Origin: Bacteroidales bacterium
GTDB taxonomy: Bacteria > Bacteroidota > Bacteroidia > Bacteroidales > JAAYJT01
DNA: 64,000 bases
Direction: 5' to 3'
NCBI GenBank assembly: GCA_014860575.1
Contig: JACZJK010000035.1
Coordinates: 67,175-131,174, forward strand
Shown here: positions 1-64,000 of the stretch, one piece after another
Position numbering within the stretch: position 1 is the stretch's first letter
How the letters are laid out: the number at the start of each line of letters is the position of its first letter
Translations under genes and position numbers: made by a program
Notes under the pieces: generated by a model
Told to the model about the DNA's origin: nothing
The model's database searches: none
What the model saw: the letters and a program-made list of their open reading frames with translations, nothing else

Positions 1-3
1 CTT

Positions 4-648
4 TTGCAAATGAATGACACACTGCATATTGGACGCGGAAAGGAAAACCATTTGGTTGTAAAAGACGAAAAGGTGAGCAGCAATCATTGCTGCATCAAAA
101 AGCTTTCCGCTAATGAATTTATTGTTGAGGATTTGGGAAGCAGTAACGGCACATTCTTAAATGGCAAGAGAATAATGCGGGCGGCCCTGACAGAAACCCA
201 TACGTTGTGCCTTGCTTCTTATGCTGTTGAACCCAAATTCATTTTATCATCTTTCGATCACGTTACGCTGAAAAAAGGCGTAGCTTATGAAGATCTTATC
301 AAACAGGAACATATCTTTCATGATTTTGCGAACCTGAAGATGATTTATGATCAATACCAGAAAGAAAAGCGCAGGATTATGAAAAGCAATACGCTAAAAA
401 GTACCGGCCTCCGGGCAGGACTGTCGTTTATTCCTGTGGTTGGTGTTGCACTCGGCATCTTATCAACGGGAGTTACAGGTAATGTCCAGGAGCAGTTAAT
501 GGAACTGGAAGAAACATTTAAAAGAAATTATATCTGCCCCGGTTGCTTTAAGTTCTTAGGTGCCGAACCGTTTGAGAATATGGAGAAAAGGGGCTTTTGC
601 CACGCCTGCAAAACAAAATGGAAGCGAAAACCAATAATATTAAAGTGA
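4..648 (+). CDS. FHA-domain protein with a central hydrophobic segment and a C-terminal 4-Cys zinc ribbon
   Basis: The frame is open to window position 1 (TTG at 4; ATG at 10 gives MNDTLHIGRG), so the 5' end may be cut. FHA hallmarks are HIGRGKENHLVV, VSSNHCCI and DLGSSNGTFLNGKRI. There is a hydrophobic run AGLSFIPVVGVALGILSTGV and a CPGC-x17-CHAC motif near the C-terminus. Confidence 0.8.
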   Translation: MQMNDTLHIGRGKENHLVVKDEKVSSNHCCIKKLSANEFIVEDLGSSNGTFLNGKRIMRAALTETHTLCLASYAVEPKFILSSFDHVTLKKGVAYEDLIKQEHIFHDFANLKMIYDQYQKEKRRIMKSNTLKSTGLRAGLSFIPVVGVALGILSTGVTGNVQEQLMELEETFKRNYICPGCFKFLGAEPFENMEKRGFCHACKTKWKRKPIILK

Positions 649-671
649 ACAACAAGCTAAAATCAAATATT

Positions 672-1790
672 ATGAGCACAGAAAAAACCAATGCCGGCAA
701 AGATCTTTCGTTTGTGAACCCTGAACCAAATGAAAGACTGTTAGATCCAAAAACAGGAAAAACCATCAGCAGGAAGAAGTCACTCTTCATGGCAGGTGGC
801 GCAATGGCTGCAGGAGCAGTGTTAGGCGATTTTTCACAGAGTCAGGAAATTACTGAAATATTACTTGATAGTGATGGCGATGGGGTTGCTGATTCTACGT
901 TAACTGATGAAAACAATGATGGTGTTTTTGAGGTTGAGACATCACTTAGTGAAGATAATGCACAGCAAACCGAAACCCAGGCGCAACCGTGGAACCCAGG
1001 TACTGCTCCAATGGCCGGTTCAGGAACTGTAAGCGACAACATGTCTTTTTCCGAAGCATTTTCAGCCGCCCGCGAAGAACTTGGAGCTGGTGGAGTTTTT
1101 GCCTGGCAAGGGCAGTACTACAACACTTTCTATGCAGAAGAACTGGATGACAACAACCAACCTGTTGTTGATTATCCAACAACAGACTATCATGGTTTGC
1201 CACAAGTTGATTTCAATGAGAATGCTGCTGAGTCAATACATGATGAAGGCGGGTTTGAGAGTGCAGATACAGATTCTGGTTCTGACCTTGACCCTCAGGC
1301 GCTGGCTGCAGACCTGGACATGGATGGGAATGTAGATGCGGTTTTTGTTGATCTGAACCTTGATGGAAGCGCAGATGTCATCTACACCGATATTAACCAG
1401 GATGGCCAGATTACAGAGGATGAATTTATTATTATTCATGATCCTGCTGACCTTGTAATTCCTGAAACCCCATCGGATGGTTCAATGATGTCAGTTGATA
1501 CGAACGCTGATGGAATTGACGATATGCTGCTGGCCGATGTTGACTCCGATCAGGTTGCCGATATGCTTGGTGTTGATGCAAACAGGGATCAGCTTATTGA
1601 TGAAAGCGAAATCAGTGTCCTTAATGCGGAAGCTATGGAGGATACATCATTTGGCCCAGCTGAAATAGAATACTCGGGTGAGGTTTCAGTGGATATGCCG
1701 GAAGATGTATCCGATGAAATGCTTGACAGCATGGATGATGATTTGTCAAGCCTCGAAGATAACTTTGATGAAATCAATGAGTGGTCGTAA
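672..1790 (+). CDS. Membrane-anchored poly-acidic protein with DxDxDG-type (calcium-binding-like) repeats
   Basis: The track ORF starts at 597, inside the upstream gene. The first ATG after that gene's stop is 672 (MSTEKTNAGK). RKK is followed by the hydrophobic helix LFMAGGAMAAGAVLG. By my reading the remaining ~310 aa contain no Lys and only two Arg, and are dominated by D/E with DSDGDG, DENNDG, DLDMDG, DLNLDG, DINQDG and DTNADG motifs. Confidence 0.75.
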   Translation: MSTEKTNAGKDLSFVNPEPNERLLDPKTGKTISRKKSLFMAGGAMAAGAVLGDFSQSQEITEILLDSDGDGVADSTLTDENNDGVFEVETSLSEDNAQQTETQAQPWNPGTAPMAGSGTVSDNMSFSEAFSAAREELGAGGVFAWQGQYYNTFYAEELDDNNQPVVDYPTTDYHGLPQVDFNENAAESIHDEGGFESADTDSGSDLDPQALAADLDMDGNVDAVFVDLNLDGSADVIYTDINQDGQITEDEFIIIHDPADLVIPETPSDGSMMSVDTNADGIDDMLLADVDSDQVADMLGVDANRDQLIDESEISVLNAEAMEDTSFGPAEIEYSGEVSVDMPEDVSDEMLDSMDDDLSSLEDNFDEINEWS

Positions 1791-1803
1791 TTTATTCTGA
1801 CTT

Positions 1804-2319
1804 ATGCAACTCAAATGCTCCAAGTGCCAGAAGGTTAATGTTATTGCCGACGATAAGCTGCCAAAGGACAAGGAAAAGGCCATGGTAAAATGCCCTGCAT
1901 GCCAGCAGGTTCTTGTGTTCACAATTCCAGCGGCATTAAGAAAATCAACTGTTCAGGATGAGAAAACCGTGATCAGTGGCGGACAAACCATCCATCAGCG
2001 CCCGATACTCTGGCATGCAAACGATGGCACGGAATACAATCTGGAAAAGGGTATTAATATCATTGGCCGTGAGGCTGATATTTCATTTCCAAACGATCGC
2101 TACATCAGCCGTAAACATTGCGTTATAGAGGTTATAGAGAAATATGGTGAAATGCAATGCATCCTTACCGACGACGGAAGTTTATCATCAAGTGGTGAAC
2201 CCAGCACCAACGGCACTTTCCTCAACGATCTCAGGTTAACCCGCTATGACAAACTTTTTCTGAACCACGGTGATAAGATCAGGGTCGGGCGCACGGAATT
2301 TCTTTTCAAAAATGACTAA
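1804..2319 (+). CDS. Zinc-ribbon + FHA domain protein
   Basis: N-terminal CSKC-x21-CPAC ribbon. C-terminal FHA hallmarks are INIIGREADISF, ISRKHCVIEV, STNGTFLND and GDKIRVGRTEFLF. It starts 13 nt after the previous stop. Confidence 0.85.
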   Translation: MQLKCSKCQKVNVIADDKLPKDKEKAMVKCPACQQVLVFTIPAALRKSTVQDEKTVISGGQTIHQRPILWHANDGTEYNLEKGINIIGREADISFPNDRYISRKHCVIEVIEKYGEMQCILTDDGSLSSSGEPSTNGTFLNDLRLTRYDKLFLNHGDKIRVGRTEFLFKND

Positions 2320-2334
2320 CGAGACCATCATTCC

Positions 2335-3927
2335 ATGATAGGAGAAAAAATACATCATTACAGAATTACCCGTTTGATTGGCGAAGGCGGCATGGCTTCG
2401 GTGTATGAGGCATTGCACGAGAAATTGCAATCGAAAGTAGCAATCAAAGTGCTGAACCCCATACTCACTGCCAACGCGAATATCCGCCAACGGTTCGAAA
2501 ACGAGGCACGTTTCATGGCCGGCTTAAACCACGCTAATATTACACGGGTGATTGATTATGAAGAACGCCCCGATTTGCTAGCCATTGTAATGGAATTCCT
2601 TGAAGGGGAAGACCTGAATGTAATCATTAAAAAGCATGGCCCCATGCCGCTGACAGAAGCTATTCCCATCTTCCTGCAGGCATTGGATGCGTTTGAGTAT
2701 GCACATCAGAAAGGGATTGTTCATCGTGACGTTAAACCTTCAAATATTTTTATAAAATCTTCGGGTACCGCAAAGATCCTTGACTTTGGGATCGCAAAGA
2801 TCGTTGGCGGTGCTGATGACATGACCGTAACCGGAACCCAGATGGGAACTCCCGTTTACATGAGTCCTGAACAGGTAAATACCGATAAAAACATTGATCA
2901 TCGCAGCGATATTTATTCCCTTGCTGTTACGCTTTATTACATGCTGAATGGCAAACCGCCTTATGATGTGACAACCACATCGAGTTTCCAGATTTATACC
3001 CGCATCGTCCACGAACCATTGCCATTGCTGGGCCGTTTCCCGGAGATTGACGAAATCCTGAAAACAGCCACCCATAAGGATCGCACTTTAAGGTATCAAA
3101 CATGCAGGGATTTTAAGCTTGCGCTGATTGAAGCCACACAGACACCAAACTCTGCTCTGGATAAACAAATCACACTTCCTGCTATTGATGATGATAAAAC
3201 TATGATTGATGATGGGTCGGATACCTATAGTAGTAAACAGGGCAAGAATGAAGTTAAGGGAAAGCATGTGGCGCAGAAGAAAGATCCGGTTAAGGTAGAA
3301 GGCAACAACACGATCAATAAGCCTCAGAAAACAAATAAGACAATTTTTGTCCTGGCTGTATTGCTGGGCTTGTTGGCGCTAATAATTATTCTTTGGCGAA
3401 CCGTTGGGCCTTTTGAATCACACACTGCTGATTTGGCGCGCCAGGATAGCATTCGTGTTGCTGACAGTTTGAATAAGGTCAGGGATGAAATACGAAACCG
3501 AAGAATAGCCGATAGCCTAGGGGTTCAGGATAGCATACAATCCATAATTAATGATTCAGTAAATAGAATAAGGGATATTTACCTGGGTGATCACCTTTTC
3601 AGTTGCTATTTTATCGGTAGTGATGAGCAGTTTGGGAAGGTTACAATACAGGAAGCGAACGGGGTGTTCAATTTGAACGGCAGGCATGAGCACCAAGGCA
3701 ATTCTGTTAAGATTGAAGGAACCATTAAAGTCCTTTCCTTACGAAAGTTTGAATTCACTGGAACAATCACATCCAATAATAAATCGGAGTCTAATGCTTC
3801 CTGCACATGGAACGGTACTACTGTATTCTGGGCATCAGGTTCAAGAAGGTACTGGCGAACTCAAGATCATAATTGTTTTAGTCATACCGGAGATATGGAT
3901 ATCTATTTTAACAGATCTGGCACTTAG
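2335..3927 (+). CDS. Hanks-type Ser/Thr protein kinase, single-pass membrane protein with an unknown C-terminal ectodomain
   Basis: GEGGMASVYEA..VAIKVL (ATP site), HRDVKPSNIF (catalytic loop), DFGIAK and GTPVYMSPEQ. One hydrophobic helix IFVLAVLLGLLALIIILW lies after a K/Q-rich linker. The last ~165 aa have no motif I recognise. Confidence 0.9.
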   Translation: MIGEKIHHYRITRLIGEGGMASVYEALHEKLQSKVAIKVLNPILTANANIRQRFENEARFMAGLNHANITRVIDYEERPDLLAIVMEFLEGEDLNVIIKKHGPMPLTEAIPIFLQALDAFEYAHQKGIVHRDVKPSNIFIKSSGTAKILDFGIAKIVGGADDMTVTGTQMGTPVYMSPEQVNTDKNIDHRSDIYSLAVTLYYMLNGKPPYDVTTTSSFQIYTRIVHEPLPLLGRFPEIDEILKTATHKDRTLRYQTCRDFKLALIEATQTPNSALDKQITLPAIDDDKTMIDDGSDTYSSKQGKNEVKGKHVAQKKDPVKVEGNNTINKPQKTNKTIFVLAVLLGLLALIIILWRTVGPFESHTADLARQDSIRVADSLNKVRDEIRNRRIADSLGVQDSIQSIINDSVNRIRDIYLGDHLFSCYFIGSDEQFGKVTIQEANGVFNLNGRHEHQGNSVKIEGTIKVLSLRKFEFTGTITSNNKSESNASCTWNGTTVFWASGSRRYWRTQDHNCFSHTGDMDIYFNRSGT

Positions 3928-4006
3928 TTGCTTAAAATTCAAAGCTTGCCAAGATATTACCGTTTTTTACTAACAATCAGGATTTGGAGAAAAGGAGACC
4001 GCAAAA

Positions 4007-4639
4007 ATGTTTAAGCAAATCAGAGATATGCTTGATAATGCTCAAAGGCTTGCTGAAGCAGAAACAGCGGCAGCAAATCCAATAGTTTCTAACGACCCTA
4101 AGATAAATTTCGAAGAACTAGTCAAGTTATCTGAAATCAAAAATTCGCGTTTTAAGATTGCAGGTGATGCCCAGCAATTTGAAATTATCTGCAAACCGGA
4201 TTATTTTATTGTATTGCTCTGGGCAGTATTTATCTTCTATGTACCGGTTCGTTCAATCATTGAACAGAGCTTTGATTCAACCAATCTGATTGTAATGTTT
4301 GTTTTACTGGGTGTAATGCTTTTTTACTATAAGTATGCCAATACTACCTACATTATTATTGTTGACAGTCATCAAAAACTAATGTTGTTAAAAAGCAATG
4401 ATCCGGTAGGAAGAATTCTAAGACCCGAAATAGTTATTGAATTCAGGGACTTTACTGATTTTTCAGTTAAGCGTATCTTTACCAAAATGAAAGGTACAAC
4501 CCGCCAATACTGCAAGGTATATATTCATTCTAAAAATGATAAATTAGCGCTCATTTACCTCCCTGATGAACAGCTTAACGTTGTTGACCACAAATTATTT
4601 ATAGCTAACCTGAAAAGCATTTTAAAGCATCATATCTGA
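4007..4639 (+). CDS. Hypothetical 2-TM membrane protein
   Basis: 210-aa ORF, co-directional, 80 nt after the kinase. Two hydrophobic helices (YFIVLLWAVFIFYVPV, LIVMFVLLGVMLFYY). No recognisable catalytic motif. Confidence 0.6.
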   Translation: MFKQIRDMLDNAQRLAEAETAAANPIVSNDPKINFEELVKLSEIKNSRFKIAGDAQQFEIICKPDYFIVLLWAVFIFYVPVRSIIEQSFDSTNLIVMFVLLGVMLFYYKYANTTYIIIVDSHQKLMLLKSNDPVGRILRPEIVIEFRDFTDFSVKRIFTKMKGTTRQYCKVYIHSKNDKLALIYLPDEQLNVVDHKLFIANLKSILKHHI

Positions 4640-4761
4640 TTTTGTTTTTTACCAGTTTTGCAAACCGCTAAAATTACTTTTGCCAGCAGTTTGTCACTTT
4701 ACGGTGAAGGCATAATTTTTCTGTTTAAAAAATGCACATTCCCTCACATTAAATCTGTTTG

Positions 4762-4769
4762 TATCTTTG
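4762..4769 (+). promoter_or_regulatory. Candidate Bacteroidota -7 promoter box (TATCTTTG) for the regulator gene
   Basis: Exact match to the TAnnTTTG consensus, 34 nt upstream of ATG 4803. It overlaps the TTG at 4767 that the ORF track used as the start. Confidence 0.4.
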
Positions 4770-4802
4770 AACCTGCTTAAATCACCGATTTGGTTCAAAC
4801 CG

Positions 4803-7679
4803 ATGCTGACCAGGAAAAGGGCACATAGTTTAAGGATAAACACTCTCAACCTTGGGTTGCTTATTCCTTTTCTGGTAATTCACAGCCTTTTTTATTCTCA
4901 AAGCCCTTATCACATAACCAATTATAAAAAATCTGATTATGGCGCTGCCAATCAGAATTGGGATATTGACCTTGATGCCAACGGCAACGTTTTTATTGCC
5001 AATCATAAAGGCTTGCTCAGTCTTTCAGGTTCGCATATTTCCCTGAACGAACTTCCAGGCAAAACTATTATCCGCTCGGTAGCATCCATCAATAACAGGA
5101 TTTATACTGGTTCTTTCGAGGAATTTGGTTATTGGGAAAATGATGAGAACGGTCAGTTGCATTACTATTCGTTAGTTCCGTTGCTTACTGGTGATTCGTT
5201 GCTGAATGATGAGATTTGGAAAATTGTAAATGTGGGAGACCAAATCTATTTCCAGAGTTTTGGGAAATTGCTTTGTTACGAAAACCATCGTGTCAGCTCC
5301 ATAACAATTCCGGGTTCCATGATGTTCTTGATCAAATGCAACGAAAGACTTTTTGCCCAGCAAATTGATGGTGGACTTTACGAAATCATAGACAAACAGC
5401 TAATTTTTATTGAAGGAAGCCAGATATTCAGCGAAACGGAAATTAAGGCGATATTGCCATTGGAGAACGGCAGGTTTATAATAGGAACAAGTTCCCGTGG
5501 GCTCATACTTTTTGACGGCCTGGATTTTCAGGAGTGGGAGATTCCGGTTTCAGAGCAACTTAAAGCCTTTAAGATCAACAACGGGATCAGGATTGGCGAC
5601 CGGCTGATTTTTGGAACAATCTTGAATGGCGTTTTTATTCTCAGCCTCGATGGCGAACTCGTTTATCATATCAACACAGCAACATCACTTCAAAATAATA
5701 CTGTGCTGGCAGTTCATGGAGACGCTGACAACAATCTTTGGGTAGGGCTTGATAAAGGCTTTGATTATATTGCATTCAATACCCCCCTTGTAACTTACAT
5801 CGAATCAGCGGAAAGTTTTGGAACCGTTTATGCTGCTTGTCTTTTTAAGAACACACTTTACGTTGGAACCAACCAGGGAATTTATTATTTCAGTATGTAT
5901 GCTGATGGGTTGCTATATAACAAAAAGTTTCTCAACGGATCACAGGGACAGGTTTGGTTCATCAATATAATTGATGGGGCTCTCTACTGTGGGCTAAATG
6001 ATGGCACATACCTGATAAAGGACAATGAGCTGACTCCTGTGAGCAACGTCAGCGGAGGTTACAATCTAAAGCATGCCACATTGCATGATGAGCAATTCAT
6101 GATTCAGAGTACATATAGCGACCTAGTGGTTTATAGTAAACAAAATGTAACCTGGATGCAAAGCCATACTATGGCTGGATTTGGAGCTCCGGCGCGCTTT
6201 CTTGAAATGGATCATACCGGAAACATTTGGCTGGGGCATACCATAGCAGGCTTGTATTTGGTTCAGCCGAACGCTGGATTAGATACAGCTATGCTTGTAC
6301 TCAAACCAGGCATCGAACATGGCATCCATGATAATTGGAACCATATTTACAAAGTTGACAACAGAATTATTGTACCAACCGGCCAAGCCTTGCTGCAATG
6401 GGATGCCATTCAAAACAAAATGGTTCCATACCATGAACTTGCAATGCAGCTTGAAGGATTTGAAGCATCGCATACAATCCTTTCGGCAGGGCCAGGTAAA
6501 TACTGGTTCATAAAAGAAAACGAAGTCGGTTTTTTCGAGATCCGGTTTGGTAAGGCCGAACTGTTGTATCGCTTGCTTCCGCAGATGTACAGCCTGAGCA
6601 TGGTGGAGGATTATGAAAACATCGTAGCGCTCAATGACAGCCTGCAACTTATTTGCCTTGAGAATGGTTTTTCTATTCTGAACCTTCAGCGTTTGAACCG
6701 GCTACCTGACTTAAACGCACCACCGCTGATCAGCGAGGTCGTTTTCTGGAAAACCTCAGAAAATAAGATACGGTACAAACCTGACACCGACTCGAAAAAG
6801 CAGTTTAAACATAGTCATAATAACCTGCAGTTTATCTTTTCAGCGCCCGGCCCAGTTGGCAAAAAGAAGTACTTCCAGTATAAACTACATAGTTTTGATA
6901 TAGATTGGAGCGATTGGATCACTACATCGGAAATCACTTACAACCGCCTGCCTCCCGGGTCTTATACATTCATGTTACGAACACTTACAAACCAGGGAGT
7001 GATCACACAAAATGCACAGGTTTCAATAAAGATAAGGCCACCCTGGTACCTCTCGTATTTTTCATTTGCGTTTTATGTGCTGTTTTTTGTTGGCCTTGTT
7101 TGGTTAATAAGGCTCAATTACCTGCGGAGAAACTGGAAAAACCAGGAGGAGATACTTCGCAAGGAACAAGAGAAAATTCTGCTTCAAAAAGAACAGGCCG
7201 AAAGTGAGGTCATACGATTAAGTAACGAAAAGCTGCAATCTGAAATAATGTTGAAGAATTCGCAACTTGCCAACAGTACGATGGCGTTGTTAAGAAAGAA
7301 CGAATTGCTGGGCAATTTGCAGGAAGAGTTAAACCGGCAAAGGGAAGAACTCGGGCAAAGACTTCCCAGGAAATATTTCATGCGTATTAACCGATTGATT
7401 GAAAACAGTTTTAAGAGCGACCAGGAATGGGAAGTGTTTGAAAAACTTTTCGACCAGGCTCATGAGAATTTCTTCCAGCGACTCAAATCTGATTACCCTG
7501 GCCTTACCCCAAGCGATCTCAGGCTTTGTGCTTACCTGCGCCTGAATTTATCATCAAAGGAAATTGCCCCATTGCTTAATATCTCAGTAAGAGGGGTTGA
7601 GGAGCGGCGATACCGTTTACGTAAACGCCTTCATCTGGCATCAGAACAAAATCTTATAGAATTTATACTTGCTTACTGA
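4803..7679 (+). CDS. Transmembrane one-component regulator: propeller-repeat sensor + Y_Y_Y domain + TM + coiled coil + LuxR/GerE HTH
   Basis: N-terminal hydrophobic anchor, then ~650 aa of propeller-like repeats. A Y_Y_Y-type segment (YFQYKLHSFDIDWSDW..YNRLPPGSYTF) is followed by the TM helix FSFAFYVLFFVGLVWLI and a heptad-rich stretch. The C-terminal HTH reads LTPSDLRLCAYLRLNLSSKEIAPLLNISVRGVEERRYRLRKRL. I see no histidine-kinase H-box, ATPase or receiver motifs. Confidence 0.8.
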   Translation: MLTRKRAHSLRINTLNLGLLIPFLVIHSLFYSQSPYHITNYKKSDYGAANQNWDIDLDANGNVFIANHKGLLSLSGSHISLNELPGKTIIRSVASINNRIYTGSFEEFGYWENDENGQLHYYSLVPLLTGDSLLNDEIWKIVNVGDQIYFQSFGKLLCYENHRVSSITIPGSMMFLIKCNERLFAQQIDGGLYEIIDKQLIFIEGSQIFSETEIKAILPLENGRFIIGTSSRGLILFDGLDFQEWEIPVSEQLKAFKINNGIRIGDRLIFGTILNGVFILSLDGELVYHINTATSLQNNTVLAVHGDADNNLWVGLDKGFDYIAFNTPLVTYIESAESFGTVYAACLFKNTLYVGTNQGIYYFSMYADGLLYNKKFLNGSQGQVWFINIIDGALYCGLNDGTYLIKDNELTPVSNVSGGYNLKHATLHDEQFMIQSTYSDLVVYSKQNVTWMQSHTMAGFGAPARFLEMDHTGNIWLGHTIAGLYLVQPNAGLDTAMLVLKPGIEHGIHDNWNHIYKVDNRIIVPTGQALLQWDAIQNKMVPYHELAMQLEGFEASHTILSAGPGKYWFIKENEVGFFEIRFGKAELLYRLLPQMYSLSMVEDYENIVALNDSLQLICLENGFSILNLQRLNRLPDLNAPPLISEVVFWKTSENKIRYKPDTDSKKQFKHSHNNLQFIFSAPGPVGKKKYFQYKLHSFDIDWSDWITTSEITYNRLPPGSYTFMLRTLTNQGVITQNAQVSIKIRPPWYLSYFSFAFYVLFFVGLVWLIRLNYLRRNWKNQEEILRKEQEKILLQKEQAESEVIRLSNEKLQSEIMLKNSQLANSTMALLRKNELLGNLQEELNRQREELGQRLPRKYFMRINRLIENSFKSDQEWEVFEKLFDQAHENFFQRLKSDYPGLTPSDLRLCAYLRLNLSSKEIAPLLNISVRGVEERRYRLRKRLHLASEQNLIEFILAY

Positions 7680-7681
7680 TC

Positions 7682-7728
7682 TTCGAATCCTCTCATCTGC
7701 CGAAAGTCAACTCAGATTCGAATTTTTT
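7682..7728 (+). terminator. Possible intrinsic terminator after the regulator gene
   Basis: TTCGAATC (7682-7689) pairs perfectly with GATTCGAA (7715-7722) and is followed by TTTTTT (7723-7728). The 25-nt loop is large, so confidence is modest. Confidence 0.4.
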
Positions 7729-7904
7729 CCTCTAAGTAGTTCTATTTATCCTATTGTCATTTCCACATTAGAAATTTAACAACGTGCATGTTATAGGCAT
7801 TATTTGAGTATTGATGTGGTAATGATGAGGTGTATTTTACTGTTCGTTTTCCAATGATGTATACTAGATGATTGCCATTTCTTGACTTTAACTTTAATTA
7901 AGTG

Positions 7905-7912
7905 TAACTTTG
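7905..7912 (+). promoter_or_regulatory. Candidate -7 promoter box (TAACTTTG) upstream of the SusC-like gene
   Basis: Matches TAnnTTTG inside a 310-nt AT-rich intergenic region, 79 nt upstream of ATG 7991. Confidence 0.4.
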
Positions 7913-7990
7913 CTAAATTGCTGAAAATCTGAAAAAAATTGTAATGTTTATTGTTTTTAACAAGCCAAAGTCATTTAAAACAACTAAATT

Positions 7991-10900
7991 ATGCAGAATA
8001 AATACATACTTAAATTCTTCTCCCGATGCACAGTATTAGTGTTCATCCTTTTATTAGGGATGCAGTCGTTCAGCCAGCGTATTGTGAGCGGAACCGTTAC
8101 AGCTTCTGATACCGGAGAAACTTTGCCGGGCGTAAATGTAATTGTTAAAGGAACTTCCATTGGAACATCAACGGATATCAACGGTTCATTTCAGCTCGAA
8201 GTTATGCCTGGCGAGCAGGTACTGGTTTTTTCATTCATTGGCTACATTGATCAGGAAGTAGTTGTTGGCAACCAGCAGAATATAAATGTGGTACTTGAAA
8301 TCAGTAGCACCCAACTCGAGGAATTTGTTGTGATCGGTTATGGAACGCTGCGCAAAAGCGATTTAACGGGTGCGGTTAGTTCATTGAAGGCGGAAGACAT
8401 CCGGAAAATAACGGCGATTCACCCGGAAAAAGCCCTTCAGGGTAAAGTAACTGGTGTACAGGTAACAACTACTTCCGGAGCGCCCGGAGCAGGCGCTGCG
8501 GTTCGAATCAGGGGTGTGGGCACTTTTAACAATTCCGCCCCGATTTTTGTGGTGGATGGAATGATCCTCGATGATATTTCTTTTTTGAATTCCGGCGATA
8601 TCGAATCAATGGAGGTTCTTAAAGATGCCTCGGCAACCGCCATTTATGGTTCGCGGGGAGCAAATGGTGTTATTCTGATCCAAACCAAGAAAGGTTCTGT
8701 TGATCAGGAAAAACCTTCTTTCAGTTTCTCCAGTGAGTATGGAATTCAAAGACTTGCAAAAAAAATTGAACTGCTCAGCGGCCGGGAGTTTGCAATCATA
8801 AGCAATGAAATCAGGCCAGGTTCGTACAATAATGTGGATATGGTTCCCAATACTGATTGGCAGGATCTGATTTTTCAAACAGCGCCGGTTCAGAACCATC
8901 AGCTTTCTATAACGGGAGCTACGAACATCTCTCAGTATTATTTTGGAATTGGATTGTTTCAACAGGATGGCATTATTCCAAAATCGAACTACCAGCGCAT
9001 TACGCTTAAACTCAATAATACCTACAACCTGTCGAAATATTTCAGGTTGGGGAACAACATTACTGTAGCTCCTTATGATCAACGCAATGCCCCCAATGCA
9101 ACTTATGCAGTTTACCGGGCCCAGCCTTTACTTGAGCCTTATTACAGCGACGGAAGTTTTGGGGTTGTGTACAATGTCGGGAACCCATTGGCCGATCTTG
9201 AGTATTCTAATAATTACAACAGTGGGGTTCGCGGTGTTGGCAATCTTTATGCTGAAGCAAACCCGATTGATGGGATCACACTAAAATCAAGTTTTGGCAT
9301 TGACGCTACATTTAGTAAATCAAAAAGCTTTACACCGGCATATACGGTATATAATCCTGACGGGACTGCCTCCCAACAGTTCAATGAATTCAGCGATCTC
9401 TTCAAAGGGACCGGTGAAAATAGTAGTTGGTTGTGGGAGAACACGGTTTCATACGATAAGCGTATCAGCAAGCATAACATCAATGCAGTTGCCGGTTATA
9501 CAATGCAGAAGACCCGCTCAGAATCTTATGGGCTCTCAGGGCAGAACTTAATTCGTGATAACCCTGATTTCTGGTACATCGCACCTCAATACATCATGGA
9601 TGAAGCTAACAATATCAATATGCTGCAAAGCATCTCTAATAATGTTGATCTAAACCAGAATTACTCAATGATCTCTTACCTTTTCCGGGCTAATTATAGT
9701 TATGATAACCGGTTCATTGGTACCGTAACATTTCGCCGTGATGGTTCTTCCAAGTTCAGCCAGGAAAACCGTTATTCAAACTTTCCTTCTTTTGCCTTGG
9801 GCTGGAATATATCAAATGAGCAATTCATGCAATCATTTGGCCTCATTTCAAACCTGAAACTACGGGCAAGCTGGGGAAAGATCGGTAACGAAAAGATACA
9901 ATATTTCGATCGGTATGCCAGGGTTGAATCCGGCCTTTTAGTTATTTTGTCCGATCCCGATGCCGCTTATCCTGCTGCCAGCTACTTTAGCAGCGGCAAC
10001 CCCGATCTGGTATGGGAAACTACAACCCAAACCGATATTGGATTGGAAGTTGGTATGCTCAACAACCGTTTAACCGGTGAATTTGACTACTACCACCGTA
10101 TAACTGACGACATTCTGATCTTACTCTCAAATCCCGGCCATGTGGGCAATGGGCAGGGTGTAAAGGTGCGTTACAATGCTGCGTCGGCATTGAACCGTGG
10201 TGTTGAGATGAATATACGCTGGCGTGAAAAAGTGGGCGACTTCACTTATAGTGTTGGTGTTCTGGGAACCAGCATTCATAATGAAGTACTCTCAATTGGA
10301 GGTGCAAGCGGAGTAGATTCTGTTTTAATTGGCGGCGGGCTGGCTAATGGACAGCAAGTTACTTTAAGCCGTGTTGGCCTGCCAATCGGAGCATTCTATG
10401 GGTATCAGACCGATGGAATTTTTCAGGACCAGGCCGAGCTGAATGCTTACCCGCACATGTCGCTTGCCGGAGTAGGTGATCTTCGTTTTGTGGATGTAAA
10501 CAACGATGGCCAAATCAATGGTTTGGACAGGACTTATATTGGATCACCAATTCCGAAATATATCTATGGCTTCAATTTCGAAATCCAATACAAAACCATT
10601 GACTTCTCAGTTGATATTCATGGACAAAGCGGGAATGAGATATTCAATGGCAAAGATGTAGTGCGACCCGACCCTTATAACTTTGAGAAAACCGTCTGGG
10701 ACCGCTGGACTGGACCGGGTACAAGTACAACTGAACCACAGCCTTCATTTGGCGGTTACAATTACACGCCTTCTGATCGCTTTATACAGGATGGCTCCTT
10801 TGTTCGCCTGCGAAATATCCAGCTTGGATATACATTGCCTGAATCCCTGACCAACAGGGTCGCAATGCAGCAGGTCAGAATTTATGTAAAAGGCACTAAT

Positions 10901-11032
10901 ATTTATACACAGTCTAAATACACCGGATATACACCTGAAATAGGTGGTCACGATGTGTTGTCGAACGGGATTGACACTGGAGTTTACCCGATTTCTGCCG
11001 TGTATTCTGTTGGTATTAATGTTACATTTTAA
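7991..11032 (+). CDS. SusC/RagA-family TonB-dependent outer-membrane transporter
   Basis: Signal peptide. Carboxypeptidase-regulatory-like domain (VSGTVTASDTGETLPGVNVIVKGTSIGTSTDINGSF) and plug region (VVIGYGTLRKSDLTGAVS). Long barrel ending ..GINVTF. A SusD-like gene follows 11 nt later. Confidence 0.95.
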   Translation: MQNKYILKFFSRCTVLVFILLLGMQSFSQRIVSGTVTASDTGETLPGVNVIVKGTSIGTSTDINGSFQLEVMPGEQVLVFSFIGYIDQEVVVGNQQNINVVLEISSTQLEEFVVIGYGTLRKSDLTGAVSSLKAEDIRKITAIHPEKALQGKVTGVQVTTTSGAPGAGAAVRIRGVGTFNNSAPIFVVDGMILDDISFLNSGDIESMEVLKDASATAIYGSRGANGVILIQTKKGSVDQEKPSFSFSSEYGIQRLAKKIELLSGREFAIISNEIRPGSYNNVDMVPNTDWQDLIFQTAPVQNHQLSITGATNISQYYFGIGLFQQDGIIPKSNYQRITLKLNNTYNLSKYFRLGNNITVAPYDQRNAPNATYAVYRAQPLLEPYYSDGSFGVVYNVGNPLADLEYSNNYNSGVRGVGNLYAEANPIDGITLKSSFGIDATFSKSKSFTPAYTVYNPDGTASQQFNEFSDLFKGTGENSSWLWENTVSYDKRISKHNINAVAGYTMQKTRSESYGLSGQNLIRDNPDFWYIAPQYIMDEANNINMLQSISNNVDLNQNYSMISYLFRANYSYDNRFIGTVTFRRDGSSKFSQENRYSNFPSFALGWNISNEQFMQSFGLISNLKLRASWGKIGNEKIQYFDRYARVESGLLVILSDPDAAYPAASYFSSGNPDLVWETTTQTDIGLEVGMLNNRLTGEFDYYHRITDDILILLSNPGHVGNGQGVKVRYNAASALNRGVEMNIRWREKVGDFTYSVGVLGTSIHNEVLSIGGASGVDSVLIGGGLANGQQVTLSRVGLPIGAFYGYQTDGIFQDQAELNAYPHMSLAGVGDLRFVDVNNDGQINGLDRTYIGSPIPKYIYGFNFEIQYKTIDFSVDIHGQSGNEIFNGKDVVRPDPYNFEKTVWDRWTGPGTSTTEPQPSFGGYNYTPSDRFIQDGSFVRLRNIQLGYTLPESLTNRVAMQQVRIYVKGTNIYTQSKYTGYTPEIGGHDVLSNGIDTGVYPISAVYSVGINVTF

Positions 11033-11043
11033 ACCCCGCGATC

Positions 11044-12519
11044 ATGAAAAAAATAGGATACATACTCGTTGCACTTAGCTTATCAGTCCTCGTGGGTTGT
11101 GAGGATTTTCTTGACATCAATCCGCAGGGAGAACTGACCCAGGAAGCATTTCCGATAAATCAGGCCGATGCGCTGCTAGCTACCAATGCAGCTTATTCAA
11201 CACTTCGTAGTTGGAATTATCATTCAGGAGGTTTTCCGATCCTCGATATTATGTCGGATGATACACATAAAGGAAGTAACCCAAACGATGGTTTGAACAC
11301 CGTGGGGCCTTATGATAATTTCACTCACACTCCTACACAGGACGGCCTCGACCGCTGGTGGGCCTCATTATACCAGGGCATCAAACGCGCTAACGTAGTG
11401 GTTGAAAAGGTGCCTGAGCTAGAAATGGATAACAATTTAAAGAACCGCTATATTGGCGAGGCCAGGTTTTTGCGCGGTTTGTATTATTTCGATCTTGTAA
11501 GGGCTTGGAGTGGCGTACCACTGGTAACTACTACTGTAGTGCCTCTCCAGCTTCCGCGTGCAAGCGTTCAGGAAGTATATGATCTTGTAGAGCAGGATCT
11601 TTTATTTGCTGTGAGCAACTTACCCGAAAAGAGCGGTTACAGCGCCAATGATTTGGGCCGTGCTTCAAAAGGGGCAGCCAGGGCATTGCTGGCCAGGTTC
11701 TATCTTTTTAAAGGCGATTTTGTGAACGCTGAAAAATATGCACTTGAGGTAATTCAATCAAATGAATATGACCTTGAACCGAACTTTGAAGACGCCAATG
11801 GCAAAAATGGCGAGCATGGTGTTGAGTCTGTTTTTGAGATAGGCGCTATGGAAACCGAAGGTGCAGTTGGAAATCAGTATGCCAATACACAAGGCGTTCG
11901 TGGAACACCGAACCGTGGATGGGGTTTTAACCGTCCTTCGCTCAATCTGCGCAATGCATTTGAAGAGGATGATCCGCGTTTGAAACTCACAATCATTGAT
12001 CTTGGAGACGAAATTGATGGTATTTTGATACTGGGCGATGGTACAACTCCTGATGAAACCTTTGATGAGCAGGGAAATTTGGTTGAAGTAGAATGTTACA
12101 ACCGCAAAGTGTGGATTCCGGGAACTTCAACCAATACCCAATTTGGCCATAACCGACGTTTGATCAGATTTTCTGATGTACTATTAATGGCCGCCGAAGC
12201 GCTGAACGAGAATGGCAAACCAGGCGAAGCATTGTTACATCTTAACGAGGTTCGTAATAGAGCGCGGCACGGCAACGGTGAAATTTTGCCTGATATCACA
12301 ACAACCAATAAAGATGAACTTCGCGATCTGATCCTTTTCGAACGCAGGGTAGAACTGGCTATGGAAGGACACCGATTCTGGGATCTTGTAAGAACCGGAA
12401 AAGCACCCCAGTTGTTGGGCCCTCTTGGATACCAGCAAGGCAAACATGAACTACTTCCAATTCCGCAAAATGAGATTGACATTTCGCAGGGATCATTATC
12501 ACAGAATACGAACTGGTAA
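11044..12519 (+). CDS. SusD/RagB-family nutrient-binding outer-membrane lipoprotein
   Basis: Lipobox LVGC followed by EDFLD, which is typical of the SusD N-terminus. The size (491 aa) and the position directly after SusC fit. Confidence 0.9.
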   Translation: MKKIGYILVALSLSVLVGCEDFLDINPQGELTQEAFPINQADALLATNAAYSTLRSWNYHSGGFPILDIMSDDTHKGSNPNDGLNTVGPYDNFTHTPTQDGLDRWWASLYQGIKRANVVVEKVPELEMDNNLKNRYIGEARFLRGLYYFDLVRAWSGVPLVTTTVVPLQLPRASVQEVYDLVEQDLLFAVSNLPEKSGYSANDLGRASKGAARALLARFYLFKGDFVNAEKYALEVIQSNEYDLEPNFEDANGKNGEHGVESVFEIGAMETEGAVGNQYANTQGVRGTPNRGWGFNRPSLNLRNAFEEDDPRLKLTIIDLGDEIDGILILGDGTTPDETFDEQGNLVEVECYNRKVWIPGTSTNTQFGHNRRLIRFSDVLLMAAEALNENGKPGEALLHLNEVRNRARHGNGEILPDITTTNKDELRDLILFERRVELAMEGHRFWDLVRTGKAPQLLGPLGYQQGKHELLPIPQNEIDISQGSLSQNTNW

Positions 12520-12574
12520 GCAGTTATTAGAATCAACATAAAAACCAATTAATCATTCATTAAAAATTATCATT

Positions 12575-13852
12575 ATGAAAAAATTTACTCTTCTTTTAGT
12601 TGCGATGCTGGCAGTGGCCGGCATATCACGTGCTCAAATGGTCGAAGACTTTGAGCATATTAATTTAAATATGATGCTTGGTGGAGCTGATGACAATAGT
12701 ACCATGACGATTGTTCCAAATCCGGATCCAAGTGGTATAAACGTCAGTTCACATGTCGTGAAATTTGATCGTAGCCAGCATGGTGTGCCCTGGGGTGGAT
12801 TCTGGTCATCCTTGCCCGAACCACTTGACCTGACTGTTAATAAGTATGTGCATGTGCGTGTATGGAAGCCACGGATCAGCCCACTGAGGTTTAAAATTGA
12901 AGGAGGCCCCGGCGCAAATACTGAAGTTGCCAGTATGAACCCCCAAACTCTCACTGAAGAATGGGAAGATATCGTTTTTGATTTTTCAGGCGTTACCGGC
13001 GAATGGAATGTAGTAGTCTTTATGCCCGATTTCGAAGATCCTCTGACATTAGAGGATGACATTGTGATCTATTTTGACTACATCATGGTAAATAACGACC
13101 CAACTCCCGGCAGCGCTGCTGCATATGTTGTTGAAGATTTTGATCACATCCAATTGAACCTTATGCTTGGTGGAGCCGATGACAACAGCAGTATGACGGT
13201 TGTTGGTAATCCAGATCCAACTGGTATTAACGAAAGCGGACACGTTGTGAAATATGAACGCAGTCAGCACGGCGTTCCATGGGGAGGTTTCTGGTCTGCG
13301 CTGCCAGCACCTCTTGACCTGACTGATAATAAGTTTGTTTATGTAAAAGTATGGAAACCACGTATCAGCCCTCTTAGATTTAAGGTTGAAGGTGGACCAA
13401 GTGCCAACCTGGAAATTGGCAGCATGTATCCTCAAACCCTTACAGGGGAATGGGAAGAGATTGTTTTCGATTTTTCTGAAAAAACTGGCAGCTGGAACGT
13501 AATTGCTTTTATGCCCGACTTTGAAGATCCACTCACCCTGACTGATGATATTGTTATTTATTTTGACGACATCAGGGTTGGGGGAGATCCTTTATTTACT
13601 TATGAGCCAGACAAGGCAAATCAACTGCAAGTGTATCCAAACCCTGCAAGTGATTTTATAACAATTAGAAATTCAGAAAAAATACAAACTGTTGAGATTT
13701 ACGATCTGGCTGGCAGACTTATGTATTCTGCCAACACGCAGACACTTGAATCTCAGGTGGATGTTTCTGATTTGAATCAGGGTATCTACATTCTTCGAGT
13801 TACTGCCAATAACACTCCGCTCAATACTAAAATAAATATTATGCGTTTTTAA
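12575..13852 (+). CDS. Secreted non-catalytic protein: two tandem CBM-like (jelly-roll) units + T9SS C-terminal sorting domain
   Basis: Signal peptide (..AGISRAQ). Two 151-aa units are about 77% identical (117/151 by hand alignment). The C-terminal T9SS-type tail reads VYPNPASDFITI ... GIYILRV. No catalytic motif recognised. Confidence 0.8.
   Translation: MKKFTLLLVAMLAVAGISRAQMVEDFEHINLNMMLGGADDNSTMTIVPNPDPSGINVSSHVVKFDRSQHGVPWGGFWSSLPEPLDLTVNKYVHVRVWKPRISPLRFKIEGGPGANTEVASMNPQTLTEEWEDIVFDFSGVTGEWNVVVFMPDFEDPLTLEDDIVIYFDYIMVNNDPTPGSAAAYVVEDFDHIQLNLMLGGADDNSSMTVVGNPDPTGINESGHVVKYERSQHGVPWGGFWSALPAPLDLTDNKFVYVKVWKPRISPLRFKVEGGPSANLEIGSMYPQTLTGEWEEIVFDFSEKTGSWNVIAFMPDFEDPLTLTDDIVIYFDDIRVGGDPLFTYEPDKANQLQVYPNPASDFITIRNSEKIQTVEIYDLAGRLMYSANTQTLESQVDVSDLNQGIYILRVTANNTPLNTKINIMRF
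12638..13579 (+). repeat. Intragenic tandem duplication (2 x 453 nt units, 489-nt period)
   Basis: Unit 1 is 12638-13090 (MVEDFEHINLNMMLGGADDN...IVIYFDYIMV). Unit 2 is 13127-13579 (VVEDFDHIQLNLMLGGADDN...IVIYFDDIRV). They are joined by a 12-aa linker, NNDPTPGSAAAY. Confidence 0.95.
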
Positions 13853-13893
13853 GTAATAATTCTAACTAATCATTCAATTTTAAACTAAGTAGT

Positions 13894-15144
13894 ATGAAAA
13901 GAAAGCAGTTTTTTTTAATTCCTCTGGCAGCGTTGGCCATTACAGCAATGGTTTTCACCGCCTGTAAGAAAGATGATGATCCAAAGGATCTTACTTTGGA
14001 AACCCTAGTTGCTGGTACAATAGATCTTAATGCGGCTGTGGCGCCGACCACTGTTCCTCTGGAGCCGACCATTGTTGCTACATTCAGCACAGAAATTGAT
14101 CCGGCGACAGCAATTCCTGCAAACATTACACTAACACAGAATTATGACAATACCGACATTGAACTCACAATCACCGTTGCAGGTAAAAGCATAACTGTTG
14201 TTCCTAAAACAGTACTTGGAAGCGGAACACTCTATGACCTGAAGTTTAAAGCAGGCCTTAAATCAACCGAGGATAAATTCATGACAGAAGTTTCACGTAA
14301 TTTCACCACCGAAGGCACTTTTGCCCCTGCGGGTGTAATTGCTCATTGGACTTTTGAAGACAATGCCAACGATGTAGCAGGTTCATACAATCCAGCTGCC
14401 AACGGCATTGTTGACATAGCTTATGTTGCATCACGCAATGCTGCTGCAGGCAAAGCTGCAGATTTTAACGGAACCAGCAGTATCATTGAGATTCCCAATG
14501 GCGACGTATTAATTAATACAAAGGATTTTACTATATCATTCTGGGTAAAGGCCATGGATCAGGGCAAAGGGCATTTTGTTATTGGCCTGGGCGCATTCTA
14601 TGGTTTGCAGTTCGAGATGTTTGGGGGTCTTGACGGAGCTAAATTTGCCATCCGCTATGAACTGGAAGATGGCACAACAGCCGGTGAAGACATGTGGTTT
14701 CCAAGCGATGCAACTTTTAATGGAAATGGTGGCTGGCAGGGATGGGACTTTGCTAAAGCAATTGCCCCTGCCGATATGATTTCAATGCTTAAAGAAAAGT
14801 GGCTGCATGTAATTTATACCTATGATGGTGATGCTAAAAAAGCAACTTTGTATTACAACGGCGAGAAAATGAAAAGTTTCGATTTCAATCTCTGGCCTGA
14901 TGGCGACGCCAAGCGTGGAGTTAAAGGTATGAAATACGATGGCGCTATGCCCGATGTAAATAATGACCTTGCATTTGGGTTCATCCAGTCAAGAGCCGGA
15001 TCAATGTGGGCTAACGAACCATGGGGTGGTTATACCTTCCCTGAAGCTAACCACTTCAAAGGTCAGCTCGACGATATCAGGATCTACCACAAAGTTTTAA
15101 CTCCAGCGGAAATTCTGTTGATGTACAACTCAGAAAAACCGTAA
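13894..15144 (+). CDS. Surface lipoprotein candidate: Ig-like (SbsA/Big_5-type) domain + LamG/concanavalin-type lectin domain
   Basis: Lipobox FTAC followed by the acidic KKDDDPKD. The N-terminal Ig-like domain resembles that of the next gene. LamG-type motifs are HWTFEDNANDVAGS, FTISFWVKA and GQLDDIRIYHKVLTPAEI. Confidence 0.75.
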   Translation: MKRKQFFLIPLAALAITAMVFTACKKDDDPKDLTLETLVAGTIDLNAAVAPTTVPLEPTIVATFSTEIDPATAIPANITLTQNYDNTDIELTITVAGKSITVVPKTVLGSGTLYDLKFKAGLKSTEDKFMTEVSRNFTTEGTFAPAGVIAHWTFEDNANDVAGSYNPAANGIVDIAYVASRNAAAGKAADFNGTSSIIEIPNGDVLINTKDFTISFWVKAMDQGKGHFVIGLGAFYGLQFEMFGGLDGAKFAIRYELEDGTTAGEDMWFPSDATFNGNGGWQGWDFAKAIAPADMISMLKEKWLHVIYTYDGDAKKATLYYNGEKMKSFDFNLWPDGDAKRGVKGMKYDGAMPDVNNDLAFGFIQSRAGSMWANEPWGGYTFPEANHFKGQLDDIRIYHKVLTPAEILLMYNSEKP

Positions 15145-15167
15145 GGTATGGTTTTAGTTAGGAATGT

Positions 15168-15195
15168 GGAGGGGCGAGCCTAGGCTCACCCCTCC
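15168..15195 (+). terminator. GC-rich hairpin between the LamG gene and the first GH144-like gene
   Basis: GGAGGGGCGAGCC / GGCTCACCCCTCC pair with one C:A mismatch around a central palindrome GAGCCTAGGCTC. There is no U-tract, so it may be an attenuator or processing site rather than a classical terminator. Confidence 0.35.
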
Positions 15196-15212
15196 TTCAT
15201 TAATACTGAAAA

Positions 15213-17198
15213 ATGGCAAACGGCTCCAGGCTAATCATCTTTCTATTTATACTTTTCTCTGCCTTATCCTGCAAAAAAGACAATGGCGACCCAACTGACC
15301 CGGGAACATTGCAATTAATAAGGGTAAGAGCGGGCAATACCACACTGTCACATACACAGAGCACTTCAAATATTCCTGTAAGCAGCATTTTTTATATTGA
15401 ATTCAGCAGTGCTGTAGATACTGCATCGGCCAGAGAAAATATTGCAATTGTAAATACTGAAAGTGACCAAACAATAGGTGCCACAACTTCATTTTCAAAT
15501 GAGAATAAAACGGTGATGCTAACTCCCAACAGCGCTCTTGAAAATTCTGTTACCTACAAAGTTGCAATTTCATCTGAGATAAAGGGTGCAGATAAGCAGA
15601 CCTTCCCAGGAATTGAGTATCCTTTTATGACAGAGGTCGGAACGCTAACCATACAATTAGTTACACTAAATGGTGTAAACTTCAACATTGCAGCAGAAAT
15701 AAAGAACATTGATTTTGATGCAATTGAATTGGTAATTACCTTTTCCGAAAGCCTTGATCTGAATAATTTTCAAAACCATTTTTCATTCTACCCCGGTTTT
15801 GGTTTCAATACAGTTCTTTCTGGTGATCACAAAACGATTACGATCACAAACAATGCAAACCTTGACTACTACTCAAAATACACATTCAATATTTCCCCGA
15901 ATCTGACCGCTCTGAATGGATTTAAGTTCGCCGGCTTTTCAAAACCTTTTTACACAGGCCTTGATCCTACACCGAAATTTCCTCCTATCAGCGATGAGGA
16001 TCTGCTCACGTTGGTCCAAGAACAATCATTTAAATATTTCTGGGACTTTGCTCACCCGGTTAGCGGACTGGCACGCGAGCGGAATTCATCGGGAAATACT
16101 GTAACCATTGGGGGAAGCGGTTTTGGAGTGATGGCAATTTTGGTCGGAATAGAACGTGGGTTTATTTCTCGTGTTGAAGGTGTAAACCGTCTCAATCAAA
16201 TTGTAGATTTCTTAACAGCCGCCGACCGCTTCCATGGTGTTTGGCCACATTGGATGAATGGCAATACCGGGCAAACCATTGCTTTCAGCACAAAAGACAA
16301 CGGCGGCGATCTGGTTGAAACCTCATTCATGGCCGCAGGCCTGTTAACAATTCGTCAGTATTTGGATCCCAATGCTTATTTTGAAGGCTTGCTCTTCAAC
16401 AAGATCAATGTCTTACTCAATGAAATAGAATGGTCGTGGTACACCCGTGGCGGACAAAACGTATTGTACTGGCATTGGTCGCCAAACTATGGCTGGGATA
16501 TGAACATGCAGGTGAGGGGATACAATGAAGCCCTCATTACTTATTTTATGGCCGCCACATCCTCAACTTTTCCGATTGAACCCTCAGTATATCACCAGGG
16601 TTGGGCACGTTCCGGAAATATCAACAACGGTAAAAGCTTTTATGGAATTCCTCTTCCGGTGGGCTATGACTTCGGTGGGCCACTTTTCTTTGCCCATTAC
16701 TCGTTTCTTGGTCTGAACCCAACCAACCTGATTGATCAGTATGCCAACTACTGGACACAGAATGTGAACCATACACTCATCAACCGGCAGCATTGCATTG
16801 AAAATCCTTATAACCATATCGGCTATGATGCAGATTCCTGGGGTCTAACCGCAAGCGACGATCCCTGGGGTTACCTTGCACATGAACCAACTCCTGCAAG
16901 GGACAACGGTACCATTACCCCAACTGCTGCCCTGTCGTCAATGCCATACACCCCCGAAGAATCAATGCAGGCGATGCAACATTTCTATTCGATCCTTGGA
17001 GATAAATTATGGGGCGAATATGGCTTTTATGATGCCTTCAATCCGGGTCAGGGATGGTGGGCAAATTCATACCTGGCAATTGACCAGGGTCCCATCATTG
17101 TAATGATTGAAAACTACCGGACCGGCCTTTGCTGGGATCTGTTCATGTCAGCGCCTGAAGTGCAGGCTGCGATGGATAAGCTGGGGTTTTCAAATTAG
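15213..17198 (+). CDS. Lipoprotein: Ig-like domains + GH144-like (PF10091/DUF3131 glucoamylase-like) domain, candidate surface endo-beta-1,2-glucanase
   Basis: Lipobox ALSC followed by the acidic KKDNGDPTD, then ~250 aa of Ig-like repeats. The C-terminal domain has FKYFWDFAHPVSGLARER, GGSGFGVMAILVGIERG, WGEYGFYDAFNP and IDQGPIIVMIENYRTGLCW. I associate this pattern with the glucoamylase-like family that CAZy classes as GH144. Confidence 0.7.
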   Translation: MANGSRLIIFLFILFSALSCKKDNGDPTDPGTLQLIRVRAGNTTLSHTQSTSNIPVSSIFYIEFSSAVDTASARENIAIVNTESDQTIGATTSFSNENKTVMLTPNSALENSVTYKVAISSEIKGADKQTFPGIEYPFMTEVGTLTIQLVTLNGVNFNIAAEIKNIDFDAIELVITFSESLDLNNFQNHFSFYPGFGFNTVLSGDHKTITITNNANLDYYSKYTFNISPNLTALNGFKFAGFSKPFYTGLDPTPKFPPISDEDLLTLVQEQSFKYFWDFAHPVSGLARERNSSGNTVTIGGSGFGVMAILVGIERGFISRVEGVNRLNQIVDFLTAADRFHGVWPHWMNGNTGQTIAFSTKDNGGDLVETSFMAAGLLTIRQYLDPNAYFEGLLFNKINVLLNEIEWSWYTRGGQNVLYWHWSPNYGWDMNMQVRGYNEALITYFMAATSSTFPIEPSVYHQGWARSGNINNGKSFYGIPLPVGYDFGGPLFFAHYSFLGLNPTNLIDQYANYWTQNVNHTLINRQHCIENPYNHIGYDADSWGLTASDDPWGYLAHEPTPARDNGTITPTAALSSMPYTPEESMQAMQHFYSILGDKLWGEYGFYDAFNPGQGWWANSYLAIDQGPIIVMIENYRTGLCWDLFMSAPEVQAAMDKLGFSN

Positions 17199-17317
17199 TG
17201 ACAATACTACGTGAAAACTAAGTGCATTGATGGTTGAAAAATCATCAATCTGCACAACTTCATTGACACAAATGGAACTGATAAGAACGCATTTGAAAAA
17301 CTATTAATCCAAAGACT

Positions 17318-18703
17318 ATGAAGAAGATATTTACTTTGTTTTTAATCGCATTATCAGTGTCTGCCTGCAACCAACCAAATCAAGTAGTGTTTAAATCGCA
17401 TGGGAAAATAGATTACCCATTATCACAGGCTGATGAACTCATGCTCGATTCTATACAGAAGAAAACATTTCTCTTCTTTGTGAATGAACAGCATCCTGAA
17501 TGGGGTATTGTGAAAGACCGCTCTGCTGACTGGGCGCCATCAAGCATAGCTTCCACAGGATTTGGTATTCCATGTTTCGCAATTGGAGTAGAAAGAAATT
17601 GGATTGCACGGGAAGAAGCAGCGCAAATAGTGCTCTACATGCTAAATTTCTTTTACAATTCTGAGCAGAGCACTGACGCGCTGGCAACAGGCTACAAAGG
17701 ATTTTATTATCACTTCCTAACGATGGACACCGGAGAACGTGAGTGGGATTGCGAACTTTCCTCGATTGATACCGGCTTGCTGATGATGGGGATCATATTT
17801 GCGCGTAATTATTTCAATGCAGACAATAAAACTGAAAAGCAAATTCGCTCACTTGCCAGTAAACTAATTGACCGACTGGAATGGAATTTCCTGGACATGC
17901 CAGCCGAAAGCCAGCATCCCCATACGATTTCAATGGGCTGGGATCCCGAAGAAGGTTTGCATAGCTGGGGTTGGACGGGGTATAATGAAGCGCTGTTCCT
18001 ATATGTGCTGGCCGCCGGTACCGGAATGGAAAATGTTGAAAGAAGCTATAATTCATGGTTATCAACATACAAATGGAATACTCCTTATGAAGGCCTTTCG
18101 CATGTTGCTTTCCCTCCATTGTTCGGTCATCAGTTTTCGCAGGCATTTATTGATTACCGCGGCCTTGTTGATTCATACATGAAAGAAAAAGGCATTGACT
18201 ATTTCGAAAATTCGCGCCGTGCAACCTATGTTCAGCAACAATACGCCATTGAAAACCCACATGGCTGGGTCGGTTATGATTCGCTTTGCTGGGGTGTAAC
18301 TGCAAGTGATGGACCCACAGAGATTCATAATTTCGATGACAAAGAATTTTTAGGGTATGCAGGCAGGGGAGCTGCCGGACCTGAGTACAATTATTTTGAT
18401 GATGGAACCATCGCTCCTTATGCATCGCTTTCATCCTTGCCGTTTGCACCCGAAATTGTTCTTCCAACCATTCATTCCATGATTGAGAAGCACGGCGACA
18501 GCATCTGGGGCAAATACGGATTCTACGATGCTTTCAATCCAACAGCCAAATGGGTGAATGATGATTTTATCGGCATCGCCCAGGGTCCTATGCTTATCAT
18601 GATTGAAAATTTCAGAACCGGCCTGGTCTGGGATTATGTGATGAAAGATCCTGTTATCCAGGATGGATTGAATAAGCTGGGCTATGAATACATGGGCAAG
18701 TAA
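17318..18703 (+). CDS. Lipoprotein, GH144-like catalytic domain only (paralog of 15213-17198)
   Basis: Lipobox VSAC followed by the non-acidic NQPNQ. Motifs are colinear with the upstream paralog: SIASTGFGIPCFAIGVERNW, WGKYGFYDAFNP and IAQGPMLIMIENFRTGLVW. Confidence 0.7.
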   Translation: MKKIFTLFLIALSVSACNQPNQVVFKSHGKIDYPLSQADELMLDSIQKKTFLFFVNEQHPEWGIVKDRSADWAPSSIASTGFGIPCFAIGVERNWIAREEAAQIVLYMLNFFYNSEQSTDALATGYKGFYYHFLTMDTGEREWDCELSSIDTGLLMMGIIFARNYFNADNKTEKQIRSLASKLIDRLEWNFLDMPAESQHPHTISMGWDPEEGLHSWGWTGYNEALFLYVLAAGTGMENVERSYNSWLSTYKWNTPYEGLSHVAFPPLFGHQFSQAFIDYRGLVDSYMKEKGIDYFENSRRATYVQQQYAIENPHGWVGYDSLCWGVTASDGPTEIHNFDDKEFLGYAGRGAAGPEYNYFDDGTIAPYASLSSLPFAPEIVLPTIHSMIEKHGDSIWGKYGFYDAFNPTAKWVNDDFIGIAQGPMLIMIENFRTGLVWDYVMKDPVIQDGLNKLGYEYMGK

Positions 18704-18735
18704 ATTTTTAAAACGATGTCCCATGAGAATATACT

Positions 18736-18797
18736 GCGAAGGCGCAAAGACGCGGGGAAATTTAAAGTCTTTGCGCCTTCGCGCCTTAGCGGTTTAA
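18736..18797. repeat. Palindromic GC-rich intergenic element, copy 1
   Basis: Perfect 16-bp stem: GCGAAGGCGCAAAGAC (18736-18751) pairs with GTCTTTGCGCCTTCGC (18767-18782), with a 15-nt loop. The 24-nt core CGCCTTCGCGCCTTAGCGGTTTAA (18774-18797) is identical to 26598-26621. Confidence 0.85.
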
Positions 18798-18806
18798 AAC
18801 ATTAGA

Positions 18807-21800
18807 ATGATGAAGAAATTTGCACTCTCTACATTATTGTTTTTAATGACAACGGTCGGTTTGGCTCAGATCCAAACGCTTGATCAGTTTGAAAACAAAT
18901 CCGGCTGGGATTTTATACAGTCCGATGGAGTTGATCTCAACCTCTCAGTAGACAAAGGATTAAGCGATAATGCACTCCGCTTTGATTATGATTTCACAAA
19001 AGGAACCGGCTACGGGGGCATCCAGAAATTGTTTCCGATTGACCTGCCCGAAAACTATGAGTTTACCTTTTATTTGAAAGCCGAATCGCCGGCAAACAAT
19101 TTTGAGGTTAAATTTATTGATAGCAGCGGCGACAATGTCTGGTGGGTGAATAACCGCAATTATGATTTCCCGGAAGAATGGAAAAAAATCACAATTAAAA
19201 AAAGGCATATCGGATTTGCCTGGGGTCCCACCGATGACCGTGACTTAAAACGCATTGACCGGATTGAGTTTACAATTGCCTCTTTCGTTGGCGGCAAAGG
19301 CACAATCTGGATTGATGATCTCAAATTTAAGCCGCTTCCGCCCGAAACAGCTACTTATCCTGATCCCATTGTAACTGCCTCTTCATCGCATCGTAATCAC
19401 CAACCCGCGCTTATCCTCGACGATTCAAAGGAATCTTCATGGCTGAGCCGTAAGCGTAAAAATCAGTTTGTGCATTTTGATTTTCGAACCCAGAGGGAAT
19501 TTGGTGGCCTACAGATTACGTGGGAAAAGGATCTTCGCGCCAAAAGCTTTGAAATACTTGTTTTCGATGACAATCAATCCTGGGAGAAAGTTTACTCAGT
19601 CAGATCAAATCATGGAGATGTAAGCTTCATAAGAATGCCTGAAACCGAAGCCAGATATTTAAAGATTAATCTTTTAGATGGGGCTACAAAGAACAGGTTC
19701 GGGATTGCTGAAGTCAATTTTCTAGACATAAAAAGCGCTATGTCAGCCAATGATTTTCTCAGATACACTGCTCAGAATTCTACCGCAGGTGATTATCCGC
19801 GCTATTTTCTTGAGCAGGCTTCGTACTGGACTGTAACAGGCGTTAACAACGATATGAAAGAAGCCATGATCAATGAAGATGGAATGGTTGAGGTGGATAA
19901 AGCCCTGTTTTCAATTGAACCAATGATAATATCCGGTGGCAAACTCTATAACTGGAACAATGTACAATCAAACCAATCTTTGAATTATTTTGAAGATGAT
20001 GGCGGGCTTGGTTTCACACCATCAGTAAGCTGGCTTTACGATGATATAAATTTTGTGACAGGGATTTCTGCCAGCGGAGAAGCCAATGTTGATTCCCGCC
20101 TGAATATTGCTTACTCATTCACCAACACTTCAGGCCAAACGAAGGATTTCGAGTTTTATTTGCTGGTACGGCCATTCCAGGTGAATCCTTATTACCAGTT
20201 TTTGAACCTCGAGGGCGGCGCTGGTAAAATTCATTCGATCCGTGGACCGGAAAAAGGTAGGGCAATTACCGTTGATAAGAAGAAACTGTTCTCTACCATA
20301 GATTATGATCATTTCGGGGCATTTGCTTTTGATGCTGGCAACGTAGTTGATTTTATCCGGAATGGCGAAATTCCTTACAGGACTTCTGCCACTGATCCGC
20401 AAGGGCTGGCAGGTGGAGTGATGAAATATATTATGAGACTGAATCCCGGCGAGCGCAAGGAATTCTTTGTAGTAGTCCCGTTTTATGATCCTGTTCCTGA
20501 GAACCACGAAATAAGCAACGAAATAATTGCAGAATATTTCAGACAATCTACCGGGTTCTGGAGAAATCGGGTGGACCACATTAAATTCAACCTGCCCGAA
20601 TCGGCTGACAGGATTGTAAATGCCTATAAATCGAACCTTGCCTATATATTGATCAACCGCGATAAAGCCGGGATCCAACCCGGTTCGCGTTCGTACGAGA
20701 GAAGCTGGATACGTGATGGATCGCTTACTTCATCGGCGCTGTTAAAATCAGGAATTGTTGAAGAGGTGAAAGACTTCATCAACTGGTATGCCGATCACCA
20801 GTACGAAAGTGGCAAAGTTCCCTGTGTTGTGGATTTTCGCGGGCCCGATCCGGTTCCCGAGCACGATAGCCACGGCCAACTGATTTATCTGATCCGTGAA
20901 TATTTCAACTTCACAAAGGACACAGCCTTTCTGCGATCAAAAAATGAAAACGTTTTAATGGCAGTAGAGTACATTGAATCGTTAATTGCCGAAAGATCAA
21001 CCGACCATTTCAAATTCGGCAACGACAGCATCCGGGCTTATTACGGCCTGGTTCCGGAATCCATCAGTCATGAAGGCTATTCCGAAAAACCCATGCACTC
21101 CTATTGGGATAATTTTTTTATCATGAAAGGTTTAAAAGATGCGGTTGAAATCCAGAAGATTCTTGGCGAGCAAGAGCATTACGAAAGCATTGCAAAAACA
21201 CGCGACACTTTCAGGGAAAACCTGTACAATTCCTTTAAATTGGCGATGAAAACCAGGAACATTGATTACCTCCCCGGTTGTGTTGAGCTTGGCGATTTTG
21301 ATGCCACATCAACAACCATCGCCTTAACACCATGCAACGAACTGAATAATCTTCCCCGGCCGGAGGTTTATAATACCTTCGAAAGGTATTACAAGTATTT
21401 CAGGACCCGACGAGACGGTGAAATTGAATGGATCAATTACACCCCTTACGAGACGCGCCTGATAGGTTCTTACATCATTTTGGATCAACCGGAAAGGGCG
21501 CATGCATTAATTGATTTTTTCCTCGACGATCAGCGGCCTCAGGGTTGGCATCATTGGGCCGAAGTTGTTTGGAAAGATTACCGCATTCCGCGATTTATAG
21601 GCGATATGCCACATACCTGGGTCGGCAGCGACTTCATCAATGCCATCCGCTCAATGTTTGTTTATGAAAATGAGTACGATGAATCGCTTGTACTCGCGTC
21701 GGCGCTTTACCAGGATTGGATTGATTCACCTGAAGGAATTTCGGTTGAGAACCTTCCGACCTATTATGGTGAAATCTCATTTTCAATTAAGAAGGAAAAG

Positions 21801-21983
21801 TCGCGCTACCACTTCTCAATTTATGGTGATGCGAACCTTCCCGCCAATGGAATTAAAATCAGGAATTTCAACAGTTTGTTAATGCCTGAAAAAATCACCA
21901 TCAATGGTATTGAGACCCATGATTTTAATGAAAGGGAGATTTCGGTAAGGGAATTTCCTGCAGAAGTAATTGTTTATTATTAA
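18807..21983 (+). CDS. Secreted multidomain protein: CBM-like jelly roll + F5/8 type C (discoidin)-like domain + GH15-like (alpha/alpha)6 region, candidate uncharacterised glycosidase
   Basis: Signal peptide (..TTVGLAQ). The N-terminal ~160 aa are a sandwich-like domain ending WIDDLKFKP. The discoidin-like segment reads PALILDDSKESSWLS ... RYLKINLLDG..FGIAEVNFLD. The C-terminal half has SYERSWIRDGS, which resembles the YxxxWxRD motif of GH15. Confidence 0.55.
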   Translation: MMKKFALSTLLFLMTTVGLAQIQTLDQFENKSGWDFIQSDGVDLNLSVDKGLSDNALRFDYDFTKGTGYGGIQKLFPIDLPENYEFTFYLKAESPANNFEVKFIDSSGDNVWWVNNRNYDFPEEWKKITIKKRHIGFAWGPTDDRDLKRIDRIEFTIASFVGGKGTIWIDDLKFKPLPPETATYPDPIVTASSSHRNHQPALILDDSKESSWLSRKRKNQFVHFDFRTQREFGGLQITWEKDLRAKSFEILVFDDNQSWEKVYSVRSNHGDVSFIRMPETEARYLKINLLDGATKNRFGIAEVNFLDIKSAMSANDFLRYTAQNSTAGDYPRYFLEQASYWTVTGVNNDMKEAMINEDGMVEVDKALFSIEPMIISGGKLYNWNNVQSNQSLNYFEDDGGLGFTPSVSWLYDDINFVTGISASGEANVDSRLNIAYSFTNTSGQTKDFEFYLLVRPFQVNPYYQFLNLEGGAGKIHSIRGPEKGRAITVDKKKLFSTIDYDHFGAFAFDAGNVVDFIRNGEIPYRTSATDPQGLAGGVMKYIMRLNPGERKEFFVVVPFYDPVPENHEISNEIIAEYFRQSTGFWRNRVDHIKFNLPESADRIVNAYKSNLAYILINRDKAGIQPGSRSYERSWIRDGSLTSSALLKSGIVEEVKDFINWYADHQYESGKVPCVVDFRGPDPVPEHDSHGQLIYLIREYFNFTKDTAFLRSKNENVLMAVEYIESLIAERSTDHFKFGNDSIRAYYGLVPESISHEGYSEKPMHSYWDNFFIMKGLKDAVEIQKILGEQEHYESIAKTRDTFRENLYNSFKLAMKTRNIDYLPGCVELGDFDATSTTIALTPCNELNNLPRPEVYNTFERYYKYFRTRRDGEIEWINYTPYETRLIGSYIILDQPERAHALIDFFLDDQRPQGWHHWAEVVWKDYRIPRFIGDMPHTWVGSDFINAIRSMFVYENEYDESLVLASALYQDWIDSPEGISVENLPTYYGEISFSIKKEKSRYHFSIYGDANLPANGIKIRNFNSLLMPEKITINGIETHDFNEREISVREFPAEVIVYY

Positions 21984-22006
21984 CGTTTCCGCCAGCATTT
22001 TTTACT

Positions 22007-24100
22007 ATGAACGAACAGAAAGAAGGCAGAGTAAAGCATGTTTTAGCAGAAGATAGAATCCCTTTCCCACAACTGGCAGCTTATGGTGCAGGCGGAATCA
22101 TTCCCATTGCCCTCTTTAACATAGCCGGGATACTCGTTGGTTTGATGGGCAATATTAGTTTGGGGCTCAGCGCTTTCTGGCTGGGAGTTATTTTAATCAT
22201 ACCCCGTTTGTGGGATGCAGTTTCCGATCCCATTATCGGCCATATGTCAGACAATACCCGTACTCGCTGGGGACGTCGTCGACCATATTTGCTGATAGGC
22301 GGAATCCTGGTAGCATTCTTTTTTGTTGTAATCTGGTGGATTCCCAAAGGTGATATGGTGAGGGTTTGGTTCCCGTCAGAGGCGGGCTTCCAGGCTTTCC
22401 AACTTGTTTACATCTTGGTCGCGCTCCTGCTGTTTTATACTGCCTGCACCATTTTTGAGATCCCACACGGCGCACTTGGTATGGAGATGACCACCGACCA
22501 ACATGAGCGCACCCGGCTTTTCAGTGCCAAAAGCTTTGTCGGTAATCTTTTTGCAATGAGTACACCCTGGCTCTTTGCCCTGGCAAGCCTGGAAATTTTT
22601 AGAGGACCCGGAGGCAATGAGGCTGATGGCATGCGCTATGTTTCCATACTTATCGCAGCCATCCTGATCCCACTCTCGTTCTGGTGGTTCTTTACATTGC
22701 GTGAACCAGGATTCAAACGTGTGAAGAAACAGGCGAAGACGCCTTTCTGGAAAGATGTAAAACACACCGCCAGCAACAGGAATTTTATCATGCTGACGTT
22801 AACGATCTTTACCTTGGCCATGGGATTTAATTTCGTGAACCTGCTGGGGTCGTACATTCCTATTTTTTACATTTTCGGAGGAGATAAAGTTGCAGGGGCA
22901 TATTTGCTTGGAATAAATGGCACTATCTGGGCCATCACAGGGGTGCTGGCTGTATTCCCCCTTAACTGGATCAGTCCGAAACTGGGTAAACGAAAAACCC
23001 TCTCAATTGCAATTTTACTCATGTGCCTCGCGCAACTCTCCAAAATCTTCGCCTATAACCCTCAATATCCTTACCTGATTATTATTCCCACAGTTTTACT
23101 TTCAGCCGGGATGCTGTTTTTCTTTACCCTGGGTTCTTCAATGGTGGGCGATATTTGCGACGAAGATGACCTGAAAACGGGTACACGCACCGAAGGCAGT
23201 TATTATTCTATTTTCTGGTGGTTTATTAAAATGGGAACCGCTTTGGCCAGCTTTGTTGCCGGAGCGCTAATCGTATTTACAATGTTCGACGAAACCCAGG
23301 TTACCAGGGTTGACAGCCTGCAGGGGAGCATCAGGGAAATGCAGGTCAAGGTGCAGGATTGGGGAAGCGCTCAATCACTCATGGGAACCAATACTGAGCT
23401 GATTGAAAAAGCAAAAATACAGACTGCGGAAGCGTTGGCAGAATCACAAACATATGCAATTTATCTTGAGAAGGAATTGCTGAGACAGCCTGAAATGTCG
23501 GGTAAAAAAATAGCTACCTACGAAAGCCAGAAAAAAGACATGTTGGCAAACATCCTTACAGCCACCAACTCCAACATGAATGAGTTGGAACAATTACAGT
23601 CGCGTTTACAAAACATAACATTACCGGCTGATGAAGTTCTTGCCAAATCAATTACAGAAGAGGCAATCACCCTTACATTGCAAACCAGGCTTAACAAAGC
23701 AAGAATGAATTCATTTGAGCTAATGCTGCACCTTGAAGCCAGGGCAATGAAAACAAAAAAGAGCGAAGAACACTATCAGGAACTGATGGAAAACATGCTG
23801 GGCGTAAATAACCGGCTTGCCAATCTGAACACTGCATTGCCACTCGAAAAGCTTGATCAGGAGCTAAGCGTTGTTGAAGACGAAATTGTAGAACTCACAC
23901 AGCAATCGCCATATACCTTGTTTATGATGCGCGCGGTAGAAATAGGGCTGCCATTGCTGTTGAGTATCTTTTCTGTTTTCTTTTTACTGCGTTACTCGCT
24001 AACTGAAAAACGATCCAGCGAAATTAAGGCACTTCTCAAGCAAAGAAACAAGGAAAGACGGGATGAGGAGGACAATGCCAATGGAACAATTATGGCTTAA
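22007..24100 (+). CDS. GPH-family (MFS_2) glycoside:cation symporter with a ~208-aa coiled-coil-like insertion before the last TM helix
   Basis: GPH signature WDAVSDPIIGHMSDNTRTRWGRRRPYLLIG. Repeated hydrophobic helices run up to aa ~426. A hydrophilic heptad-rich segment is encoded by 23285-23908. One final helix follows (TLFMMRAVEIGLPLLLSIFSVFFLL), then a charged tail. Confidence 0.8.
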   Translation: MNEQKEGRVKHVLAEDRIPFPQLAAYGAGGIIPIALFNIAGILVGLMGNISLGLSAFWLGVILIIPRLWDAVSDPIIGHMSDNTRTRWGRRRPYLLIGGILVAFFFVVIWWIPKGDMVRVWFPSEAGFQAFQLVYILVALLLFYTACTIFEIPHGALGMEMTTDQHERTRLFSAKSFVGNLFAMSTPWLFALASLEIFRGPGGNEADGMRYVSILIAAILIPLSFWWFFTLREPGFKRVKKQAKTPFWKDVKHTASNRNFIMLTLTIFTLAMGFNFVNLLGSYIPIFYIFGGDKVAGAYLLGINGTIWAITGVLAVFPLNWISPKLGKRKTLSIAILLMCLAQLSKIFAYNPQYPYLIIIPTVLLSAGMLFFFTLGSSMVGDICDEDDLKTGTRTEGSYYSIFWWFIKMGTALASFVAGALIVFTMFDETQVTRVDSLQGSIREMQVKVQDWGSAQSLMGTNTELIEKAKIQTAEALAESQTYAIYLEKELLRQPEMSGKKIATYESQKKDMLANILTATNSNMNELEQLQSRLQNITLPADEVLAKSITEEAITLTLQTRLNKARMNSFELMLHLEARAMKTKKSEEHYQELMENMLGVNNRLANLNTALPLEKLDQELSVVEDEIVELTQQSPYTLFMMRAVEIGLPLLLSIFSVFFLLRYSLTEKRSSEIKALLKQRNKERRDEEDNANGTIMA

Positions 24101-24117
24101 ATTGAAAATCTTTGAAA

Positions 24118-26547
24118 ATGAATTTTAGTATTAAGGAAAATAACTTTTACCTGGATAATAAAAAGGTCTTTCTCAATTCAGGTGAGATCCATTATTTCAG
24201 GGTTAAGCGTGAGTTATGGAACACTCACCTTGAAGCAGCAAAAGAAGCCGGGCTCGCAGCGGTAAGTTCTTACGTGCCCTGGGCCTGGCATGAGCCTGAT
24301 GAGGGCGTATTTGATTTTGATGGAACCACATTGCCTGAACGCGATCTCAAAGGCTGGCTGAAATTATGCAAGGATTTTGGTCTGACCTGCATTTTGAAAC
24401 CCGGCCCTTATATACTTGCCGAATTCCGCGGCGCCGGTCTTCCATATTGGTTCCTGAACAAATATGGAGAAGCGTTGAGAATGCATAACAGCAGGGGAGA
24501 AGCAGTTCCGAGCGATGGTGTAAGCCTGTTCCACCCTGGATATATCGAAAGTGTTACCCATTGGTATAATCATATTATGCCTTTTATTCGGGAGCATGAA
24601 ATCTCAAATGGCGGGCCGGTGATCATGATGCAGATTTGCAATGAAATTGGTTTGTTCTCATGGCTCGCACATCAGGCTGATTACAGTGAGGATATCAGGC
24701 AGCGGTTTATAAAATACCTTGAAAGCAGGTTTGCCAACATTGAAAAAGTGAATTCATTGTGGGGAACCAATTTCAATGATTTTGAGCATATTGCTTTACC
24801 ACCCGATGGCAAACTTCCGTACGAATCAAAAGGAGATCGCAGCCGTGATTACGAATGGCATTCCTTCTGGCGCATGTATTACGCTGAATACCTCAAAATG
24901 CTTGCGCAGATGGCCAGGGTACATGGCGTTACGGTTCCTTTTTATCACAACCTGCCGGGCTGGATTTACGGGCATGGATATGAGTTTCCGGTGAATATTA
25001 CAATGTATGAGGAATTGTACAGGGAAAAGAGCGATATCATTTTCGGGGTTGATCATATTCCTGAGTTCATGTCGCACTGCAACATGCACGACGACCGGAT
25101 TATTAATGATATAACCATTGCAATGCAGGGAAACAAACCATTGTTTGCTGCGGAATTTCAGAGCGGTTCACGCGAATACCATGTGGTTACGAACCCACGT
25201 GAAATGGAACTTTTTTACAAAGCCAGCATTGCCAATGGACTGACCGGCTGGAATTACTACATGTTCTCACAGGGGCGCAACCCGGAGAAAATGGGCTACT
25301 CAGGCGATACATTTTATTGGTTCACACCATTGACTGCCGAAGGGGAGCGTACAAGCGCGTTTTCATTGGTTCAGCGAATGAGCAAACTCATCAAAACAAA
25401 TGAAAGCCTCATTCTCGAAGCAAAACGTCAATCCGAAATATGTGTGTTGTTCTACCCTCCCTATTATGCTACAGAACTGGAAAGGCCTGAAGAAGGAGCA
25501 TCCGGACTAAAGTTTTCTTATTCTGCCATTCGCAGGCCTGCATATTTTGATGGTTTGCTGAAAGCACTGCAGGTTCTGAATGTAGATTATGACATGCTTG
25601 ACCTGACGAAAACTACTGCTGCTGAGTTAAATAAATACAAACAGGTTTGGGCATTTTGCACCGATGAAATGAATTCAGGGGATCAGCAAACCATGATTAA
25701 CTATGTTGCCGCAGGTGGAAATTTGGTAATCTTCCCGAACCTGCCCAACCGGGAAATGTCACAAAAACCCTGCGCAATTATCCGGGATGCATTGTCAGTT
25801 AAACCCTTAGGAGTCGAAACCATTGATTCGCCTCTTATTGATGTTTTTAGTTTAAGCGATATCAAATGTGCGAACCCGCAAATCGTTTATCCCGAAGAAA
25901 CATTTACGTCTGATGAAGTAATTGCCCGAACACTGAAGGGCAGTGTTTGCGGTTTTTCAAAATCGCATAAAAAAGGCAGGATAATTCATCTGGGAACATG
26001 GATTGGGTTCGACACCGAAGGACACAAACCGATTTACGAAGCTTTACTGGAAACATCGGGAGCAAGACTTCGGAAAGCATCGTCAGACAACGATTTCATA
26101 ACGGTAAGGCAACGATTTACCGATGAAAATTCCGCGATGCTGTTTGTCGGAAATTATTATAATGAAGAGCAAACCGGAACAGTAACCTATACGCATCCAG
26201 GCAGCCATGAAACTATAACGATACCGTTTTCAGGCAAAGCAACTTTGTGGCCGGCTTTATATGCTGTTCTGACCCCAATATGCATGCAAATGGGAGAAGG
26301 ACTGACGATACTTCACAGCACATCCGGTATCCTGGCGATTGAAACAAAGGAATCTATAACTGAAATCACAGTTTTCGGAGATCGCGACCTGGCAGGGGAA
26401 ATCGTTTTTGAAGGCGAGAATTTGGCTCAGATCAATTCGATTACCATTGACGATGAACCGGTTAAAATGCTAAGCAGTGGGAAGCGGATTGTAGTTAATT
26501 ATCCGCACAAGCACAGAGAAGAATTTGTCATCCGTCTTAATTTTTAA
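24118..26547 (+). CDS. Cytoplasmic GH35-like clan GH-A enzyme (beta-galactosidase fold; true specificity uncertain)
   Basis: No signal peptide. Motifs are GEIHYFRV..ELW, SSYVPWAWHEPDEGVFDFDG, ILKPGPYILAEFRGAGLPYWF and GGPVIMMQICNEIG (NE acid/base position). The track start is TTG 24112; I prefer ATG 24118. Confidence 0.7.
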   Translation: MNFSIKENNFYLDNKKVFLNSGEIHYFRVKRELWNTHLEAAKEAGLAAVSSYVPWAWHEPDEGVFDFDGTTLPERDLKGWLKLCKDFGLTCILKPGPYILAEFRGAGLPYWFLNKYGEALRMHNSRGEAVPSDGVSLFHPGYIESVTHWYNHIMPFIREHEISNGGPVIMMQICNEIGLFSWLAHQADYSEDIRQRFIKYLESRFANIEKVNSLWGTNFNDFEHIALPPDGKLPYESKGDRSRDYEWHSFWRMYYAEYLKMLAQMARVHGVTVPFYHNLPGWIYGHGYEFPVNITMYEELYREKSDIIFGVDHIPEFMSHCNMHDDRIINDITIAMQGNKPLFAAEFQSGSREYHVVTNPREMELFYKASIANGLTGWNYYMFSQGRNPEKMGYSGDTFYWFTPLTAEGERTSAFSLVQRMSKLIKTNESLILEAKRQSEICVLFYPPYYATELERPEEGASGLKFSYSAIRRPAYFDGLLKALQVLNVDYDMLDLTKTTAAELNKYKQVWAFCTDEMNSGDQQTMINYVAAGGNLVIFPNLPNREMSQKPCAIIRDALSVKPLGVETIDSPLIDVFSLSDIKCANPQIVYPEETFTSDEVIARTLKGSVCGFSKSHKKGRIIHLGTWIGFDTEGHKPIYEALLETSGARLRKASSDNDFITVRQRFTDENSAMLFVGNYYNEEQTGTVTYTHPGSHETITIPFSGKATLWPALYAVLTPICMQMGEGLTILHSTSGILAIETKESITEITVFGDRDLAGEIVFEGENLAQINSITIDDEPVKMLSSGKRIVVNYPHKHREEFVIRLNF

Positions 26548-26621
26548 CCGCTAAGGCGCAAAGACGTAAAGAAAAGGCTATTTCATAAAAATCCATACGC
26601 CTTCGCGCCTTAGCGGTTTAA
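26546..26621. repeat. Palindromic GC-rich intergenic element, copy 2
   Basis: 14-bp perfect stem: AACCGCTAAGGCGC (26546-26559) pairs with GCGCCTTAGCGGTT (26605-26618), with a 45-nt loop. It shares AAGGCGCAAAGACG and the 24-nt core (26598-26621) with copy 1. Confidence 0.85.
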
Positions 26622-26634
26622 TCTCTTTTCAACT

Positions 26635-29600
26635 ATGAACATTATAAACCAATCAGGGCTCACCGTTAAATTCCTTGGAAATGGCTCAATCAAAAGTTTT
26701 GAAGCAGATCCCATCAGGATCAGCCTTAAAGAAACAACGCCTTTTTCAAAACCGGGAGCCAATATCTACCTTAGAAAAAGGTCAAAACCCATTGAGTTCA
26801 TAGCCCTCCTCGGACCCGAAAGCAATAGTCGGTTTAAAGTTTCCGGCGAGACTTTGATTGCCGGCGGCATCTGGCAGGGTATTGAATATCTTTGCTCACT
26901 CCGGCTTTCGCCGAAAAGTCTGAGCTGGCAGTTCATGATCGAAATCAACAACAAATCTGATGAAGAGGTCGAGCTTGATTTAATTTATGTGCAGGACATT
27001 GGATTGAAACCAATCAATTCAGGGCTGATCAATGAATATTATGTAAGCCAATACCTCGAAAGACGAATCCTTGAAGATCAAACCTTTGGCTCAGTAATAT
27101 GTTGCCGCCAGAATATGAAAGAAGCCATTGGCAATCCTTGGTTCATGATGGCTTGCGAAAATGGCGCTGTTGCAGGAAGCACGGATGGCATGCAGTTTTA
27201 TGGCAAAACTTACCGGGAAACCGGGATTCCTGAAGGTTTGATTATAGAAAGGCTGGGGGGCGAGTATGCCGGTGAATCATCTGTTGTTGTTTTGCAGGGA
27301 AAACCCTTCAAACTTGCTATAGGAGAAAATTTTAAGAGTGTTTTTTTTGCTACTTATTTGCACGATCACCCAAAGGCTTCATCAGAAGACGATCTGGGCC
27401 GCTTAGCCACCCTGAAATCGGAATTTGATATTAAGAATCCTTCCGGTAGTCCTGGCGAATGGTTAGCACCGGAAAAAAACATCTTCAATACTTCCGCTTT
27501 TTTCCCTGTTGAAGATTTAAATGATGTCGAACTGAACCAGTTTTTTGGCAACGAACGGCGACATCCTGAAAAAGTGGATGGCCGCTTATTGTCGTTTTTC
27601 AGCAAAGAGAACAGGCATATTGTACTCAGGGCAAAAGAGTTGCTTGCCGACCGGCCTCATGGCCATATCATGCAGGCCAAAGCCGGACTGGTACCTGATG
27701 AAAACATCGTATCCACCACTGCTTTTATGTTTGGTGTTTTCAATTCGCATCTTACACAGGGAAATACAAATTTCAATACACTGCTATCCATTTGCACGAG
27801 CCAGTTTAATCTTTCGCCAGAATCAGGCCAACGGATTTTTGTTGAAATAAATGACACACTCTATTTGCTTGGAGTTCCCTCCGCGTTTGAAATTGGCTTG
27901 AACCATTGCCGCTGGATTTATAAGCATGGCAAGTACTGCTTCCAGGTTCGAACCTGGACATCTAAATCAGCCCCACAGGTGAATATGGATGTCAAGGTTC
28001 TCAGGGGTGATGATGTGAGATTTATAATTACGCATGATTTTGATGGTTTGAACGGCTGGAAAGCTTTTACCGGAAACAACAATGGCGAATATATTTTCAG
28101 GCCAAAGCCAGATAGCATGATAGCCGGAAAATTTCCAGAAGCACAATTCCGGATAAGGGTTCAAAGCGAGAATGCTGAATTTTCGGCGAACGATAATGAA
28201 GTCTTTTACGGTAATGACAAGAGCTTATCTGATTCAAAGTACGTGCTGGATGTCAGGACAACTTCTGCGTTTTGTATGAGTTTTCTTGCTGAAGTAGGTT
28301 GCGAAGCCGAAATGATTCAGTTTGAAAACGCCGATGAACAGTGGCTCTCCGATTGCATTGATGCCGGTTTTGCATGGCAGGGCTTAAGTTTGAACCTATC
28401 TCTTGAAAGTCAACAGAAAGATGTTTTAGCTATTCGTGAAATCTTACCCTGGTATGGCATGAACGCTTTGACCCATTTTCTGACCCCATACGGCCTCGAA
28501 CAGTTCAGCGGCGCTGCCTGGGGAACACGCGATGTTGCCCAGGGGCCGGTTGAGTTGTTGCTGTGCCTGCAAAAATATGATGAAGCCAGGCAAGTTTTGC
28601 GCATTATCTTCTCGAACCAAAACCCTGATGGCGGCTGGCCGCAATGGTGGATGTTCGATAGCTATCACAACATCAGGGCGCATGATTCCAACGGCGATGT
28701 GGTTTACTGGTGCATCATAGCGCTTGCTAATTATGTCAAAGTTACCGGCGATACACGCATCCTTGACGAAGTACTCCCTTATTATCATCAAAACGGAATT
28801 AATGCTGCTGAAAAAACTTCACTCAGCGAGCACATGAACAGGCTGATCAATATGATTACCGGATCATTTATCCCGGGCACCGCGCTTGTGCCCTTTGGTG
28901 GCGGCGACTGGAATGATTCTTTACAACCTGTTAGTGAGCAACTCGCTCAACGCATGATCTCAAGCTGGACGGTAGAAATGAACTACCAGGCTTTTAAGGA
29001 TTATCAGCAGGTATTTATAAGAACCGGACAGACTGAAAAAGCCGGCGAACTGGCTCAGATTAGCGAAAGGATCAAATCTGATTTTAACAAATATCTTGTA
29101 AAAGATGGCGTGGTAGCAGGATATGGACTGGTGGAAAAAAATGGCAACATCAGTGTTTTGCTTCACCCGACTGATACCACAACCGGAATCCAATACAGTA
29201 TTTTACCCATGGAACGTGGCATACTCAGTGAAATCTTTACCAAAGAACAGGCCTTGCATCACCAGGATTTAATTGAAAAGCACCTGAAAGGCCCCGATGG
29301 CGCCCGCCTCATGGATCGCCCACTCAAATATAAAGGAGGCATTCGAACAATTTTTCAAAGAGCTGAAAGCAGTACTTTCTTTGGCCGCGAAATTGGCCTT
29401 ATGTATATGCATGAACATATCCGTTATGCAGAGTCATTGGCCCGCACGGGCAATGCCGATGCGTTTGTGAAAGCGCTTCGGCAGGCAATCTCGGTGGCTT
29501 ACAGGGATATTGTGGATTGTGGTGATATCCGCCAGGCAAATTGTTATTACAGCAGTTCAGATGTTGCTTTCAAAAGCAGGTATGAAGCTGATGAGCTTTA

Positions 29601-29979
29601 TGATAAGATTGCGGCTGGCAACATCACAGTCAGAGGTGGCTGGCGGGTGTATTCAAGTGGGCCGGGTATTTATATCGGGCTGATAATTTCAAAATTACTG
29701 GGCCTACGGATTGAATCTGATTATGTGATCCTTGACCCGGTTATGCCGTTTGCGTTTAGCGGGCTAAATGTTTCAATGAAATTTCTGAGCCATGACGTAA
29801 GGTTCAGATATAGAATAGAAGAAAACAACCACAGCCCGAAAACTGTTTTCATCAATATGCATCCTGTTGAGTTCACAAAAGAAGCAAATCCATACAGGAA
29901 TGGTGGTGTGATGATCCGCAAGGAAGCGTTTATCAAGATGTTGCATCAGGCATCAAACGAAATTGAAATTATCTTATAA
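26635..29979 (+). CDS. Cytoplasmic GH94-like glycoside phosphorylase (candidate 1,2-beta-oligoglucan phosphorylase)
   Basis: No signal peptide; 1114 aa. The (alpha/alpha)6-type region has AAWGTRDVAQGPVELL, NPDGGWPQWW and FGGGDWNDSLQP. GDWND is the catalytic-Asp motif I associate with GH94 phosphorylases. Confidence 0.65.
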   Translation: MNIINQSGLTVKFLGNGSIKSFEADPIRISLKETTPFSKPGANIYLRKRSKPIEFIALLGPESNSRFKVSGETLIAGGIWQGIEYLCSLRLSPKSLSWQFMIEINNKSDEEVELDLIYVQDIGLKPINSGLINEYYVSQYLERRILEDQTFGSVICCRQNMKEAIGNPWFMMACENGAVAGSTDGMQFYGKTYRETGIPEGLIIERLGGEYAGESSVVVLQGKPFKLAIGENFKSVFFATYLHDHPKASSEDDLGRLATLKSEFDIKNPSGSPGEWLAPEKNIFNTSAFFPVEDLNDVELNQFFGNERRHPEKVDGRLLSFFSKENRHIVLRAKELLADRPHGHIMQAKAGLVPDENIVSTTAFMFGVFNSHLTQGNTNFNTLLSICTSQFNLSPESGQRIFVEINDTLYLLGVPSAFEIGLNHCRWIYKHGKYCFQVRTWTSKSAPQVNMDVKVLRGDDVRFIITHDFDGLNGWKAFTGNNNGEYIFRPKPDSMIAGKFPEAQFRIRVQSENAEFSANDNEVFYGNDKSLSDSKYVLDVRTTSAFCMSFLAEVGCEAEMIQFENADEQWLSDCIDAGFAWQGLSLNLSLESQQKDVLAIREILPWYGMNALTHFLTPYGLEQFSGAAWGTRDVAQGPVELLLCLQKYDEARQVLRIIFSNQNPDGGWPQWWMFDSYHNIRAHDSNGDVVYWCIIALANYVKVTGDTRILDEVLPYYHQNGINAAEKTSLSEHMNRLINMITGSFIPGTALVPFGGGDWNDSLQPVSEQLAQRMISSWTVEMNYQAFKDYQQVFIRTGQTEKAGELAQISERIKSDFNKYLVKDGVVAGYGLVEKNGNISVLLHPTDTTTGIQYSILPMERGILSEIFTKEQALHHQDLIEKHLKGPDGARLMDRPLKYKGGIRTIFQRAESSTFFGREIGLMYMHEHIRYAESLARTGNADAFVKALRQAISVAYRDIVDCGDIRQANCYYSSSDVAFKSRYEADELYDKIAAGNITVRGGWRVYSSGPGIYIGLIISKLLGLRIESDYVILDPVMPFAFSGLNVSMKFLSHDVRFRYRIEENNHSPKTVFINMHPVEFTKEANPYRNGGVMIRKEAFIKMLHQASNEIEIIL

Positions 29980-30060
29980 CGATCATTGAGCCTTTGATTG
30001 ATGCCGGTGAAAGCTTCAAATCTAAATGATAACAAAATTCTGACATGAAAGAAATTTGAG

Positions 30061-32355
30061 ATGAAGATAAAATTAATATTGACAGCGCTGCTTTTAGCTC
30101 TCATGATCTTATCCTTTTCTCAGAAGAAGGAACCTGTGGCCGGTTCCGAAATGGATGCATTGATAAATGAACTTATGCAGCGCATGACCATGGAAGAAAA
30201 GATCGGGCAACTCAATCTGCTGCCTGGTTATGAAGATATAGTCACTGGAGAGGCGACTTCGTCAGAAATAGGAAAAAAAATACTGGAGGGCAAAGTAGGC
30301 GCTGTATTCAATCTGCGAACCTTAGGAAAAATACGTGAGATGCAACGCATTGCGGTTGAAGAAAGCAGAAATAAAATCCCGCTTATGTTTGGCCTGGATG
30401 TCATTCATGGTTACCGTACGGTTTTCCCTATTCCACTGGGACTGGCTGCAAGTTTTGACATGGATCTGATTGAGCGAAGCGCAAGTATAGCGGCTAGTGA
30501 GGCAACTGCCGACGGCTTATGCTGGAATTTTTCTCCAATGGTTGATCTTACCCGTGATCCCCGCTGGGGTCGCATCGCCGAAGGTTTTGGTGAAGACCCT
30601 TACCTCGGTTCCCGCTTCGCAGAAGCATTCGTAAGAGGTTATCAGGGGGATGATCTTTCGAAAAATAACACAATGATGGCTTGTGTAAAGCATATGGCTT
30701 TGTATGGCGCTGCTGAGAGTGGCCTTGACTACAACACCACCGATATGAGCCGCTTGCGTATGTTCAATGAGTATTTTCCACCTTATCTGGCTGGAATCAG
30801 GGCTGGCGCCGGAAGCGTAATGACCTCCTTCAATGAGGTTGATGGAATTCCTGCATCAGGAAATCGTTGGCTGCTGACTGAAGTTTTGCGCGATAATTGG
30901 GGTTTTGACGGTTTCGTGGTAACCGATTATACTGCCGTTAATGAAATGATGATGCATGGCGTCGGCGATCTTCAAACTGTTTCGGCAATGGCTTTAAAAG
31001 CAGGAGTGGATCTGGATATGGTTGGTGAAGGCTTCTTAACAACACTCGGAAAATCATTGGAAGAAAAAAGGATTACGCCTTATCAGATTGATCAGGCATG
31101 CCGCAGAATACTGGAAGCCAAATATAAACTCGGATTATTCCACGATCCATACAGGTATTGTTACGAAGAGCGCTCAGAAACTGAAATTTTCACCGAAGAA
31201 AATAATCGCATTGCCAGGGAACTGGCTGCACAAACCTTTGTTTTGCTCAAAAATGAAGGACAAATATTGCCGCTTAAACCCCAGGGAAAAATAGCACTGA
31301 TAGGGCCACTGGCTGATAGTCGCATGAATATGGCAGGCACGTGGAGTGTGGCCGTTGATCATAATCAATCAATAACAGTTCTGGAAGGATTCAGAGATGC
31401 GGTGGGCAACATGGCAAATGTTTATTATGCCAAAGGTGCCAATATTACCGACGACCCAAAACTTGACCAAAGGTCAGCAGTGCGGCGAATGCCAACGATT
31501 GATACAATAAGAACTCCTGAACAATTAAGGGATGAAGCTGTAGCGCTTGCAGCAGAATGCGACGTTGTTTTAGCGGTGATGGGTGAATCAGCTGAAATGA
31601 GCGGCGAAAGCAGCAGCCGTACTGATTTGCAGCTTCCCGGCAGCCAGCGCGAACTGCTCAAAGCTTTAATGAATACGGGTAAACCTTTAGTATTGGTTGT
31701 GTTCGCAGGCCGCCCATTAATTCTGGATTGGGAAAAGGAAATTATTCCTGCGATCCTGAATGTATGGTTTGGAGGAACCCAAAGCGGAAATGCTATTGCA
31801 GATGTTGTTTTTGGCAAAGTCAATCCCTCTGCCAAACTACCTGTAACTTTTCCACGAAGTGTAGGACAAATCCCAATATATTACAATCATAAAAACACCG
31901 GACGCCCTCTGGATGATGATGAGTGGTTTAAAAAGTTCCGGACCAATTATCTTGATATTCCCAATGAACCTTTATGGCCTTTTGGTTATGGCCTGAGCTA
32001 TACAAATTTTGATTACGGGAAAGTTGTACTCGACAAAACAGAGTTTAGCGAAGGACAAGAGCTGAAGGCGAGCATTAATGTCAGAAATAGCGGTAGTTAC
32101 GATGGTGCCGAAGTGGTGCAGCTTTATATACGAGATATGGTTGGTAGCATCACCCGTCCGGTGAAAGAACTGAAAGGATTTCAAAAAGTGCACCTGAAAG
32201 CAGGCGAACAAAAAACAATAACTTTTACTGTTCAGACAGAAGACCTGGCTTTCTATCACGATGACATGAGTTTTTTTGCTGAAAAAGGAGAATTCATTCT
32301 AATGATTGGCAGTAATTCAAGCGATACGCAAGCAATAGGCTTTTCTTATAAATGA
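30061..32355 (+). CDS. Periplasmic GH3 beta-glucosidase
   Basis: Signal peptide. GH3 motifs are KIGQLNLL, RDPRWGRIAEGFGEDPYL, KHMALYGA and GFDGFVVTDY (nucleophile Asp). There is a C-terminal fibronectin-like domain. Confidence 0.9.
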   Translation: MKIKLILTALLLALMILSFSQKKEPVAGSEMDALINELMQRMTMEEKIGQLNLLPGYEDIVTGEATSSEIGKKILEGKVGAVFNLRTLGKIREMQRIAVEESRNKIPLMFGLDVIHGYRTVFPIPLGLAASFDMDLIERSASIAASEATADGLCWNFSPMVDLTRDPRWGRIAEGFGEDPYLGSRFAEAFVRGYQGDDLSKNNTMMACVKHMALYGAAESGLDYNTTDMSRLRMFNEYFPPYLAGIRAGAGSVMTSFNEVDGIPASGNRWLLTEVLRDNWGFDGFVVTDYTAVNEMMMHGVGDLQTVSAMALKAGVDLDMVGEGFLTTLGKSLEEKRITPYQIDQACRRILEAKYKLGLFHDPYRYCYEERSETEIFTEENNRIARELAAQTFVLLKNEGQILPLKPQGKIALIGPLADSRMNMAGTWSVAVDHNQSITVLEGFRDAVGNMANVYYAKGANITDDPKLDQRSAVRRMPTIDTIRTPEQLRDEAVALAAECDVVLAVMGESAEMSGESSSRTDLQLPGSQRELLKALMNTGKPLVLVVFAGRPLILDWEKEIIPAILNVWFGGTQSGNAIADVVFGKVNPSAKLPVTFPRSVGQIPIYYNHKNTGRPLDDDEWFKKFRTNYLDIPNEPLWPFGYGLSYTNFDYGKVVLDKTEFSEGQELKASINVRNSGSYDGAEVVQLYIRDMVGSITRPVKELKGFQKVHLKAGEQKTITFTVQTEDLAFYHDDMSFFAEKGEFILMIGSNSSDTQAIGFSYK

Positions 32356-32377
32356 TTAGTATTTACGGCAGGTTTTT

Positions 32378-32385
32378 TACATTTG
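32378..32385 (+). promoter_or_regulatory. Candidate -7 promoter box (TACATTTG) upstream of the sugar-porter gene
   Basis: TAnnTTTG match in the 120-nt gap after the GH3 gene, 91 nt upstream of ATG 32476. Confidence 0.35.
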
Positions 32386-32475
32386 TCTTTTCAATACACT
32401 TGATGACCCGTTTTTCCAGCTTCCATTAGCTAACAGGATTTAAGTATTCGAAATTGAACATTAATACTGAATTAC

Positions 32476-33912
32476 ATGAATCAGAAAGAACCAGTCAGTT
32501 TTCACCCACCTGCGATTAATCATGCCCGGGTGATCGGCCTTTCAGTTGTTGCAGCCTTGGGTGGCTTTCTTTTCGGTTTCGACAGCGGGGTAATCAATGG
32601 TACAGTAGGTGCGCTGCAACAAGCCTTTAATTCCGATGCAGTTGGCACAGGCTTTAATATTGCTTCTATGCTATTGGGTTGTGCAGCAGGCGCTTTTTTT
32701 GCCGGAACACTGGCCGATAAAATTGGCCGTAAATACACCCTGCTGATAGCTGCTGTTGCTTTCATTGTCAGCGCCTGGGGTTCAGGGATTGCAGATGGTT
32801 CAACAGAATTTGTTATTTTTCGTGTGCTTGGAGGACTTGCCGTGGGCGCTGCCAGTATTATTGCTCCAGCCTATATTGGAGAAATAGCTCCCTCACATAT
32901 TCGGGGCAGATTGATTTCGCTTCAGCAACTTGCCATTGTGCTAGGTTTGTTCATGGCTTTTTTCTCCAATTACAATATTGCCAATGCTGCAGGTGGCGCA
33001 TCCGGAGCGTTTTGGTGGGGATTCAATGCCTGGCAGTGGATGTTCTGGATTGAAATTATTCCTGCATCACTTTTCTTCATCTTTTTATTCTTCATACCCG
33101 AATCACCCCGCTACCTTGTTGCTGCAGGTAAAGATGAAAAAGCCAGGAAAATAATTGCCAGCCTCACTGATGAGGAAACAGCAAGGATGCAGGTTGAAGA
33201 AATAAAGCTCACAGTTTTTCGCGAACGCAAGCCAAGACTTTCAGATATTATCAATCCGGCCAGTGGAAAGATCCATCCCATTGTGTGGATAGGAATTGCC
33301 CTTGCCGCTTTGCAGCAGTTTACCGGTATCAATGTTGTGTTTTATTATGGTTCAGTATTATGGCAAGCCGCTGGCTTTACTGAAGCCGACGCCTTGCTGA
33401 CCAATGTAATCAGTGGTTCGGTAAACGTGTTTTTCACTTTTGTGGCGATTGCTTTGGTTGACAAAGTTGGCCGCAAACCATTGTTGCTTGTAGGTGCGTT
33501 AGGACAAGCCGTGACCCTCGGAATTTTAGGTTTGATTTTCGCTTTCGGCGCAAAGGATGCTTCAGGCGGACTTGAATTAACCGGCAAAAGTGGTGTGATT
33601 GCGCTGGTGGTGGCTAACCTTTATATTGCTTTCTTCGCAACCACATGGGGGCCGGTAATGTGGGTGATGCTCGGCGAAATGTTCCCTAATAAATTCAGGG
33701 GAGCAGCACTTGCTGTTGCTGGTTTGGCCCAATGGGGCTCCAACTTCCTGATTACAATTTCTTTCCCGATCCTTCTTACATCCATCGGGCTTGGAATTTC
33801 GTATGGCATTTACGCCGCTTTTGGCTTGCTGGCATTTTGGGTCGTAAAGCGTTATGTTACGGAAACCAAGGGCCGAACGCTTGAGGAAATATCTATGGAT
33901 GAAGCCGGTTAA
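32476..33912 (+). CDS. MFS sugar porter (monosaccharide:H+ symporter)
   Basis: Sugar-porter signatures are GFLFGFDSGVING, GRKYTLL, PESPRYL and TETKGRTLEEI. About 12 hydrophobic segments. Confidence 0.9.
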   Translation: MNQKEPVSFHPPAINHARVIGLSVVAALGGFLFGFDSGVINGTVGALQQAFNSDAVGTGFNIASMLLGCAAGAFFAGTLADKIGRKYTLLIAAVAFIVSAWGSGIADGSTEFVIFRVLGGLAVGAASIIAPAYIGEIAPSHIRGRLISLQQLAIVLGLFMAFFSNYNIANAAGGASGAFWWGFNAWQWMFWIEIIPASLFFIFLFFIPESPRYLVAAGKDEKARKIIASLTDEETARMQVEEIKLTVFRERKPRLSDIINPASGKIHPIVWIGIALAALQQFTGINVVFYYGSVLWQAAGFTEADALLTNVISGSVNVFFTFVAIALVDKVGRKPLLLVGALGQAVTLGILGLIFAFGAKDASGGLELTGKSGVIALVVANLYIAFFATTWGPVMWVMLGEMFPNKFRGAALAVAGLAQWGSNFLITISFPILLTSIGLGISYGIYAAFGLLAFWVVKRYVTETKGRTLEEISMDEAG

Positions 33913-33948
33913 CTTTACAATTCAAAAACTTTAATCAACCTCAGAAAA

Positions 33949-34758
33949 ATGAAGACCTGGATTTCGATATTATTGAGTAGCTCAATAATAATTGTCCTTT
34001 TAACTGTACTATTCAATTATCCGGTTAAGGCTCAAATTGCCAGAAATTTTGAACCGAGGGTCTATCACAACAATATCGACAGCTTGCCATACCGGATTAT
34101 GTTTCCTGAAAATTTTGACCCGTTACTGAAATACCCCCTGATCCTGTTTTTGCATGGTGCAGGTGAACGCGGAAACAACAATGAAAGCCAGTTAATACAC
34201 GGTGGCAGGTTTTTCGCTTCCGATACCAACAGGCAAAATTATCCCTCAATTGTAGTTTTTCCGCAATGTCCTGCTGATAGTTATTGGGCCAATGTCAATT
34301 TTTCTTTCGATCCTGAAGGCAAGCGTTCTTTTAGTTTCGATCCGTCTGGCGAACCAACGTTGCCGTTGCAACTCGTTATGCAGTTGCTTGACTCTATGCT
34401 GAACCAGAGCTGGGTAGATAAAGATCGGTTTTATCTGGGCGGACTTTCCATGGGCGGAATGGGCACCTTCGAGTTGCTGTACCGCAAACCCGAAGTTTTT
34501 GCAGCAGCCTTTCCAATTTGTGGCGGAGGAAACCCGGATCTGATCAACGAAAAAGTAAAATCAGTTGAAATATGGGCTTTCCACGGCCAGGATGATCCGG
34601 TAGTTCTGCCTGAACTTTCCGTAAAAATGATAGCGGCAGTCGAAAAAGCCGGTAGCAAAACCAAACTGACCCTTTATCCCGATGTCGGACATAACGCCTG
34701 GGATCATGTTTTCCTGGAACCGGAATTACTTCCCTGGCTTTTCTCGGTTCGCAGGTAG
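33949..34758 (+). CDS. Secreted alpha/beta-hydrolase esterase (carboxylesterase / predicted-peptidase family)
   Basis: N-terminal hydrophobic signal or anchor. LILFLHGAGERGNNN, nucleophile elbow GLSMGGMG, later FHGQDDPVV and GHNAW, consistent with a Ser-Asp-His triad. Confidence 0.75.
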   Translation: MKTWISILLSSSIIIVLLTVLFNYPVKAQIARNFEPRVYHNNIDSLPYRIMFPENFDPLLKYPLILFLHGAGERGNNNESQLIHGGRFFASDTNRQNYPSIVVFPQCPADSYWANVNFSFDPEGKRSFSFDPSGEPTLPLQLVMQLLDSMLNQSWVDKDRFYLGGLSMGGMGTFELLYRKPEVFAAAFPICGGGNPDLINEKVKSVEIWAFHGQDDPVVLPELSVKMIAAVEKAGSKTKLTLYPDVGHNAWDHVFLEPELLPWLFSVRR

Positions 34759-34762
34759 CTGA

Positions 34763-34991
34763 CCAAAGCTCAAAGCTCAAAATCCAAAGTTCAAAGTGCA
34801 AAGCCCAAAATCCAAAACCCAGAGTACACATTCAAAATAGCTTAAGTTTGAAGATTTACGAATCTTAAATCTGGAATTTTGAATTAACAAATCCATTACT
34901 CCATCACTCCATCACTCCAAATTTATCCGCTGAAGCTTTAGCGTAAGCGGACTCCAAACCAATCAACCAATCGACTAATTTACTAATCAAC
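34763..34991. repeat. Intergenic blocks of degenerate 7-8 nt stutter repeats
   Basis: 34763-34820 has about eight tandem NNCAAAG-type units (ccaaag ctcaaag ctcaaaat ccaaag ttcaaag tgcaaag cccaaaat ccaaaac). 34895-34918 reads attactcc atcactcc atcactcc. 34960-34991 reads caatcaac caatcgac taatttac taatcaac. Confidence 0.85.
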
Positions 34992-35020
34992 CAAAAAACC
35001 ATTTGTTTCCAAACTTTTTC

Positions 35021-35028
35021 TATCTTTG
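35021..35028 (+). promoter_or_regulatory. Candidate -7 promoter box (TATCTTTG) upstream of the SDR gene
   Basis: TAnnTTTG match with a TTTG at 35002-35005. It lies 147 nt upstream of ATG 35175, which implies a long leader. Confidence 0.35.
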
Positions 35029-35174
35029 GCCGCCTTCTTTCGGAGTGTTTTTCTGAAGGCTTTAATTACCTGTTTATCAAAACCAAAAGTACAGTCAGCC
35101 GTAACCCCCGGTTCTGATTGAGAATTTCTACATTTGGCTGCTGATCTTTAGGTAACATCATCAAAAGGAGAAAA

Positions 35175-35939
35175 ATGAACAAAACAGTACTGATCACAGG
35201 TGCAAGCAGTGGTATTGGCGAAGCTGCCGCTGGTATCTTTGCCAAAAACGGTTTTAAACTCATCATTACAGGCCGCCGCCACGACAAGCTTGAAAATCTT
35301 GCCGCCAACCTTCGAAAGCTATTCAATATTGAGGTGCTGACGCTTTGCTTTGATGTCAGAGACCATCATGCCTGCAATGTTGCTATCGGCAACCTTCCGG
35401 AAGAGTGGCGTAGCATTGATATCCTTATTAACAATGCTGGTCTTTCACTCGGACTCGATCCCATTCACGAAGGCGATATGGATGACTGGGAAACAATGAT
35501 TGATACCAACATCAAAGGACTTTTGTACATGACCCGGCAGATTGCTCCAGGCATGGTTGAACGCGGTAAAGGCCATATTATCAATATTGGCTCCATTGCC
35601 GGCAAAGAAGTGTATCTGAAAGGCAATGTTTATTGCGCAACCAAGCATGCCGTTGATGCGCTTACACAGGCTATGCGAATGGATTTGCTACCGCACGGTA
35701 TCAAGGTAACACAAGTTGCACCCGGTGCTGTGAACACAGAATTTTCAAAAGTGCGTTTTCATGGCGATCATGAACGTGCTGAACACGTTTACGACGGGTT
35801 CGAACCACTAAAGGCTGAAGACATAGCCGAGGTAATCTGGTTTGCAGCATCCCGCCCCGATCATGTGAACATCAATGATATTTTGGTGATGCCAACCGCT
35901 CAGGCCAGTGCATCGCAGATTTTCAGAAAAACAGAATAA
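35175..35939 (+). CDS. SDR-family NAD(P)-dependent oxidoreductase
   Basis: TGASSGIGEAAA cofactor motif, NNAG, and the catalytic YCATKHAV (YxxxK). Confidence 0.85.
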   Translation: MNKTVLITGASSGIGEAAAGIFAKNGFKLIITGRRHDKLENLAANLRKLFNIEVLTLCFDVRDHHACNVAIGNLPEEWRSIDILINNAGLSLGLDPIHEGDMDDWETMIDTNIKGLLYMTRQIAPGMVERGKGHIINIGSIAGKEVYLKGNVYCATKHAVDALTQAMRMDLLPHGIKVTQVAPGAVNTEFSKVRFHGDHERAEHVYDGFEPLKAEDIAEVIWFAASRPDHVNINDILVMPTAQASASQIFRKTE

Positions 35940-36000
35940 AGCAGAAATATAACCATCATTAACTGTTATGGGTATTGGATTTTCAGAAAAAATGGCTTTT

Positions 36001-36053
36001 GTTTAGAAAGTTTATAAGTGTAGAGGTTTAGGATGTTTAGACGGTTTAGAATA
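36001..36053. repeat. Intergenic degenerate 8-9 nt stutter repeat block
   Basis: gtttagaaa gtttataa gtgtagag gtttagga tgtttagac ggtttagaa. Confidence 0.8.
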
Positions 36054-36117
36054 AGCATCTAATTAGTAATCATCCTGTTCATCTTACCCGTTAGTCACAT
36101 TAACTAAAACAAACAAA

Positions 36118-37908
36118 ATGAGCACCAACGTCACCCGCATCTTTGACATCCTGCCCTGGATGAAGGAAAACTATTCTCACCGCGATTCCATGCTTGCAGG
36201 CAAGGAAGACGGAACATGGATCACCTACAATGTTAAACAGTACATTGAGCATTCTTATAATGTTGCTTACGGATTATTAGTCCTGGGCATCAAACCGGGC
36301 GATAAAATTGCTACCATTACCAACAACCGCCCCGAGTGGAATTTTCTGGATATGGGCATCATGATGGCCGGCGCTGTGCATGTTCCGGTGTATCCTACCA
36401 TCAGCGAATCGGATTACAAATACATTCTCACGCATGCCGAAGTGAAATACGTTTTTCTTGCAGGCAAGGACCTGCTCAGGAAAATAGAACATATTCTCCC
36501 TGAGGTTCCCACGCTGAAAGGGATTTACACTTTTAAAAAGCTCAATGAACATCCACATTTCCCTCAACTCCTTGAGCTGGGAAAGCACAATCCCGCTGCC
36601 GAAAAGATAGAAGCCATAAAAGCCGGCATCAACCCTAATGATGTGGCTACAATTATATACACATCAGGAACAACAGGGAACCCCAAAGGTGTGATGCTTT
36701 CACATAACAACATTATAAGCAACCTGATGTCGGTACGGCATATTCCGCCATTAACCGGCGAAGACAAAGCCTTGAGCTATTTGCCGCTATGCCATATCTA
36801 CGAGCGTATGATCAACTATGTGTGGCAATACGTGGGCGCAAGTATCTATTATGCTGAAAGCATGGCAACTATTGGTGACAATATGCGGGAAATTAAGCCT
36901 CAGCTTATGTCAACCGTGCCGCGCCTGCTTGAAAAAATCTTTGACCGGATTATGGCAACCGGCCGCAAGCTGAAAGGCATCAAGCGCATGTTCTTTTTCT
37001 GGGCAGTGAACCTCGGTTACCGATACGAACTCGACCGCGCCAATGGCTGGTTCTATCATCTGCAGTTAAGTATCGTTGATAAACTTGTTTTTTCGAAATG
37101 GAGGGCTGCTACCGGCGGAAATCTGAATGTGATGGTTTCCGGAGGTGCCGCCTTACAGCCCCGCTTGTCGAGGGTTTTCTGGGCTGCCGGTATATCGGTG
37201 CTTGAAGGCTATGGCTTAACCGAAACCTCACCTGTAATAGCCGTTGGCCATTTCGGTAAAAACGGCTTTAAGTTTGGAACCGTTGGACCACCGTTGGAAG
37301 GTGTTCAGGTCAAAATTGCCGAAGATGGCGAAATCCTTTGTAAAGGTCCCAACGTGATGCTTGGCTATTACAAAGAACCGGAAATGACCAGAGCATGTTT
37401 TGATGAAGAGGGTTGGTTCCGCACAGGCGATGCAGGCCTTATTGAACCACAGGGGCAGGTTCGGATTACAGGCCGGAAGAAAGCTATTTTTAAAACCTCG
37501 ATGGGAAAATACATCAACCCTGAACAGATGGAAAATACTTTCAAGGAATCATCTTTTATTGACAGTATCCTTGTGATTGGTGAGAACCAGAAGTTTGCTG
37601 CTGCTTTGGTAGTTCCCGACTTCGTCCACCTGAAATCATATTGCGCTATCAAAGGAATTCCGTATACCACCAATGAGGAAATGGTGTCCAATTCAACATT
37701 GCGGAAACGTTTTCAGGTTGAAATTGATAAATACAATGCCCGGTTTGGATCGCACGAGCAGATCAAACAATTTGTGCTGATCGGCAATGAATGGACGGTG
37801 GATAGTGGCGAACTAACGGCTTCCCTGAAAATGCGCCGGGGTTATATTATTGAAAAATACAGCGATCTGATCAATAAAATATTCAAGTGTTCGGGCACTA
37901 AAGAATAG
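36118..37908 (+). CDS. Long-chain fatty-acid--CoA ligase (AMP-forming), paralog 1
   Basis: IIYTSGTTGNPKGVMLSH (AMP-binding motif), GYGLTETSP, WFRTGDAG; 596 aa. Confidence 0.85.
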   Translation: MSTNVTRIFDILPWMKENYSHRDSMLAGKEDGTWITYNVKQYIEHSYNVAYGLLVLGIKPGDKIATITNNRPEWNFLDMGIMMAGAVHVPVYPTISESDYKYILTHAEVKYVFLAGKDLLRKIEHILPEVPTLKGIYTFKKLNEHPHFPQLLELGKHNPAAEKIEAIKAGINPNDVATIIYTSGTTGNPKGVMLSHNNIISNLMSVRHIPPLTGEDKALSYLPLCHIYERMINYVWQYVGASIYYAESMATIGDNMREIKPQLMSTVPRLLEKIFDRIMATGRKLKGIKRMFFFWAVNLGYRYELDRANGWFYHLQLSIVDKLVFSKWRAATGGNLNVMVSGGAALQPRLSRVFWAAGISVLEGYGLTETSPVIAVGHFGKNGFKFGTVGPPLEGVQVKIAEDGEILCKGPNVMLGYYKEPEMTRACFDEEGWFRTGDAGLIEPQGQVRITGRKKAIFKTSMGKYINPEQMENTFKESSFIDSILVIGENQKFAAALVVPDFVHLKSYCAIKGIPYTTNEEMVSNSTLRKRFQVEIDKYNARFGSHEQIKQFVLIGNEWTVDSGELTASLKMRRGYIIEKYSDLINKIFKCSGTKE

Positions 37909-37931
37909 TTGATTTCGAGCCGGGCTTTTCC

Positions 37932-37939
37932 TATCTTTG
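37932..37939 (+). promoter_or_regulatory. Candidate -7 promoter box (TATCTTTG) upstream of the second acyl-CoA ligase gene
   Basis: TAnnTTTG match 43 nt upstream of ATG 37982. Confidence 0.4.
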
Positions 37940-37981
37940 ACTTCTCTTTGAACCTCATCAAAGAGTCTTTGTCAGATTATT

Positions 37982-39760
37982 ATGGGTGCCATGACCCGCA
38001 TATTTGATTTGCTCGAACTCTACCGTGTAAAGTATGCTGCACGGGAAATTGTTTTTGCAGGAAAAGAAGCTGAAACCTGGCAAACCTTTTCTGCTGCTGA
38101 TTATTCGCGGATTTGTGATCAAGTAAGTGCAGCTTTGCTGGCACTTGACATGACGAAAGGCACCAAAGTGGCCACCATCATGAATAATTGCCCAGAATGG
38201 AATTTTCTTGATATGGGCCTGATGCAGATCGGGGCAGTGCAGGTTCCTATATATCCTACCATTTGCAACGATCATTTCGCTTATATTTTTGAACATGCCG
38301 ACATCGAATATGTATTTCTCTATGATGCTGGAATTTATGGCTGTGTGCAGGATGTTATCAGCAAATTTCCACAAATCAAAAATGTTTTTTCGATAAAGAA
38401 GGTGGATGGTCTTAAGCATTGGAAGGAATTCCTTGCACTGGGTAAAGACATAACCGATACTCATAAAATTCGTTCCATCAGCCAGCAAATACAACCCGAT
38501 GATTTGGCCACCATTATTTATACTTCAGGAACCACCGGAACCGGAAAAGGCGTCATGCTTTCGCATCGGAATTTTGTAAGCAATTTTATGGCCGCCCAGC
38601 AAATCCTTGCACCCAAAGGCGTGACAGTTACGTTGAGTTTTTTGCCTCTATGCCACGTATATGAACGCATGTTGAACTATGTTTATCAATATCTTGGGAT
38701 CCGAATTTATTATGCCGCAAACATGGATAACCTTGCCGAAACTATGCGTGAGGTCAGACCCGAAATAATCTGTGCAGTTCCAAGAATGCTTGAAAAAATT
38801 TTCGATCGAATCGTGGTTCGTGGTAGGGGCTTGAAACAACCCAGGCGTACTATGTTTTTCTGGGCTTTTAACCTTGCTGTGCGCTATCAGTTGTATGGCG
38901 CCAAAGGTTGGAATTATGAATTCAGACGTTATTTTGCTGATCTGCTCGCTTATCGCAAATGGCGGCAGGCTCTCGGAGGCCGATTGCGATATGTGGTTTG
39001 CGGTGGCGCCAGCCTGAGGCCCCGGATTGCCAAATTTTTCTGGGCTGCAGGCATACAGGTGGTTGAAGGGTATGGACTTACTGAAACTTCACCTGTTATT
39101 GCGGTGGGAACCTTTGAACCTGGCGGATTGAAATTTGGAACGGTCGGACCACCATTGGATGGAGTGGAGGTAAAAATCGCGGAAGACGGAGAAATTCTCT
39201 GTCGTGGCCCCAACGTCATGCTTGGGTACTATAAAGACGATGTCCTTACCCGCGAAGCCATTGATGATGAAGGTTGGTTTCACACCGGTGATGTCGGTAC
39301 GCTTGATGAAGGAAAATACGTTAAAATAACGGATCGGAAAAAAGAGATATTCAAAACTTCAGGTGGGAAGTACATTGCTCCCCAGGTGATTGAGAACCGG
39401 GTCAAAGAATCAGAATTCATTGAAAATATTATCGTAATCGGCGAAAACCGGCATTTCCCTGCGGCACTCATCGTTCCGGCATTTGAGCACCTGAAATCAT
39501 GGTGCGAAGTCAAGGGAATTGATTATCAAGATAGTGAGCAAATAGTTTTAAACCATCAGGTAATTGCCAGAATTGGAAAGGAAGTCGAAAAAGTCAATTA
39601 CTTTCTTGGAAAGACTGAACAGATCAAGCAATTCGGGTTAATCGGCCATGAATGGAAGGTTGAATCCGGCGAGCTTTCACCCACGTTAAAATTGCGGAGG
39701 AAATTTATTCTCAGAAAATATGCTGGTATGATTCATGATATTTACCATGGTCAGCGATAA
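37982..39760 (+). CDS. Long-chain fatty-acid--CoA ligase (AMP-forming), paralog 2
   Basis: IIYTSGTTGTGKGVMLSH, GYGLTETSP, WFHTGDVG. It is colinear with paralog 1 along the full length. ATG 37991 is an alternative start. Confidence 0.85.
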   Translation: MGAMTRIFDLLELYRVKYAAREIVFAGKEAETWQTFSAADYSRICDQVSAALLALDMTKGTKVATIMNNCPEWNFLDMGLMQIGAVQVPIYPTICNDHFAYIFEHADIEYVFLYDAGIYGCVQDVISKFPQIKNVFSIKKVDGLKHWKEFLALGKDITDTHKIRSISQQIQPDDLATIIYTSGTTGTGKGVMLSHRNFVSNFMAAQQILAPKGVTVTLSFLPLCHVYERMLNYVYQYLGIRIYYAANMDNLAETMREVRPEIICAVPRMLEKIFDRIVVRGRGLKQPRRTMFFWAFNLAVRYQLYGAKGWNYEFRRYFADLLAYRKWRQALGGRLRYVVCGGASLRPRIAKFFWAAGIQVVEGYGLTETSPVIAVGTFEPGGLKFGTVGPPLDGVEVKIAEDGEILCRGPNVMLGYYKDDVLTREAIDDEGWFHTGDVGTLDEGKYVKITDRKKEIFKTSGGKYIAPQVIENRVKESEFIENIIVIGENRHFPAALIVPAFEHLKSWCEVKGIDYQDSEQIVLNHQVIARIGKEVEKVNYFLGKTEQIKQFGLIGHEWKVESGELSPTLKLRRKFILRKYAGMIHDIYHGQR

Positions 39761-39822
39761 GTAGTAGATTCATCAGTATTTTGCCTCAAACGCTGTTCGG
39801 TAAAGCCAAAGATATTTTCACC

Positions 39823-40821
39823 CTAATGCAAAATCTTATAAATCATCTCCCGCATCAACTCGCCTTCTGTTGTTGATTCGTTGTTGATTCCTTTGGCGCG
39901 TATGTCGTATTCACGAAGAACAGAAATAATGTTCGAGAGCTTGTCGAAGCTAATGTTACGTGCAGCTTCCTGGTATTCTTTAACAACGAATGGATGAACC
40001 CCTAAAGCAGTTGCCGCATTCTGTTGCGATTTATCAGCGAGCTGGTGATAAATCAACAGTTTTATAAAATACTGGTAAAGGAAAGGAATTACCTTCAGCA
40101 ATGGATTTTCTTTGAGATTGGCAGAGAAATAATGAATGATCATATTCGCCTTCAGAATGTTCTTCTGGCCAATTGCCCTCTGGAGTTCAAATACATTATA
40201 ATCCTTGCTGATGCCAATGTTCTGCTCAATGAGTGCTTCATCAATTGCAACACCGGGTTTCAGGTTAATGAGCATTTTGTCGAGCTCATTCACGATTTTT
40301 CCCAGGTTAGTGCCAAGAAACTCGGTGAGTAAAATGCTAGCCTTTGGAGTAATGGAAGCAGATTTTCCTTTCAGATAAGCAGTGATCCAATCCGGGATTT
40401 TATTATCATAAATTTTAGGGGATTCAAAGAAAACGCCTTTTTCTTTAAGCTTCTTGGCTAGCTTGGTTCGCCCGTCAAATTTTTTGTATTTGTAAGAAAT
40501 GACAAGGATGGTACTATCGAGCGGTTTTTCAAGATATTGCTCAAGACCCTCAAAGTCTTCAATATCCTGTGCTTCGCGAACACTCACAACAAAATGACTT
40601 GCCATCATAGGATAGCGTTTGCAGTTGCTTACAATGGTTGGCACATTGGTGTCCCGCCCGTAAAGCACCAACTGATTGAATTCCCTCTCTCCTTCATTGA
40701 GGATATTTTCCTCGATGAAATCAGATATTGCATCAATGTAATAGGGTTCGTCACCTGTAAGAAAATATACAGGATGGTAGATTCGCTTCTTTAGGTTCGC
40801 GATGATATCGTTGTAATTCAT
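39823..40821 (-). CDS. holA: DNA polymerase III subunit delta
   Basis: N-terminus ..YHPVYFLTGDEPYYIDAISDFIEENIL and length 332 aa are typical of HolA. Confidence 0.8.
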   Translation of the reverse strand: MNYNDIIANLKKRIYHPVYFLTGDEPYYIDAISDFIEENILNEGEREFNQLVLYGRDTNVPTIVSNCKRYPMMASHFVVSVREAQDIEDFEGLEQYLEKPLDSTILVISYKYKKFDGRTKLAKKLKEKGVFFESPKIYDNKIPDWITAYLKGKSASITPKASILLTEFLGTNLGKIVNELDKMLINLKPGVAIDEALIEQNIGISKDYNVFELQRAIGQKNILKANMIIHYFSANLKENPLLKVIPFLYQYFIKLLIYHQLADKSQQNAATALGVHPFVVKEYQEAARNISFDKLSNIISVLREYDIRAKGINNESTTEGELMREMIYKILH

Positions 40822-40844
40822 TTACCCTTGTAATCTTAAACTGA

Positions 40845-41618
40845 TTAATCGAAGCGCAGGTGTTTCACGGTGAGGCCATCGTTGATAAGCTGGTGCAGTG
40901 AGTCAATGCCAATCCTGATATGATCTTCAACAAAAGTTTCTGACACCATTTTATCACTTGCCTCAGTTTTAATCCCCGATGAGATCATCGGTTGATCAGT
41001 AATCAGCAGCAAAGCGCCTGTTGGAATAGCATTGGCGAACCCAACCGAGAATAAAGTGGCAGTTTCCATATCCACTCCCATGCACCTGATGGATAAAAGA
41101 TAGTCCTTGAAATGTTCATCAAATTCCCATACCCGGCGGTTGGTTGTATAAATGGTGCCTGTCCAGTAATCCTTTTTATGATCCCTGATGGTAGTAGAAA
41201 CAGCTTTTTGCAGGCTGAAGGCAGGCAATGCCGGTACCTCGGGCGGAAAATAGTCATTGGAAGTTCCTTCGCCACGGATGGCGGCAATTGGCAGGATAAG
41301 ATCACCCAGTTGATGCTTGACTTTTATACCGCCGCATTTACCAAGGAACAAACATGCTTTTGGTTGAACCGCACTCAATAAATCCATAATCGTTGCAGCA
41401 TTGGCACTGCCCATTCCAAAGTTGATCATTGTGATCTGATCCGCTGTAGCGCTGGGCATTGGCCGTGTTGAGCCTTTTACCGACACATTGTTCCATTGTG
41501 CAAAAAGTTCCAGGTAACTGTTAAAGTTTGTAAGCAGAATGTATTGCCCGAATTCTTCGAGTGAGGTGCCCGTATAGCGCGGCAACCAGTTGTTTACGAT
41601 TTCCTGTTTTGTTTTCAT
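40845..41618 (-). CDS. amn: AMP nucleosidase (short Bacteroidota form, nucleoside phosphorylase fold)
   Basis: LPRYTGTSLEEFGQYILLTNFNSYLELFA, then PNP/UDP-type motifs (GKCGGI, GVDMETATLF). Confidence 0.75.
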   Translation of the reverse strand: MKTKQEIVNNWLPRYTGTSLEEFGQYILLTNFNSYLELFAQWNNVSVKGSTRPMPSATADQITMINFGMGSANAATIMDLLSAVQPKACLFLGKCGGIKVKHQLGDLILPIAAIRGEGTSNDYFPPEVPALPAFSLQKAVSTTIRDHKKDYWTGTIYTTNRRVWEFDEHFKDYLLSIRCMGVDMETATLFSVGFANAIPTGALLLITDQPMISSGIKTEASDKMVSETFVEDHIRIGIDSLHQLINDGLTVKHLRFD

Positions 41619-41712
41619 CTGATCGGCTTATTTATTTCCCGCAATGCCCGAAAGGCAAAAATAGGTGATTTAAAAAAACTATTTACTTTTATCTTTTTAT
41701 TAATAGGAATAA

Positions 41713-42174
41713 ATGGATCTTCCAACACTCAACCTTCCTGCGGTTACTTCCAGCATTCGAACAATTGATGGCTGCACCGAAATATTTGATCCGATCAGAA
41801 AAGTATTTGTTGTATTAACCCCTGAAGAATGGGTCAGGCAGCACTTTATCAATTACCTGGTTTCTGACAGACTCTTTCCGGCCGGATTGATAGCAATTGA
41901 AAAGCAGATCAGGGTGAACCGCATGAGCAAACGCTTCGATATTGTTGCCCATTTTCCAACCGGCCAGCCTGCCATGATTGTTGAATGTAAAGCTCCATCT
42001 GTAAAAATTAGCCTGGAAACATTTAACCAGGCCTTACGCTATAACCTTTCACTCAATATTCATTATTTGGCTCTTACAAACGGACTTACACACTTTTGCT
42101 TCAGGCTGAATTATAATGATAAAACCAGCCGGCAGTTGGATCATATTCCGAGTTACCAGGAAATTGTCGGCTAA
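41713..42174 (+). CDS. Stand-alone HsdR N-terminal (restriction-endonuclease-like) domain protein
   Basis: EEWVRQHFINYL .. RFDIVA .. MIVECKAP pattern (D..ExK-like core); 153 aa. Confidence 0.65.
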   Translation: MDLPTLNLPAVTSSIRTIDGCTEIFDPIRKVFVVLTPEEWVRQHFINYLVSDRLFPAGLIAIEKQIRVNRMSKRFDIVAHFPTGQPAMIVECKAPSVKISLETFNQALRYNLSLNIHYLALTNGLTHFCFRLNYNDKTSRQLDHIPSYQEIVG

Positions 42175-42180
42175 CATAGC

Positions 42181-42275
42181 AAAGACGCAAGTTCCAAGCC
42201 CCAAGCTCAAAATCCAAAATCGTCAATCCCTCGTCCCCCGCCCTCGTCCCATAAATACTCCCCGCTCTAAACTCT
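42181..42275. repeat. Intergenic degenerate heptamer stutter block
   Basis: caagttc caagccc caagctc aaaatc caaaatc gtcaatc cctcgtc ccccgc cctcgtc .. It contains AAGCTCAAAATCCAAA (42203-42218), identical to 34773-34788. Confidence 0.8.
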
Positions 42276-42325
42276 GCTTTAGCATATTGATTTTTTTGTA
42301 CTTTTACCCCCTACAAATCCTGTGT

Positions 42326-44104
42326 ATGACTTTAATTCACCCCGATGAGTTTGCCAAAGCATTATCACTTCAAAAGATAGGCTTAAAGTCTCTTGCAGTG
42401 CCATTGATGAAGTTGTTCAGGGTTCAGCGGTTGAATAAAATCTACCAGCGGTTCAGCCATTATAAAGGCCTTGAATTCCTGGATGTTTGTCTTGATGAGT
42501 TGCAGGTAACGTACGATGTTCCTGTCAACGATTTTAAAAATATTCCTCTTTCAGGGCCGGTTGTTTTTGTGGCAAACCATCCTTACGGAGGCCTTGACGG
42601 ATTATTACTTATAAGAATCATCGCAGGTATCCGCACCGATCTGAAGGTCATGGCAAATTATATTTTGAAGAATGTAAAACCACTTGAGGATTTTATATTG
42701 CCTGTTGATCCGTTTGAGAGAAAAGACAGTGCACAAAAGAGCATTATCGGAGTAAAAAGTTCACTCGATGTGCTTATGAAGGGCGGAAGCCTGGCTATTT
42801 TTCCGGCTGGAGAGGTATCATCTTTTCATTCCAATACAAAACGCATTACTGATAAAGCCTGGAACCCAATGATTGGAAAATTGGTTGCCAAATCGGGCGC
42901 TAAGGTTGTTCCATTATATTTTGGCGGTAGCAATAGCCTTCTCTTTAATTTGCTGGGCATGATCCACCCCAGGCTTCGTACCGCACGTCTGCCATCAGAA
43001 CTGCTTAACAAGAAACGGTTTGCGGTAAAAATCAGGATAGGAAAACCAATCTCTGCTGACGATATTGCTGAGTTTACTGACAATACCCAACTCATGCGGT
43101 TCTTAAGGGCCAAAACGTATGCATTGGCAACTTCGCTTGAGGTTAAGAAGCATTACTTTACAATTCCACTTCGTGCCAAGGCAACACCTGAGCAGATCAT
43201 TGCCCCCGTTGAACAATCATTGCTAGAAGAGGAAATCGCTAAAATACGAGTAAGTGATCTCATGATTGAATTTCAGGATTTTGAACTCTATTTATCAGAA
43301 TCAGTTGATATTCCAAATATCCTAAGAGAAATAGGGCGCTTGCGTGAAGTTACTTTCCGCGAAGTTGGCGAAGGAACCAACCGCGCCATTGATATTGATG
43401 AATACGATCTCTATTACCACCACCTTTTCATTTGGTCCAAATCAGAAAAGCGGCTCATTGGCGCATACAGGATTGGCAAAGGCAATGACCTTTTCAATAA
43501 ATACGGGGTCAAAGGCTTTTATATAAGCACGCTGTTCAACATTCACCGGAAAATGAATCCCATTCTACGTCAATCTGTAGAGCTTGGCCGTTCATTTATA
43601 ATAAAAGAATATCAACAAAAAGTATTTGTGCTGCTGCTTTTGTGGCGGGGAATACTTACCTTTATCCGGCGCAATCCCGAATACCGCTATCTGATTGGCC
43701 CGGTTAGCATCAGTAATCATTTTCTTAAAATATCAAAAGCTTTGCTTGTGCATTATATCAAAAAGAATTTTTACGACCACGAAATGGCAAATTATGTTTC
43801 GGCGAAAAAAGAATTCAAAGTGAGGCTTTCAAATTTGGATACTGAAATCCTGTTGATGCACGACAAATCGGTTTTTATGAAAAGCATTGATGATATTATT
43901 TCGGAACTTGAACCTGAAGGCTTCAAAACACCTGTGCTGCTAAAAAAATATCTTAAACAGAACGGGCGGATCATTGGGTTCAATATTGACCCAAAATTCA
44001 ATAATGCCCTCGACGGATTTATTGTTATGGACATACGCGATACCCCTGAAGAAACACTCCAGATGCTTGAGAAACAGGCTTCCGCTTCTGAGAGACCATG
44101 TTAA
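42326..44104 (+). CDS. Bifunctional acyltransferase, OlsF-like (LPLAT/PlsC-type O-acyltransferase + OlsB/GNAT-type N-acyltransferase), aminolipid synthesis
   Basis: The track ORF (42116) runs through the repeat block; the first plausible start is ATG 42326 (MTLIHPDEF). The N-terminal half has the HX4D motif NHPYGGLDG and FPAGEVS. The C-terminal half has RLREVTFREVGEGTNRAIDIDEYDLYYHHLFIW, typical of OlsB-like N-acyltransferases. Confidence 0.7.
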   Translation: MTLIHPDEFAKALSLQKIGLKSLAVPLMKLFRVQRLNKIYQRFSHYKGLEFLDVCLDELQVTYDVPVNDFKNIPLSGPVVFVANHPYGGLDGLLLIRIIAGIRTDLKVMANYILKNVKPLEDFILPVDPFERKDSAQKSIIGVKSSLDVLMKGGSLAIFPAGEVSSFHSNTKRITDKAWNPMIGKLVAKSGAKVVPLYFGGSNSLLFNLLGMIHPRLRTARLPSELLNKKRFAVKIRIGKPISADDIAEFTDNTQLMRFLRAKTYALATSLEVKKHYFTIPLRAKATPEQIIAPVEQSLLEEEIAKIRVSDLMIEFQDFELYLSESVDIPNILREIGRLREVTFREVGEGTNRAIDIDEYDLYYHHLFIWSKSEKRLIGAYRIGKGNDLFNKYGVKGFYISTLFNIHRKMNPILRQSVELGRSFIIKEYQQKVFVLLLLWRGILTFIRRNPEYRYLIGPVSISNHFLKISKALLVHYIKKNFYDHEMANYVSAKKEFKVRLSNLDTEILLMHDKSVFMKSIDDIISELEPEGFKTPVLLKKYLKQNGRIIGFNIDPKFNNALDGFIVMDIRDTPEETLQMLEKQASASERPC

Positions 44105-44177
44105 TTGCTGCTTACCAGTTCGTTACAATAGTCATGAATAAAAATCTGCAATTACGGATTGAATGAATAAAAAATTA

Positions 44178-44185
44178 TAAATTTG
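44178..44185 (+). promoter_or_regulatory. Candidate -7 promoter box (TAAATTTG)
   Basis: TAnnTTTG match 24 nt upstream of ATG 44209. Confidence 0.4.
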
Positions 44186-44208
44186 CGCGTACATTAAAAT
44201 CTGACATC

Positions 44209-44805
44209 ATGAACCGATTAATCTTCCGCATTGTATTAACATTGATAATCATTGTTCTTGGATACCTTATTATTGAAAGCATTATGAATCCCGTACGGTT
44301 TCAGAAAGAACTTGATCACCGTAAAGAAGTTGTCGTGGACAGGTTGAAGGACCTGAGGTCAATCCAGTTGACTTATCGCTCATTAAATAATGAATACGCT
44401 GGCAACTTTGATACATTGCTTCTTTTTTTAAAGAATACACAAATCCCGGTAGTAAAAATAGTTCCTGATCCCACCGATACAACTTTTACAAGAACCATCC
44501 GGGATACAATTAATTATATCCTTGCTGCCGATTCGCTCCTAAAAATGGCGAATTATCCTGTTGATTCTCTTCCCTACATTCCTTTTTCCGAAGGTAAGAA
44601 GTTTGAACTCAACGCAGGAAAGATTGACCGCGGAGGTGTGATGGTAAATGTGTTTGAAGCCAAAGCTCATTACAATACCTTTCTGCTTGGCATGAATGAT
44701 CAGTTACTTAGAAACCTTGCTTCATCAGAAACTCAGATTGGACGATACCCCGGGCTTAAATTAGGCTCTATGAACGACCCATCCACCGATGGTAACTGGG
44801 AATAA
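44209..44805 (+). CDS. Hypothetical N-terminally anchored protein
   Basis: 198-aa ORF with one N-terminal helix (IVLTLIIIVLGYLII). No motif recognised. It is tightly followed by the next two genes. Confidence 0.6.
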   Translation: MNRLIFRIVLTLIIIVLGYLIIESIMNPVRFQKELDHRKEVVVDRLKDLRSIQLTYRSLNNEYAGNFDTLLLFLKNTQIPVVKIVPDPTDTTFTRTIRDTINYILAADSLLKMANYPVDSLPYIPFSEGKKFELNAGKIDRGGVMVNVFEAKAHYNTFLLGMNDQLLRNLASSETQIGRYPGLKLGSMNDPSTDGNWE

Positions 44806-44819
44806 AGATGTAATAATCA

Positions 44820-45704
44820 ATGGCTGAGATTACGCCGTTTCATCGGTTCGTTGACCCCGGGCTCAATTATTTGTTTACCAACAACTTTGATTTATCCATC
44901 CGAATTTTACCGGATGGATTCGTTTTTACAGTTTTTGATACCCTGAAAACCAAGTTTATCTGCCTCGAAGAATATCGTTATCCTGATACGGCTATTTTGC
45001 GATCCGTTTATGGATCAAAGGAATTTTGCATTTGGCTTGAGTATGTTTTTGTTCAGTCCTATCTGCTGCAGGAACATTATAACAAGGTAAGTATTTTAAC
45101 AGGTGGATTCAAATTTACTCTGATGCCGGGCCCTTTGTTTGATCCAACAAATGCCAGAAAATACCTTGGCTTCAATCATGCGATCCAGGATGAGGATGCT
45201 GTTTATTATGACATGATCAAAGCTCCTGAAGCTTGTTTAGTGTTTTCTGTTCCCTCCGGGTTAAATGAATGGATTAGAAATCACTATCCCGGTTCACGCC
45301 AACTTCACAGTTGTGGATCGCTCATCCGGAGTTTTTACTTACAATGTAAAGGCAGTAGTCCGGCTACAAGAATTTTGGCCAATGTTCAGGGTGATACGAT
45401 TGACATCATCATTTTTAAAGGTTCTGACTTCCAGTTCTGCAATTCCTTCCATTATACATCACAAACGGATTTATTATATTATCTGCTGTTTGTGATGGAA
45501 CAACTTAAAATCAATACCGAAGAATCCCCCCTGTATTTATCGGGGATCGTAGAAAATGAAAGCGAGCTATATAGACTTCTTGCTACTTATTTCCGATTTG
45601 TTGGCTTTATCCCGGATGCTGAAGACAGGAAATTCAGTCCCAGCTTCGATCACGCGCCTTTGCCCCGTTATTTCGACCTTTTAAATGTATCGTTATGCGG
45701 ATAA
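44820..45704 (+). CDS. Hypothetical protein (probably the Bacteroidota DUF3822 family that usually precedes rsmD)
   Basis: 294 aa, no TM. It overlaps the rsmD start by 10 nt. The family call rests on remembered synteny and size, not a search. Confidence 0.5.
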   Translation: MAEITPFHRFVDPGLNYLFTNNFDLSIRILPDGFVFTVFDTLKTKFICLEEYRYPDTAILRSVYGSKEFCIWLEYVFVQSYLLQEHYNKVSILTGGFKFTLMPGPLFDPTNARKYLGFNHAIQDEDAVYYDMIKAPEACLVFSVPSGLNEWIRNHYPGSRQLHSCGSLIRSFYLQCKGSSPATRILANVQGDTIDIIIFKGSDFQFCNSFHYTSQTDLLYYLLFVMEQLKINTEESPLYLSGIVENESELYRLLATYFRFVGFIPDAEDRKFSPSFDHAPLPRYFDLLNVSLCG

Positions 45705-46252
45705 TCAGAGGATCACATCGTGGAAAGCAAATTGTTGCGCCCAGGTCGTTTCCAGTAAGACCAACAACTGATTATGCCAAGGAAGGCCTGTTTAATATTC
45801 TTGAGCCAACATTTGATTTTGAAAGCCTTGAAGTCCTTGATCTTTTTGCCGGAACGGGAAGCATCTCCTACGAATTTGCCTCGCGAGGATGCAAAGCAGT
45901 TACAGCAGTTGACAGCAACAAACAATCCACTCGTTTTATAACTCAGATTGCTGACGAGCTTTCTTTAAAAAATCTTAAAGTTATTTGTACCGATGTCTTC
46001 AGGTTGGTCATGAGCAATAAAAAGCCTTACGGTCTTATTTTTGCCGATCCGCCTTACACACTCGAAAACCTTTCCGATCTCCCGGGGCTCATATTAAATG
46101 CGCGCATGCTCTACCATGAAGGCTGGCTGGTGCTTGAACATTCCAGTGTATATGACTTTTCCGGGAACCCATATTTTATCGAGCACCGGAAATACGGGGA
46201 GGTGAATTTCAGTTTTTTTGAGTTTCTAATTCCTGCTCAGCAAAACAGCTAA
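45695..46252 (+). CDS. rsmD: 16S rRNA (guanine966-N2)-methyltransferase
   Basis: MRIIRGSHRGKQI..P....RPTTDYAKEGLFNIL, the SAM motif DLFAGTGSISYEFASRG, and FADPPY. Confidence 0.85.
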   Translation: MRIIRGSHRGKQIVAPRSFPVRPTTDYAKEGLFNILEPTFDFESLEVLDLFAGTGSISYEFASRGCKAVTAVDSNKQSTRFITQIADELSLKNLKVICTDVFRLVMSNKKPYGLIFADPPYTLENLSDLPGLILNARMLYHEGWLVLEHSSVYDFSGNPYFIEHRKYGEVNFSFFEFLIPAQQNS

Positions 46253-47209
46253 ATTTCCGGCAATTAACCTGTGTTCAGGGTAGGCACTTTTGGTTCTGAT
46301 AGTTTCTAAAAGCGATAAAATACTATGCTTTGAATAACCGGGATTGGCAAGCAAATCGGGTATGTTTTTTAAAAGCACCAGTTCTCTCAGTTGTCTGTCA
46401 TGCAGCAATTTGTCCTTGTCAAGCACATTCATCATGCTTTTGTAAGCATCAGGTGATTCAAATGCCTTTAAAAGTTGGTTGCGGTCGAACAATCGGGATG
46501 CAGTAAGGTATTTTGCAAAATAATCGTTGAAGAAGTCCATATAAGCCATATGGCTGTATAGAATTTCCTGGTTCAGAAGATAAGTATCTGCAATTGCATC
46601 CCGACCCTTTGCCCGCGCCATCAGTTCAAGCGATGCTATGTTGAACCTGAGCAAATCATTAAACCATGCATTGTTGATCCCCGGAAAACGATTGTAGATT
46701 TCAGTGACATATTGCTGCACTAAACGGCCGTCGCGCTGTCGTAAGATGGTATGTGCATGTTCGGCCATAAACCCATCATGGAAAATATAGAAATCATTTA
46801 CCAGGCTGTTAAGTTCAAACCGCCATGGGCTGACAATTTCAATTTGAAGGGCTGGAATCTGAAATGGCGCTATCTCCTTGTTACGGAGGCTTCTGTCTAA
46901 TAGACCAGAAATTTTTAAGTTATAGGTTTTGCCGGGTTCGAGAATAATTTCGCCTTTCTGTATTCCTATTTTTAAGATGGCGATAGTGGTTGTTTTTAAA
47001 TCTGCTCTGATCTCAAACATCCCTGCCTGCCCGATGTTGGTTTCTGCCAGAGGCATTTCGGTGTTGGTAATAAAATCGGAATATACAATCAACTCAATCT
47101 TTAAGCCCGATGCCCCTTGTACCGAACCTCTTATTGTTACAGGCTCAGCCAACGCGATGGCGCTTGTAATGATTGACAGAAATATGAATGTTATGCGAAC
47201 CAGGATCAT
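46226..47209 (-). CDS. Hypothetical secreted protein
   Basis: 327-aa ORF with a signal peptide (..TSAIALAEP). An N-terminal beta-sandwich-like part is followed by a helical part. No thioredoxin or catalytic motif. Confidence 0.6.
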   Translation of the reverse strand: MILVRITFIFLSIITSAIALAEPVTIRGSVQGASGLKIELIVYSDFITNTEMPLAETNIGQAGMFEIRADLKTTTIAILKIGIQKGEIILEPGKTYNLKISGLLDRSLRNKEIAPFQIPALQIEIVSPWRFELNSLVNDFYIFHDGFMAEHAHTILRQRDGRLVQQYVTEIYNRFPGINNAWFNDLLRFNIASLELMARAKGRDAIADTYLLNQEILYSHMAYMDFFNDYFAKYLTASRLFDRNQLLKAFESPDAYKSMMNVLDKDKLLHDRQLRELVLLKNIPDLLANPGYSKHSILSLLETIRTKSAYPEHRLIAGNLAVLLSRN

Positions 47210-47222
47210 TAAAAACCAAACT

Positions 47223-47687
47223 TTATTTTTGAATGCTTATTGCATCGGGTAAGAAGGCCGCAGGATCGCCACCATGACGGATAATATCTCTTACTATTGA
47301 GGAAGTAATGGCAGTGTATTCAGGCATGGTAAGCAAAAACACGGTTTCGGTTTCAGGCAGCATTTGTTTATTCATTTGGCCAATGCTTCTTTCGAACTCA
47401 AAATCGGCGGAAGTTCGCAGGCCACGCAGTATGTATTGAGCATTCACCTCCTTGCAGAAATCTATCGTAAGGCCTGTAAACGACCTTACACTTACGTTGG
47501 GATATGACTCAAAAACCTTCCCGATCCATTCCAGGCGCTGCTGCACCGGAAAGAAACTCTGCTTTTCTGAATTTAATCCAATGGCAATAATGATTTCATC
47601 AAAAAGGCCGATGGCTCGTAAAATCACGTTCTCATGACCCTTGGTAATTGGGTCGAATGAGCCTGGAAACACTGCTATTTTCTTCAT
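47223..47687 (-). CDS. coaD: Phosphopantetheine adenylyltransferase
   Basis: An internal ATG at 47687 gives MKKIAVFPGSFDPITKGHENVI (T/HxGH motif). The 30-codon upstream extension in the track has no homology signal. Confidence 0.9.
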   Translation of the reverse strand: MKKIAVFPGSFDPITKGHENVILRAIGLFDEIIIAIGLNSEKQSFFPVQQRLEWIGKVFESYPNVSVRSFTGLTIDFCKEVNAQYILRGLRTSADFEFERSIGQMNKQMLPETETVFLLTMPEYTAITSSIVRDIIRHGGDPAAFLPDAISIQK

Positions 47688-47733
47688 TGTGATAAATTTA
47701 ATGACCCCGGCGAAAACCAGGGAAAACATTTCA

Positions 47734-48381
47734 TTAAAGTTCCCATGGAGTATGTGTTGTAACAAATTCTTTAGCAAGTTGCTGTAAGCTGGCGTAGGTG
47801 TTATTTATCTTTTCTTTTATCGAAGTATCAGTAGCCCATTCAACTTCTGTGATGCCTTCTTCCAACTGTGGGGTTAGAGGGCAATCCGGACTTTCAACGC
47901 CCATCTTATACCAATGCGAAGTTTTAAGAATAAATTTATTTTTCTCGCGGTAGGCATGACGGGTAATACCTAATGCCCTGGTGATATATAGATTTTTAAG
48001 CCCGGTTTCTTCGCTCACCTCCCTGATGGCGGCCTCCTCCATGCTTTCATTACCGTTAGGTTTGCCTTTCGGCAAATCCCAACGCTTATGTCTTAATATC
48101 CAAAGCATTCCTTTGTCCGGATGATAAACAATGCCACCGCCAGTAACTATTGATGTGAAGAAAGATTCAAAATCCTTACGCAACAAATCAAAGTTTTTAG
48201 TGTTTATGATGATCAATTCCCTGGCCTCATCATTACTTTCGAACTCATGAATAATGCGCCCGAAATCTGGTGTGCCGGAAACAATAAGATGCTGGGTTCC
48301 TACCGGTAATTTAGTTTCAGGAACTTGATCAGTTAAGGTCACCGGTTTTTCGTTGATAAAAACTTTATACATTTGCTGCAT
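47734..48381 (-). CDS. NUDIX hydrolase with an N-terminal extension
   Basis: Nudix box GKPNGNESMEEAAIREVSEETGL. The alternative start MYKVF is at 48372. Confidence 0.8.
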   Translation of the reverse strand: MQQMYKVFINEKPVTLTDQVPETKLPVGTQHLIVSGTPDFGRIIHEFESNDEARELIIINTKNFDLLRKDFESFFTSIVTGGGIVYHPDKGMLWILRHKRWDLPKGKPNGNESMEEAAIREVSEETGLKNLYITRALGITRHAYREKNKFILKTSHWYKMGVESPDCPLTPQLEEGITEVEWATDTSIKEKINNTYASLQQLAKEFVTTHTPWEL

Positions 48382-49027
48382 GAAAAATAATGAAGAAACT
48401 GCTCTGGCAACTGCCGATTTTCTACTGCAAATTAAAGCAATAAAGCTGGATATTAGTAAACCATTTACATGGGCCTCAGGAATAATCTCACCTATCTACT
48501 GCGATAACCGCAAAACTTTATCCTATCCCAAAATCAGAACCTATATCCGCCAGGAACTGGTTAAAATAATCCACGAACAGTTTGGCACCATTGACCTGAT
48601 TGCAGGCGTTGCAACAGGAGCAATTGCACAGGGAGCTCTCGTAGCCCAGGATCTCGGTTTGCCTTTTGCCTACGTACGCTCATCAAAAAAAGAACATGGC
48701 CTTACAAGCCAGATTGAGGGTGTGGTTGAGTCAGGGCAATCAGTTGTTGTTGTTGAGGATTTGGTTTCAACCGGTCAAAGCAGCCTGAATGCCGTAAGCG
48801 CGTTGAAAGAAGCCGGCTGTAATGTGAAAGGAATGGTTGCAATATTTACTTATGGGCTTAAGGAAGCTGAGAGTAATTTCAACAAAGCCCAGGTGCCGCT
48901 ATACACTCTTACCAATTACGAGGCGCTCATTCAAAAGGCTATCGAGCGGGAATATATCAAAGAATCTGACCTGAAAACACTTATCAAGTGGAAAGATAAT
49001 CCTTCAGCCTGGGGCAGGGCAGAATAA
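48380..49027 (+). CDS. pyrE: Orotate phosphoribosyltransferase
   Basis: ATG 48380 gives MKNNEETALATADFLLQIKAIKL..FTWASGIISPIYCDNR. The PRPP loop is VVVVEDLVSTGQSS. Confidence 0.9.
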   Translation: MKNNEETALATADFLLQIKAIKLDISKPFTWASGIISPIYCDNRKTLSYPKIRTYIRQELVKIIHEQFGTIDLIAGVATGAIAQGALVAQDLGLPFAYVRSSKKEHGLTSQIEGVVESGQSVVVVEDLVSTGQSSLNAVSALKEAGCNVKGMVAIFTYGLKEAESNFNKAQVPLYTLTNYEALIQKAIEREYIKESDLKTLIKWKDNPSAWGRAE

Positions 49028-49037
49028 CACCCTTATT

Positions 49038-49442
49038 ATGCATATTAAAAGCGAAGCTCAAATCATTGATAAACCAGCCAGCGAAGTATATTCGTTTATT
49101 AAGGATTTCAGGAATTTCGAACACCTAATGCCACCACAGGTTCAAAACTACAAAGCAAGTTATGATGAGTGCAGTTTTGAAATCAGCGGTATGGGAAGTG
49201 TTTGGCTTGAAATGAATGAGCGTGTCGAAGATACCAGGGTAATGGCTTCTTCTACTGGGAACACTGCCATAAAATTCGACCTGATTGTGAACCTTTCCAT
49301 GCAAAGCCCTGGTCAATGTATGGCAATTGCTGAACTCAATGCCGATTTAAGCACGATGCTTTCAATGATTGCCAGGAAGCCGCTTAACAATTTTATTAAC
49401 ATGATGGTTGAAAAACTGAAAGAGGTTCTTGAAACTTCCTGA
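49038..49442 (+). CDS. SRPBCC (START/polyketide-cyclase-like) family protein
   Basis: 134 aa. The N-terminus ..IDKPASEVYSFIKDFRNFEHLMP is typical of SRPBCC. Confidence 0.55.
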   Translation: MHIKSEAQIIDKPASEVYSFIKDFRNFEHLMPPQVQNYKASYDECSFEISGMGSVWLEMNERVEDTRVMASSTGNTAIKFDLIVNLSMQSPGQCMAIAELNADLSTMLSMIARKPLNNFINMMVEKLKEVLETS

Positions 49443-49471
49443 TCCGGCAAATAAGATTCGTAGATTCTTTT

Positions 49472-50218
49472 TCAAATTACGTGCTTTACTTCATTCAGAT
49501 CGCAAGATAATTTCCTGCCTTGCAGGGTTTCCAACTCAAGATGTCCGAACTCCCCAATTCCTGTTATTTTGGCTTTTATTGCCTGTCCCTTGTATACAAA
49601 ATCCGAAAGCATTCCAAAACGGTAGAGTGAGCCAATATAATCCTGGTCAATTTTGGTATACTTTTTTTCGAGTAACTGCTTAAACCGTATTTCAATGTAA
49701 TGACACAGCATCTTCAAACACAATTCCAGATCGTAGTGTATGCCACTAATCATTTTTAAAGAAACTGGGTTGGGAGCATCGCTCAGGAAAACAGTTTGGT
49801 TTACGTTTATGCCAACACCTAATATTGTCCATGTAATTTTCTCTCCCAAAATAGTATTGTTAATTAGGATGCCAGCAATTTTTCTATTGTTGCAATAAAT
49901 ATCGTTTGGCCATTTGATCCTGATATCAGAATCAGTGAGATGAGCTTGCACAAAATCCTTTAATGCCAGTGAAGCCATTTTATTAAGCAAAAACTGCTTT
50001 GAAGAAGGAAGTCCGGTAGGTTGAACCACAATGCTGAAAGTGAGATTTTCGCCTGCCCGGCTTTCCCAGCGATTTTGATTCTGCCCTTTCCCTTCTGTTT
50101 GTTCCAGGGCGTTGATTACCATTCCATTAACAGCCTCATTACGCGAAATCACTTCTGCGGCATGCGTATTGGTTGAAGAAACACTTTGAACGTGTATGAT
50201 TGGTGATCCGATTTTCAT
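49472..50218 (-). CDS. birA: Biotin--[acetyl-CoA-carboxylase] ligase (no N-terminal HTH)
   Basis: GKGQNQNRWESRAGENLTFS (a variant of the GRGRxGRxW motif); 248 aa. Confidence 0.8.
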   Translation of the reverse strand: MKIGSPIIHVQSVSSTNTHAAEVISRNEAVNGMVINALEQTEGKGQNQNRWESRAGENLTFSIVVQPTGLPSSKQFLLNKMASLALKDFVQAHLTDSDIRIKWPNDIYCNNRKIAGILINNTILGEKITWTILGVGINVNQTVFLSDAPNPVSLKMISGIHYDLELCLKMLCHYIEIRFKQLLEKKYTKIDQDYIGSLYRFGMLSDFVYKGQAIKAKITGIGEFGHLELETLQGRKLSCDLNEVKHVI

Positions 50219-50265
50219 TAATATAGCTTGATTTTAAATAGCTCAGTTGGCATGCTGAAATTCAT

Positions 50266-50273
50266 TACTTTTG
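50266..50273 (+). promoter_or_regulatory. Candidate -7 promoter box (TACTTTTG) upstream of rsfS
   Basis: TAnnTTTG match 20 nt upstream of ATG 50293. Confidence 0.4.
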
Positions 50274-50292
50274 CACTGGCAAAGTAAACAAA

Positions 50293-50670
50293 ATGATCAG
50301 AAAAAAGATTAAAATTTCATCATCAAAGTTAGCCGAATCTATCATTGAGGGAATCAGGGAGAAAAAGGGTTCAAAAATTATTACTATGAACCTGAGTAAA
50401 ATTAAAAATGCAATTTGCAACCAGTTTGTGATTTGCCACGCCAATTCGCGAACCCAGGTTGAAGCAATCGCACACGGCCTGCAGGAACATGTTAAGAAAG
50501 AGCTTGGCGTTCGTCCCTGGCACAGCGAAGGATTTGAAAATGCTGAATGGATTCTCATTGATTATGCTGATGTTGTAGTACATGTTTTCCAGCCTCAGAT
50601 AAGAGAACACTATAAACTCGAAGAATTATGGGCCGATGCTGAACTAAAAGAATACGATTCTGTTGAGTAA
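50293..50670 (+). CDS. rsfS: Ribosome silencing factor
   Basis: FVICHANSRTQVEAIA .. WILIDYADVVVHVF .. REHYKLEELW. Confidence 0.85.
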   Translation: MIRKKIKISSSKLAESIIEGIREKKGSKIITMNLSKIKNAICNQFVICHANSRTQVEAIAHGLQEHVKKELGVRPWHSEGFENAEWILIDYADVVVHVFQPQIREHYKLEELWADAELKEYDSVE

Positions 50671-50717
50671 AATCTGCCCTATCAATAATACTGACTATCT
50701 CGAAACCTTATTATAAA

Positions 50718-52760
50718 ATGGCTACCAAAGAGAAGAAGAAAACTGAAAAGACTCCGGCTGATCCGCCATCAAAAAATTTGAAACCCAAGTTCAATCTGTA
50801 TTGGGTGTATGCTGCACTTGCTGTGCTGTTTATTCTAATGTGGGTGAGCAACTGGGATACGAGTCCCAAAGAAGTAAACTGGGGTGAATTTCGTGAGATG
50901 CTTGCCAACCAGGATGTTGAAAAAATTGTGGTTGTAAACCGTGAGATTGCCGAAATTTATATAAAAAATGATAAGCTGACACTGGATCGTTACGAAGGTG
51001 TCCGCGAAGAAGGAACTACCACTTCCAGGCCGCATTACCAGCACATTATTGGTTCATACGATTCTTTCAAGGAAGATGTTGAAAAGGTTCAGGAAGGTCT
51101 TCAGAACCCTGTCTATCTCATAAATGAAAACAGGCGGAAATGGGGCGATGCAATGGGATGGGCTTTCCCGCTTATCCTTCTCGTTGTTGTTTGGTTGTTT
51201 ATCATGCGCATGATGACCCGTGGAGCCGGCGGCGGTCAGATTTTCAATATCGGCAAGTCGAAAGCCCAGCTTTTTGACCGGGATTCGAGTGTAAGCATTA
51301 ACTTCAACGATGTTGCCGGCCTTGAGGAGGCCAAGGTTGAGGTAATGGAAATTGTTGAATTTCTAAAACATCCTGAAAAATACAAAGATTTGGGTGGCAA
51401 GATCCCCAAAGGAGCATTGCTGGTCGGGCCTCCGGGAACAGGAAAAACCCTGCTTGCCAAAGCCGTGGCTGGCGAGGCAAAAGTTCCTTTCTTCTCAATT
51501 TCAGGTTCTGAATTTGTTGAAATGTTTGTTGGGGTGGGCGCATCGCGTGTGCGTGATCTTTTCAAGCAGGCCAAAGAAAAAGCCCCTTGTATCATCTTTA
51601 TTGATGAAATTGACGCCATAGGAAGGGCCCGTGGCAAGAACCCATTAACCGGGTCGAACGATGAAAGAGAAAATACTCTCAATCAGTTGCTTACTGAGAT
51701 GGACGGCTTTTCGAGCAATACAGGAGTAATCATACTTGCTGCAACAAACCGTGCCGATATTTTGGATCGTGCATTAATGCGTGCCGGCCGCTTCGACCGC
51801 CAGATTCACGTTGAACTGCCCGACCTGGAAGAACGCCTTGCTATTTTCAAGGTTCACATCCGTGATTTGAAGATGGAACCCGGACTCGATCTGGGCTTTC
51901 TTGCAAGACAAACTCCCGGTTTTTCGGGCGCTGACATCGCCAATGTTTGTAATGAATCGGCACTTATTGCCGCGCGCCGAAACAAGAAACAGATTGAAAA
52001 GCAGGATTTCCTTGATGCCATTGACCGCATCGTAGCCGGCCTTGAAAAACGCAGTAAATTTATCTCCCCTCAGGAAAAGAAAGTAATTGCTTTTCATGAA
52101 GCCGGGCACGCCGCCATTAGCTGGATGCTTGAGTATGCTCATCCTCTTGTTAAAGTTACAATCATCCCGCGCGGTAAATCGTTGGGCGCTGCATGGTATT
52201 TACCTGAAGAACGCCAGATTACAACTTACGAGCAACTCTTTGACGAGATGACTGCCGCTTTGGGTGGCCGTGCTGCTGAATTGATCATTTTCAACAAGGT
52301 TTCAACCGGTGCGCTGAATGATCTTGAAAAAGTTACCAAACAGGCTTATGCAATGGTAACATACTTCGGATTGAATGAAAAGATCGGAAACATCAGTTTC
52401 TACGATTCAAGTGGCCAGCAGGAATATATGCTGGGTAAACCCTATAGTGAAGCAACCGCCCAGACAATTGACGAAGAAGTCAGCATAATGATTAAAAAGG
52501 CCTTTGAGCGGGCAAAAACAATTCTTACAGAAAATAGGCTTAAGCTAGAGCAACTTGCCGAATTGCTACTGAAAAATGAGGTAATCTTCCGCGAAGATGT
52601 AGAGTCAATTTTTGGCAAAAGACCTTATGATGAGCCAGCACATGTAATAAACGAAAATGGTGATCCGGTTGTAACAATTCTACCGGTTCCAGTTGTAGAT
52701 CCACCAAAAGTTCCGGACACAGAAATAGCAAAAGACAAACCCTCTGATAAAAAAGTGTAA
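50718..52760 (+). CDS. ftsH: ATP-dependent zinc metalloprotease FtsH
   Basis: Walker [14 protein letters not shown], the AAA second region of homology, and the zinc site HEAGHA. Two N-terminal TM helices. Confidence 0.95.
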
Positions 52761-52778
52761 GCCTAAGCTACTGATATA

Positions 52779-53426
52779 ATGGACGAAAGCACCACCAGGG
52801 AGAAAGTATTGAAGCGTGTCAGGAATGCGCTCATCAGTAAAACTGCGAACCCATACCCCGATATTGATATGGGAGCTGCAGTGTATGAACCCATTACCGA
52901 AGCCCTGGATATCACTTTTGCTGAAGAATTAACAAAAGTTGGAGGGAAATTCATCTACTGTGAGAACATGGATGAAATGCTTTCAACACTTAATCTTTTG
53001 GTTCAGACCAACAATCTTCAACCGCTTTACTGCAGCAACATTGAATTATCCCGGATGCTGGTTCAGGCTGATGTTCCGGTTGAGAGCGATATCAAAACAG
53101 TTCAGGATCTTCGCGCATCAATTACTTATTGTGAATTTCTTGTTGCCCGGCTTGGCAGTATCATGGTATCATCACGATCAGGCCCGGGTCGGATAGTTAA
53201 TATTTTGCCCGATGTGCACATTGTAATAGCCCGCACCAGTCAATTGGTTCCGGAAATAAAGCATGCGTTCACAGCCTTAAAAGAAAAATATCCTCAACGC
53301 CTCCCATCAATGGTCAGTTTTATTACCGGCCCCAGCCGCACTGCGGATATAGAGAAAACACTTGTTATGGGAGCACATGGACCTAAAGAACTATATGTTT
53401 TTCTGGTAGACGATATTAACACATAA
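52779..53426 (+). CDS. LUD-domain (LutC/YkgG-like) protein
   Basis: 215 aa. The N-terminus ..REKVLKRVRNAL and the overall size resemble LutC-family proteins; this is a weaker motif call. Confidence 0.55.
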   Translation: MDESTTREKVLKRVRNALISKTANPYPDIDMGAAVYEPITEALDITFAEELTKVGGKFIYCENMDEMLSTLNLLVQTNNLQPLYCSNIELSRMLVQADVPVESDIKTVQDLRASITYCEFLVARLGSIMVSSRSGPGRIVNILPDVHIVIARTSQLVPEIKHAFTALKEKYPQRLPSMVSFITGPSRTADIEKTLVMGAHGPKELYVFLVDDINT

Positions 53427-53432
53427 CATGTT

Positions 53433-53639
53433 ATGCTAGAAGGAAGATGGATACAGGTTTATGGATCATCAGATGCTTTTCAGGTGGAAGTGATCAAAGG
53501 CTTACTAACCGAGCACCACATTGAATGTGTTGTCGTGAATAAGAAGGATTCACTATATCTTGTCGGAGAAGTGGAATTATACGTAAACGTTGAAGATGCC
53601 TTCCAGGCCAATCAGCTAATCAGTGAATCGAATCCATGA
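53433..53639 (+). CDS. Small DUF2007-like (putative signal-transducing) protein
   Basis: 68 aa, overlapping the cdsA start by 4 nt. The pattern VYGSSDAFQVEVIKGLLTEHHIECVV resembles DUF2007. Confidence 0.5.
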   Translation: MLEGRWIQVYGSSDAFQVEVIKGLLTEHHIECVVVNKKDSLYLVGEVELYVNVEDAFQANQLISESNP

Positions 53640-54460
53640 AGCCTGCCAATTTTCGAACCCGCACATTAACAGCATTGGTTTTTGGTGTTTTAATGGTTGG
53701 TTCAATTATTCTTGGATCCCATTATTTTGCTTTTCTTATGCTTGTCACATCCTATTTGGGAATCAAAGAGTTTTATAATCTTGTTAGCCCGGAATCTTCT
53801 GCAAAATCAAGGCAAGCAGGGGCATTTATTGGAATTTTGACTTTCGTAATAATATTTGCATTCAATGCTAACTTGATACAAGGGAAATGGCTTTGGTCAT
53901 TTCCGGTATTACTCACTTTCCCTTTCCTGATTGCAATGTTTGATAAAATTGGTAATCCAGTTCAAACCATTGGGGCTACGCTGGCCGGTATTGTTTTCAT
54001 TTTTGTGCCACTATCCCTGTTTGCCTCACTCCTTATTGTTGGCGATAAGATTGCCGGCATTTCAGGGAAGGGAATTGTACTTATTTTTTTGCTGATACTT
54101 TGGGTCTACGATTCTGCTGCTTATATAATCGGGTCGTGGCTTGGGAAACATAAACTTTTTGAACGCCTGTCGCCAGGAAAAACCTGGGAAGGAACCCTGG
54201 GTGGCATGGTCATTGGAGGAGGAGCAGCCTTGGTCATATCAACATTTTATACTCAGATTCCATTTTACCATTGGCTGACCATCGCGTTTCTTATTATGGT
54301 TTCCGGTACAATGGGAGACTTATGCGAATCAATGCTTAAGCGGAAGGCTAGGGTCAAAGACAGCGGAAGTCTGCTTCCGGGCCATGGTGGAATTCTTGAT
54401 CGCTTTGATGCCATGTTATTGTCAGCGCCGGTTGCTTATTTGTATATTGTTCTATTTTAA
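53636..54460 (+). CDS. cdsA: Phosphatidate cytidylyltransferase
   Basis: C-terminal signature SMLKRKARVKDSGSLLPGHGGILDRFD. Multi-TM protein. Confidence 0.85.
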   Translation: MKPANFRTRTLTALVFGVLMVGSIILGSHYFAFLMLVTSYLGIKEFYNLVSPESSAKSRQAGAFIGILTFVIIFAFNANLIQGKWLWSFPVLLTFPFLIAMFDKIGNPVQTIGATLAGIVFIFVPLSLFASLLIVGDKIAGISGKGIVLIFLLILWVYDSAAYIIGSWLGKHKLFERLSPGKTWEGTLGGMVIGGGAALVISTFYTQIPFYHWLTIAFLIMVSGTMGDLCESMLKRKARVKDSGSLLPGHGGILDRFDAMLLSAPVAYLYIVLF

Positions 54461-54505
54461 GCGTAGAGTTTAACTTTTACGCCATTGTTTAATTTAATTT
54501 CTGAA

Positions 54506-55162
54506 ATGAAAGTTCATACTGAAGGATATAAAATTATTTTGCTGACGCTGGTTGGAGTAGCCATCCTGGTATCAGCCGTAATCATTGTTTTTAAATTACT
54601 AGGCTGGATCGAAGTTATGCTGGCCGTAGCCGGTTTGTTGCTGGTTTTAGCAACGGCATTATTTTTCAGGGTTCCAACCCGAAGTGCAGCCTATGCCGAA
54701 GGTAAAATCTTTAGCGGCGCCGATGGGAAGGTAGTTGTGGTAGAAGATGTGTGGGAAGATGAGTATTTCAAGAGTAAACGCAAACAGGTTTCTGTTTTTA
54801 TGAGCGTTACTGATGTGCATGTAAATTTTGCCCCGCTTACAGGCGAGGTTAAATACTTTAAGCACCATCCTGGCAAATACTTGTTTGCATGGCTGCCAAA
54901 AGCATCAACTGAAAATGAGAAAACCACCCTTGTGATTGATAACCCGGTATTTGGCCCTGTTATGGTGCGTCAGATTGCTGGTGCTTTTGCGCGTCGTATT
55001 GTTTGCCACCCTCGTGAAGGGGATAAGGTTACTCAGGGGTCTGAGTTCGGAATCATTAAATTTGGTTCGAGGGTAGATATTTTTTTACCGCTTCATGCAA
55101 ATGTGAAAGTTAAACCCAATCAGCATGTTAGGGGTGCTGAAACCCTGATTGCAACGATATAA
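54506..55162 (+). CDS. psd: Phosphatidylserine decarboxylase (short form)
   Basis: ATG 54506 (the track uses TTG 54485). Two N-terminal TM helices. The self-cleavage-type motif is IKFGSRVDIFLP. Confidence 0.8.
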   Translation: MKVHTEGYKIILLTLVGVAILVSAVIIVFKLLGWIEVMLAVAGLLLVLATALFFRVPTRSAAYAEGKIFSGADGKVVVVEDVWEDEYFKSKRKQVSVFMSVTDVHVNFAPLTGEVKYFKHHPGKYLFAWLPKASTENEKTTLVIDNPVFGPVMVRQIAGAFARRIVCHPREGDKVTQGSEFGIIKFGSRVDIFLPLHANVKVKPNQHVRGAETLIATI

Positions 55163-55219
55163 TGAACGTTTTAACAAATCATTAACATTTATAAAATTCA
55201 AAAATCTGCGAAAAGACCT

Positions 55220-55227
55220 TACTTTTG
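55220..55227 (+). promoter_or_regulatory. Candidate -7 promoter box (TACTTTTG) upstream of the Cys-rich small protein gene
   Basis: TAnnTTTG match 28 nt upstream of ATG 55255. It lies inside the track's longer ORF (55225), which supports the shorter start. Confidence 0.4.
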
Positions 55228-55254
55228 CTTCATAACACTAAAAAACGAAATCCT

Positions 55255-55587
55255 ATGAAAAAGAAAATCACCTTATTATTCTCATTCATTGCACTGGTTG
55301 CTTTTATCACCGTAAACGCACAGTCACCAAAAACTGACAAGAAATCTGTTAAAGTTGAACAGACAGTTGAAAAGAAAGCTTCAGAACCATGTTGCGAAAC
55401 CAAAGGACATACAACTGCTGCTAAAGAAGCCAAATCAGGTTGCTGTACTTCAGGTTCAGATGTAAAAGCCGAAACCACCGGTGGCGAAGCCAAAGCTGGT
55501 TGTGCTACAGCCGGAAAAACTTGCGGTGGTTGCTCATCAAAGACATCAACCCAGTCAGCAGAATCAGTGCCAGTGCCAAAGCGCTAA
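55255..55587 (+). CDS. Small secreted Cys-rich protein (CC..CC..C..CxxC)
   Basis: Signal peptide MKKKITLLFSFIALVAFITVNAQ. The ~87-aa mature part is rich in K, A, T, G and S and has 7 Cys: EPCCETKG, SGCCTSG, AGCATAGKTCGGC. Confidence 0.65.
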   Translation: MKKKITLLFSFIALVAFITVNAQSPKTDKKSVKVEQTVEKKASEPCCETKGHTTAAKEAKSGCCTSGSDVKAETTGGEAKAGCATAGKTCGGCSSKTSTQSAESVPVPKR

Positions 55588-55607
55588 GCAATCCTGCTTG
55601 ATATTAT

Positions 55608-55641
55608 AAAAAAAGGCTAGCCGAAATGGCTGGCCTTTTTT
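55608..55641 (+). terminator. Rho-independent terminator
   Basis: An A-run, then a 9-bp stem AGGCTAGCC / GGCTGGCCT (one G:U pair), a 5-nt loop GAAAT, then TTTTTT. It lies 21 nt after the stop of the Cys-rich gene. Confidence 0.75.
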
Positions 55642-55657
55642 GTTGCTTGTAAGGAAA

Positions 55658-55810
55658 CTGTAATACAAGTAATACAGTGATACAGTGATGCAGCGATTCT
55701 GTGATGGGTTCTGGTGGCTGAGCTTCCCGAAGACTGGAGAACTGGAGTGATGGAGTAATGGAGAACAGGAGTAATTTACAAGACTGCTAACTGCTATTGC
55801 CTACTGCTAC
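55658..55810. repeat. Intergenic degenerate 7-9 nt stutter blocks
   Basis: gtaatacaa gtaatacag tgatacag tgatgcag cgattctg .. ; agactggag aactggag tgatggag taatggag aacaggag ; actgcta actgcta ttgccta ctgctac. Positions 55744-55762 are the exact reverse complement of 34892-34910. Confidence 0.85.
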
Positions 55811-56397
55811 TCAACAGAAAGTGTGAGATCAAAGATTGCCTCAAAAACCATTTCTCCATTGATCAGAAGTTGATAACTGAAAGTGCTGAGATCTTCAGCA
55901 AGGATCACATTCCACTGGCGAACCCGCTCATCATTTAATAATTCGTTGGTGTAATCATCCCCGGGAAAGCGCTGGATAAATGCAGAGCCACTGCCATCAG
56001 CATAGCCGCCGTACAATGTCAGATCCTCGGGTGTGCCGTCTTCATGACGATGATCATGACGGAATCGCAGGCCTTCTTCGTCGGCGAAGAACATCCAGGT
56101 ACGTGAGCGGTCTTCATCGAGGTGGAATGGAATGTGCACTTTATCATGTTCGCATACGGTTACATGCATCATGAATTTTTTATCCGCCCAGCTGTCTCTT
56201 CCGGGCAATGAGAATGTTTCTTTTCCTTCAAATGATTTTCCGCAAAGGCTGGCTAAGTTATCAAGAAAGGCTTGTTCAGCTTCAGTCAGAACCGTTTCTG
56301 TTTCTGCTTGCTTTTCTGAAGCTTGTTCTTTTGGTGCCATCTGTCCGCAGGCGGCTGCAAAAAAGATGACTGCAAGGAAGAAAATGTTTTTTTTCAT
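55807..56397 (-). CDS. Hypothetical lipoprotein
   Basis: Lipobox FAAAC then GQ. 196 aa, rich in His, Asp and Glu (HDHRHEDGTPED). No family recognised. Confidence 0.6.
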   Translation of the reverse strand: MKKNIFFLAVIFFAAACGQMAPKEQASEKQAETETVLTEAEQAFLDNLASLCGKSFEGKETFSLPGRDSWADKKFMMHVTVCEHDKVHIPFHLDEDRSRTWMFFADEEGLRFRHDHRHEDGTPEDLTLYGGYADGSGSAFIQRFPGDDYTNELLNDERVRQWNVILAEDLSTFSYQLLINGEMVFEAIFDLTLSVE

Positions 56398-56436
56398 AAG
56401 AATGAAGTTTTAGGTTAAGGTTTATTGTATCTGTTT

Positions 56437-57138
56437 TTAAAGAATGTTGCGAAGCTCATAAAGAGAATCTATGGTATGCGTAGCGCCGGATTCATCGAAA
56501 TGTTTACCAAAAGTCACAAGCACCTGGTCAATGCCGGCCTCTTTTGCCCCTTTTACGTCAGTCTCAGGTTCATCGCCGATGTAGATACTGCTGCTGGCTT
56601 CCGCGCCCGCCTTTTTTAATGCGTAATGAAAAATTTCAGGGTTGGGTTTCTTACAACCGGCTTCTTCCGATGTGACCACAAGTGGAAAATATTGTTCCAA
56701 TGCGGCATGGCGGATCTTAACGAACTGGATCTCATCGAAACCATTGGTTATTAGCCCCAGCTTATATTTTTGTTTCAGTTCGTTGAGTAATTCCAAAGCC
56801 CCATCCATCAATGTTGTCTTGGTCGGGCTGATGCGGATATAATCGGCCGCAATTTGTTTTGCGAGTTCAGGGTTTGTAATGCCAAAATCACCAAGAGTGA
56901 GATTAAACCGGTGATAACTTAGAAAATCTTTCTCAATCAAACCTTTTTTGTACTGATCCCAAAGCGACTTGTTATGGTTAACATACACCTTCATAAATGC
57001 ATCAATGGCTGGAATAGTGGAATACATTTGCCGGTGCGTGGCTAAAATTTCATCAAATGTGAGGCGGTTATTTGTATCAAAATCCCAGAGAGTGTGATCG
57101 AGGTCGAAGAAAACGTGAGTGTATTTTTTGTGAGCCAT
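56437..57138 (-). CDS. HAD-superfamily hydrolase (YjjG-like nucleotidase subfamily)
   Basis: HAD motif I is FFDLDHTLWDF. Later motifs are GLITNG and YIGDEPETDVKGA. Confidence 0.7.
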   Translation of the reverse strand: MAHKKYTHVFFDLDHTLWDFDTNNRLTFDEILATHRQMYSTIPAIDAFMKVYVNHNKSLWDQYKKGLIEKDFLSYHRFNLTLGDFGITNPELAKQIAADYIRISPTKTTLMDGALELLNELKQKYKLGLITNGFDEIQFVKIRHAALEQYFPLVVTSEEAGCKKPNPEIFHYALKKAGAEASSSIYIGDEPETDVKGAKEAGIDQVLVTFGKHFDESGATHTIDSLYELRNIL

Positions 57139-57237
57139 AGAAGATAAGGGATAATTAAATTCCTGATGATGGTTGGAACAGCAAAGTTAACAATTTGAAA
57201 GAGGAGGCAGTCCCAAATCTTTCGGTTTATAGTTTTT

Positions 57238-57315
57238 TGTCATTCTGAACGAAGTGAAGAATCTGTTTTACAATTAAATGAAGATCCTTCTCCGCCGCGG
57301 CGGATCAGGATGACA
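57238..57315. repeat. Imperfect inverted repeat element (TGTCATYCTGA .. GAAGRATC arms)
   Basis: The left arm is tgtcattctgaacgaagtgaagaatc (57238-57263). The right arm is gatccttctccgccgcggcggatcaggatgaca (57283-57315). TGTCAT/ATGACA ends pair, and the right arm holds a perfect 12-nt palindrome CCGCCGCGGCGG (57291-57302). Confidence 0.7.
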
Positions 57316-57345
57316 AGATTCTACCATTTGAGACAGCGGCTTTCC

Positions 57346-58317
57346 CTACTGAAGAGGGTGCTTAAACCTTTTGCCTTGCCAACTGTCTTTTTCTTCCAGT
57401 TTTTTTTCGATCATAGTCAGGATCTGATCCGTGCGTAAATTGCCCCAATCGGGTGCGATCCGGTAACGCGGTGGTACTTCGGCTGTGAAACGTTCGATGA
57501 CCATTTGAGGGGGCAATAGCTCGATATATGTGATCATAAAATCAACATATTCTTCAAGAGAGAAAAGATGGAATTTTTCGGGATTCCGGAGGTAATCGTT
57601 TTCCAACGCCGTATTCTTTAAAATCTGCAACTGGTGGAATTTGATAGTATCAACCGGAAGTTGGGCTATTGTATTGGCCTGATCCAAAATCTGATGCCGG
57701 CTTTCACCGGGCAAGCCAATGATAAAATGAGCGCCTGTTTTTAATCCGCGCTTCCGCGATTCTTCCAATGCCCAAACAGCCTGCTCAAAAGTATGCCCAC
57801 GATTGACGGCTTGCAATGTTTCATTGTTGCATGATTCGATCCCGTATTCAATAATGATATAATAATTTTCTGCCAGACCAGCCAGATAATCAAGTTTTTC
57901 AGGGTTCACACAATCGGGCCGGGTTCCTATCACAAGCCCGATTACGTCAGGCATGGCAAGCGCTTCTTCATAAAGTGTTTTCAGTTGCGATAAGGGGGCG
58001 TGGGTGTTTGAAAATGCCTGGAAATAAGCAAGGTATTTACTGCTCCGGCGATATCGCTTTTTGTGAAACTCAATTCCCTCGGTAAGTTGTTGAGCTATTG
58101 ATTTTTCAGGCTGGCAATAGGAAGGGTTGAAGGCATCGCTGTCGCAAAATGTACAACCACCCGTGGAAATAGTTCCATCGCGGTTCGGACAGGAAAAACC
58201 TGCATCGAGCGAGAGTTTCTGAACCCTGGCACCAAATACTTTGCGGATATGCTCACTGTAAGCATTGAAGCGGCGCGAATGCCCCCAGGGGTATAACCTT
58301 ACAGGAGTTCCGCTCAT
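57346..58317 (-). CDS. Radical SAM protein, TIGR01212 (YhcC-like) family
   Basis: RVQKLSLDAGFSCPNRDGTISTGGCTFCD cluster motif; 323 aa. Its start codon overlaps the upstream stop (ATGA). Confidence 0.85.
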   Translation of the reverse strand: MSGTPVRLYPWGHSRRFNAYSEHIRKVFGARVQKLSLDAGFSCPNRDGTISTGGCTFCDSDAFNPSYCQPEKSIAQQLTEGIEFHKKRYRRSSKYLAYFQAFSNTHAPLSQLKTLYEEALAMPDVIGLVIGTRPDCVNPEKLDYLAGLAENYYIIIEYGIESCNNETLQAVNRGHTFEQAVWALEESRKRGLKTGAHFIIGLPGESRHQILDQANTIAQLPVDTIKFHQLQILKNTALENDYLRNPEKFHLFSLEEYVDFMITYIELLPPQMVIERFTAEVPPRYRIAPDWGNLRTDQILTMIEKKLEEKDSWQGKRFKHPLQ

Positions 58318-59486
58318 CGTTTAAAAACTTTTTTCCTTGCGATCCCGTCTTTCGAAACCAGCATGACGACATACGCGCCTTTTTGCCACGAACGCGTGTC
58401 AATCTCGCACTGAGAACCGTTTTGAAGCAATGCCTTATGCATCTCTTGTCCCAGGCTGTTCCAGACAATGATGCTGTCGTAGGGCATCCCGACCGGGAAT
58501 TCGACAATAATATTGCTGCGGAATGGGTTCGGAAAAATCCGGAAGGAAGGCTCATCTTTTTGGATACTGGCGGAAAGTGTATTCCAGTCCATCAGGTAAT
58601 CAATGCGCAATGAGGATTGCAATGAATCCTGAAAAATCTGCCAGGAACCGGCATTGTTTTTCAGCATGAAATCAAAGTAAAGGCTCAGAAAATCAAGCGT
58701 TACGGATTGTTGCTGCTCACGGTTGATCAGTGGCTGTGGAATGCAGGAAGCTTCGCCCAAAGAGCACAAAAAATTATAATCGGCAAAATAGCAATGCCCT
58801 CCGCCAAAAATATCAATGATGATTTTCTGTTGCGATGCCGTTGCTTCATACATTGGATACTGGTGCTGAATAGGCGGGGTCACACAATCAAATTCGCCGG
58901 CAAAAAGAAGCGTGGGAATATTTACGTTCGCAGCTGCCTGTATCGAAGAAGGATTGGTATTTGCCGCAGCAAAAGTGACCATCGTTGTTGGTTCAGCATT
59001 ATTTTCGCAAGCCAGAAATGCAGCGCCACCGCCCATGGAATGGCCCATGATTGCAGAGGTTTCAGCAACGGCTTCATAAAACAAAGAAGTTTCATCCAGG
59101 TTCTCTGTTTTCATTTTCGAAATGATAAAAGCCAGGTCAAGGCCAAAATTCAGATGACTTGGTGAAATTGATCCTTCGGTTGTTGGAAAAGCAAGAATAT
59201 AGCCTTTGGGAACCAAATCCAACCAAAGAAACTCGTATGCTGTGTGAACCATCACAAAACCATGCCCGAAAGCAATCACAGGAAATTCGCCGCTTGCAAG
59301 CGGAACGTTTTGGCCCGCAGTTTCAGCAGGATAGTAAATATTGGTATTAATAACACGGTTGTTTCTTTCCGGATCAATAAAATTGACAGAAGTGCTGCCA
59401 ATGCTGAAATTTTGTGCTGCAACAGATAGTGCTGCAAAGGCAAGAAGCAGAAGAAGGAAGAGCTTTTTCATTGAAAGCATATTCAC
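58314..59486 (-). CDS. Secreted cutinase/PETase-like (dienelactone-hydrolase-fold) esterase with a T9SS C-terminal sorting domain
   Basis: Signal peptide (..ALSVAAQ). IYYPAE, PVIAFGHGF, nucleophile elbow IMGHSMGGGAAF, IPTLLFAGEFDCVTP (Asp) and FGGGHCYF (His) align by eye with the IsPETase/LCC triad blocks. The C-terminal tail reads FRIFPNPFRSNIIVEF ... GAYVVMLVS. The start could be any of the Met residues in MNMLSMKK. Confidence 0.7.
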   Translation of the reverse strand: MNMLSMKKLFLLLLLAFAALSVAAQNFSIGSTSVNFIDPERNNRVINTNIYYPAETAGQNVPLASGEFPVIAFGHGFVMVHTAYEFLWLDLVPKGYILAFPTTEGSISPSHLNFGLDLAFIISKMKTENLDETSLFYEAVAETSAIMGHSMGGGAAFLACENNAEPTTMVTFAAANTNPSSIQAAANVNIPTLLFAGEFDCVTPPIQHQYPMYEATASQQKIIIDIFGGGHCYFADYNFLCSLGEASCIPQPLINREQQQSVTLDFLSLYFDFMLKNNAGSWQIFQDSLQSSLRIDYLMDWNTLSASIQKDEPSFRIFPNPFRSNIIVEFPVGMPYDSIIVWNSLGQEMHKALLQNGSQCEIDTRSWQKGAYVVMLVSKDGIARKKVFKR

Positions 59487-59541
59487 GGTTTGGTTTTACA
59501 ACCAGCCAAAGGTAGTAAATTTGTGTTGAGCTATTCTCTAG

Positions 59542-59618
59542 TTATAAACCACTAAGGCACTGGGGGCACCAGGATTCACTTAGTGTTTCTCAATGATCCT
59601 AGTGTCTGAGTGGTAAAA
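59542..59618. repeat. Diverged copy of the palindromic intergenic element
   Basis: ttataaaccactaaggcac (59542-59560) is the reverse complement of gtgccttagtggtttataa. That differs at 3 of 19 positions from gcgccttagcggtttaaaa (18781-18799). ACCACTAAG (59548-59556) pairs with CTGAGTGGT (59606-59614) with one mismatch. Confidence 0.55.
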
Positions 59619-59629
59619 AATTTATTTAC

Positions 59630-61189
59630 TCAGATCGCATAATACATCTCCGCTCCCGGCCCAATTGGCAAGCCGAGCGTTATCCATAGAATGAGCAAGG
59701 CTAGCCATACAATCAAAAATACAATAGTGTAAGGCAGCATGGTGGCAATAATGGTTCCGATTCCTGAACGCTTATCGTATTTTTCAACAAAGGCAACTAT
59801 CAGTGCGAAGTAGGACATCATGGGAGCAATGATGTTAGTTACACTGTCGCCCACCCGGTAAGTTAATTGTGTGAACTCCGGAGAATATCCGAGGAGCATA
59901 AACATTGGAATAAAAACCGGTGCCATGATGGCCCATTTGGCTGAGGCGCTGCCAATCACAAGGTTAATAATTGCAGCAAGCAGCACCAGGCTGATCATGA
60001 GCGGTATTCGTCCCATGCCAACTGAGCCGATAAGATCGGCGCCTTTTACAGCTGTAATCAGCCCCAGGTTGGTCCAGTTGAAATAAGCTACAAATTGTGC
60101 AGCAAAAAATACGAGCACGATATAGGTTCCCAATGTTGACATGGATTTGCCCATGCCATTGATGACGTCATGATTGCTTTTTAATGTTTTAGCCCCGATC
60201 CCATAAGCAATACCTAATATACCGGCAGTAATAAAAATGATGGCAACAATGCCCGACATAAACGGAGATCGTAACAGACTTCCGGTTTCCTGGTTTCGCA
60301 GAAAGCCGGTAAAAGGAATGCTATCCCATATACCAGCGTTTATTGGAAAAACTCCCCAAAGCATGATCAACACGAGTACTGCCAAAGTAATATATGTGTA
60401 TCTGAGCCCTTTTTTTTCATCGGTGGTAAGTTGGCTGAGGGTTTCTGGTTTTGCTGTTCCTTTATAGGTTCCCAGCCTCGGTACAATGATTTTTTCAGTC
60501 ACCCATGTTCCGGCGGCGGCGATGAAAAAAGTGCTTACAAACATGAAATAATAGTTGGCAGCTGGGTTGACTTCATAGCTGGGATCAACAATATGTGCTG
60601 CTTCTTCTGAAAGCCCGGCAAGCAAAGGGTCAATGGTTCCAAGCAAAAGGTTCGCACTGTAACCCCCCGAAACGCCTGCAAAAGCTGCCGCGATGCCCGC
60701 GATCGGATTTCGCCCGACTGCCAGGAAAATCATGCCACCCAAAGGAACTAGTACCACATAGCCAACTTCGCTGGCGGTATTTGAGAGAATGCCTGTAAAT
60801 ACGATTGCAAAAGTGAGGAAACGTTTGGGAGCTGCAAGCACAAGATTTCGCAGAGCCGTTGACATGAGTCCACTGGATTCCATGATGCCAATTCCCAACA
60901 ACGCCACCAGAACTGTTCCAAGCGGAGCGAAACTGGTGAAATTGGTAACCATTTTAGTAATAATCAGGTGTAAACCGTGCACTGTCATCAGGCTGACGGT
61001 TTCAATTTTCTCGCCCGTTCCCGGATGGATCACTGAAAAATCAAAAAGGCTGACGATGCCTGAAAGCAGGATCACAAAACCTGCAAACATGGCAAACAAT
61101 GTAGCTGGGTGGGGAAGCTTGTTTCCGACTCTTTCAACACCGCCAAGAAAGCGTGAGATAAAGCCCGAAGATTTGTCAGGTTTGATCAT
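59630..61189 (-). CDS. AbgT-family transporter (p-aminobenzoyl-glutamate / antimetabolite efflux family)
   Basis: The N-terminus ..[23 protein letters not shown] is typical of AbgT/MtrF. 519 aa, multi-TM. Confidence 0.85.
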
Positions 61190-61362
61190 AGGGTATTTTT
61201 AAACTGTTACGCTAAAACAAACATAAAAACCAGGCTATTGTTGACTCATTCATGAATTTGTTGTTTTGCCTCTTGCGCTGAGGACTCACTTTCACTACCT
61301 TTACAACCTCATTTTTAAGAATTTTAAGTATTCATCAATTATTCACCCAAACTATTAAAGTT

Positions 61363-61659
61363 ATGATAAAAGAGGAAACGGCCCGGCAACTTGTGAGCAG
61401 GGCACTTAAAACAATTGCCGATTTTGATGGCGAAATTGATAAGTATTCAACGGCACATTTGCATGAATTGCAAATTGATGCATTCTTAACAGCCTTGAGT
61501 AAGTTTGTTGCAGAAGAACCTGTCGTTGATAACGATGGGAACACACGCCCGGATTTGAAATACCGGGTTTCCCTTTCTCGTGTTTTGTTTAACAAGTGGA
61601 CGACTTTTGGGGATTGCATCATACATCTTGTTAAGAAAAGTTCTATATCAAGGGTTTAA
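61363..61659 (+). CDS. Hypothetical small protein
   Basis: 98-aa ORF ending 12 nt before the next gene. No motif recognised, so coding status is uncertain. Confidence 0.4.
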   Translation: MIKEETARQLVSRALKTIADFDGEIDKYSTAHLHELQIDAFLTALSKFVAEEPVVDNDGNTRPDLKYRVSLSRVLFNKWTTFGDCIIHLVKKSSISRV

Positions 61660-61671
61660 GAATATGCAACT

Positions 61672-62871
61672 ATGAAACAAATATTATATACGGCGGCAAT
61701 TTTCCTTTGCTGTGCAACATGTTTGCCGGCTCAGACAAATTTGAAAATAAACTCAGTAGAAGCTGATATTGATACTTTTTCTGATATACCCTCTCTGGAG
61801 GTCAGGGTAAATTTTAAAATTCCCGGCAATGATTCAATTGATGCTTTTAATGCTTTAGGTGGTGATGAGGTTAGGCTTTCATCACTGAAGTACTGGGCAG
61901 TAATGTTTGGTGAAAACTATAAAACCACAATGAGTTTAACTACTTCAGGTTTCAGTGTTTTCTATGAACTGGAGGCTGGCCCTGTTTTGCAATTGCTGAA
62001 TTCAGAACCTGGCAGTTTCTATCTTGAAGCTAAAAATGATTTGAAGTTCTTAACAAAAAACAAAGATACGCTAACGCTGGAAATCAATGAGCTGAGATCA
62101 GCAAGTAAGGGTAAAATTGGTCTTTCTGTTGAGCAGATTGATGAAGTGCTGGCTACGTTAGCTGGCAATCTGACGCGTTACCGCAACTTCTTCAACTTAG
62201 GTTTTGACCCACAGGCAGAAGATTTCACATTAAGCCTTGACTATTTGTATTCAAAGCCCTACAAGATTGAGAATATCGGGCTTTACTTTTTTTCTGAAGG
62301 CCGGCTAAGTACTTTCAGTGCTGATACACTCAATTACTTCAAAATCTATCCAATTAATGCAAATTTGTGGGAAGATAAATTAATGCGATATCATGTAGTT
62401 GCCTCAAGCGGTTTAGAGGCCGACCAGATTTTCAGCAATGCAAGAATAAATGTCAATCTGAATATTGAAAGCATCATCCCTAACCTGGTGAACCTCACCT
62501 ACGGGCACGACAGGTTACGCCTGAAACCTGTGGTAGCGGCGGGTATAAGTTATTACAACCAGATAAAAGTCCCTGATGAATCCCTCAAGCAAAATGCCTT
62601 CCTGCTCTCCGGCGAAATCTATTATTATATTCCTGTCATGGAAGCGTATTATTTCCTGGTGCATGCCAAAACATTTTACGATACCGGAAGGGAAAAAGCA
62701 GTAGCATGGGATTATCATGCCTCCGTTGCACTGGGTCTTGAGCTAAAATCAGCCCCTGCCACTATCATCGCCAAATACGCTTTCGGCGCCAACGAAATCA
62801 CCTTCGAGCACAACGACCAATTGCTGATTGGCTTTGCGATGGATTTGTTTGGGGAGAGAGGGGGGAGGTGA
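61672..62871 (+). CDS. Hypothetical secreted protein, possible outer-membrane beta-barrel
   Basis: Signal peptide (..CLPAQ). The C-terminal third alternates hydrophobic residues and aromatic residues sit near the end (LLIGFAMDLF). No family recognised. Confidence 0.55.
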   Translation: MKQILYTAAIFLCCATCLPAQTNLKINSVEADIDTFSDIPSLEVRVNFKIPGNDSIDAFNALGGDEVRLSSLKYWAVMFGENYKTTMSLTTSGFSVFYELEAGPVLQLLNSEPGSFYLEAKNDLKFLTKNKDTLTLEINELRSASKGKIGLSVEQIDEVLATLAGNLTRYRNFFNLGFDPQAEDFTLSLDYLYSKPYKIENIGLYFFSEGRLSTFSADTLNYFKIYPINANLWEDKLMRYHVVASSGLEADQIFSNARINVNLNIESIIPNLVNLTYGHDRLRLKPVVAAGISYYNQIKVPDESLKQNAFLLSGEIYYYIPVMEAYYFLVHAKTFYDTGREKAVAWDYHASVALGLELKSAPATIIAKYAFGANEITFEHNDQLLIGFAMDLFGERGGR

Positions 62872-62915
62872 TTGGAGTTGGTTGAAGTTGGCAATGATTA
62901 ATCGAATTGGATGAG
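62872..62915. repeat. Short degenerate stutter block
   Basis: gattggag ttggttga agttggca atgattaa tcgaattg, which resembles the reverse complement of the caatcaac/caatcgac block at 34960-34991. Confidence 0.4.
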
Positions 62916-63095
62916 TTTTGTGAACGACCTTTGTTTAACCACCTTAGCGGATTTATTCCGCTTTATTGCATGACTGTTTCGCCAGTGCGGACTTCGTCAC
63001 TTTCTACAGAGACAAAAGCCAACGCGGCGCAACAACGACTAAATTACCACCAAGCCCTGCTATTGTAGCAATATCATATTAATGTACAGTTGTTA

Positions 63096-63983
63096 TCATT
63101 TTCCTGTCAGAAGTTCAGTTATTTTAAGTCCAACTCCTATTACAAATTGAGATTTTAATTTTGACGGTTCACTTGTTAAGTTGACTGGCATAGTATAACC
63201 TAGATAAGCGTAACCACCTAAATCAATCAACGGGCCAACCGAAAAGTCCTGAAAATAGTATGAATTGTCTGTTGTTGAGTTTGTAGCGTTTGCTATTGTA
63301 TAATTCAAAGTACCGGAAATCCCAATATAAAAATTTTGATTAATATTGTATTTTCCACCTAATGCAAGTCCAATAGGCATTGCTGTAAATAATATACCAT
63401 TTGCACTTCTGTCAAAAGATGTTGAATACATATTAATTGGTAACCATAAACCAAATTTGTTATTAGCAAAATTATAAGCTTGCCAACCATTAATATATTT
63501 GAAGTATCTTTTAAATATTTGACTATTGTTCAATTTTATCTCAATCTCAATAACTTCCTCATTCTTCGGGTTGTCACCTAATCTATTGAGATCTATTAAA
63601 ATGTAGGTTCTATCAAGTGTAAATGTACTTGGTATTATGTCAGCCGGTCTGTTACCACTCATTTCCTTTAATGAAATTGTTTGAATGCCTACATTTTGGT
63701 TTTGAATAAAATTGCTGTTGTTATCAATAAACTGAATTATCAAATAATGTGATTTAACTGCACTATGGTCAAATTCAATTCCCCCTTTTATATTTAAATA
63801 ATTGGGGTCATCTTGGAGCAAAGTCACATAAGTTGAATCATCCTTGCTTAAAGGAATATTCGTGATAAAATTTTCTTTAAGATAGTCTCGTTTGACTAAT
63901 AGGACTTTACAATCTTTGACTTGTCCTACTGCACTATAAGATATAAAAAGTGTCATTACAAATGTTAGTAATTTGTTTGGCAT
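63096..63983 (-). CDS. Hypothetical secreted protein in an AT-rich region, possible beta-barrel C-terminal half
   Basis: Signal peptide (..YSAVGQ). N- and I-rich composition. The C-terminal half has alternating patterns (FYIGISGTLNYTI, GYAYLGYTMPVNL, FVIGVGLKI). The DNA is visibly more AT-rich than the rest of the window. Confidence 0.55.
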   Translation of the reverse strand: MPNKLLTFVMTLFISYSAVGQVKDCKVLLVKRDYLKENFITNIPLSKDDSTYVTLLQDDPNYLNIKGGIEFDHSAVKSHYLIIQFIDNNSNFIQNQNVGIQTISLKEMSGNRPADIIPSTFTLDRTYILIDLNRLGDNPKNEEVIEIEIKLNNSQIFKRYFKYINGWQAYNFANNKFGLWLPINMYSTSFDRSANGILFTAMPIGLALGGKYNINQNFYIGISGTLNYTIANATNSTTDNSYYFQDFSVGPLIDLGGYAYLGYTMPVNLTSEPSKLKSQFVIGVGLKITELLTGK

Positions 63984-64000
63984 GTTATTTTCGATTTATG

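Follow-up and report, generated by a model that had tools for sequence, protein, structure and literature searches.

The 64-kb stretch of Bacteroidales DNA analyzed here (the window) begins with five co-directional genes on the + strand, spanning positions 10–4639, and all five open reading frames were confirmed. They encode an FHA/zinc-ribbon protein (g1, 10–648, 212 aa), an acidic protein with DxDxDG loops (g2, 672–1790, 372 aa), a zinc-ribbon/FHA protein (g3, 1804–2319, 171 aa), a Hanks-type Ser/Thr kinase (g4, 2335–3927, 530 aa) and a protein with two transmembrane (TM) helices (g5, 4007–4639, 210 aa), separated by gaps of 23, 13, 15 and 79 nt. The first-pass annotation had described this row of five genes, with TM segments in three products and 4-Cys ribbons spaced CPGC-x17-CHAC in g1 and CSKC-x21-CPAC in g3. 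Pfam confirmed the domains of g1, g3 and g4, a scan of the five proteins found hydrophobic 19-mers over threshold in g1, g4 and g5, and both cysteine spacings proved exact.

The annotation had also proposed that the window edge cuts the cassette, and that a PP2C phosphatase, absent from the visible part, might lie beyond it. Contig L001, identical to the window sequence over 12,319 nt, bears this out: a PP2C gene ends 51 nt before position 1, and directly upstream of it lies a gene for a caspase-like protease (Peptidase_C14) with a signal peptide, both co-directional with the window genes and set apart by small gaps. The truncation does not reach g1. On L001 the g1 reading frame is closed by a stop codon 15 nt ahead of the window start, and the earliest start codons are TTG at position 4 and ATG at position 10, so g1 is complete and only the cluster is cut. 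The window genes are the last five of a seven-gene chromosomal cluster, in the order C14 protease, PP2C, FHA/hydrophobic/Zn-ribbon, acidic DxDxDG (‘MSFSEAF’), Zn-ribbon/FHA, transmembrane Hanks kinase and 2-TM protein, and the five window genes may, as the annotation suggested, share a single transcript. In the window genome, a gene for a T9SS-sorted protein immediately precedes the cluster. The cluster does adjoin a PUL regulator, as had been pointed out, but this proximity is incidental because the flanks differ at every other locus.

Domain architecture of the cluster proteins

The caspase-like protease matches Peptidase_C14 with an E-value of 1.1e-23. It is minimal, at about 240–260 aa, and has no fused regulatory domain except for MORN repeats in locus L092. 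Its His/Cys dyad is conserved across orthologues (SGHG and DAC[YF][SA]G), as are the metal-binding motifs of the adjacent PP2C (xED, DGxGG, GDSR, DG, DN). Sec-type signal peptides are found on the caspases of the window genome, Runella, L090, L092, Bacteroides uniformis and Bacteroides sp. CAG:530, which makes a periplasmic location probable.

The g1 protein combines a minimal FHA domain (aa 1–73, nt 10–228; Pfam FHA E 2.9e-16), a long helix (aa 93–131), a conserved Gly-rich hydrophobic segment (aa 133–156, nt 406–477) and the C-terminal zinc ribbon (nt ~529–624). Across 72 homologues of ~206 aa, G8, H26, N46, G47 and the cysteines C176, C179 and C200 are invariant, while R9, S23 and the fourth cysteine, C197, are conserved in at least 90%. 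The AF2 model (pLDDT 82) is confident for the FHA domain, helix and ribbon, and the hydrophobic segment has pLDDT <50 and no helix; distant homologues carry two TM helices in its place. Foldseek matches cover the FHA part only and comprise GarA/OdhI, CT664, FhaA, EmbR and ArnA (PDB 5a8i), including entries from the mycobacterial module (PDB 6i2p, 3oun, 2lc1). One g1 homologue is annotated by JGI as a ‘predicted component of type VI protein secretion system’. The second FHA protein, g3, has the reverse layout, with an N-terminal ribbon of the MJ0042/Zn_ribbon_4 type (nt 1804–1911) followed by the FHA domain (aa ~72–169, nt ~2017–2310; Pfam FHA E 1.3e-12). The ribbon match is borderline in Pfam (Zn_ribbon_4 8.8e-07, 29.2 bits against a cut-off of 30.3) and scores 5e-4 for TIGR02098 in NCBIfam, and its four cysteines are conserved across orthologues. 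The pThr-binding motifs GR, SxxH and NG are largely kept in eight g3 orthologues, with single substitutions in some.

The acidic protein g2 (pI 4.05, D+E 24%) starts with a basic motif (DPKTGKTISRK) and a Gly/Ala-rich, weakly hydrophobic segment at aa ~38–53 that falls below the standard hydropathy threshold. Family alignments define a conserved core, ‘D.MSFSEAF.AAREELGAGGVF.W.G..Y.T.Y.EE’ (aa ~110–160, nt ~999–1151), followed by eight DxDxDG-like loops, mainly at aa 214–313 (nt ~1311–1610), and an acidic tail ending in W-S. No match was found in Pfam, NCBIfam or PADLOC, and a structure search gave no PDB fold match. Only the core and the beta-rich loops are modeled confidently by AF2, which gives the Gly-rich segment a pLDDT <50 and no helix. 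A profile search (E ≤ 1e-3) gathered 2,696 representative clusters at 50% identity, so that g2 stands for a large family without annotation. No relative of g2 turned up in 2.9 million viral contigs. The earlier label of ‘ectoprotein’ implies a periplasmic location, which is only putative, given how weakly hydrophobic the Gly/Ala-rich segment is. An acidic::FHA fusion (P0176), at a locus that looks decayed, would place the acidic core in the cytoplasm.

The g4 catalytic domain (aa 9–270, nt ~2359–3144; Pfam Pkinase E 1.6e-52) was said to hold all Hanks motifs, and these were found: VAIK at residue 35, HRDVKPSN at 130, DFG at 150, SPE at 177 and DIYSLA at 192, with GEGGMA as the glycine loop. 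A K/T/P-rich linker leads to one strong TM segment (aa 336–354, nt 3340–3396) and a C-terminal extracytoplasmic domain of 176 aa (nt 3397–3924). The TM helix had been predicted correctly, but the ectodomain, described as ~165 aa and unrecognizable, is assigned to Pfam PF27214 (PM1083) by precomputed annotation; it has no sequence relative in the PDB. Orthologous kinases have differing ectodomains of 142–551 aa, of PM1083, TMEM260_2+FKBP_C, WG-repeat, MORN-like, FGE-sulfatase-like and multi-TM types. Within 8 kb, loci contain 0 to 5 kinase copies, and a whole locus may have as many as six kinase ORFs. In the sister species g4 is reduced to a remnant of ~180 nt while the rest of the cluster is kept, and locus L100 is likewise without a kinase; a neighboring kinase is therefore dispensable, or another acts in trans.

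The last gene, g5, has an alternative start at 4028 that the gene caller prefers. Two adjacent TM helices (aa 67–106, nt ~4205–4324) precede a C-terminal domain of ~100 aa, and no family match was obtained in Pfam, PADLOC or NCBIfam. A word-based search returned only five homologues; g5 directly follows the kinase in L087 (E 5.7e-59), L088 (3.4e-40) and L096. The versions from Runella, Tannerellaceae and Bacteroides lack g5, an accessory cluster gene confined to certain lineages.

Recurrence across Bacteroidota

The cluster is found again, flanked by other genes, in three Lentimicrobium-type contigs (in one of which the kinase has moved), in Runella sp., in a Tannerellaceae MAG that holds the core only, and in the distant loci L090 and L092. 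It is also present in the gut species B. uniformis and in Bacteroides sp. CAG:530. In these gut Bacteroides versions the gene order is changed, a locus has one to six kinases, and the leading gene is often one for a stand-alone LytTR DNA-binding protein; where present, the LytTR gene lies 4–90 nt upstream of the g1-type gene.

Searching with the acidic-protein core allowed us to take a census of 80 loci, in which the Zn-ribbon/FHA gene was detected at 64, C14 at 53, the Ser/Thr kinase at 50, PP2C at 44, FHA/Zn-ribbon at 35 and LytTR at 19. With one exception, every cluster gene detected runs in the same direction as the acidic gene. For the 18 loci with at least 6 kb on both sides, the kinase was detected in 16, C14 in 15, PP2C in 14, FHA/Zn-ribbon in 13 and LytTR in 7, and all 18 have a Zn-ribbon/FHA gene no more than 8 kb from the acidic-protein gene. 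The flanking genes are mostly housekeeping and heterogeneous (88 flanking ORFs). Flanks differ, yet across Bacteroidota the order of the genes, or failing that the set of genes, has been conserved. Dozens of unrelated contigs have this set, a recurrence far above what chance would give.

Known systems and alternative functions

The T6SS threonine-phosphorylation pathway of Pseudomonas aeruginosa consists of the kinase PpkA, the PP2C phosphatase PppA and Fha1. This pathway and the mycobacterial PknB-PstP-FhaA/FhaB(FipA)/GarA module share with the cluster a single-pass Hanks kinase with an extracytoplasmic sensor domain, an antagonistic PP2C encoded alongside, FHA proteins that read out pThr, and components that are all encoded together; one FHA protein here is putatively membrane-tethered, like FhaB/FipA. 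Unlike either, the cluster has no linked secretion or cell-wall genes, bears 4-Cys zinc ribbons on both FHA proteins, includes an exported caspase-like protease and the large acidic DxDxDG family as integral members, varies highly in kinase ectodomain and copy number, and encodes proteins that fall short of the NCBIfam equivalog cut-offs.

Partial likenesses extend to other systems. Sulfolobus ArnA, in which a zinc finger at the N-terminus precedes an FHA domain at the C-terminus, binds a phosphorylated partner protein and, with ArnB, represses the archaellum within a kinase/phosphatase-controlled network (PMC6509490). The layout of g3 and the kinase/phosphatase control are the same, but ArnA is archaeal and cytosolic, its finger is RanBP2-type rather than MJ0042/Zn_ribbon_4-like, its partner ArnB is a vWA protein, of which there is none here, and its phosphatase is of the PP2A, not the PP2C, type. 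In LytTR Regulatory Systems, such as HdrRM and BrsRM of Streptococcus mutans, a LytTR regulator is paired with a membrane inhibitor (PMC6193735). Bacteroides-type relatives of the cluster share this order, with a receiver-less LytTR gene just before a membrane-protein gene, and the protein at the inhibitor position is the g1-type FHA/2TM/Zn-ribbon protein; by this analogy g1 could act as an inhibitor. The known inhibitors, however, lack FHA and zinc-ribbon domains and are not partnered by a kinase, phosphatase or caspase, and no LytTR gene belongs to the window's own cluster. With prokaryotic caspase homologues (orthocaspases, metacaspases, Peptidase_C14; PMC6426788) the upstream protease shares the C14 fold and intact His/Cys dyad, but it is minimal, has a signal peptide and is embedded in a kinase/FHA cluster. 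That the set could not be mapped to a described system had been stated from the outset, and Pfam, NCBIfam, PADLOC and the full-text literature place it in no characterized pathway; these full-text and HMM-library searches found no paper, PADLOC system or NCBIfam equivalog covering the seven-gene cluster.

One alternative is an anti-phage or conflict system of the programmed-cell-death type, in which arrays of kinases with fast-diversifying sensors would detect invaders and the caspase-like protease would be the effector, much as in the conflict systems with caspase, kinase and FGE-sulfatase domains known from comparative genomics. Caspase, kinase, FHA and FGS domains are all named as effectors in the conflict-system literature (PMC7159879; PMC8195603), and the cluster's protease, its highly variable kinase ectodomains in tandem arrays of up to six ORFs, the FGE-sulfatase genes or domains adjoining kinases, and occasional AIPR, restriction-enzyme and HipA neighbors agree with such a role, as does the loss or decay of the kinase in some lineages, which suggests a dispensable system. 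We nevertheless consider it unlikely. Of the five window proteins PADLOC recognizes only the kinase, and that through its generic domain, the viral contigs hold no acidic-protein relatives, and the mostly housekeeping flanking ORFs contain no coherent defense system. Moreover, the caspase is small and exported, with no effector-associated or NTPase partner, and the STAND, vWA-MoxR and EAD components of published systems are absent from the annotated loci.

A housekeeping regulator of cell-envelope growth or division, similar to the actinobacterial fhaA-fhaB-pstP-rodA-pbpA-pknA-pknB or PASTA-kinase modules, would explain why two FHA proteins (one membrane-tethered) are encoded with PP2C and a transmembrane Hanks kinase in an operon-like cluster, and why that cluster has a chromosomal, largely housekeeping context. 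The top NCBIfam matches even point that way, to FhaB/FipA (Rv0019c) for both FHA domains and to PknB/Stk1 for the kinase, but none comes near its equivalog cut-off (FhaB scores 49.7 against 125, the PASTA kinase 297 against 450). With no rodA, pbpA or ftsW gene or PASTA domain in the examined loci, the kinase deleted in a sister species, and the caspase, acidic family and LytTR lacking counterparts in actinobacterial or PASTA-kinase systems, this explanation is quite improbable. Post-translational control of a secretion or motility machine (the PpkA/PppA/Fha1/TagH pathway of T6SS, T9SS or gliding) seems to us barely plausible. Weak FHA matches to TagH (TIGR03354), GltG and Yop-YscD_cpl hint at it, along with the JGI label and the T9SS-sorted neighbor. 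The matches reflect the generic FHA fold only and lie far below family cut-offs; the T9SS-sorted neighbor is absent from the other loci, and no T6SS, T9SS or gliding core gene occurs within ±10 kb of the annotated loci.

A putative trans-envelope signaling module

The cluster is a conserved Bacteroidota neighborhood that most likely forms a trans-envelope Ser/Thr phospho-signaling module, a function that we infer from domains and synteny with moderate confidence. The initial view of a membrane phospho-signaling cassette gains support from the upstream PP2C and caspase-like genes and from the recurrence across Bacteroidota. The kinase's extracytoplasmic domain would sense a cue, and the kinase would then phosphorylate threonines on itself or on partners. 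Docking of FHA domains on Hanks kinases in a pThr-dependent manner is established (PknB-GarA/FhaA, PpkA-Fha1), and the Foldseek matches to PDB entries exemplify it; here the membrane-tethered g1 and soluble g3 may dock on pThr sites in this way, with their zinc ribbons and Gly-rich segments holding together a membrane complex, and PP2C would reset the phosphorylation state. In the periplasm, the exported caspase could act with the acidic, membrane-anchored Ca2+-type protein as an arm that generates or processes the signal, or is under its control. The window's version has no recognizable output domain, and neither the 64-kb window nor the 8 kb before it contains a LytTR gene. In the Bacteroides-type versions, the LytTR gene just before the g1-type membrane-protein gene, as in LytTR regulator/membrane-inhibitor pairs, suggests that the output of the module may be transcriptional.

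Layout and extent of the cluster

All five same-strand genes that the first-pass annotation had placed at window 1-4639 were found as open reading frames with the domains and motifs claimed. They are g1 (FHA/zinc-ribbon protein, 10-648), g2 (acidic DxDxDG protein, 672-1790), g3 (zinc-ribbon/FHA protein, 1804-2319), g4 (transmembrane Hanks kinase, 2335-3927) and g5 (2-TM protein, 4007-4639), all on the + strand and separated by 23, 13, 15 and 79 nt. Pfam, NCBIfam and PADLOC contain no match for either g2 or g5. When g3 was looked up by exact sequence, it led to L001, a 31-kb Logan contig that has 12,319 nt in common with the window, identical throughout, with L001 position 8198 equal to window position 1. 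The cassette had been taken as truncated by the window edge. L001 carries an in-frame stop 15 nt before the window start; g1 itself is complete, with the protein N-terminus MNDTLHIGRG. The PP2C phosphatase suspected beyond the edge was located in L001 directly upstream on the same strand (251 aa, + strand, ending 51 nt before the window start). Before it, also on the + strand, lies the gene for a 255-aa caspase-like protein (Peptidase_C14, C14), which carries a Sec-type signal peptide and retains the His/Cys dyad.

The caspase gene is preceded in L001 by a 370-nt intergenic region. The next gene upstream (L001 4493-6217) encodes a 574-aa secreted protein with a C-terminal FlgD_ig/Por_Secre_tail (T9SS sorting); it is kept in the sister species and absent at the other cluster loci, and is therefore probably an unrelated neighbour. 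Given the 370-nt gap and a T9SS-sorted gene that does not travel with the cluster, we take the unit to comprise seven genes: C14, PP2C, g1, g2, g3, g4 and g5. A scan for sigma-70 promoters and terminators gave counts equal to those in shuffled sequence, and the Bacteroidetes -7 motif TAnnTTTG showed no enrichment (20 sites versus 21 expected); the TAnnTTTG sites that precede the caspase gene and the PUL regulator are only weakly suggestive. That regulator, whose position directly downstream of the cluster had been pointed out earlier, is an unrelated neighbour, since the flanks differ in every other locus. Its gene (window 4767-7679), upstream of SusC/SusD genes, encodes a 970-aa protein in which Reg_prop and Y_Y_Y domains are combined with a TM helix, a coiled coil and, at the C-terminus, an HTH of the LuxR/sigma-70-region-4 type. 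With neither a histidine kinase nor a receiver domain detected, it falls outside the classical hybrid two-component type of PUL regulator.

Predicted functions of the cluster proteins

Both FHA proteins match Pfam PF00498 (E 2.9e-16 for g1, 1.3e-12 for g3). The proposed cysteine spacings are exact, CPGC-x17-CHAC in g1 and CSKC-x21-CPAC in g3, and the N-terminus of g3 is a borderline Zn_ribbon_4 (Pfam). Orthologues keep most of the FHA residues Gly-Arg, Ser-x-x-His and Asn-Gly, a few of them with one substitution, and g1 and g3 are FHA-domain proteins and predicted readers of phosphothreonine (pThr). Starting where it does, g1 has a minimal FHA domain that lacks the usual N-terminal strands; AlphaFold nonetheless models it confidently, and the FHA domain of the AF2 model superposes on those of GarA, FhaA and CT664 with an rmsd of 1.0-1.8 Å, PDB matches that illustrate the logic of the pThr/FHA module.

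Hydrophobic segments had been noted in three of the five proteins, and strong ones are indeed present in g1, g4 and g5. In distant g1-type homologues, two clear TM helices separate the FHA domain from the zinc ribbon, which places both domains in the cytoplasm. Instead of these helices, the window g1 has a single, highly conserved Gly-rich segment of 24 residues (406-477) that is unstructured in AlphaFold, and its simplest reading is a re-entrant or hairpin anchor. The segments of g1 (406-477) and g2 (~783-830) are alike in being conserved, hydrophobic and Gly-rich (GxxxG-like). Unlike the kinase TM helix, both are unstructured in AlphaFold with pLDDT below 50, and the two may associate within the membrane.

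The g4 protein matches PF00069 with an E value of 1.6e-52 (179 bits against a cut-off of 31.7) and carries VAIK35, HRDVKPSN130, DFG150, SPE177 and DIYSLA192 (subdomain IX), together with a glycine loop, GEGGMA, in which Ala replaces the third Gly; by these motifs it is a predicted Hanks-type (eukaryote-like) Ser/Thr kinase. One strong TM helix (residues 336-354) is followed by a 176-residue C-terminal domain, for which a PDB sequence search gave no match. The extracytoplasmic domains of orthologous kinases range from 142 to 551 aa and include PM1083 (PF27214, the precomputed Pfam annotation on the g4 domain), TMEM260_2+FKBP_C, WG repeats, Sel1, MORN-like, FGE-sulfatase-like and multi-TM types; compared across loci, they are to all appearances interchangeable. 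A possible 'KTI' juxtamembrane phosphosite common to g2 and the kinase was dropped as coincidence, since it is not kept in orthologous kinases.

Of the two proteins encoded upstream, the phosphatase matches PF13672 (E 1e-15) and PF00481 (E 8.3e-13), its motifs NMED, DGMGGH, GDSR, TDGI and RDN are conserved in eight orthologues, and it is accordingly classed as a predicted PP2C (PPM) phosphatase. The caspase-like protein matches PF00656 (E 1.1e-23), with SGHG and DAC[YF][SA]G invariant in seven orthologues and a signal peptide in all six lineages inspected, and is classed as a putative protease of Peptidase_C14 (caspase/metacaspase/orthocaspase). Because every family retains its catalytic and ligand-binding residues, the enzymes of the cluster look active and its pThr readers look functional.

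The acidic protein g2 (pI 4.05, Asp+Glu 24%) contains eight DxDxDG-like loops that may bind Ca2+; among 62 homologues, several of the loops hardly vary. No Pfam or NCBIfam model covers it, and its structural model has no significant fold match in the PDB. Its homologues share a basic N-terminal motif, a Gly/Ala-rich segment, DxDxDG repeats and an acidic tail ending in Trp-x, and the family has an invariant core of ~45 residues, D.MSFSEAF.AAR.E.G.GG.F.W.G..Y.T.Y.E. A profile of the 62 homologues, run against representative clusters at 50% identity, matched 2,696 of them at E<=1e-3 (1,600 at E<=1e-10), which points to a large, unannotated family, for whose core newer Pfam releases may already hold a DUF. 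The Gly/Ala-rich segment is weakly hydrophobic and modelled with low confidence. The basic residues that precede it, the Pro-rich spacers of paralogues and the adjoining exported caspase argue for a periplasmic C-terminal part. Large members of the family were checked for informative domain fusions and none was found. On a TARA ocean contig (L091 6939-9967), a fused, decayed variant carries an acidic-core::FHA fusion (P0176) and a PP2C::FHA fusion, adjoined by an AIPR abortive-infection gene, fragmented kinase ORFs and an FGE-sulfatase gene. We gave P0176 little weight as proof of a cytoplasmic g2, because the locus, with its fragmented kinase genes and AIPR insertion, looks decayed.

Conservation across Bacteroidota

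The g1 family comprises about 77 clusters at >=47% identity, all of about 206 aa, with named members in 'Bacteroidales bacterium' and Lentimicrobium MAGs. The conservation check proposed in the first-pass annotation showed that the gene set recurs, in Lentimicrobium, Runella, Tannerellaceae and Bacteroides loci. The same seven genes, with entirely different flanks, are present in L087 (Lentimicrobium sp.) and in a second contig, L088, and a third, L089, has six of the seven (no g5), with the kinase moved to directly after g1. A Runella sp. MAG (Cytophagales) carries g1-type, acidic and g3-type genes, two kinases, PP2C and C14 on one strand, and the core in a Tannerellaceae MAG consists of LytTR (a stand-alone DNA-binding protein gene), g1-type, g3-type, PP2C and kinase genes. 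A contig profile scan with the g1 alignment was dominated by the generic FHA pattern, and its full-length relatives were from Runella and Tannerellaceae only. Directly upstream of the caspase gene, L087 (6680-7324) and L088 (6711-7415) encode a conserved lipoprotein-like protein of ~215-235 aa with no Pfam match; its gene is missing from the window genome, and it may be an additional accessory component.

With the 54-residue acidic core as query, a scan of metagenome contigs found at least 288 relatives, the best 80 of which were annotated with home-made HMMs built from the Lentimicrobium, sister, Runella and Tannerellaceae loci; 18 of these 80 are well flanked (>=6 kb either side of the acidic-protein gene). 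The g3-type zinc-ribbon/FHA gene is found at 64 of the 80 loci and at all 18 well-flanked ones, followed by the C14 caspase-like gene (53/80; 15/18), the Ser/Thr kinase (50/80; 16/18), PP2C (44/80; 14/18), the g1-type FHA/zinc-ribbon gene (35/80; 13/18) and LytTR (19/80; 7/18). These genes are co-directional with the acidic gene, the sole exception being a reverse-strand kinase in L167, another of the contigs. Two layouts recur: a Lentimicrobium type, which is that of the window (C14, PP2C, g1, acidic, g3, kinase, 2TM), and a Bacteroides type, which opens with LytTR and a g1-type gene, continues with one to three acidic paralogues, C14, a g3-type gene and a PP2C bearing a C-terminal TM, and ends in one to several kinases. 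By exact-sequence look-ups, the commonest human-gut versions are those of Bacteroides uniformis and Bacteroides sp. CAG:530, whose proteins are annotated merely as 'caspase family protein', 'FHA domain-containing protein' or 'predicted protein'. In the latter (L147 8339-10603), three tandem acidic paralogues of 212, 195 and 328 aa each run from a basic N-terminus through a Gly-zipper-like segment and a spacer, Pro-rich or acidic, to an aromatic C-terminus, and only the last has the MSFSEAF core.

Kinase copy number varies from 0 to 5 within 8 kb at the 18 well-flanked loci. A B. uniformis-type contig (L129 1010-9036 and 13003-14586) has six Hanks-kinase ORFs, one a truncated fragment, five lying upstream and one downstream of the acidic/C14/FHA/PP2C genes; their ectodomains are KWG/WG-repeat-like, Sel1/TPR, multi-TM, FGE-sulfatase-like and, in one case, of unknown type. 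In the sister species (L003 9832-9958, equivalent to window 2335-3927), all that is left of the kinase gene is a ~180-nt remnant, in which the N-terminal MIGEKIYHY... and an N-lobe piece, ...VMEFLEG.NLNVLIK, can still be read, and the other six cluster genes are intact at 77-93% protein identity (L003-L006). Another locus, L100, likewise has no nearby kinase.

Alternative readings and a proposed sensory route

A conflict or anti-phage defence system was considered, because the cluster includes a caspase, its kinase arrays diversify and carry FGE-sulfatase domains, and the kinase has repeatedly been lost. PADLOC-DB v2, however, matches g4 alone, through its generic kinase domain (PD-T4-6, mad6 and similar models), and places the set in no known defence system, with no match for g1, g2, g3 or g5. 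The viral-contig scan gave no relatives, the 88 flanking ORFs checked for a defence island are mostly housekeeping, and the NTPase, vWA and EAD components of published systems are all absent. A housekeeping cell-wall regulator of the actinobacterial FhaA/FhaB-PstP-RodA-PbpA-PknA/B or PASTA-kinase type would share the kinase and FHA domains, but the scores fall short of family membership (FhaB_Rv0019c, 49.7 bits against a cut-off of 125; PknB_PASTA_kin, 297 against 450) and PASTA, RodA and PBP gave no match. The same shortfall meets a secretion-system regulator of the T6SS threonine-phosphorylation type (PpkA/PppA/Fha1/TagH), with TIGR03354 at 35.9 bits against 120 and no T6SS gene at any annotated locus; all NCBIfam matches are far below their cut-offs.

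The combination could not be mapped to a described system at first reading, and Pfam, NCBIfam, PADLOC and the literature likewise place it in none. Full-text searches combining FHA, PP2C, caspase, zinc ribbon, LytTR, kinase and Bacteroid*, with incomplete coverage of the literature, returned no description of the neighbourhood, and a search on 'PM1083' gave unrelated matches only. FHA/kinase/PP2C modules follow a known signalling logic: kinase-made pThr, FHA docking and PP2C reset are established in the PknB-PstP-FhaA/GarA and PpkA-PppA-Fha1 modules. These modules are among the closest characterised analogues, with the archaeal zinc-finger-FHA protein ArnA (PMC6509490) and LytTR Regulatory Systems, which are pairs of a regulator and a membrane inhibitor (PMC6193735); none of them has the full set of parts.

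From a gene set read in sequence, we infer the following scheme. The kinase would sense an extracytoplasmic cue and phosphorylate itself or its partners; membrane-tethered g1 and soluble g3 would use their FHA domains to bind the pThr sites, seeding a membrane complex; PP2C would erase the phospho-mark; and the exported caspase and the acidic Ca2+-type protein would form a periplasmic arm. Output may differ between layouts. The window cluster has no LytTR gene, nor was one found elsewhere in the 64-kb window or in L001, which sets it apart from LytTR Regulatory Systems. At Bacteroides-type loci, the g1-type gene is preceded, at a distance of 4-90 nt, by a stand-alone LytTR gene, an arrangement present in 19 of the 35 loci that carry a g1-type gene. 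This order mirrors that of LytTR Regulatory Systems, in which the transmembrane inhibitor is co-transcribed downstream, and by this analogy phospho-controlled tethering of LytTR would be a reasonable output in Bacteroides-type loci. We tentatively suggest, as a possibility that we ourselves hold in some doubt, a so far unrecognised, phylum-wide Bacteroidota sensory system, a third route beside hybrid two-component and ECF/anti-sigma systems. Interchangeable periplasmic sensors on the Hanks kinases would signal through a membrane-tethered zinc-ribbon FHA pair and across the inner membrane to an exported caspase and a Ca2+-binding acidic anchor, the protease being either controlled from inside or processing the outside signal, with the g1-type protein as a phospho-controlled LytTR tether in Bacteroides.

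To our knowledge, Ser/Thr signalling has hardly been explored in Bacteroidota, including the dominant human gut species. The cluster brings together parts not linked before, namely an exported caspase-like protease, two FHA proteins with zinc ribbons, a novel acidic family of Ca2+ type, kinase sensors that diversify and, in many genomes, a LytTR output. Its proteins are annotated no further than 'hypothetical', 'FHA domain-containing' or 'caspase family', and it is widespread (~2,700 clusters of the marker family at 50% identity), including in the major gut commensal B. uniformis, which may be genetically tractable, so that these hypotheses would be directly testable. Its characterisation could show to which cues, from the environment or the envelope, the Hanks kinases of gut Bacteroides respond, could assign substrates and a role in physiology to a periplasmic caspase homologue of bacteria, and could define a new protein family for annotation.

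Follow-up and report, generated by a model that had tools for sequence, protein, structure and literature searches.

A predicted beta-1,2-glucan utilization locus of modular build in an uncultured Bacteroidales bacterium

Loci that combine SusC and SusD with GH144 have been named beta-1,2-glucan loci and are among the abundant types of polysaccharide utilization loci (PULs) (Lapebie et al., 2019, PMC6499787). Regulators of the BguR type were reported to adjoin GH144 loci; BguR itself was characterised on a laminarin locus, and its homologs at GH144 loci form a separate clade (bioRxiv 10.64898/2026.01.10.698779). For Ignavibacterium album, a route from the outer membrane through the periplasm and a transporter to GH94 and GH35 enzymes was already proposed (PMC8861115). 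A sequence-only reading of the DNA analysed here had presented a SusCD-type locus with surface endo-glucanase, oligosaccharide symport and cytoplasmic phosphorolysis of beta-1,2-glucan as new. This was overstated, since GH144 SusCD loci and the similar I. album route had been predicted before. The exact combination, a SusCD-GH144 locus with inner symport, a cytoplasmic phosphorolysis/transglycosylation cassette and a 1058-residue protein, was not described in the literature searched.

Extent and modular build of the locus

In the window, i.e., the whole 64-kb stretch of DNA that was analysed, ORF reading confirmed the 14 co-directional genes described before, all intact and on the plus strand (positions 4803–34758, Table 1). 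The locus comprises about 30 kb and its host is an uncultured Bacteroidales bacterium. Genes for an FHA protein and a Ser/Thr kinase precede it, and genes for an SDR protein and two acyl-CoA ligases follow; since these flanking genes are unrelated, the boundaries appear sound. Families were assigned by Pfam and solved-structure searches, whereas sorting signals and motifs were read from the translations. The searches bore out the earlier family assignments, with only 'tandem CBM' and 'GH15-like' partly verified, and placed both GH144 proteins in PF10091 and the 1114-residue protein among SOGP proteins rather than in other families. In agreement with the lack of such motifs noted before, family searches of every ORF gave no match to GH16, GH17, GH30 or cellulase families; GH149, GH158 and further GH, PL or sulfatase genes were likewise absent from the locus.

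TABLE 1. Features of the locus and their positions in the window.
Feature	Position	Strand	Evidence
BguR-type membrane-spanning one-component regulator	4803..7679	+	Pfam, hydropathy, architecture
TAACTTTG, putative -7 promoter box	7905..7912	+	matches TAnnTTTG, read from sequence
SusC-like TonB-dependent transporter	7991..11032	+	Pfam
SusD-like surface lipoprotein	11044..12519	+	Pfam, lipobox
T9SS-secreted protein, 425 aa, two tandem modules	12575..13852	+	Por_Secre_tail 1.8e-15
Big_5 + LamG surface lipoprotein	13894..15144	+	Laminin_G_3 2.3e-16, Big_5 2.6e-09
GH144a surface lipoprotein, 2x Big_5 + GH144 domain	15213..17198	+	PF10091 8e-75
GH144b lipoprotein	17318..18703	+	PF10091 1.5e-73
1058-aa periplasmic protein, unclassified family	18807..21983	+	F5_F8_type_C 1.1e-15, predicted structure
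GPH-family (MFS_2) cation symporter	22007..24100	+	MFS_2 9.7e-64, TIGR00792 7.1e-49
Cytoplasmic GH35, IaSGT (beta-1,2-glucosyltransferase) type	24112..26547	+	Pfam GH35 1.7e-46
SOGP, 1114-aa homolog of 1,2-beta-oligoglucan phosphorylase	26635..29979	+	four SOGP domains
Periplasmic GH3 beta-glucosidase, BT_3567 type	30061..32355	+	GH3 N, C, Fn3-like domains
Sugar porter (MFS Sugar_tr)	32476..33912	+	Sugar_tr 2.8e-117
Secreted alpha/beta-hydrolase esterase	33949..34758	+	Peptidase_S9, Abhydrolase_2, DLH matches

The locus is a widespread short GH144 locus (module A) with a cassette (module B) placed between GH144a and GH3. Module A consists of the regulator, SusC, SusD, the T9SS protein, the LamG lipoprotein, GH144a, GH3 and the esterase, and it stands alone in the three short loci L161–L163, whose proteins are 45–76% identical to those of the window. 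Module B consists of GH144b, the 1058-residue six-hairpin protein, the GPH symporter, GH35 and SOGP and is conserved in more than 100 loci of Bacteroidales and Ignavibacteria. The GPH-GH35-SOGP triad was found in 47 of 53 loci and is kept also in metagenome loci.

Proteins encoded by the locus

The regulator is composed of a signal/TM segment, a beta-propeller sensor, a Y_Y_Y domain, one TM helix, a coiled linker and a C-terminal LuxR/GerE-like HTH motif, which agrees with the architecture reported for BguR (bioRxiv 10.64898/2026.01.10.698779). Pfam matches were obtained for Y_Y_Y (7.8e-09), Reg_prop (1.9e-06) and, weakly, an HTH domain (Sigma70_r4_2, 0.003), and none for HisKA, HATPase or REC. 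The longest ORF begins with TTG at 4767, but ATG at 4803 is the likelier start; in this form, hydropathy revealed an N-terminal segment and a single TM helix at residues 748–774. The protein shares 50% identity with its counterpart in L161–L163. About 80 nt 5′ of susC lies TAACTTTG. The sequence TAnnTTTG is the Bacteroidetes -7 box consensus known from Bacteroides promoters, and we only infer a promoter role for the element.

SusC (CarbopepD_reg_2 4.3e-20, Plug 8.6e-18, TonB barrel 2.2e-15) is 62–78% identical to the SusC proteins of syntenic loci. The sorting signals were as read before: lipoboxes followed by acidic residues in SusD (Cys19, EDFLD), which matched SusD_RagB (1.3e-34) and SusD-like_3 (1.8e-27), the LamG lipoprotein (Cys24, KKDDD) and GH144a (Cys20, KKDNGD), type-I signal peptides on GH3 and the 1058-residue protein, and no signal peptide on GH35 and SOGP. 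The T9SS protein, which also has a type-I signal peptide, contains two 155-residue modules that are 77% identical to each other. The tail and tandem modules described earlier were thus borne out; the modules matched no Pfam family, so that the CBM label is unproven and the protein is a candidate glycan-binding protein. It has 508 homologs of identical architecture, which hold the same place after SusD in L161–L163. The gene for the LamG lipoprotein is kept after SusD in at least 19 loci, where surface glycan-binding proteins are typically encoded.

GH144a matched CpSGL (5gzh) with 4.8e-153 in the solved-structure search, its general-acid Glu being E439 within GYNEAL, and is predicted to be an endo-beta-1,2-glucanase. 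GH144b matched XcSGL (8xul) with 1e-102, and its E224, F269 and Y347 align with the clan-defining residues E239, F286 and Y367 (PMC12102758). Its lipobox is followed by NQPNQ, without an acidic export signal, which is consistent with a predicted periplasmic beta-1,2-glucanase. Characterised GH144 enzymes are inactive on other beta-glucans (PMC12102758, Table 1). GH3 matched BT_3567 (5xxl) with 5.9e-291 and 3u48 with E = 0. Enzymes of the BT_3567 type also cleave laminaribiose, with rates similar to those on sophorose (PMC12369401), which we counted against a beta-1,2-glucan substrate.

The sugar porter, probably for glucose uptake, is counted as part of the locus only because its gene is adjacent, and apart from one weak case no homolog adjoins the 160 related loci; this lack of conservation was also counted against the beta-1,2-glucan reading. 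The esterase (nucleophile motif GLSMGG, S167; type-I signal peptide) is 45–49% identical to the product of the last gene of L161–L163 and 37% identical (E 3e-32) to a C-terminal domain fused to P0374, a relative of the 1058-residue protein. Bacterial cyclic beta-1,2-glucans bear acyl substituents, and the esterase is predicted to strip such groups from the glucan.

Hydropathy of the GPH symporter, predicted to import sophoro-oligosaccharides, indicated a helical insertion of about 200 residues between TM11 and TM12; the protein is conserved at full length in about 50 loci. GH35 matched IaSGT (7vkw) with 2.3e-154, and the statement of the sequence-only reading that a GH35 member of I. album is a beta-1,2-glucosyltransferase was correct (PMC8861115). 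Its residues E178, E348, E104, L102, R354, Y383, Y402, G283, W284 and D314 align with E176, E343, E102, L100, R349, Y378, Y397, G278, W279 and D309 of IaSGT (PMC8861115). Kept among these are the counterparts of R349 and L100, two residues absent from many IaSGT homologs. IaSGT disproportionates Sop2–5 without hydrolysis, its Km for Sop2 and Sop3 is very high (120–300 mM) and its preferred acceptors are aryl/alkyl glucosides (PMC8861115). The GH35 enzyme of another GH144 locus, counted against the beta-1,2-glucan reading, is a beta-1,2-galactosidase (PMC11739564) phylogenetically far from SGT.

The 1114-residue protein showed Pfam matches to SOGP_N (1.9e-51), SOGP_2nd (1.6e-56), GH94 (1.2e-13) and SOGP_4th (1.4e-10) and aligned over its full length (residues 4–1103) with LpSOGP (5h3z, 8.6e-182). 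The GDWND motif noticed earlier lies at residues 757–761, and D761 aligns with the catalytic D760. Conserved are also R632, D633, W759, R909, R918, E919, Y924, H926, Q623, N133 and Y136 (PMC5309861), as are the subsite residues for Sop2 at +1/+2. SOGP requires a DP of at least 3 (PMC5309861), and both SOGP (PMC5309861) and SGT (PMC8861115) act on beta-1,2 linkages only.

The 1058-residue protein has CBM11-like and CBM32/discoidin domains, a beta-supersandwich, an (alpha/alpha)6 barrel and a C-terminal beta-sandwich. Past residue 310 it has no sequence relative among solved structures. The AF2 model of residues 310–1058 (pLDDT 91, pTM 0.92) gave as best Foldseek matches GH94 phosphorylases (E 5e-19, TM 0.57), the CGS GH94 domain, GH15 and GH116. 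Of the earlier label 'discoidin + GH15-like', the discoidin part was confirmed by the F5/8-type-C match, whereas the GH15-like part holds only at the level of fold and motif. The protein, a candidate for a new glycoside hydrolase family, has at least 735 related clusters (50% identity, E ≤ 1e-30). Gene fusions, with GH144b in some relatives and with the esterase in others, tie the family to both proteins; GH144b is encoded directly upstream in 70 of 74 loci. The gene is missing from some SOGP loci, which was counted against the beta-1,2-glucan reading.

Substrate and proposed route

Beta-1,2-glucans are sugar polymers produced by many other bacteria. We consider it likely, with a probability of roughly 80%, that the region is one two-module PUL whose substrate is a linear or cyclic, probably acylated beta-1,2-glucan. 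This reading, like the phosphorolytic branch proposed before, draws on the very strong homology of four enzyme types to characterised beta-1,2-specific enzymes, on the published catalytic and subsite residues kept in SOGP, GH35 and GH144b (PMC5309861, PMC8861115, PMC12102758) and on a gene order shared by more than 100 independent loci, and the sorting signals agree with the compartments of the following route, all steps of which derive from homology, sorting signals and synteny. At the surface, GH144a would cut the glucan, held by SusD, the LamG lipoprotein and the T9SS protein, and SusC would import the fragments. In the periplasm, the esterase would strip acyl groups, GH144b and the 1058-residue enzyme-like protein would shorten the chains, GH3 would free some glucose for the sugar porter, and oligosaccharides would switch on the regulator. 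The GPH symporter would carry sophoro-oligosaccharides into the cytoplasm, where SOGP would phosphorolyse those of DP ≥ 3 to glucose-1-phosphate and halt at sophorose. GH35 might convert sophorose to glucose and sophorotriose, the latter returning to SOGP, so that a cytoplasmic beta-glucosidase would not be needed. This MalQ-like role is speculative because of the high Km and the acceptor preference of IaSGT (PMC8861115).

Alternatively, the target may be a complex or unknown glycan or glycoside containing beta-1,2-glucosyl linkages, e.g., a decorated heteropolysaccharide, sophorosides or other aryl/alkyl glucosides, with pure beta-1,2-glucan as model substrate only. The esterase and the CBM32 domain of the 1058-residue protein would fit, and CBM32 domains often bind galactose. 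Lapebie et al. also took the abundant GH144 loci to act in nature on a poorly known polysaccharide (PMC6499787), IaSGT strongly prefers aryl/alkyl glucosides (PMC8861115), and the B. xylanisolvens GH144 locus encodes the beta-1,2-galactosidase (PMC11739564). We nevertheless regard this as unlikely: all assignable enzymes are glucose- and beta-1,2-specific by homology, the +1/+2 Sop2 subsites of SOGP are conserved, other GH, PL and sulfatase genes are absent, and the acyl groups of bacterial cyclic beta-1,2-glucans already account for the esterase.

It is highly improbable that two separate units lie side by side, i.e., a GH144 locus yielding glucose via GH3 and an independent GH144b-SOGP cassette for another pool, e.g., free sophoro-oligosaccharides that were imported or periplasmic glucans made by the cell itself. 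Module A does occur alone, module B or parts of it occur without SusCD in Ignavibacteria and some Bacteroidales loci, and only 40 of 58 loci have SusC in the 10 kb upstream. Yet the cassette is nested in module A, flanked by GH144a and GH3 with short intergenic gaps, and its genes run in the same direction. This nested order recurs in many species, no glucan synthase is nearby and the two modules have their target linkage in common. A locus for laminarin or another beta-glucan, as suggested by BguR-type regulators and GH3 beta-glucosidases, which typify laminarin loci, is hardly credible. The origin of BguR (bioRxiv 10.64898/2026.01.10.698779) and the laminaribiose activity of BT_3567-type GH3 (PMC12369401) are set against the missing GH16, GH17, GH30, GH149 and GH158 genes, the inactivity of GH144 enzymes on other beta-glucans (PMC12102758), the restriction of SOGP and SGT to beta-1,2 linkages and the separate clade of the BguR homologs.

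Comparison with described systems

In E. coli, MalQ and MalP pair a disproportionating transglycosylase with a phosphorylase unable to use the shortest oligosaccharide, and the strictly adjacent GH35-SOGP pair could mirror them. The Mal enzymes differ in their alpha-1,4 chemistry and unrelated families (GH77, GT35), and for the beta-1,2 cycle, which we infer here, the high Km of IaSGT urges caution. Prevotellaceae mixed-linkage glucan loci share the design of surface endo-glucanase, SusCD, periplasmic GH3, MFS transporter for di- or oligosaccharide and cytoplasmic GH94, but are directed at beta-1,3/1,4 linkages with a cellobiose phosphorylase, use GH5_4 or GH16 as vanguard enzyme and have no transglycosylase partner (PMC11418011).

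The SOGP operon of Listeria innocua (Lin1839-1841) and Lachnoclostridium phytofermentans likewise converts imported sophoro-oligosaccharides to glucose-1-phosphate by cytoplasmic SOGP (PMC5309861, PMC12369401) and includes a GH3 enzyme, which prefers sophorose (PMC12369401). These Gram-positive systems use ABC import and lack outer-membrane machinery, GH144 and the GH35 transferase; there GH3 clears sophorose, whereas in the window GH3 is periplasmic and the cytoplasm holds GH35 instead.

The I. album cluster IALB_1177-1187 (Kobayashi et al., 2022, PMC8861115) resembles the locus in its two GH144 proteins, TonB-dependent transporter, GH94 and GH35 beta-1,2-glucosyltransferase, and the same outside-periplasm-cytoplasm route was proposed for it; synteny analysis revealed that there, too, a homolog of the 1058-residue protein adjoins GH144b. 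However, I. album uses an ABC transporter with Sopn-binding protein in place of the GPH symporter, its GH94 belongs to the cyclic-glucan-synthase type and not to that of LpSOGP, GH35 identity to Ignavibacteria proteins is only about 37%, and SusD, LamG and T9SS surface proteins, all present in the window, were not described. The predicted Bacteroidota GH144 PULs, with SusC/SusD, GH144, GH3 and Y_Y_Y/HTH regulator, correspond to module A (PMC6499787; bioRxiv 10.64898/2026.01.10.698779); marine ones carry sulfatases (PMC6499787), absent here. Beyond these PULs, the window has the symport/phosphorolysis/transglycosylation cassette and, as the new element of the locus, the large and conserved 1058-residue enzyme-like protein, which combines two binding-like domains with a GH94/GH15-like fold.

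Gene content, sorting signals and transport

The locus consists of 14 intact ORFs with short intergenic gaps, all on the + strand. The sequence-only reading had described 14 co-directional genes, and all of its family calls were reproduced with Pfam, NCBIfam and a sequence search of solved structures. SusC and SusD both have Pfam matches, the spacing between their genes is 11 nt, and the regulator and six GH-type genes share their strand. With adjacent susC and susD, co-directional CAZyme genes and a regulator, the locus has the make-up of a SusC/SusD-type polysaccharide utilization locus (PUL). The gene groups on both flanks appear unrelated to it.

Features of the locus and its flanks (positions in the window)
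Feature	Position	Assignment
Upstream flank	1804-3927	zinc-ribbon/FHA protein beside Ser/Thr protein kinase
Whole locus	4767/4803-34758	14 ORFs
Regulator	from 4767 or 4803	Reg_prop/Y_Y_Y, one membrane helix, C-terminal HTH (weak)
-7 box match	7905-7912	TAACTTTG
SusC		Pfam match
SusD		Pfam match
425-aa T9SS protein		T9SS sorting tail, two 77%-identical modules
Lipoprotein		Big_5 + LamG
GH144a		PF10091
GH144b		PF10091
1058-aa protein	18807-21983	discoidin domain
Symporter	22007-24100	MFS_2/GPH
GH35	from 24112	Glyco_hydro_35
1114-aa protein (SOGP)	26635-29979	all four SOGP/GH94 domains
GH3		Pfam match
Sugar porter		Sugar_tr (Pfam)
Esterase		alpha/beta-hydrolase (Pfam)
Downstream flank	36118-39760	SDR gene, then two tandem paralogous AMP-binding (acyl-CoA ligase-like) genes

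The N-termini of the translated ORFs carried the sorting signals described earlier. In SusD, the LamG lipoprotein and GH144a, the lipobox Cys is followed by acidic residues, which resemble the Bacteroidetes lipoprotein export signal and would direct these proteins to the cell surface. GH144b has a lipobox with no acidic residues after the Cys, type-I signals are present in the T9SS protein, the 1058-aa protein, GH3 and the esterase, and the N-termini of GH35 and SOGP lack a sorting signal.

The regulator, a candidate of the BguR type, has an N-terminal hydrophobic segment besides its Reg_prop and Y_Y_Y domains, and a profile search found no HisKA, HATPase or REC domain in it. Its HTH motif gave weak matches to Sigma70_r4_2 (E 0.003) and to the C-termini of LuxR-type response regulators (E 0.0025-0.006). 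BguR-type regulators, which have been reported beside GH144 loci, comprise an N-terminal signal, a periplasmic beta-propeller, Y_Y_Y, a single TM and a cytoplasmic GerE/LuxR HTH and lack a phosphorelay (bioRxiv 10.64898/2026.01.10.698779). The longest ORF starts at TTG 4767, and ATG 4803, located ahead of the hydrophobic segment, is the more likely start codon. The 311-bp spacer between regulator and susC contains a match to the Bacteroidetes -7 box TAnnTTTG, and a scan for sigma-70 promoters and terminators around the regulator, including this spacer, remained at background level. In seven related loci (L048, L049, L051, L052, L097, L140, L159), a Y_Y_Y-type regulator homolog with 30-32% identity is located downstream of SOGP instead of ahead of SusC, which means that the regulator gene is not fixed in its position.

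The T9SS protein carries a signal peptide (MKKFTLLLVAMLAVAGISRAQ) and a sorting tail at residues 353-420 (PF18962, 1.8e-15; TIGR04183, 1.7e-15), which are the features of a T9SS type A cargo. Its two modules of 155 aa each had no match in Pfam, and the sorting tail is the sole Pfam domain throughout a family of over 500 proteins that share this architecture. A homolog directly follows SusD in the three GH144 loci examined (L161-L163, 10001-11269 in their own coordinates), and a 533-aa variant (P0497) occurs outside any GH144 locus. The modules possibly represent a new family of carbohydrate-binding modules.

The symporter scored 215.9 bits against MFS_2 (cut-off 27), as expected for the GPH family, and 166.6 bits against TIGR00792, which is under the curated cut-off of 231. 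The profile match ends at TM11 because of a charged helical insertion of about 200 aa (residues ~430-636) between TM11 and TM12. About 50 related loci retain this insertion along its entire length; it had no Pfam match either and, judged from standard MFS topology, would face the periplasm. The sugar porter was not seen in the related loci; synteny gives no support for its link, and it is counted as part of the locus solely because it is adjacent. In contrast, the esterase is a conserved locus member with a 49% identical homolog in the short GH144 loci L161-L163 described below.

Predicted glucanases, GH35 transferase and phosphorylase

Both proteins that had been called GH144-like were confirmed as such, with PF10091 matches of 8e-75 for GH144a and 1.5e-73 for GH144b (cut-off 27 bits). 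The closest match of GH144a was the founding endo-beta-1,2-glucanase CpSGL (E 4.8e-153), and GH144b matched the characterised GH144 enzyme XcSGL (E 1e-102). In XcSGL, the SGL-clan residues are the general-acid Glu E239, the Phe near the nucleophilic water, F286, and the subsite -3 Tyr Y367 (PMC12102758). These align with E224, F269 and Y347 of GH144b, the crystal chain having a Q at the Glu position. GH144a, aligned to GH144b, retains the Glu (E439) and the Tyr; the alignment of the Phe is ambiguous. Both proteins are therefore predicted to be beta-1,2-glucan hydrolases. GH3 matched BT_3567, a Bacteroides enzyme acting on sophoro-oligosaccharides, with an E-value of 5.9e-291.

The GH94-like protein with a GDWND motif turned out to possess the full four-domain architecture of 1,2-beta-oligoglucan phosphorylases (SOGP), including the extra N-terminal beta-sandwich (Ndom1) of the monomer type, together with the catalytic Asp. 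Pfam identified SOGP_N (1.9e-51), SOGP_2nd (1.6e-56), the GH94 catalytic domain (1.2e-13) and SOGP_4th (1.4e-10), and in the solved-structure sequence search the alignment to LpSOGP, the enzyme of Lachnoclostridium phytofermentans (5h3z; E 8.6e-182), ran end to end and spanned residues 4-1103. LpSOGP uses R630, D631, W758 and E917 at subsite -1 and Y922, H924 and S1005 at the phosphate site, and R907, Y141, R916, Q621 and Y1004 are its +1/+2 determinants (PMC5309861). In the HMMER alignment, the catalytic acid D760 of LpSOGP corresponds to D761 within GGDWND, and the subsite -1 residues (R632, D633, W759, E919), two phosphate-site residues (Y924, H926) and four residues for beta-1,2-specificity at +1/+2 (R909, Y136, R918, Q623) are kept. 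Y1006-S1007-S1008, in a segment beyond the printed alignment, show the same +2 offset relative to Y1004-S1005-S1006 of LpSOGP, and G623 of LpSOGP is replaced by Ser. Since SOGP enzymes release glucose-1-phosphate from chains with DP >= 3 (PMC5309861), the protein is predicted to be phosphate-dependent and to release glucose-1-phosphate from sophoro-oligosaccharides Sop(n>=3).

The GH35 protein (Glyco_hydro_35, 1.7e-46) matched the Ignavibacterium album beta-1,2-glucosyltransferase IaSGT (7vkw) across 680 residues (E 2.3e-154) and has about 120 extra C-terminal residues that are absent from IaSGT. Its ORF starts with TTG, and an ATG is found two codons downstream. E178 and E348 align with the acid/base E176 and the nucleophile E343 of IaSGT. 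Glucose and sophorose are recognised in IaSGT by E102, L100, R349, Y378, G278, W279 and D309 (PMC8861115), the counterparts being E104, L102, R354, Y383, G283, W284 and D314, and the hydrophobic aglycone pocket V179, F180, L183 is present as L/F/L. R349 and L100, which GH35 keeps, were reported as not conserved in many homologs (PMC8861115). In another GH144 locus, the GH35 enzyme Bxy_22780 is a beta-1,2-galactosidase, which is phylogenetically remote from SGT (PMC11739564). Because the IaSGT-specific residues are conserved, unlike in Bxy_22780, a beta-galactosidase role was rejected, and by its sequence GH35 belongs to the SGT type. IaSGT disproportionates Sop2-5 and shows no hydrolysis (PMC8861115); likewise, GH35 is predicted to transglycosylate sophoro-oligosaccharides without hydrolysing them.

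The homologies of SOGP, GH35, GH144 and GH3 support the sequence-only reading of a beta-1,2-glucan locus with cytoplasmic phosphorolysis. A role in laminarin or cellulose degradation was rejected, as no such enzyme families are encoded: profile searches of the ORFs gave no match to GH16, GH17, GH30 or cellulase families at the locus, in agreement with the absence claimed before.

The 1058-aa protein

This protein had been described as discoidin plus GH15-like. The discoidin domain was confirmed; the parts detectable by sequence are this CBM32/discoidin domain and a CBM11-like N-terminal domain only. For residues 310-1058, no sequence relative was found among solved structures, and a profile of the family matched solved structures in its CBM32 and CBM11 parts only. 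A first AF2 model of the full-length protein, based on 40 close homologs, had a pLDDT of 68 in the catalytic half and was uninformative in Foldseek (TM 0.2). A second model of residues 310-1058 with 86 more diverse sequences reached a pLDDT of 91 and a pTM of 0.92 and consists of a beta-supersandwich, an (alpha/alpha)6 barrel and a C-terminal beta-sandwich. Its nearest Foldseek matches in the PDB were GH94 phosphorylases (E 5e-19, TM 0.57), followed by the GH94 domain of cyclic glucan synthase, GH15 and GH116, all with 10-14% identity.

With respect to family membership, GH15 is suggested by the fold (1lf6, TM 0.54-0.60) and a W-x-R-D motif, and residues 310-1058 show sub-threshold likeness to the six-hairpin families GH78, GH95 and GH15 (E ~0.01). 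The GH15 assignment did not hold at the sequence level: Glyco_hydro_15 appeared in just 8 of 40 family members with E >= 0.016, TIGR01577 scored 22.7 bits against a cut-off of 820.7, and no GH15 chain was matched in the sequence search of solved structures. For GH94, the structural proximity is accompanied by a weak profile-profile alignment with SOGP (probability 20%, P 0.0011), in which the barrels are in register and the invariant S-W-I-R-D-G overlies A-W-G-T-R-D of SOGP. GH94 membership was rejected as well, since the solved-structure search gave no GH94 sequence match and the GDWND segment of SOGP aligns with a gap/PESISHEG region that offers no counterpart. A hidden SGL-clan relationship was also discarded, with hhalign probabilities below 8% for the C-terminal region against the GH144a, GH144b and GH35 alignments.

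The 1058-aa protein carries a signal peptide, and many of its acidic residues are invariant. Its family is large, with at least 735 clusters (50% identity) reaching E<=1e-30, and is not characterised in the open-access papers and preprints searched in full text. Some relatives, P0030 among them, carry GH144b fused in frame at the N-terminus, and one such fusion (P0099) is located in a SusCD locus. P0374 has a C-terminal alpha/beta-hydrolase esterase domain that is 37% identical to the esterase of the window, and P0253 (N-terminally) and P0235 carry a GDSL acylhydrolase domain. We conclude that the 1058-aa protein is probably a carbohydrate-active enzyme of the periplasm, that its family is an unclassified one, and that it would share its substrate with GH144b and the esterase. 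In six metagenome loci (L081, L082, L097, L110, L111, L140), GH144b is followed directly by GPH-GH35-SOGP and no 1058-aa homolog was detectable; the protein is therefore dispensable in some lineages and not essential to the core route. Tentatively, and with slightly less than even odds, we propose that it founds a new glycoside hydrolase/transglycosylase family for beta-1,2-glucan, with the opening or trimming of acylated cyclic beta-1,2-glucans, on which GH144 may work poorly, as one conceivable task, and that the adjacent GH35 and SOGP form an undescribed MalQ/MalP-like cycle of disproportionation and phosphorolysis for beta-1,2-oligosaccharides.

Modular build, proposed route and known systems

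We compared 80 genome loci around 1058-aa relatives and 80 metagenome loci around SOGP relatives. Of the 74 loci that had sufficient sequence, 70 have GH144b directly 5' of the 1058-aa gene; GPH-GH35-SOGP follow directly in 47/53, and SusC lies at most 10 kb upstream in 40/58. Nearly all carriers belong to uncultured Bacteroidales (Tenuifilaceae, Lentimicrobiaceae and others) or to Ignavibacteria, and the closest match to the window is just 72% identical. A second locus type (L161-L163), reached via homologs of the T9SS protein, has the order regulator, GH144, SusC, SusD, T9SS protein, LamG, GH144a, GH3, esterase, with identities to the window of 50% (regulator), 70% (SusC), 76% (SusD), 68% (T9SS protein), 65% (LamG), 59% (GH144a), 45% (GH3) and 49% (esterase). 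The locus in the window therefore corresponds to a short GH144 locus with a cassette of GH144b, the 1058-aa protein, GPH, GH35 and SOGP inserted between GH144a and GH3. Relative to the short type, the sugar porter is a further addition, placed before the esterase.

In the proposed pathway, the glucan would be bound at the surface by SusD, the LamG lipoprotein and the T9SS protein and cut by GH144a, and the fragments would enter via SusC. In the periplasm, the esterase would strip off acyl groups, since succinyl and other substituents are common on the cyclic beta-1,2-glucans of bacteria, GH144b and the 1058-aa protein would shorten the chains, and GH3 would free some glucose for uptake through the sugar porter; by analogy with BguR, the regulator may sense periplasmic oligosaccharides (bioRxiv 10.64898/2026.01.10.698779). 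Sophoro-oligosaccharides would be imported across the inner membrane by the GPH symporter, and SOGP would convert cytoplasmic chains of DP >= 3 to glucose-1-phosphate. As IaSGT disproportionates Sop2-5 without hydrolysis, the adjacent GH35-SOGP pair could clear sophorose as MalQ/MalP clear maltose. Caution is needed here, as IaSGT has a very high Km for Sop2 and Sop3 and favours aryl and alkyl glucosides as acceptors (PMC8861115). We estimate a probability of about 0.8 that the locus serves beta-1,2-glucan/sophoro-oligosaccharide utilization and works broadly along this pathway, all steps of which we infer.

Proteobacteria, among them Brucella, Agrobacterium, Rhizobium and Xanthomonas, produce beta-1,2-glucans as periplasmic and secreted polymers with roles in infection, symbiosis and osmoadaptation; to our knowledge, the natural consumers of these glucans and the means they employ are barely known. 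A complete predicted route of capture, import, de-acylation and energy-saving phosphorolysis is encoded as a conserved modular locus that many uncultured Bacteroidales from sediments and digesters carry. The set of GH144b, 1058-aa protein, GPH, GH35 and SOGP could serve as a marker to scan metagenomes for turnover of bacterial-necromass glucan, and characterisation of the 1058-aa family could yield a new CAZy family.

With respect to novelty, the sequence-only reading was upheld in part. Open-access papers and preprints searched in full text contain neither the combination of beta-1,2-glucan, SusD and GH94/SOGP nor PUL together with SOGP, so that the combined SusCD/symport/SOGP locus is undescribed in these texts. 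The substrate of GH144 loci and the route have precedents: GH144-containing SusCD loci were already named beta-1,2-glucan loci and are among the abundant PUL types (PMC6499787), and essentially the same compartmental route was proposed for I. album, where the importer is an ABC transporter (PMC8861115). Mixed-linkage glucan SusCD loci likewise combine an MFS transporter with a cytoplasmic GH94 (PMC11418011). What the present analysis adds is the division of the locus into two modules, a conserved cassette that can serve as a metagenomic marker, an unclassified family of enzyme-like proteins and their fusion partners, the conserved 200-aa insertion of the symporter and the proposed transferase-phosphorylase cycle. 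These points leave the current understanding in place and extend the published predictions.

Follow-up and report, generated by a model that had tools for sequence, protein, structure and literature searches.

A GH15-related protein family that accompanies GH144 β-1,2-glucanases and its possible role in β-1,2-glucan utilization

A 1058-residue protein encoded in a 64,000-nucleotide stretch of Bacteroidales DNA (contig JACZJK010000035.1; hereafter the window) belongs to an uncharacterised protein family that is remotely related to glycoside hydrolase family GH15 and is commonly encoded next to GH144 β-1,2-glucanase homologues. On balance, the protein is probably an active periplasmic glycoside hydrolase of a new GH15-related family and a dedicated partner of the GH144 enzymes. 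β-1,2-Glucans are periplasmic and secreted bacterial glucans with roles in osmoadaptation, symbiosis, and virulence, and the enzymes that degrade them have been identified only since 2014, family by family.

The protein, its family, and its predicted fold

The open reading frame is complete (Table 1), and its translation contains all of the motifs quoted in the preliminary description of this region: LDDSKESSWLS (residues 204-214), RYLKINLLDG (283-292), FGIAEVNFLD (298-307), and SYERSWIRDGS (629-639). The existence of more than 2174 homologues marks it as a real gene; an antisense frame of 182 residues at 20130-20678 is in all likelihood spurious. A new finding here is the size and the multi-phylum breadth of the family: it comprises at least 2281 clusters at 50% identity from at least 586 species, distributed over the Bacteroidota, Ignavibacteriota, Calditrichota, Verrucomicrobiota, Planctomycetota, and Proteobacteria. 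The sole name carried by its members is "discoidin domain-containing protein." A hydrophobic N-terminus is also seen in the consensus of 49 homologues, and Pfam gave no match to a T9SS C-terminal domain in the window protein. Because its signal peptide is of type I and has no lipobox cysteine, the mature protein would be soluble in the periplasm.

Table 1. Features of the GH15-related protein and of neighboring genes (window coordinates; aa, residues of the 1058-residue protein)
Feature	Coordinates	Strand	Evidence or remark
Complete ORF, uncharacterised GH15-related family	18807..21983	+	ATG start, 1058 aa and stop codon
Signal peptide, aa 1-20, MMKKFALSTLLFLMTTVGLA/Q	18807..18866	+	Type I, without lipobox cysteine; read from the sequence by eye
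First β-sandwich, weakly CBM11-like, aa 23-177	18873..19337	+	All-β in AF2 model
F5/8 type C (discoidin, CBM32-like) domain, aa 189-306	19371..19724	+	PF00754, CBM32 structures
GH15/GH94-type N-domain β-sandwich, aa 330-560	19794..20486	+	AF2; Foldseek matches span the domain
Linker helix and short strand, N-domain to barrel, aa 571-597	20517..20597	+	AF2 secondary structure
(α/α)6 barrel, twelve helices, aa 598-951, presumed catalytic domain	20598..21659	+	AF2, Foldseek, HMM, hhalign
Motif Y630-E-R-S-W634-I-R636-D637, into N-terminus of helix α2	20694..20717	+	Conservation, HMMER, hhalign
E685-H-D687-S-H-G690, start of helix α4	20859..20876	+	D687, G690 invariant; aligns with SOGP HDSNGD
S752-I-S-H-E756-G-Y758, α5→α6 loop	21060..21080	+	S752, S754, H755, E756, G757, Y758 invariant
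W914-H-H-W-A-E919-V-V-W, α11→α12 loop	21546..21572	+	E919 invariant; loop from AF2 model
G932-D933-M-P-H936-T-W938, into helix α12	21600..21620	+	G932, D933, P935, H936, W938 invariant
C-terminal β-sandwich, aa 952-1058	21660..21980	+	AF2
GH144 β-1,2-glucanase homologue, upstream partner, lipoprotein, N-terminus ...SVSAC-NQPNQ	17318..18703	+	PF10091, E 1.5e-73
MFS_2 oligosaccharide symporter, downstream partner	22007..24100	+	PF13347, E 1e-63; 23 bp past the stop codon of the GH15-related gene
GH94 1,2-β-oligoglucan phosphorylase (SOGP), same locus	26635-29979		

Two N-terminal sandwiches of sugar-binding type had been proposed for this protein, and both are present. The first is weakly CBM11-like: the single sequence matches PDB entries 1v0a and 2lro at an E-value of 0.05, the family profile matches 1v0a over residues 23-177 at 0.004, and Pfam CBM_11 (PF03425) was seen in 2 of 45 relatives (E 0.009). 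The second is a clear F5/8 type C domain, as PF00754 matches residues 189-300 (E 1.1e-15) with 58.3 bits, thereby passing the gathering score of 28.2, and the family profile matches the CBM32 structures 4zz5 and 2rva (3e-8). These two domains would tether the enzyme to glucan. They are dispensable, since family members of about 770 residues do without them, while the barrel is always kept.

The C-terminal region of 750 residues has no Pfam model and no sequence match in the PDB. An AF2 model covering residues 305-1058 (pLDDT 95.7, pTM 0.95) predicts, in order, a β-sandwich, a linker helix, a 12-helix (α/α)6 barrel, and a C-terminal β-sandwich. The linker can be compared with the helix-loop-helix described for bacterial GH15 enzymes (PMC12446779). 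In a Foldseek search of the PDB, the top matches were GH94 phosphorylases (E 2e-17, TM-score 0.60); GH15 dextran dextrinase 9ju0 (8e-17), GH15 glucoamylase 1lf6 (rmsd 5.5 Å, TM-score 0.60), glucodextranase 1ug9, GH116, GH78, and GH65 were matched as well, with an identity of 10-14% for all. According to the model, the region has the architecture of bacterial GH15, GH94, and GH65 enzymes at about 12% identity. The GH15-like (α/α)6 barrel with a YxxxWxRD motif, anticipated for the C-terminal part of the protein, was borne out by the AF2 model, Foldseek, and the motif; the GH15-type N-domain and the C-terminal β-sandwich are predicted here in addition.

Remote relation to GH15 and candidate catalytic residues

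By sequence comparison, the nearest family is GH15, and the relation is real but remote. The GH15 model TIGR01577 reaches the window protein with an E-value of 3e-5 and 22.7 bits, below its cut-off of 820.7, and PF00723 does so with an E-value of 0.17 and 11.2 bits, below its 22-bit cut-off. Among 45 diverse relatives, TIGR01577 hits 44 (best E 3.6e-15, far under the family cut-off), the GH15 trehalase model TreH1 hits 34, and PF00723 hits 21; the Pfam models for GH15, GH78, and GDE_C are among the 25 families listed for these members. In some members the TIGR01577 match covers both the N-domain and the barrel, as in P0248 (residues 405-714 against model positions 68-391) and likewise in P0260. 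In a PDB search with a profile of the barrel, the only entries reached were GH15 structures, a GH78 rhamnosidase, a methylmannose-polysaccharide hydrolase, and two unrelated proteins; none of the matches was significant, and those to GH15 aligned on W-x-R-D. The window protein thus stays under every curated family threshold, which counts against the preferred reading of a GH15-related hydrolase; together with the lack of a PDB sequence match, it agrees with the preliminary description, in which the remainder of the protein was said to be unlike known glucoamylases. The protein could not be placed in any characterised family, and so in none of unrelated specificity.

Comparison with known systems places the protein beside several of them. 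With bacterial and archaeal GH15 proteins (glucoamylase 1LF6, glucodextranase 1UG9/1ULV, isomaltose glucohydrolase 5Z3A, trehalase TreH, dextran dextrinase 9JU0) it has in common the N-domain β-sandwich, the helical linker, and the (α/α)6 barrel. However, the family scores 10-50 bits where the cut-offs are 22 (Pfam, which the window protein fails) and 820 (TIGR01577), the protein has a CBM11-like domain, a CBM32 domain, and a C-terminal β-sandwich in addition, and its context is β-1,2-glucan rather than starch, dextran, or trehalose. GH65, which belongs to clan GH-L with GH15 and contains both phosphorylases and hydrolases, has the β-sandwich, barrel, and C-terminal β-sandwich in common with it (Foldseek match 6w0p), but there is no significant sequence match to GH65 and the TM-score is lower, at about 0.42. 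The SGL clan (GH-S; GH144, GH162, GH189, GH192-194) shares the (α/α)6 barrel and the substrate class. Unlike that clan, the protein has an N-domain β-sandwich and GH15-type motifs; it has no PF10091 match, and the family profiles A1 and A4 retrieved no GH144, GH162, GH189, or GH192-194 chain from the PDB at E-values up to 10.

Conservation was scored across 90 relatives at 34-58% identity. About 30 residues, clustered in the barrel loops, are invariant, and the conserved acids that an enzyme was expected to retain are present: eight of the invariant residues are acidic (D637, D687, E756, D768, D830, E882, E919, and D933). Y630, R628, R636, R884, and H936 are likewise invariant. The Y-x3-W-x-R-D motif occurs once in the protein, with Y630, R636, and D637 invariant and W634 nearly so, and its spacing is identical to that of GH15 region S1 (Y48-W52-R54-D55 in A. 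niger); hhalign places the four residues on exactly these positions, and HMMER aligns the GH15 motif likewise. The S1 aspartate of GH15 binds O4 and O6 of the glucose in subsite -1 (PMC12446779), and D637 is presumed to be its counterpart. Further along, the E685-G690 segment appears to resemble GH15 region S2 (Q-x-D-G), and an aspartate (D681) stands at the position that would correspond to the S2 tryptophan.

In GH15, the general-acid glutamate lies in the α5→α6 loop and the general-base glutamate in the α11→α12 loop (PMC12446779). E756 and E919 sit in the same two loops, judged by loop position in the AF2 model, and are the candidate general acid and candidate general base, respectively; the G932-W938 motif probably contributes to the wall of the active site. 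On the other hand, the S3 motif (D-L-)W-E-E of GH15, with A. niger as reference, is not found; S-I-S-H-E-G-Y takes its place, and the putative acid is followed by a glycine instead of a second glutamate. The replacement of W-E-E by S-H-E-G, this glycine, and D681 all count against a GH15-like hydrolase. By analogy with GH15, the subsite -1 pocket would take a terminal glucosyl residue, held by R636 and D637, in an exo mode of action. E756 would then protonate the leaving group and E919, positioned by Y630, would activate a water molecule, giving single-displacement hydrolysis with inversion of the anomer. The protein is probably an inverting glycosidase on this analogy, although conserved GH15 catalytic residues do not by themselves settle inverting vs. 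retaining chemistry (PMC12446779).

Gene neighborhood and proposed pathway

The gene lies between two GH144-like genes (PF10091) on one side and the MFS_2 symporter gene on the other, as had been described. The best PDB match of the upstream GH144 protein is XcSGL (8xul, 1e-102). For β-1,2 bonds the locus encodes two GH144 enzymes, one GH3 enzyme, and SOGP, and it also holds a homologue of the GH35 β-1,2-glucosyltransferase; export signals are present on the GH15-related protein, GH144b, and the GH3 protein, and none on the GH35 protein or SOGP. The order GH144, GH15-related gene, MFS_2, GH35, SOGP is kept in Lentimicrobium and Tenuifilaceae. Of 82 loci, 33 contain an MFS_2 gene, which has the same position in L001 and L002. 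Of the 66 informative loci, 57 have a GH144 gene at a distance of up to 10 kb, and in 36 it is directly upstream; Croceibacterium and Xanthomonas likewise carry the pair. In some proteins (P0030 and P0099), GH144 is fused to the GH15-related protein. The remaining 9 of the 66 loci have no GH144 gene nearby, which counts against a dedicated partnership.

A periplasmic role on substrates derived from β-1,2-glucan fits the synteny with GH144, MFS_2, the GH35 homologue, and SOGP. In the proposed pathway, the surface GH144 lipoprotein would cut β-1,2-glucan outside the cell and SusC/SusD would bring the fragments in. The second GH144, the GH3 β-glucosidase, and the GH15-related protein would process these in the periplasm, and the MFS_2 symporter would deliver β-1,2-oligosaccharides to the cytoplasm, where the GH35 glucosyltransferase and SOGP would take over.

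Candidate substrates and alternative activities

A concrete candidate substrate can be put forward here. The bond tentatively preferred, with clear reservations, is the single α-1,6 linkage of α-1,6-cyclised β-1,2-glucans or of the linear pentaose that remains after the action of GH144 and GH3 enzymes. The fuller proposal is slightly more doubtful: the family would be the missing enzyme for α-1,6-cyclised β-1,2-glucans, a periplasmic, GH15-derived α-1,6-glucohydrolase of a new GH family that completes the pathway by attacking either the ring closure or the limit pentaose with its α-1,6 bond, which GH144 and GH3 together are unable to degrade. Two observations support the α-1,6 idea: GH144 CpSGL and GH3 BtBGL together leave a linear pentaose with one α-1,6 linkage (10.1101/2025.04.21.649730), and every characterised GH15 hydrolase acts on α-glucosidic bonds at the non-reducing terminus, two of these enzymes being α-1,6-specific (PMC12446779). 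Against it, α-1,6-cyclised glucans have been documented in few genera, whereas the family is found beside GH144 in many phyla, and the two CBM-like domains suggest a polymer rather than a pentasaccharide as substrate. These glucans are linked to virulence and are made by Xanthomonas, Ralstonia, and many other Proteobacteria.

A β-1,2-specific hydrolase is a possible, though rather unlikely, alternative. Such an enzyme would release glucose or sophorose from the ends of β-1,2-oligosaccharides or open the ring of cyclic β-1,2-glucans, and it would be the hydrolase counterpart of GH94 SOGP, with a glutamate base in place of phosphate. The syntenic enzymes all act on β-1,2 bonds, a polymeric substrate would suit the CBM-like domains, fusions to GH144 exist, and the top Foldseek matches are GH94 enzymes; the protein shares domain order and barrel with SOGP and the cellobiose and chitobiose phosphorylases (TM-score about 0.6) and is placed in the same pathway as SOGP. 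In addition, hhalign relates the barrel to SOGP with a probability of 82-84% (E about 1e-5), with W..RD and HDS.G motifs in common, so that homology by itself does not decide the anomer. However, GGDWND of GH94 is an insertion in SOGP with no counterpart in the protein in this alignment; the segment lies in the α5→α6 loop and carries the GH94 catalytic aspartate. Pfam Glyco_hydro_94 gave no match on the window protein at E-values up to 1 and is not among the families listed for the 45 relatives. The Y-x3-W-x-R-D spacing is that of GH15 and not that of SOGP (W-G-T-R-D), and the invariant E919, located in the α11→α12 loop that holds the base in hydrolases, sets the protein apart from GH94, as does its signal peptide from SOGP. 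Finally, β-1,2 bonds are already served by the other enzymes of the locus.

That last point would also leave room for an orphan enzyme that removes some other, non-β-1,2 feature, for example β-1,6-glucosyl branches in osmoregulated periplasmic glucans, as natural β-1,2-glucans bear β-1,6 branches and substituents (PMC11842490). A debranching or decapping role of this kind is improbable; the GH3 enzyme BtBGL already removes the side chains fully (10.1101/2025.04.21.649730), and the sequence gives no hint of β-1,6 specificity. Still less probable is a retaining transglycosylase that remodels or cyclises glucans. Foldseek and HMM both give dextran dextrinase as the best GH15 match, an enzyme that is retaining despite keeping the GH15 glutamates (PMC12446779), and unusual transglycosylases are known in β-1,2-glucan metabolism (e.g., GH35 SGT, GH189, and GH186), but the context is a catabolic PUL and identity to dextran dextrinase is only about 13%. 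A glycoside phosphorylase of GH94 or GH65 type, which the shared fold and domain order would allow and for which R628, R884, and H936 might in principle bind phosphate, is highly improbable given the signal peptide, which argues against a cytoplasmic location, the invariant E919 in the hydrolase-base loop, and the absence of the GH94 catalytic Asp motif. The same low standing applies to a non-catalytic glucan-binding protein: it would account for the two CBM-like domains, and enzymatic activity is a prediction, but the invariant barrel-loop residues with their eight acids and the short, CBM-free members argue against it.

The preferred reading remains that of an active, GH15-related periplasmic hydrolase working with GH144. 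No other gene accompanies GH144 as constantly in these loci, yet the core of the family has no Pfam model, solved structure, or functional name. Its characterisation would probably lead to a new GH family and close a gap in the utilization pathway for β-1,2-glucan. If the α-1,6 idea is true, this would be the first enzyme to permit full degradation of the cyclic glucans that serve Xanthomonas and Ralstonia as virulence factors, with uses in analysis and possibly as an anti-virulence reagent.

Domain organization and predicted structure

The open reading frame of the target, the 1058-aa protein under study, starts with ATG, and the N-terminus of its product (MMKKFALSTLLFLMTTVGLA, cut before Q) reads as a type I signal peptide without a lipobox cysteine. 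The sole Pfam domain is of the F5/8 type C (E 1.1e-15), which matches CBM32 structures in PDB sequence searches; the region that precedes it gives a weak CBM11-like PDB match (E 0.05 with the single sequence, 0.004 with a profile). These matches agree with the preliminary description, which had proposed two N-terminal sandwiches of the sugar-binding type, and the four motifs quoted there were all found. An antisense ORF runs opposite the N-domain and barrel, where the coding sequence of the target is strongly conserved; it is most likely spurious.

A first AF2 run, based on 49 homologues of about 70% identity, modeled the barrel poorly, with a pLDDT below 50 for residues 590-990. A diverse 90-sequence alignment (34-58% identity) replaced this set as the final input, and the resulting model of residues 305-1058 has a pLDDT of 95.7 and a pTM of 0.95. 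In Foldseek searches of the PDB, this model matched phosphorylases of GH94 that act on cellobiose and chitobiose (E 2e-17, TM 0.6) and the GH94 domain found in cyclic glucan synthase. From GH15 it matched dextran dextrinase (8e-17), glucodextranase and the glucoamylase 1lf6 (rmsd 5.5 Å), and further matches were to GH116, GH78 and GH65 enzymes and to the exo-β-D-arabinanase ExoMA2. Identity is 10-14% for every match; therefore the fold class is clear, yet a close family is absent. The GH15-like (α/α)6 region that had been suspected from the sequence is thus borne out by twelve barrel helices and by the GH15 matches.

Features of the locus, in gene order (window coordinates), and of the target protein (residue numbers)
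Feature	Position	Remark
Y_Y_Y/Reg_prop regulator	4767-7679 (+)	970 aa
SusC		
SusD		
T9SS C-terminal-domain protein	12575-13852 (+)	425 aa
Big_5/Laminin_G_3 lipoprotein	13894-15144 (+)	N-terminus C-KKDDD
GH144a (PF10091)		N-terminus C-KKDNGD
GH144b (PF10091)		
Target	18807-21983 (+)	1058 aa
Region of target, aa 305-1058	19719-21980 (+)	750-aa region
Antisense ORF	20130-20678 (-)	182 aa, TTG start
MFS_2 symporter	22007-24100 (+)	697 aa
GH35	24112-26547 (+)	811 aa
SOGP (GH94)		
GH3		
Sugar_tr transporter		
Esterase	33949-34758 (+)	locus end
CBM11-like region	aa 23-177	
F5/8 type C domain	aa 189-300	
Quoted motifs	aa 204-214, 283-292, 298-307, 629-639	
β-sandwich	aa 330-560	AF2 model
Linker helix	aa 571-589	AF2 model
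Barrel helices α1-α4	aa 598-617, 635-646, 652-662, 687-703	AF2 model
Barrel helices α5-α8	aa 706-728, 766-786, 789-817, 833-840	AF2 model
Barrel helices α9-α12	aa 851-869, 880-891, 895-907, 937-951	AF2 model
C-terminal β-sandwich	after α12	AF2 model

Relationship to GH15 and putative catalytic residues

Residues 310-1058 have no significant PDB sequence match, either as a single protein or as two profiles built from the family (A1 and A4), and no Pfam-A model covers the 750-aa region (newest models dated 2025). Against NCBIfam, the target gives a faint GH15-type signal (TIGR01577, E 3e-5, 22.7 bits vs. a cut-off of 820 bits) and also matches the TreH1 trehalase model. When 45 diverse members of the family were scanned, TIGR01577 matched 44 of them (best E 3.6e-15) and TreH1 34, while the Pfam matches included Bac_rhamnosid6H (26 members), Glyco_hydro_15 (21) and GDE_C (21); the GH94 model is absent from the 25 Pfam families listed. 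In some members the TIGR01577 match covers the N-domain plus the barrel, so that the GH15-type domain order is homologous, beyond mere similarity.

A barrel-only profile touched few PDB sequences, none of them significantly: dextran dextrinase, isomaltose glucohydrolase and glucodextranase from GH15, with alignments centered on W-x-R-D, together with a GH78 rhamnosidase, a methylmannose-polysaccharide hydrolase and two unrelated proteins. The hhalign references were the Aspergillus niger glucoamylase (sequence verified as identical to 3eqa_A) and a profile of five GH15 sequences, fungal-type and plasmid-borne. Tyr630, Trp634, Arg636 and Asp637 were placed on A. niger Tyr48, Trp52, Arg54 and Asp55, with no further residues aligned, and the global mode gave no meaningful alignment to these references. 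A tblastn search of plasmids for GH15 of the N-domain type recovered fungal-like GH15 only, the Paracoccus gene has no N-domain, and a fragment of dextran dextrinase as query found no useful enzyme of that type. None of the 86 loci fetched contains a GH15 gene. Judged by sequence, GH15 is the nearest relative of the target, which nonetheless falls below the membership thresholds of all families tested, in keeping with the earlier remark that the rest of the protein is unlike known glucoamylases. The profile, PDB and hhalign comparisons thus make the target a deeply branching member of the six-hairpin superfamily. An assignment to the SGL clan, which comprises GH144 and related families, was rejected because the searches gave no sequence signal.

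Across the 90 diverse sequences, 31 columns are invariant, including Arg628, Tyr630, Arg636, Asp637, Asp687, Asp705, Ser752, Ser754, His755, Glu756, Tyr758, Trp767, Asp768, Asp830, Tyr881, Glu882, Arg884, Glu919, Asp933, His936 and Trp938. In GH15, the general acid is a glutamate in the α5→α6 loop and the general base a glutamate in the α11→α12 loop, and the conserved aspartate of W-x-R-D binds O4 and O6 in subsite -1; these conserved glutamates leave inverting vs. retaining unsettled (PMC12446779). In the predicted structure, the invariant Glu756 and Glu919 fall in these two loops. From topology rather than superposition, the two are inferred to be the equivalents of the GH15 acid and base, and Asp637 is, by alignment, the putative subsite -1 aspartate. 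On the other hand, the GH15 S3 motif W-E-E is replaced by S-H-E-G in the target, and the position inferred to match the S2 tryptophan is an aspartate. Overall, the residue placement supports an active enzyme with GH15-like chemistry rather than a purely binding protein, which is unlikely.

Locus, synteny and distribution of the family

The target lies in a co-directional polysaccharide utilization locus of the Bacteroidota type with short intergenic gaps (11-120 bp), between the PF10091 pair and the MFS_2 symporter, as had been noted from the sequence. The regulator carries Reg_prop and Y_Y_Y domains with no histidine kinase or receiver domain (Pfam, E up to 1e-3), which sets it apart from classical hybrid two-component systems. 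Two genes separate SusD from GH144a, and both may encode surface proteins that bind β-1,2-glucan; one product carries a C-terminal T9SS sorting domain. The GH144 adjoining the target has its best match in XcSGL, an endo-β-1,2-glucanase of Xanthomonas (8xul, 1e-102; PMC12102758). Pfam covers only aa 49-442 of the symporter; beyond this lie some 200 aa of helical, coiled-coil-like sequence and, at the end, a hydrophobic segment (…AVEIGLPLLLSIFSVFFLL…), an arrangement that looks like a long insertion ahead of the last transmembrane helix. The symporter length of 692-697 aa is kept in two relatives' loci (L001 and L002). The Ignavibacterium β-1,2-glucosyltransferase IaSGT (7vkw, E 2e-154; PMC8861115) is closely homologous to the GH35 protein, which is longer than the 724-aa 7vkw chain and whose gene is kept behind MFS_2 in 32 of 82 loci. 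The esterase, an α/β-hydrolase (S9/DLH/Abhydrolase_2 type) with a signal peptide, has homologues close to the target gene in 7 of 82 loci; it could serve to remove the succinyl or acetyl groups carried by natural β-1,2-glucans. The N-termini suggest that the GH144a lipoprotein is at the surface, that the GH144b lipoprotein, the target and GH3 are periplasmic, and that GH35 and the 1,2-β-oligoglucan phosphorylase SOGP, both without a signal peptide, are cytoplasmic.

Genomes of Lentimicrobium and of Tenuifilaceae repeat the order GH144-target-MFS_2-GH35-SOGP; the Lentimicrobium copy differs in having a gene of the GH172 family, absent from the window, between GH35 and SOGP (L001, 17814-19802). 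A GH144 homologue occurs in 61 of 82 loci within the flanks as fetched (up to 10 kb on each side). It is present in 57 of the 66 informative loci, those with 2 kb or more of sequence upstream, and directly precedes the target homologue in 36 of them. Loci lacking GH144 are mostly sugar-uptake contexts (GH3 with an ABC transporter, GH94, or TBDR). The pair is also carried by Proteobacteria, as TBDR-GH144-target in Croceibacterium, where the target's start overlaps the GH144 stop, and as LacI-TBDR-GH144-ABC transporter-target homologue in Xanthomonas sacchari. The latter copy, on plasmid NZ_CP010410 (locus L089, 11140-14034), is absent from the gene listing and matches in three pieces (frames 1, 2, 1); it appears frameshifted, either as a pseudogene or through sequencing indels.

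A word-indexed search found more than 2174 homologues, of which the best 120 (69-100% identity, about 1060 aa) are named only "discoidin domain-containing protein" or "hypothetical protein." An exhaustive search with residues 305-1058 matched at least 2281 clusters at 50% identity at a threshold of E 1e-3, of which 735 remained at E 1e-30. Most clusters share the full architecture, and some, of about 770 aa, are without the N-terminal β-sandwiches. Relatives are present in at least 586 species genomes, from taxa that include Bacteroidota, Ignavibacteriota, Calditrichota, Verrucomicrobiota, Phycisphaerae, Gammaproteobacteria and Kryptoniota. Two clusters are GH144-target fusions (P0030, 1516 aa; P0099, 1489 aa), with PF10091 N-terminal to the full target-family architecture; they represent 34 and 33 member sequences, respectively. 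Literature searches found no paper describing the target family.

Candidate specificity and standing of the family

Natural β-1,2-glucans also bear β-1,6 branches and acyl or phospho substituents, and α-1,6-cyclised β-1,2-glucans (CβGα) contain one α-1,6 linkage (PMC11842490). Synthases of CβGα occur in wide variety across Proteobacteria, and treatment of CβGα with the GH144 enzyme CpSGL and the GH3 enzyme BtBGL yields only glucose and a linear pentaose with one α-1,6 linkage, termed "non-degradable" (10.1101/2025.04.21.649730). The target is predicted to be periplasmic, and homologues of both enzymes are encoded beside it. The enzymes closest to it are α-glucosidases that act in exo mode with inversion, and two of these are specific for α-1,6 bonds; on these grounds it is a natural α-1,6 candidate. 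Tentatively, it may cut the α-1,6 bond left by GH144 and GH3.

A hydrolase specific for β-1,2 bonds is a possibility of about the same weight. It draws on an hhalign link to the β-1,2-acting SOGP of the locus (82-84% probability, E about 1e-5), which runs from the end of the β-sandwich to α7 and pairs AAWGTRDV and HDSNGD of SOGP with RSWIRDGS and HDSHGQ of the target; against it, β-1,2 bonds are already served within the locus by endo-β-1,2-glucanases, a GH3 β-glucosidase and SOGP. Smaller shares fall to a transglycosylase and to a β-1,6 or other decapping enzyme, although side chains are already removed by GH3 BtBGL (10.1101/2025.04.21.649730). A phosphorylase is unlikely, as the GH94 segment GGDWND of SOGP is an insertion in the same alignment, missing from the target.

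The preliminary description is thus confirmed as to ORF, motifs, fold and locus position, and these support its interpretation of a candidate glycosidase. The fold is known, and probably the mechanism too; the family is new with respect to Pfam, NCBIfam and PDB sequences, and the specificity is probably new. The family counts more than 2000 clusters at 50% identity, and its 750-aa region is without a Pfam-A model. The target is best described as the founding example of this very widespread family of putative glycosidases, which is related to GH15 and tied to GH144 β-1,2-glucan loci.
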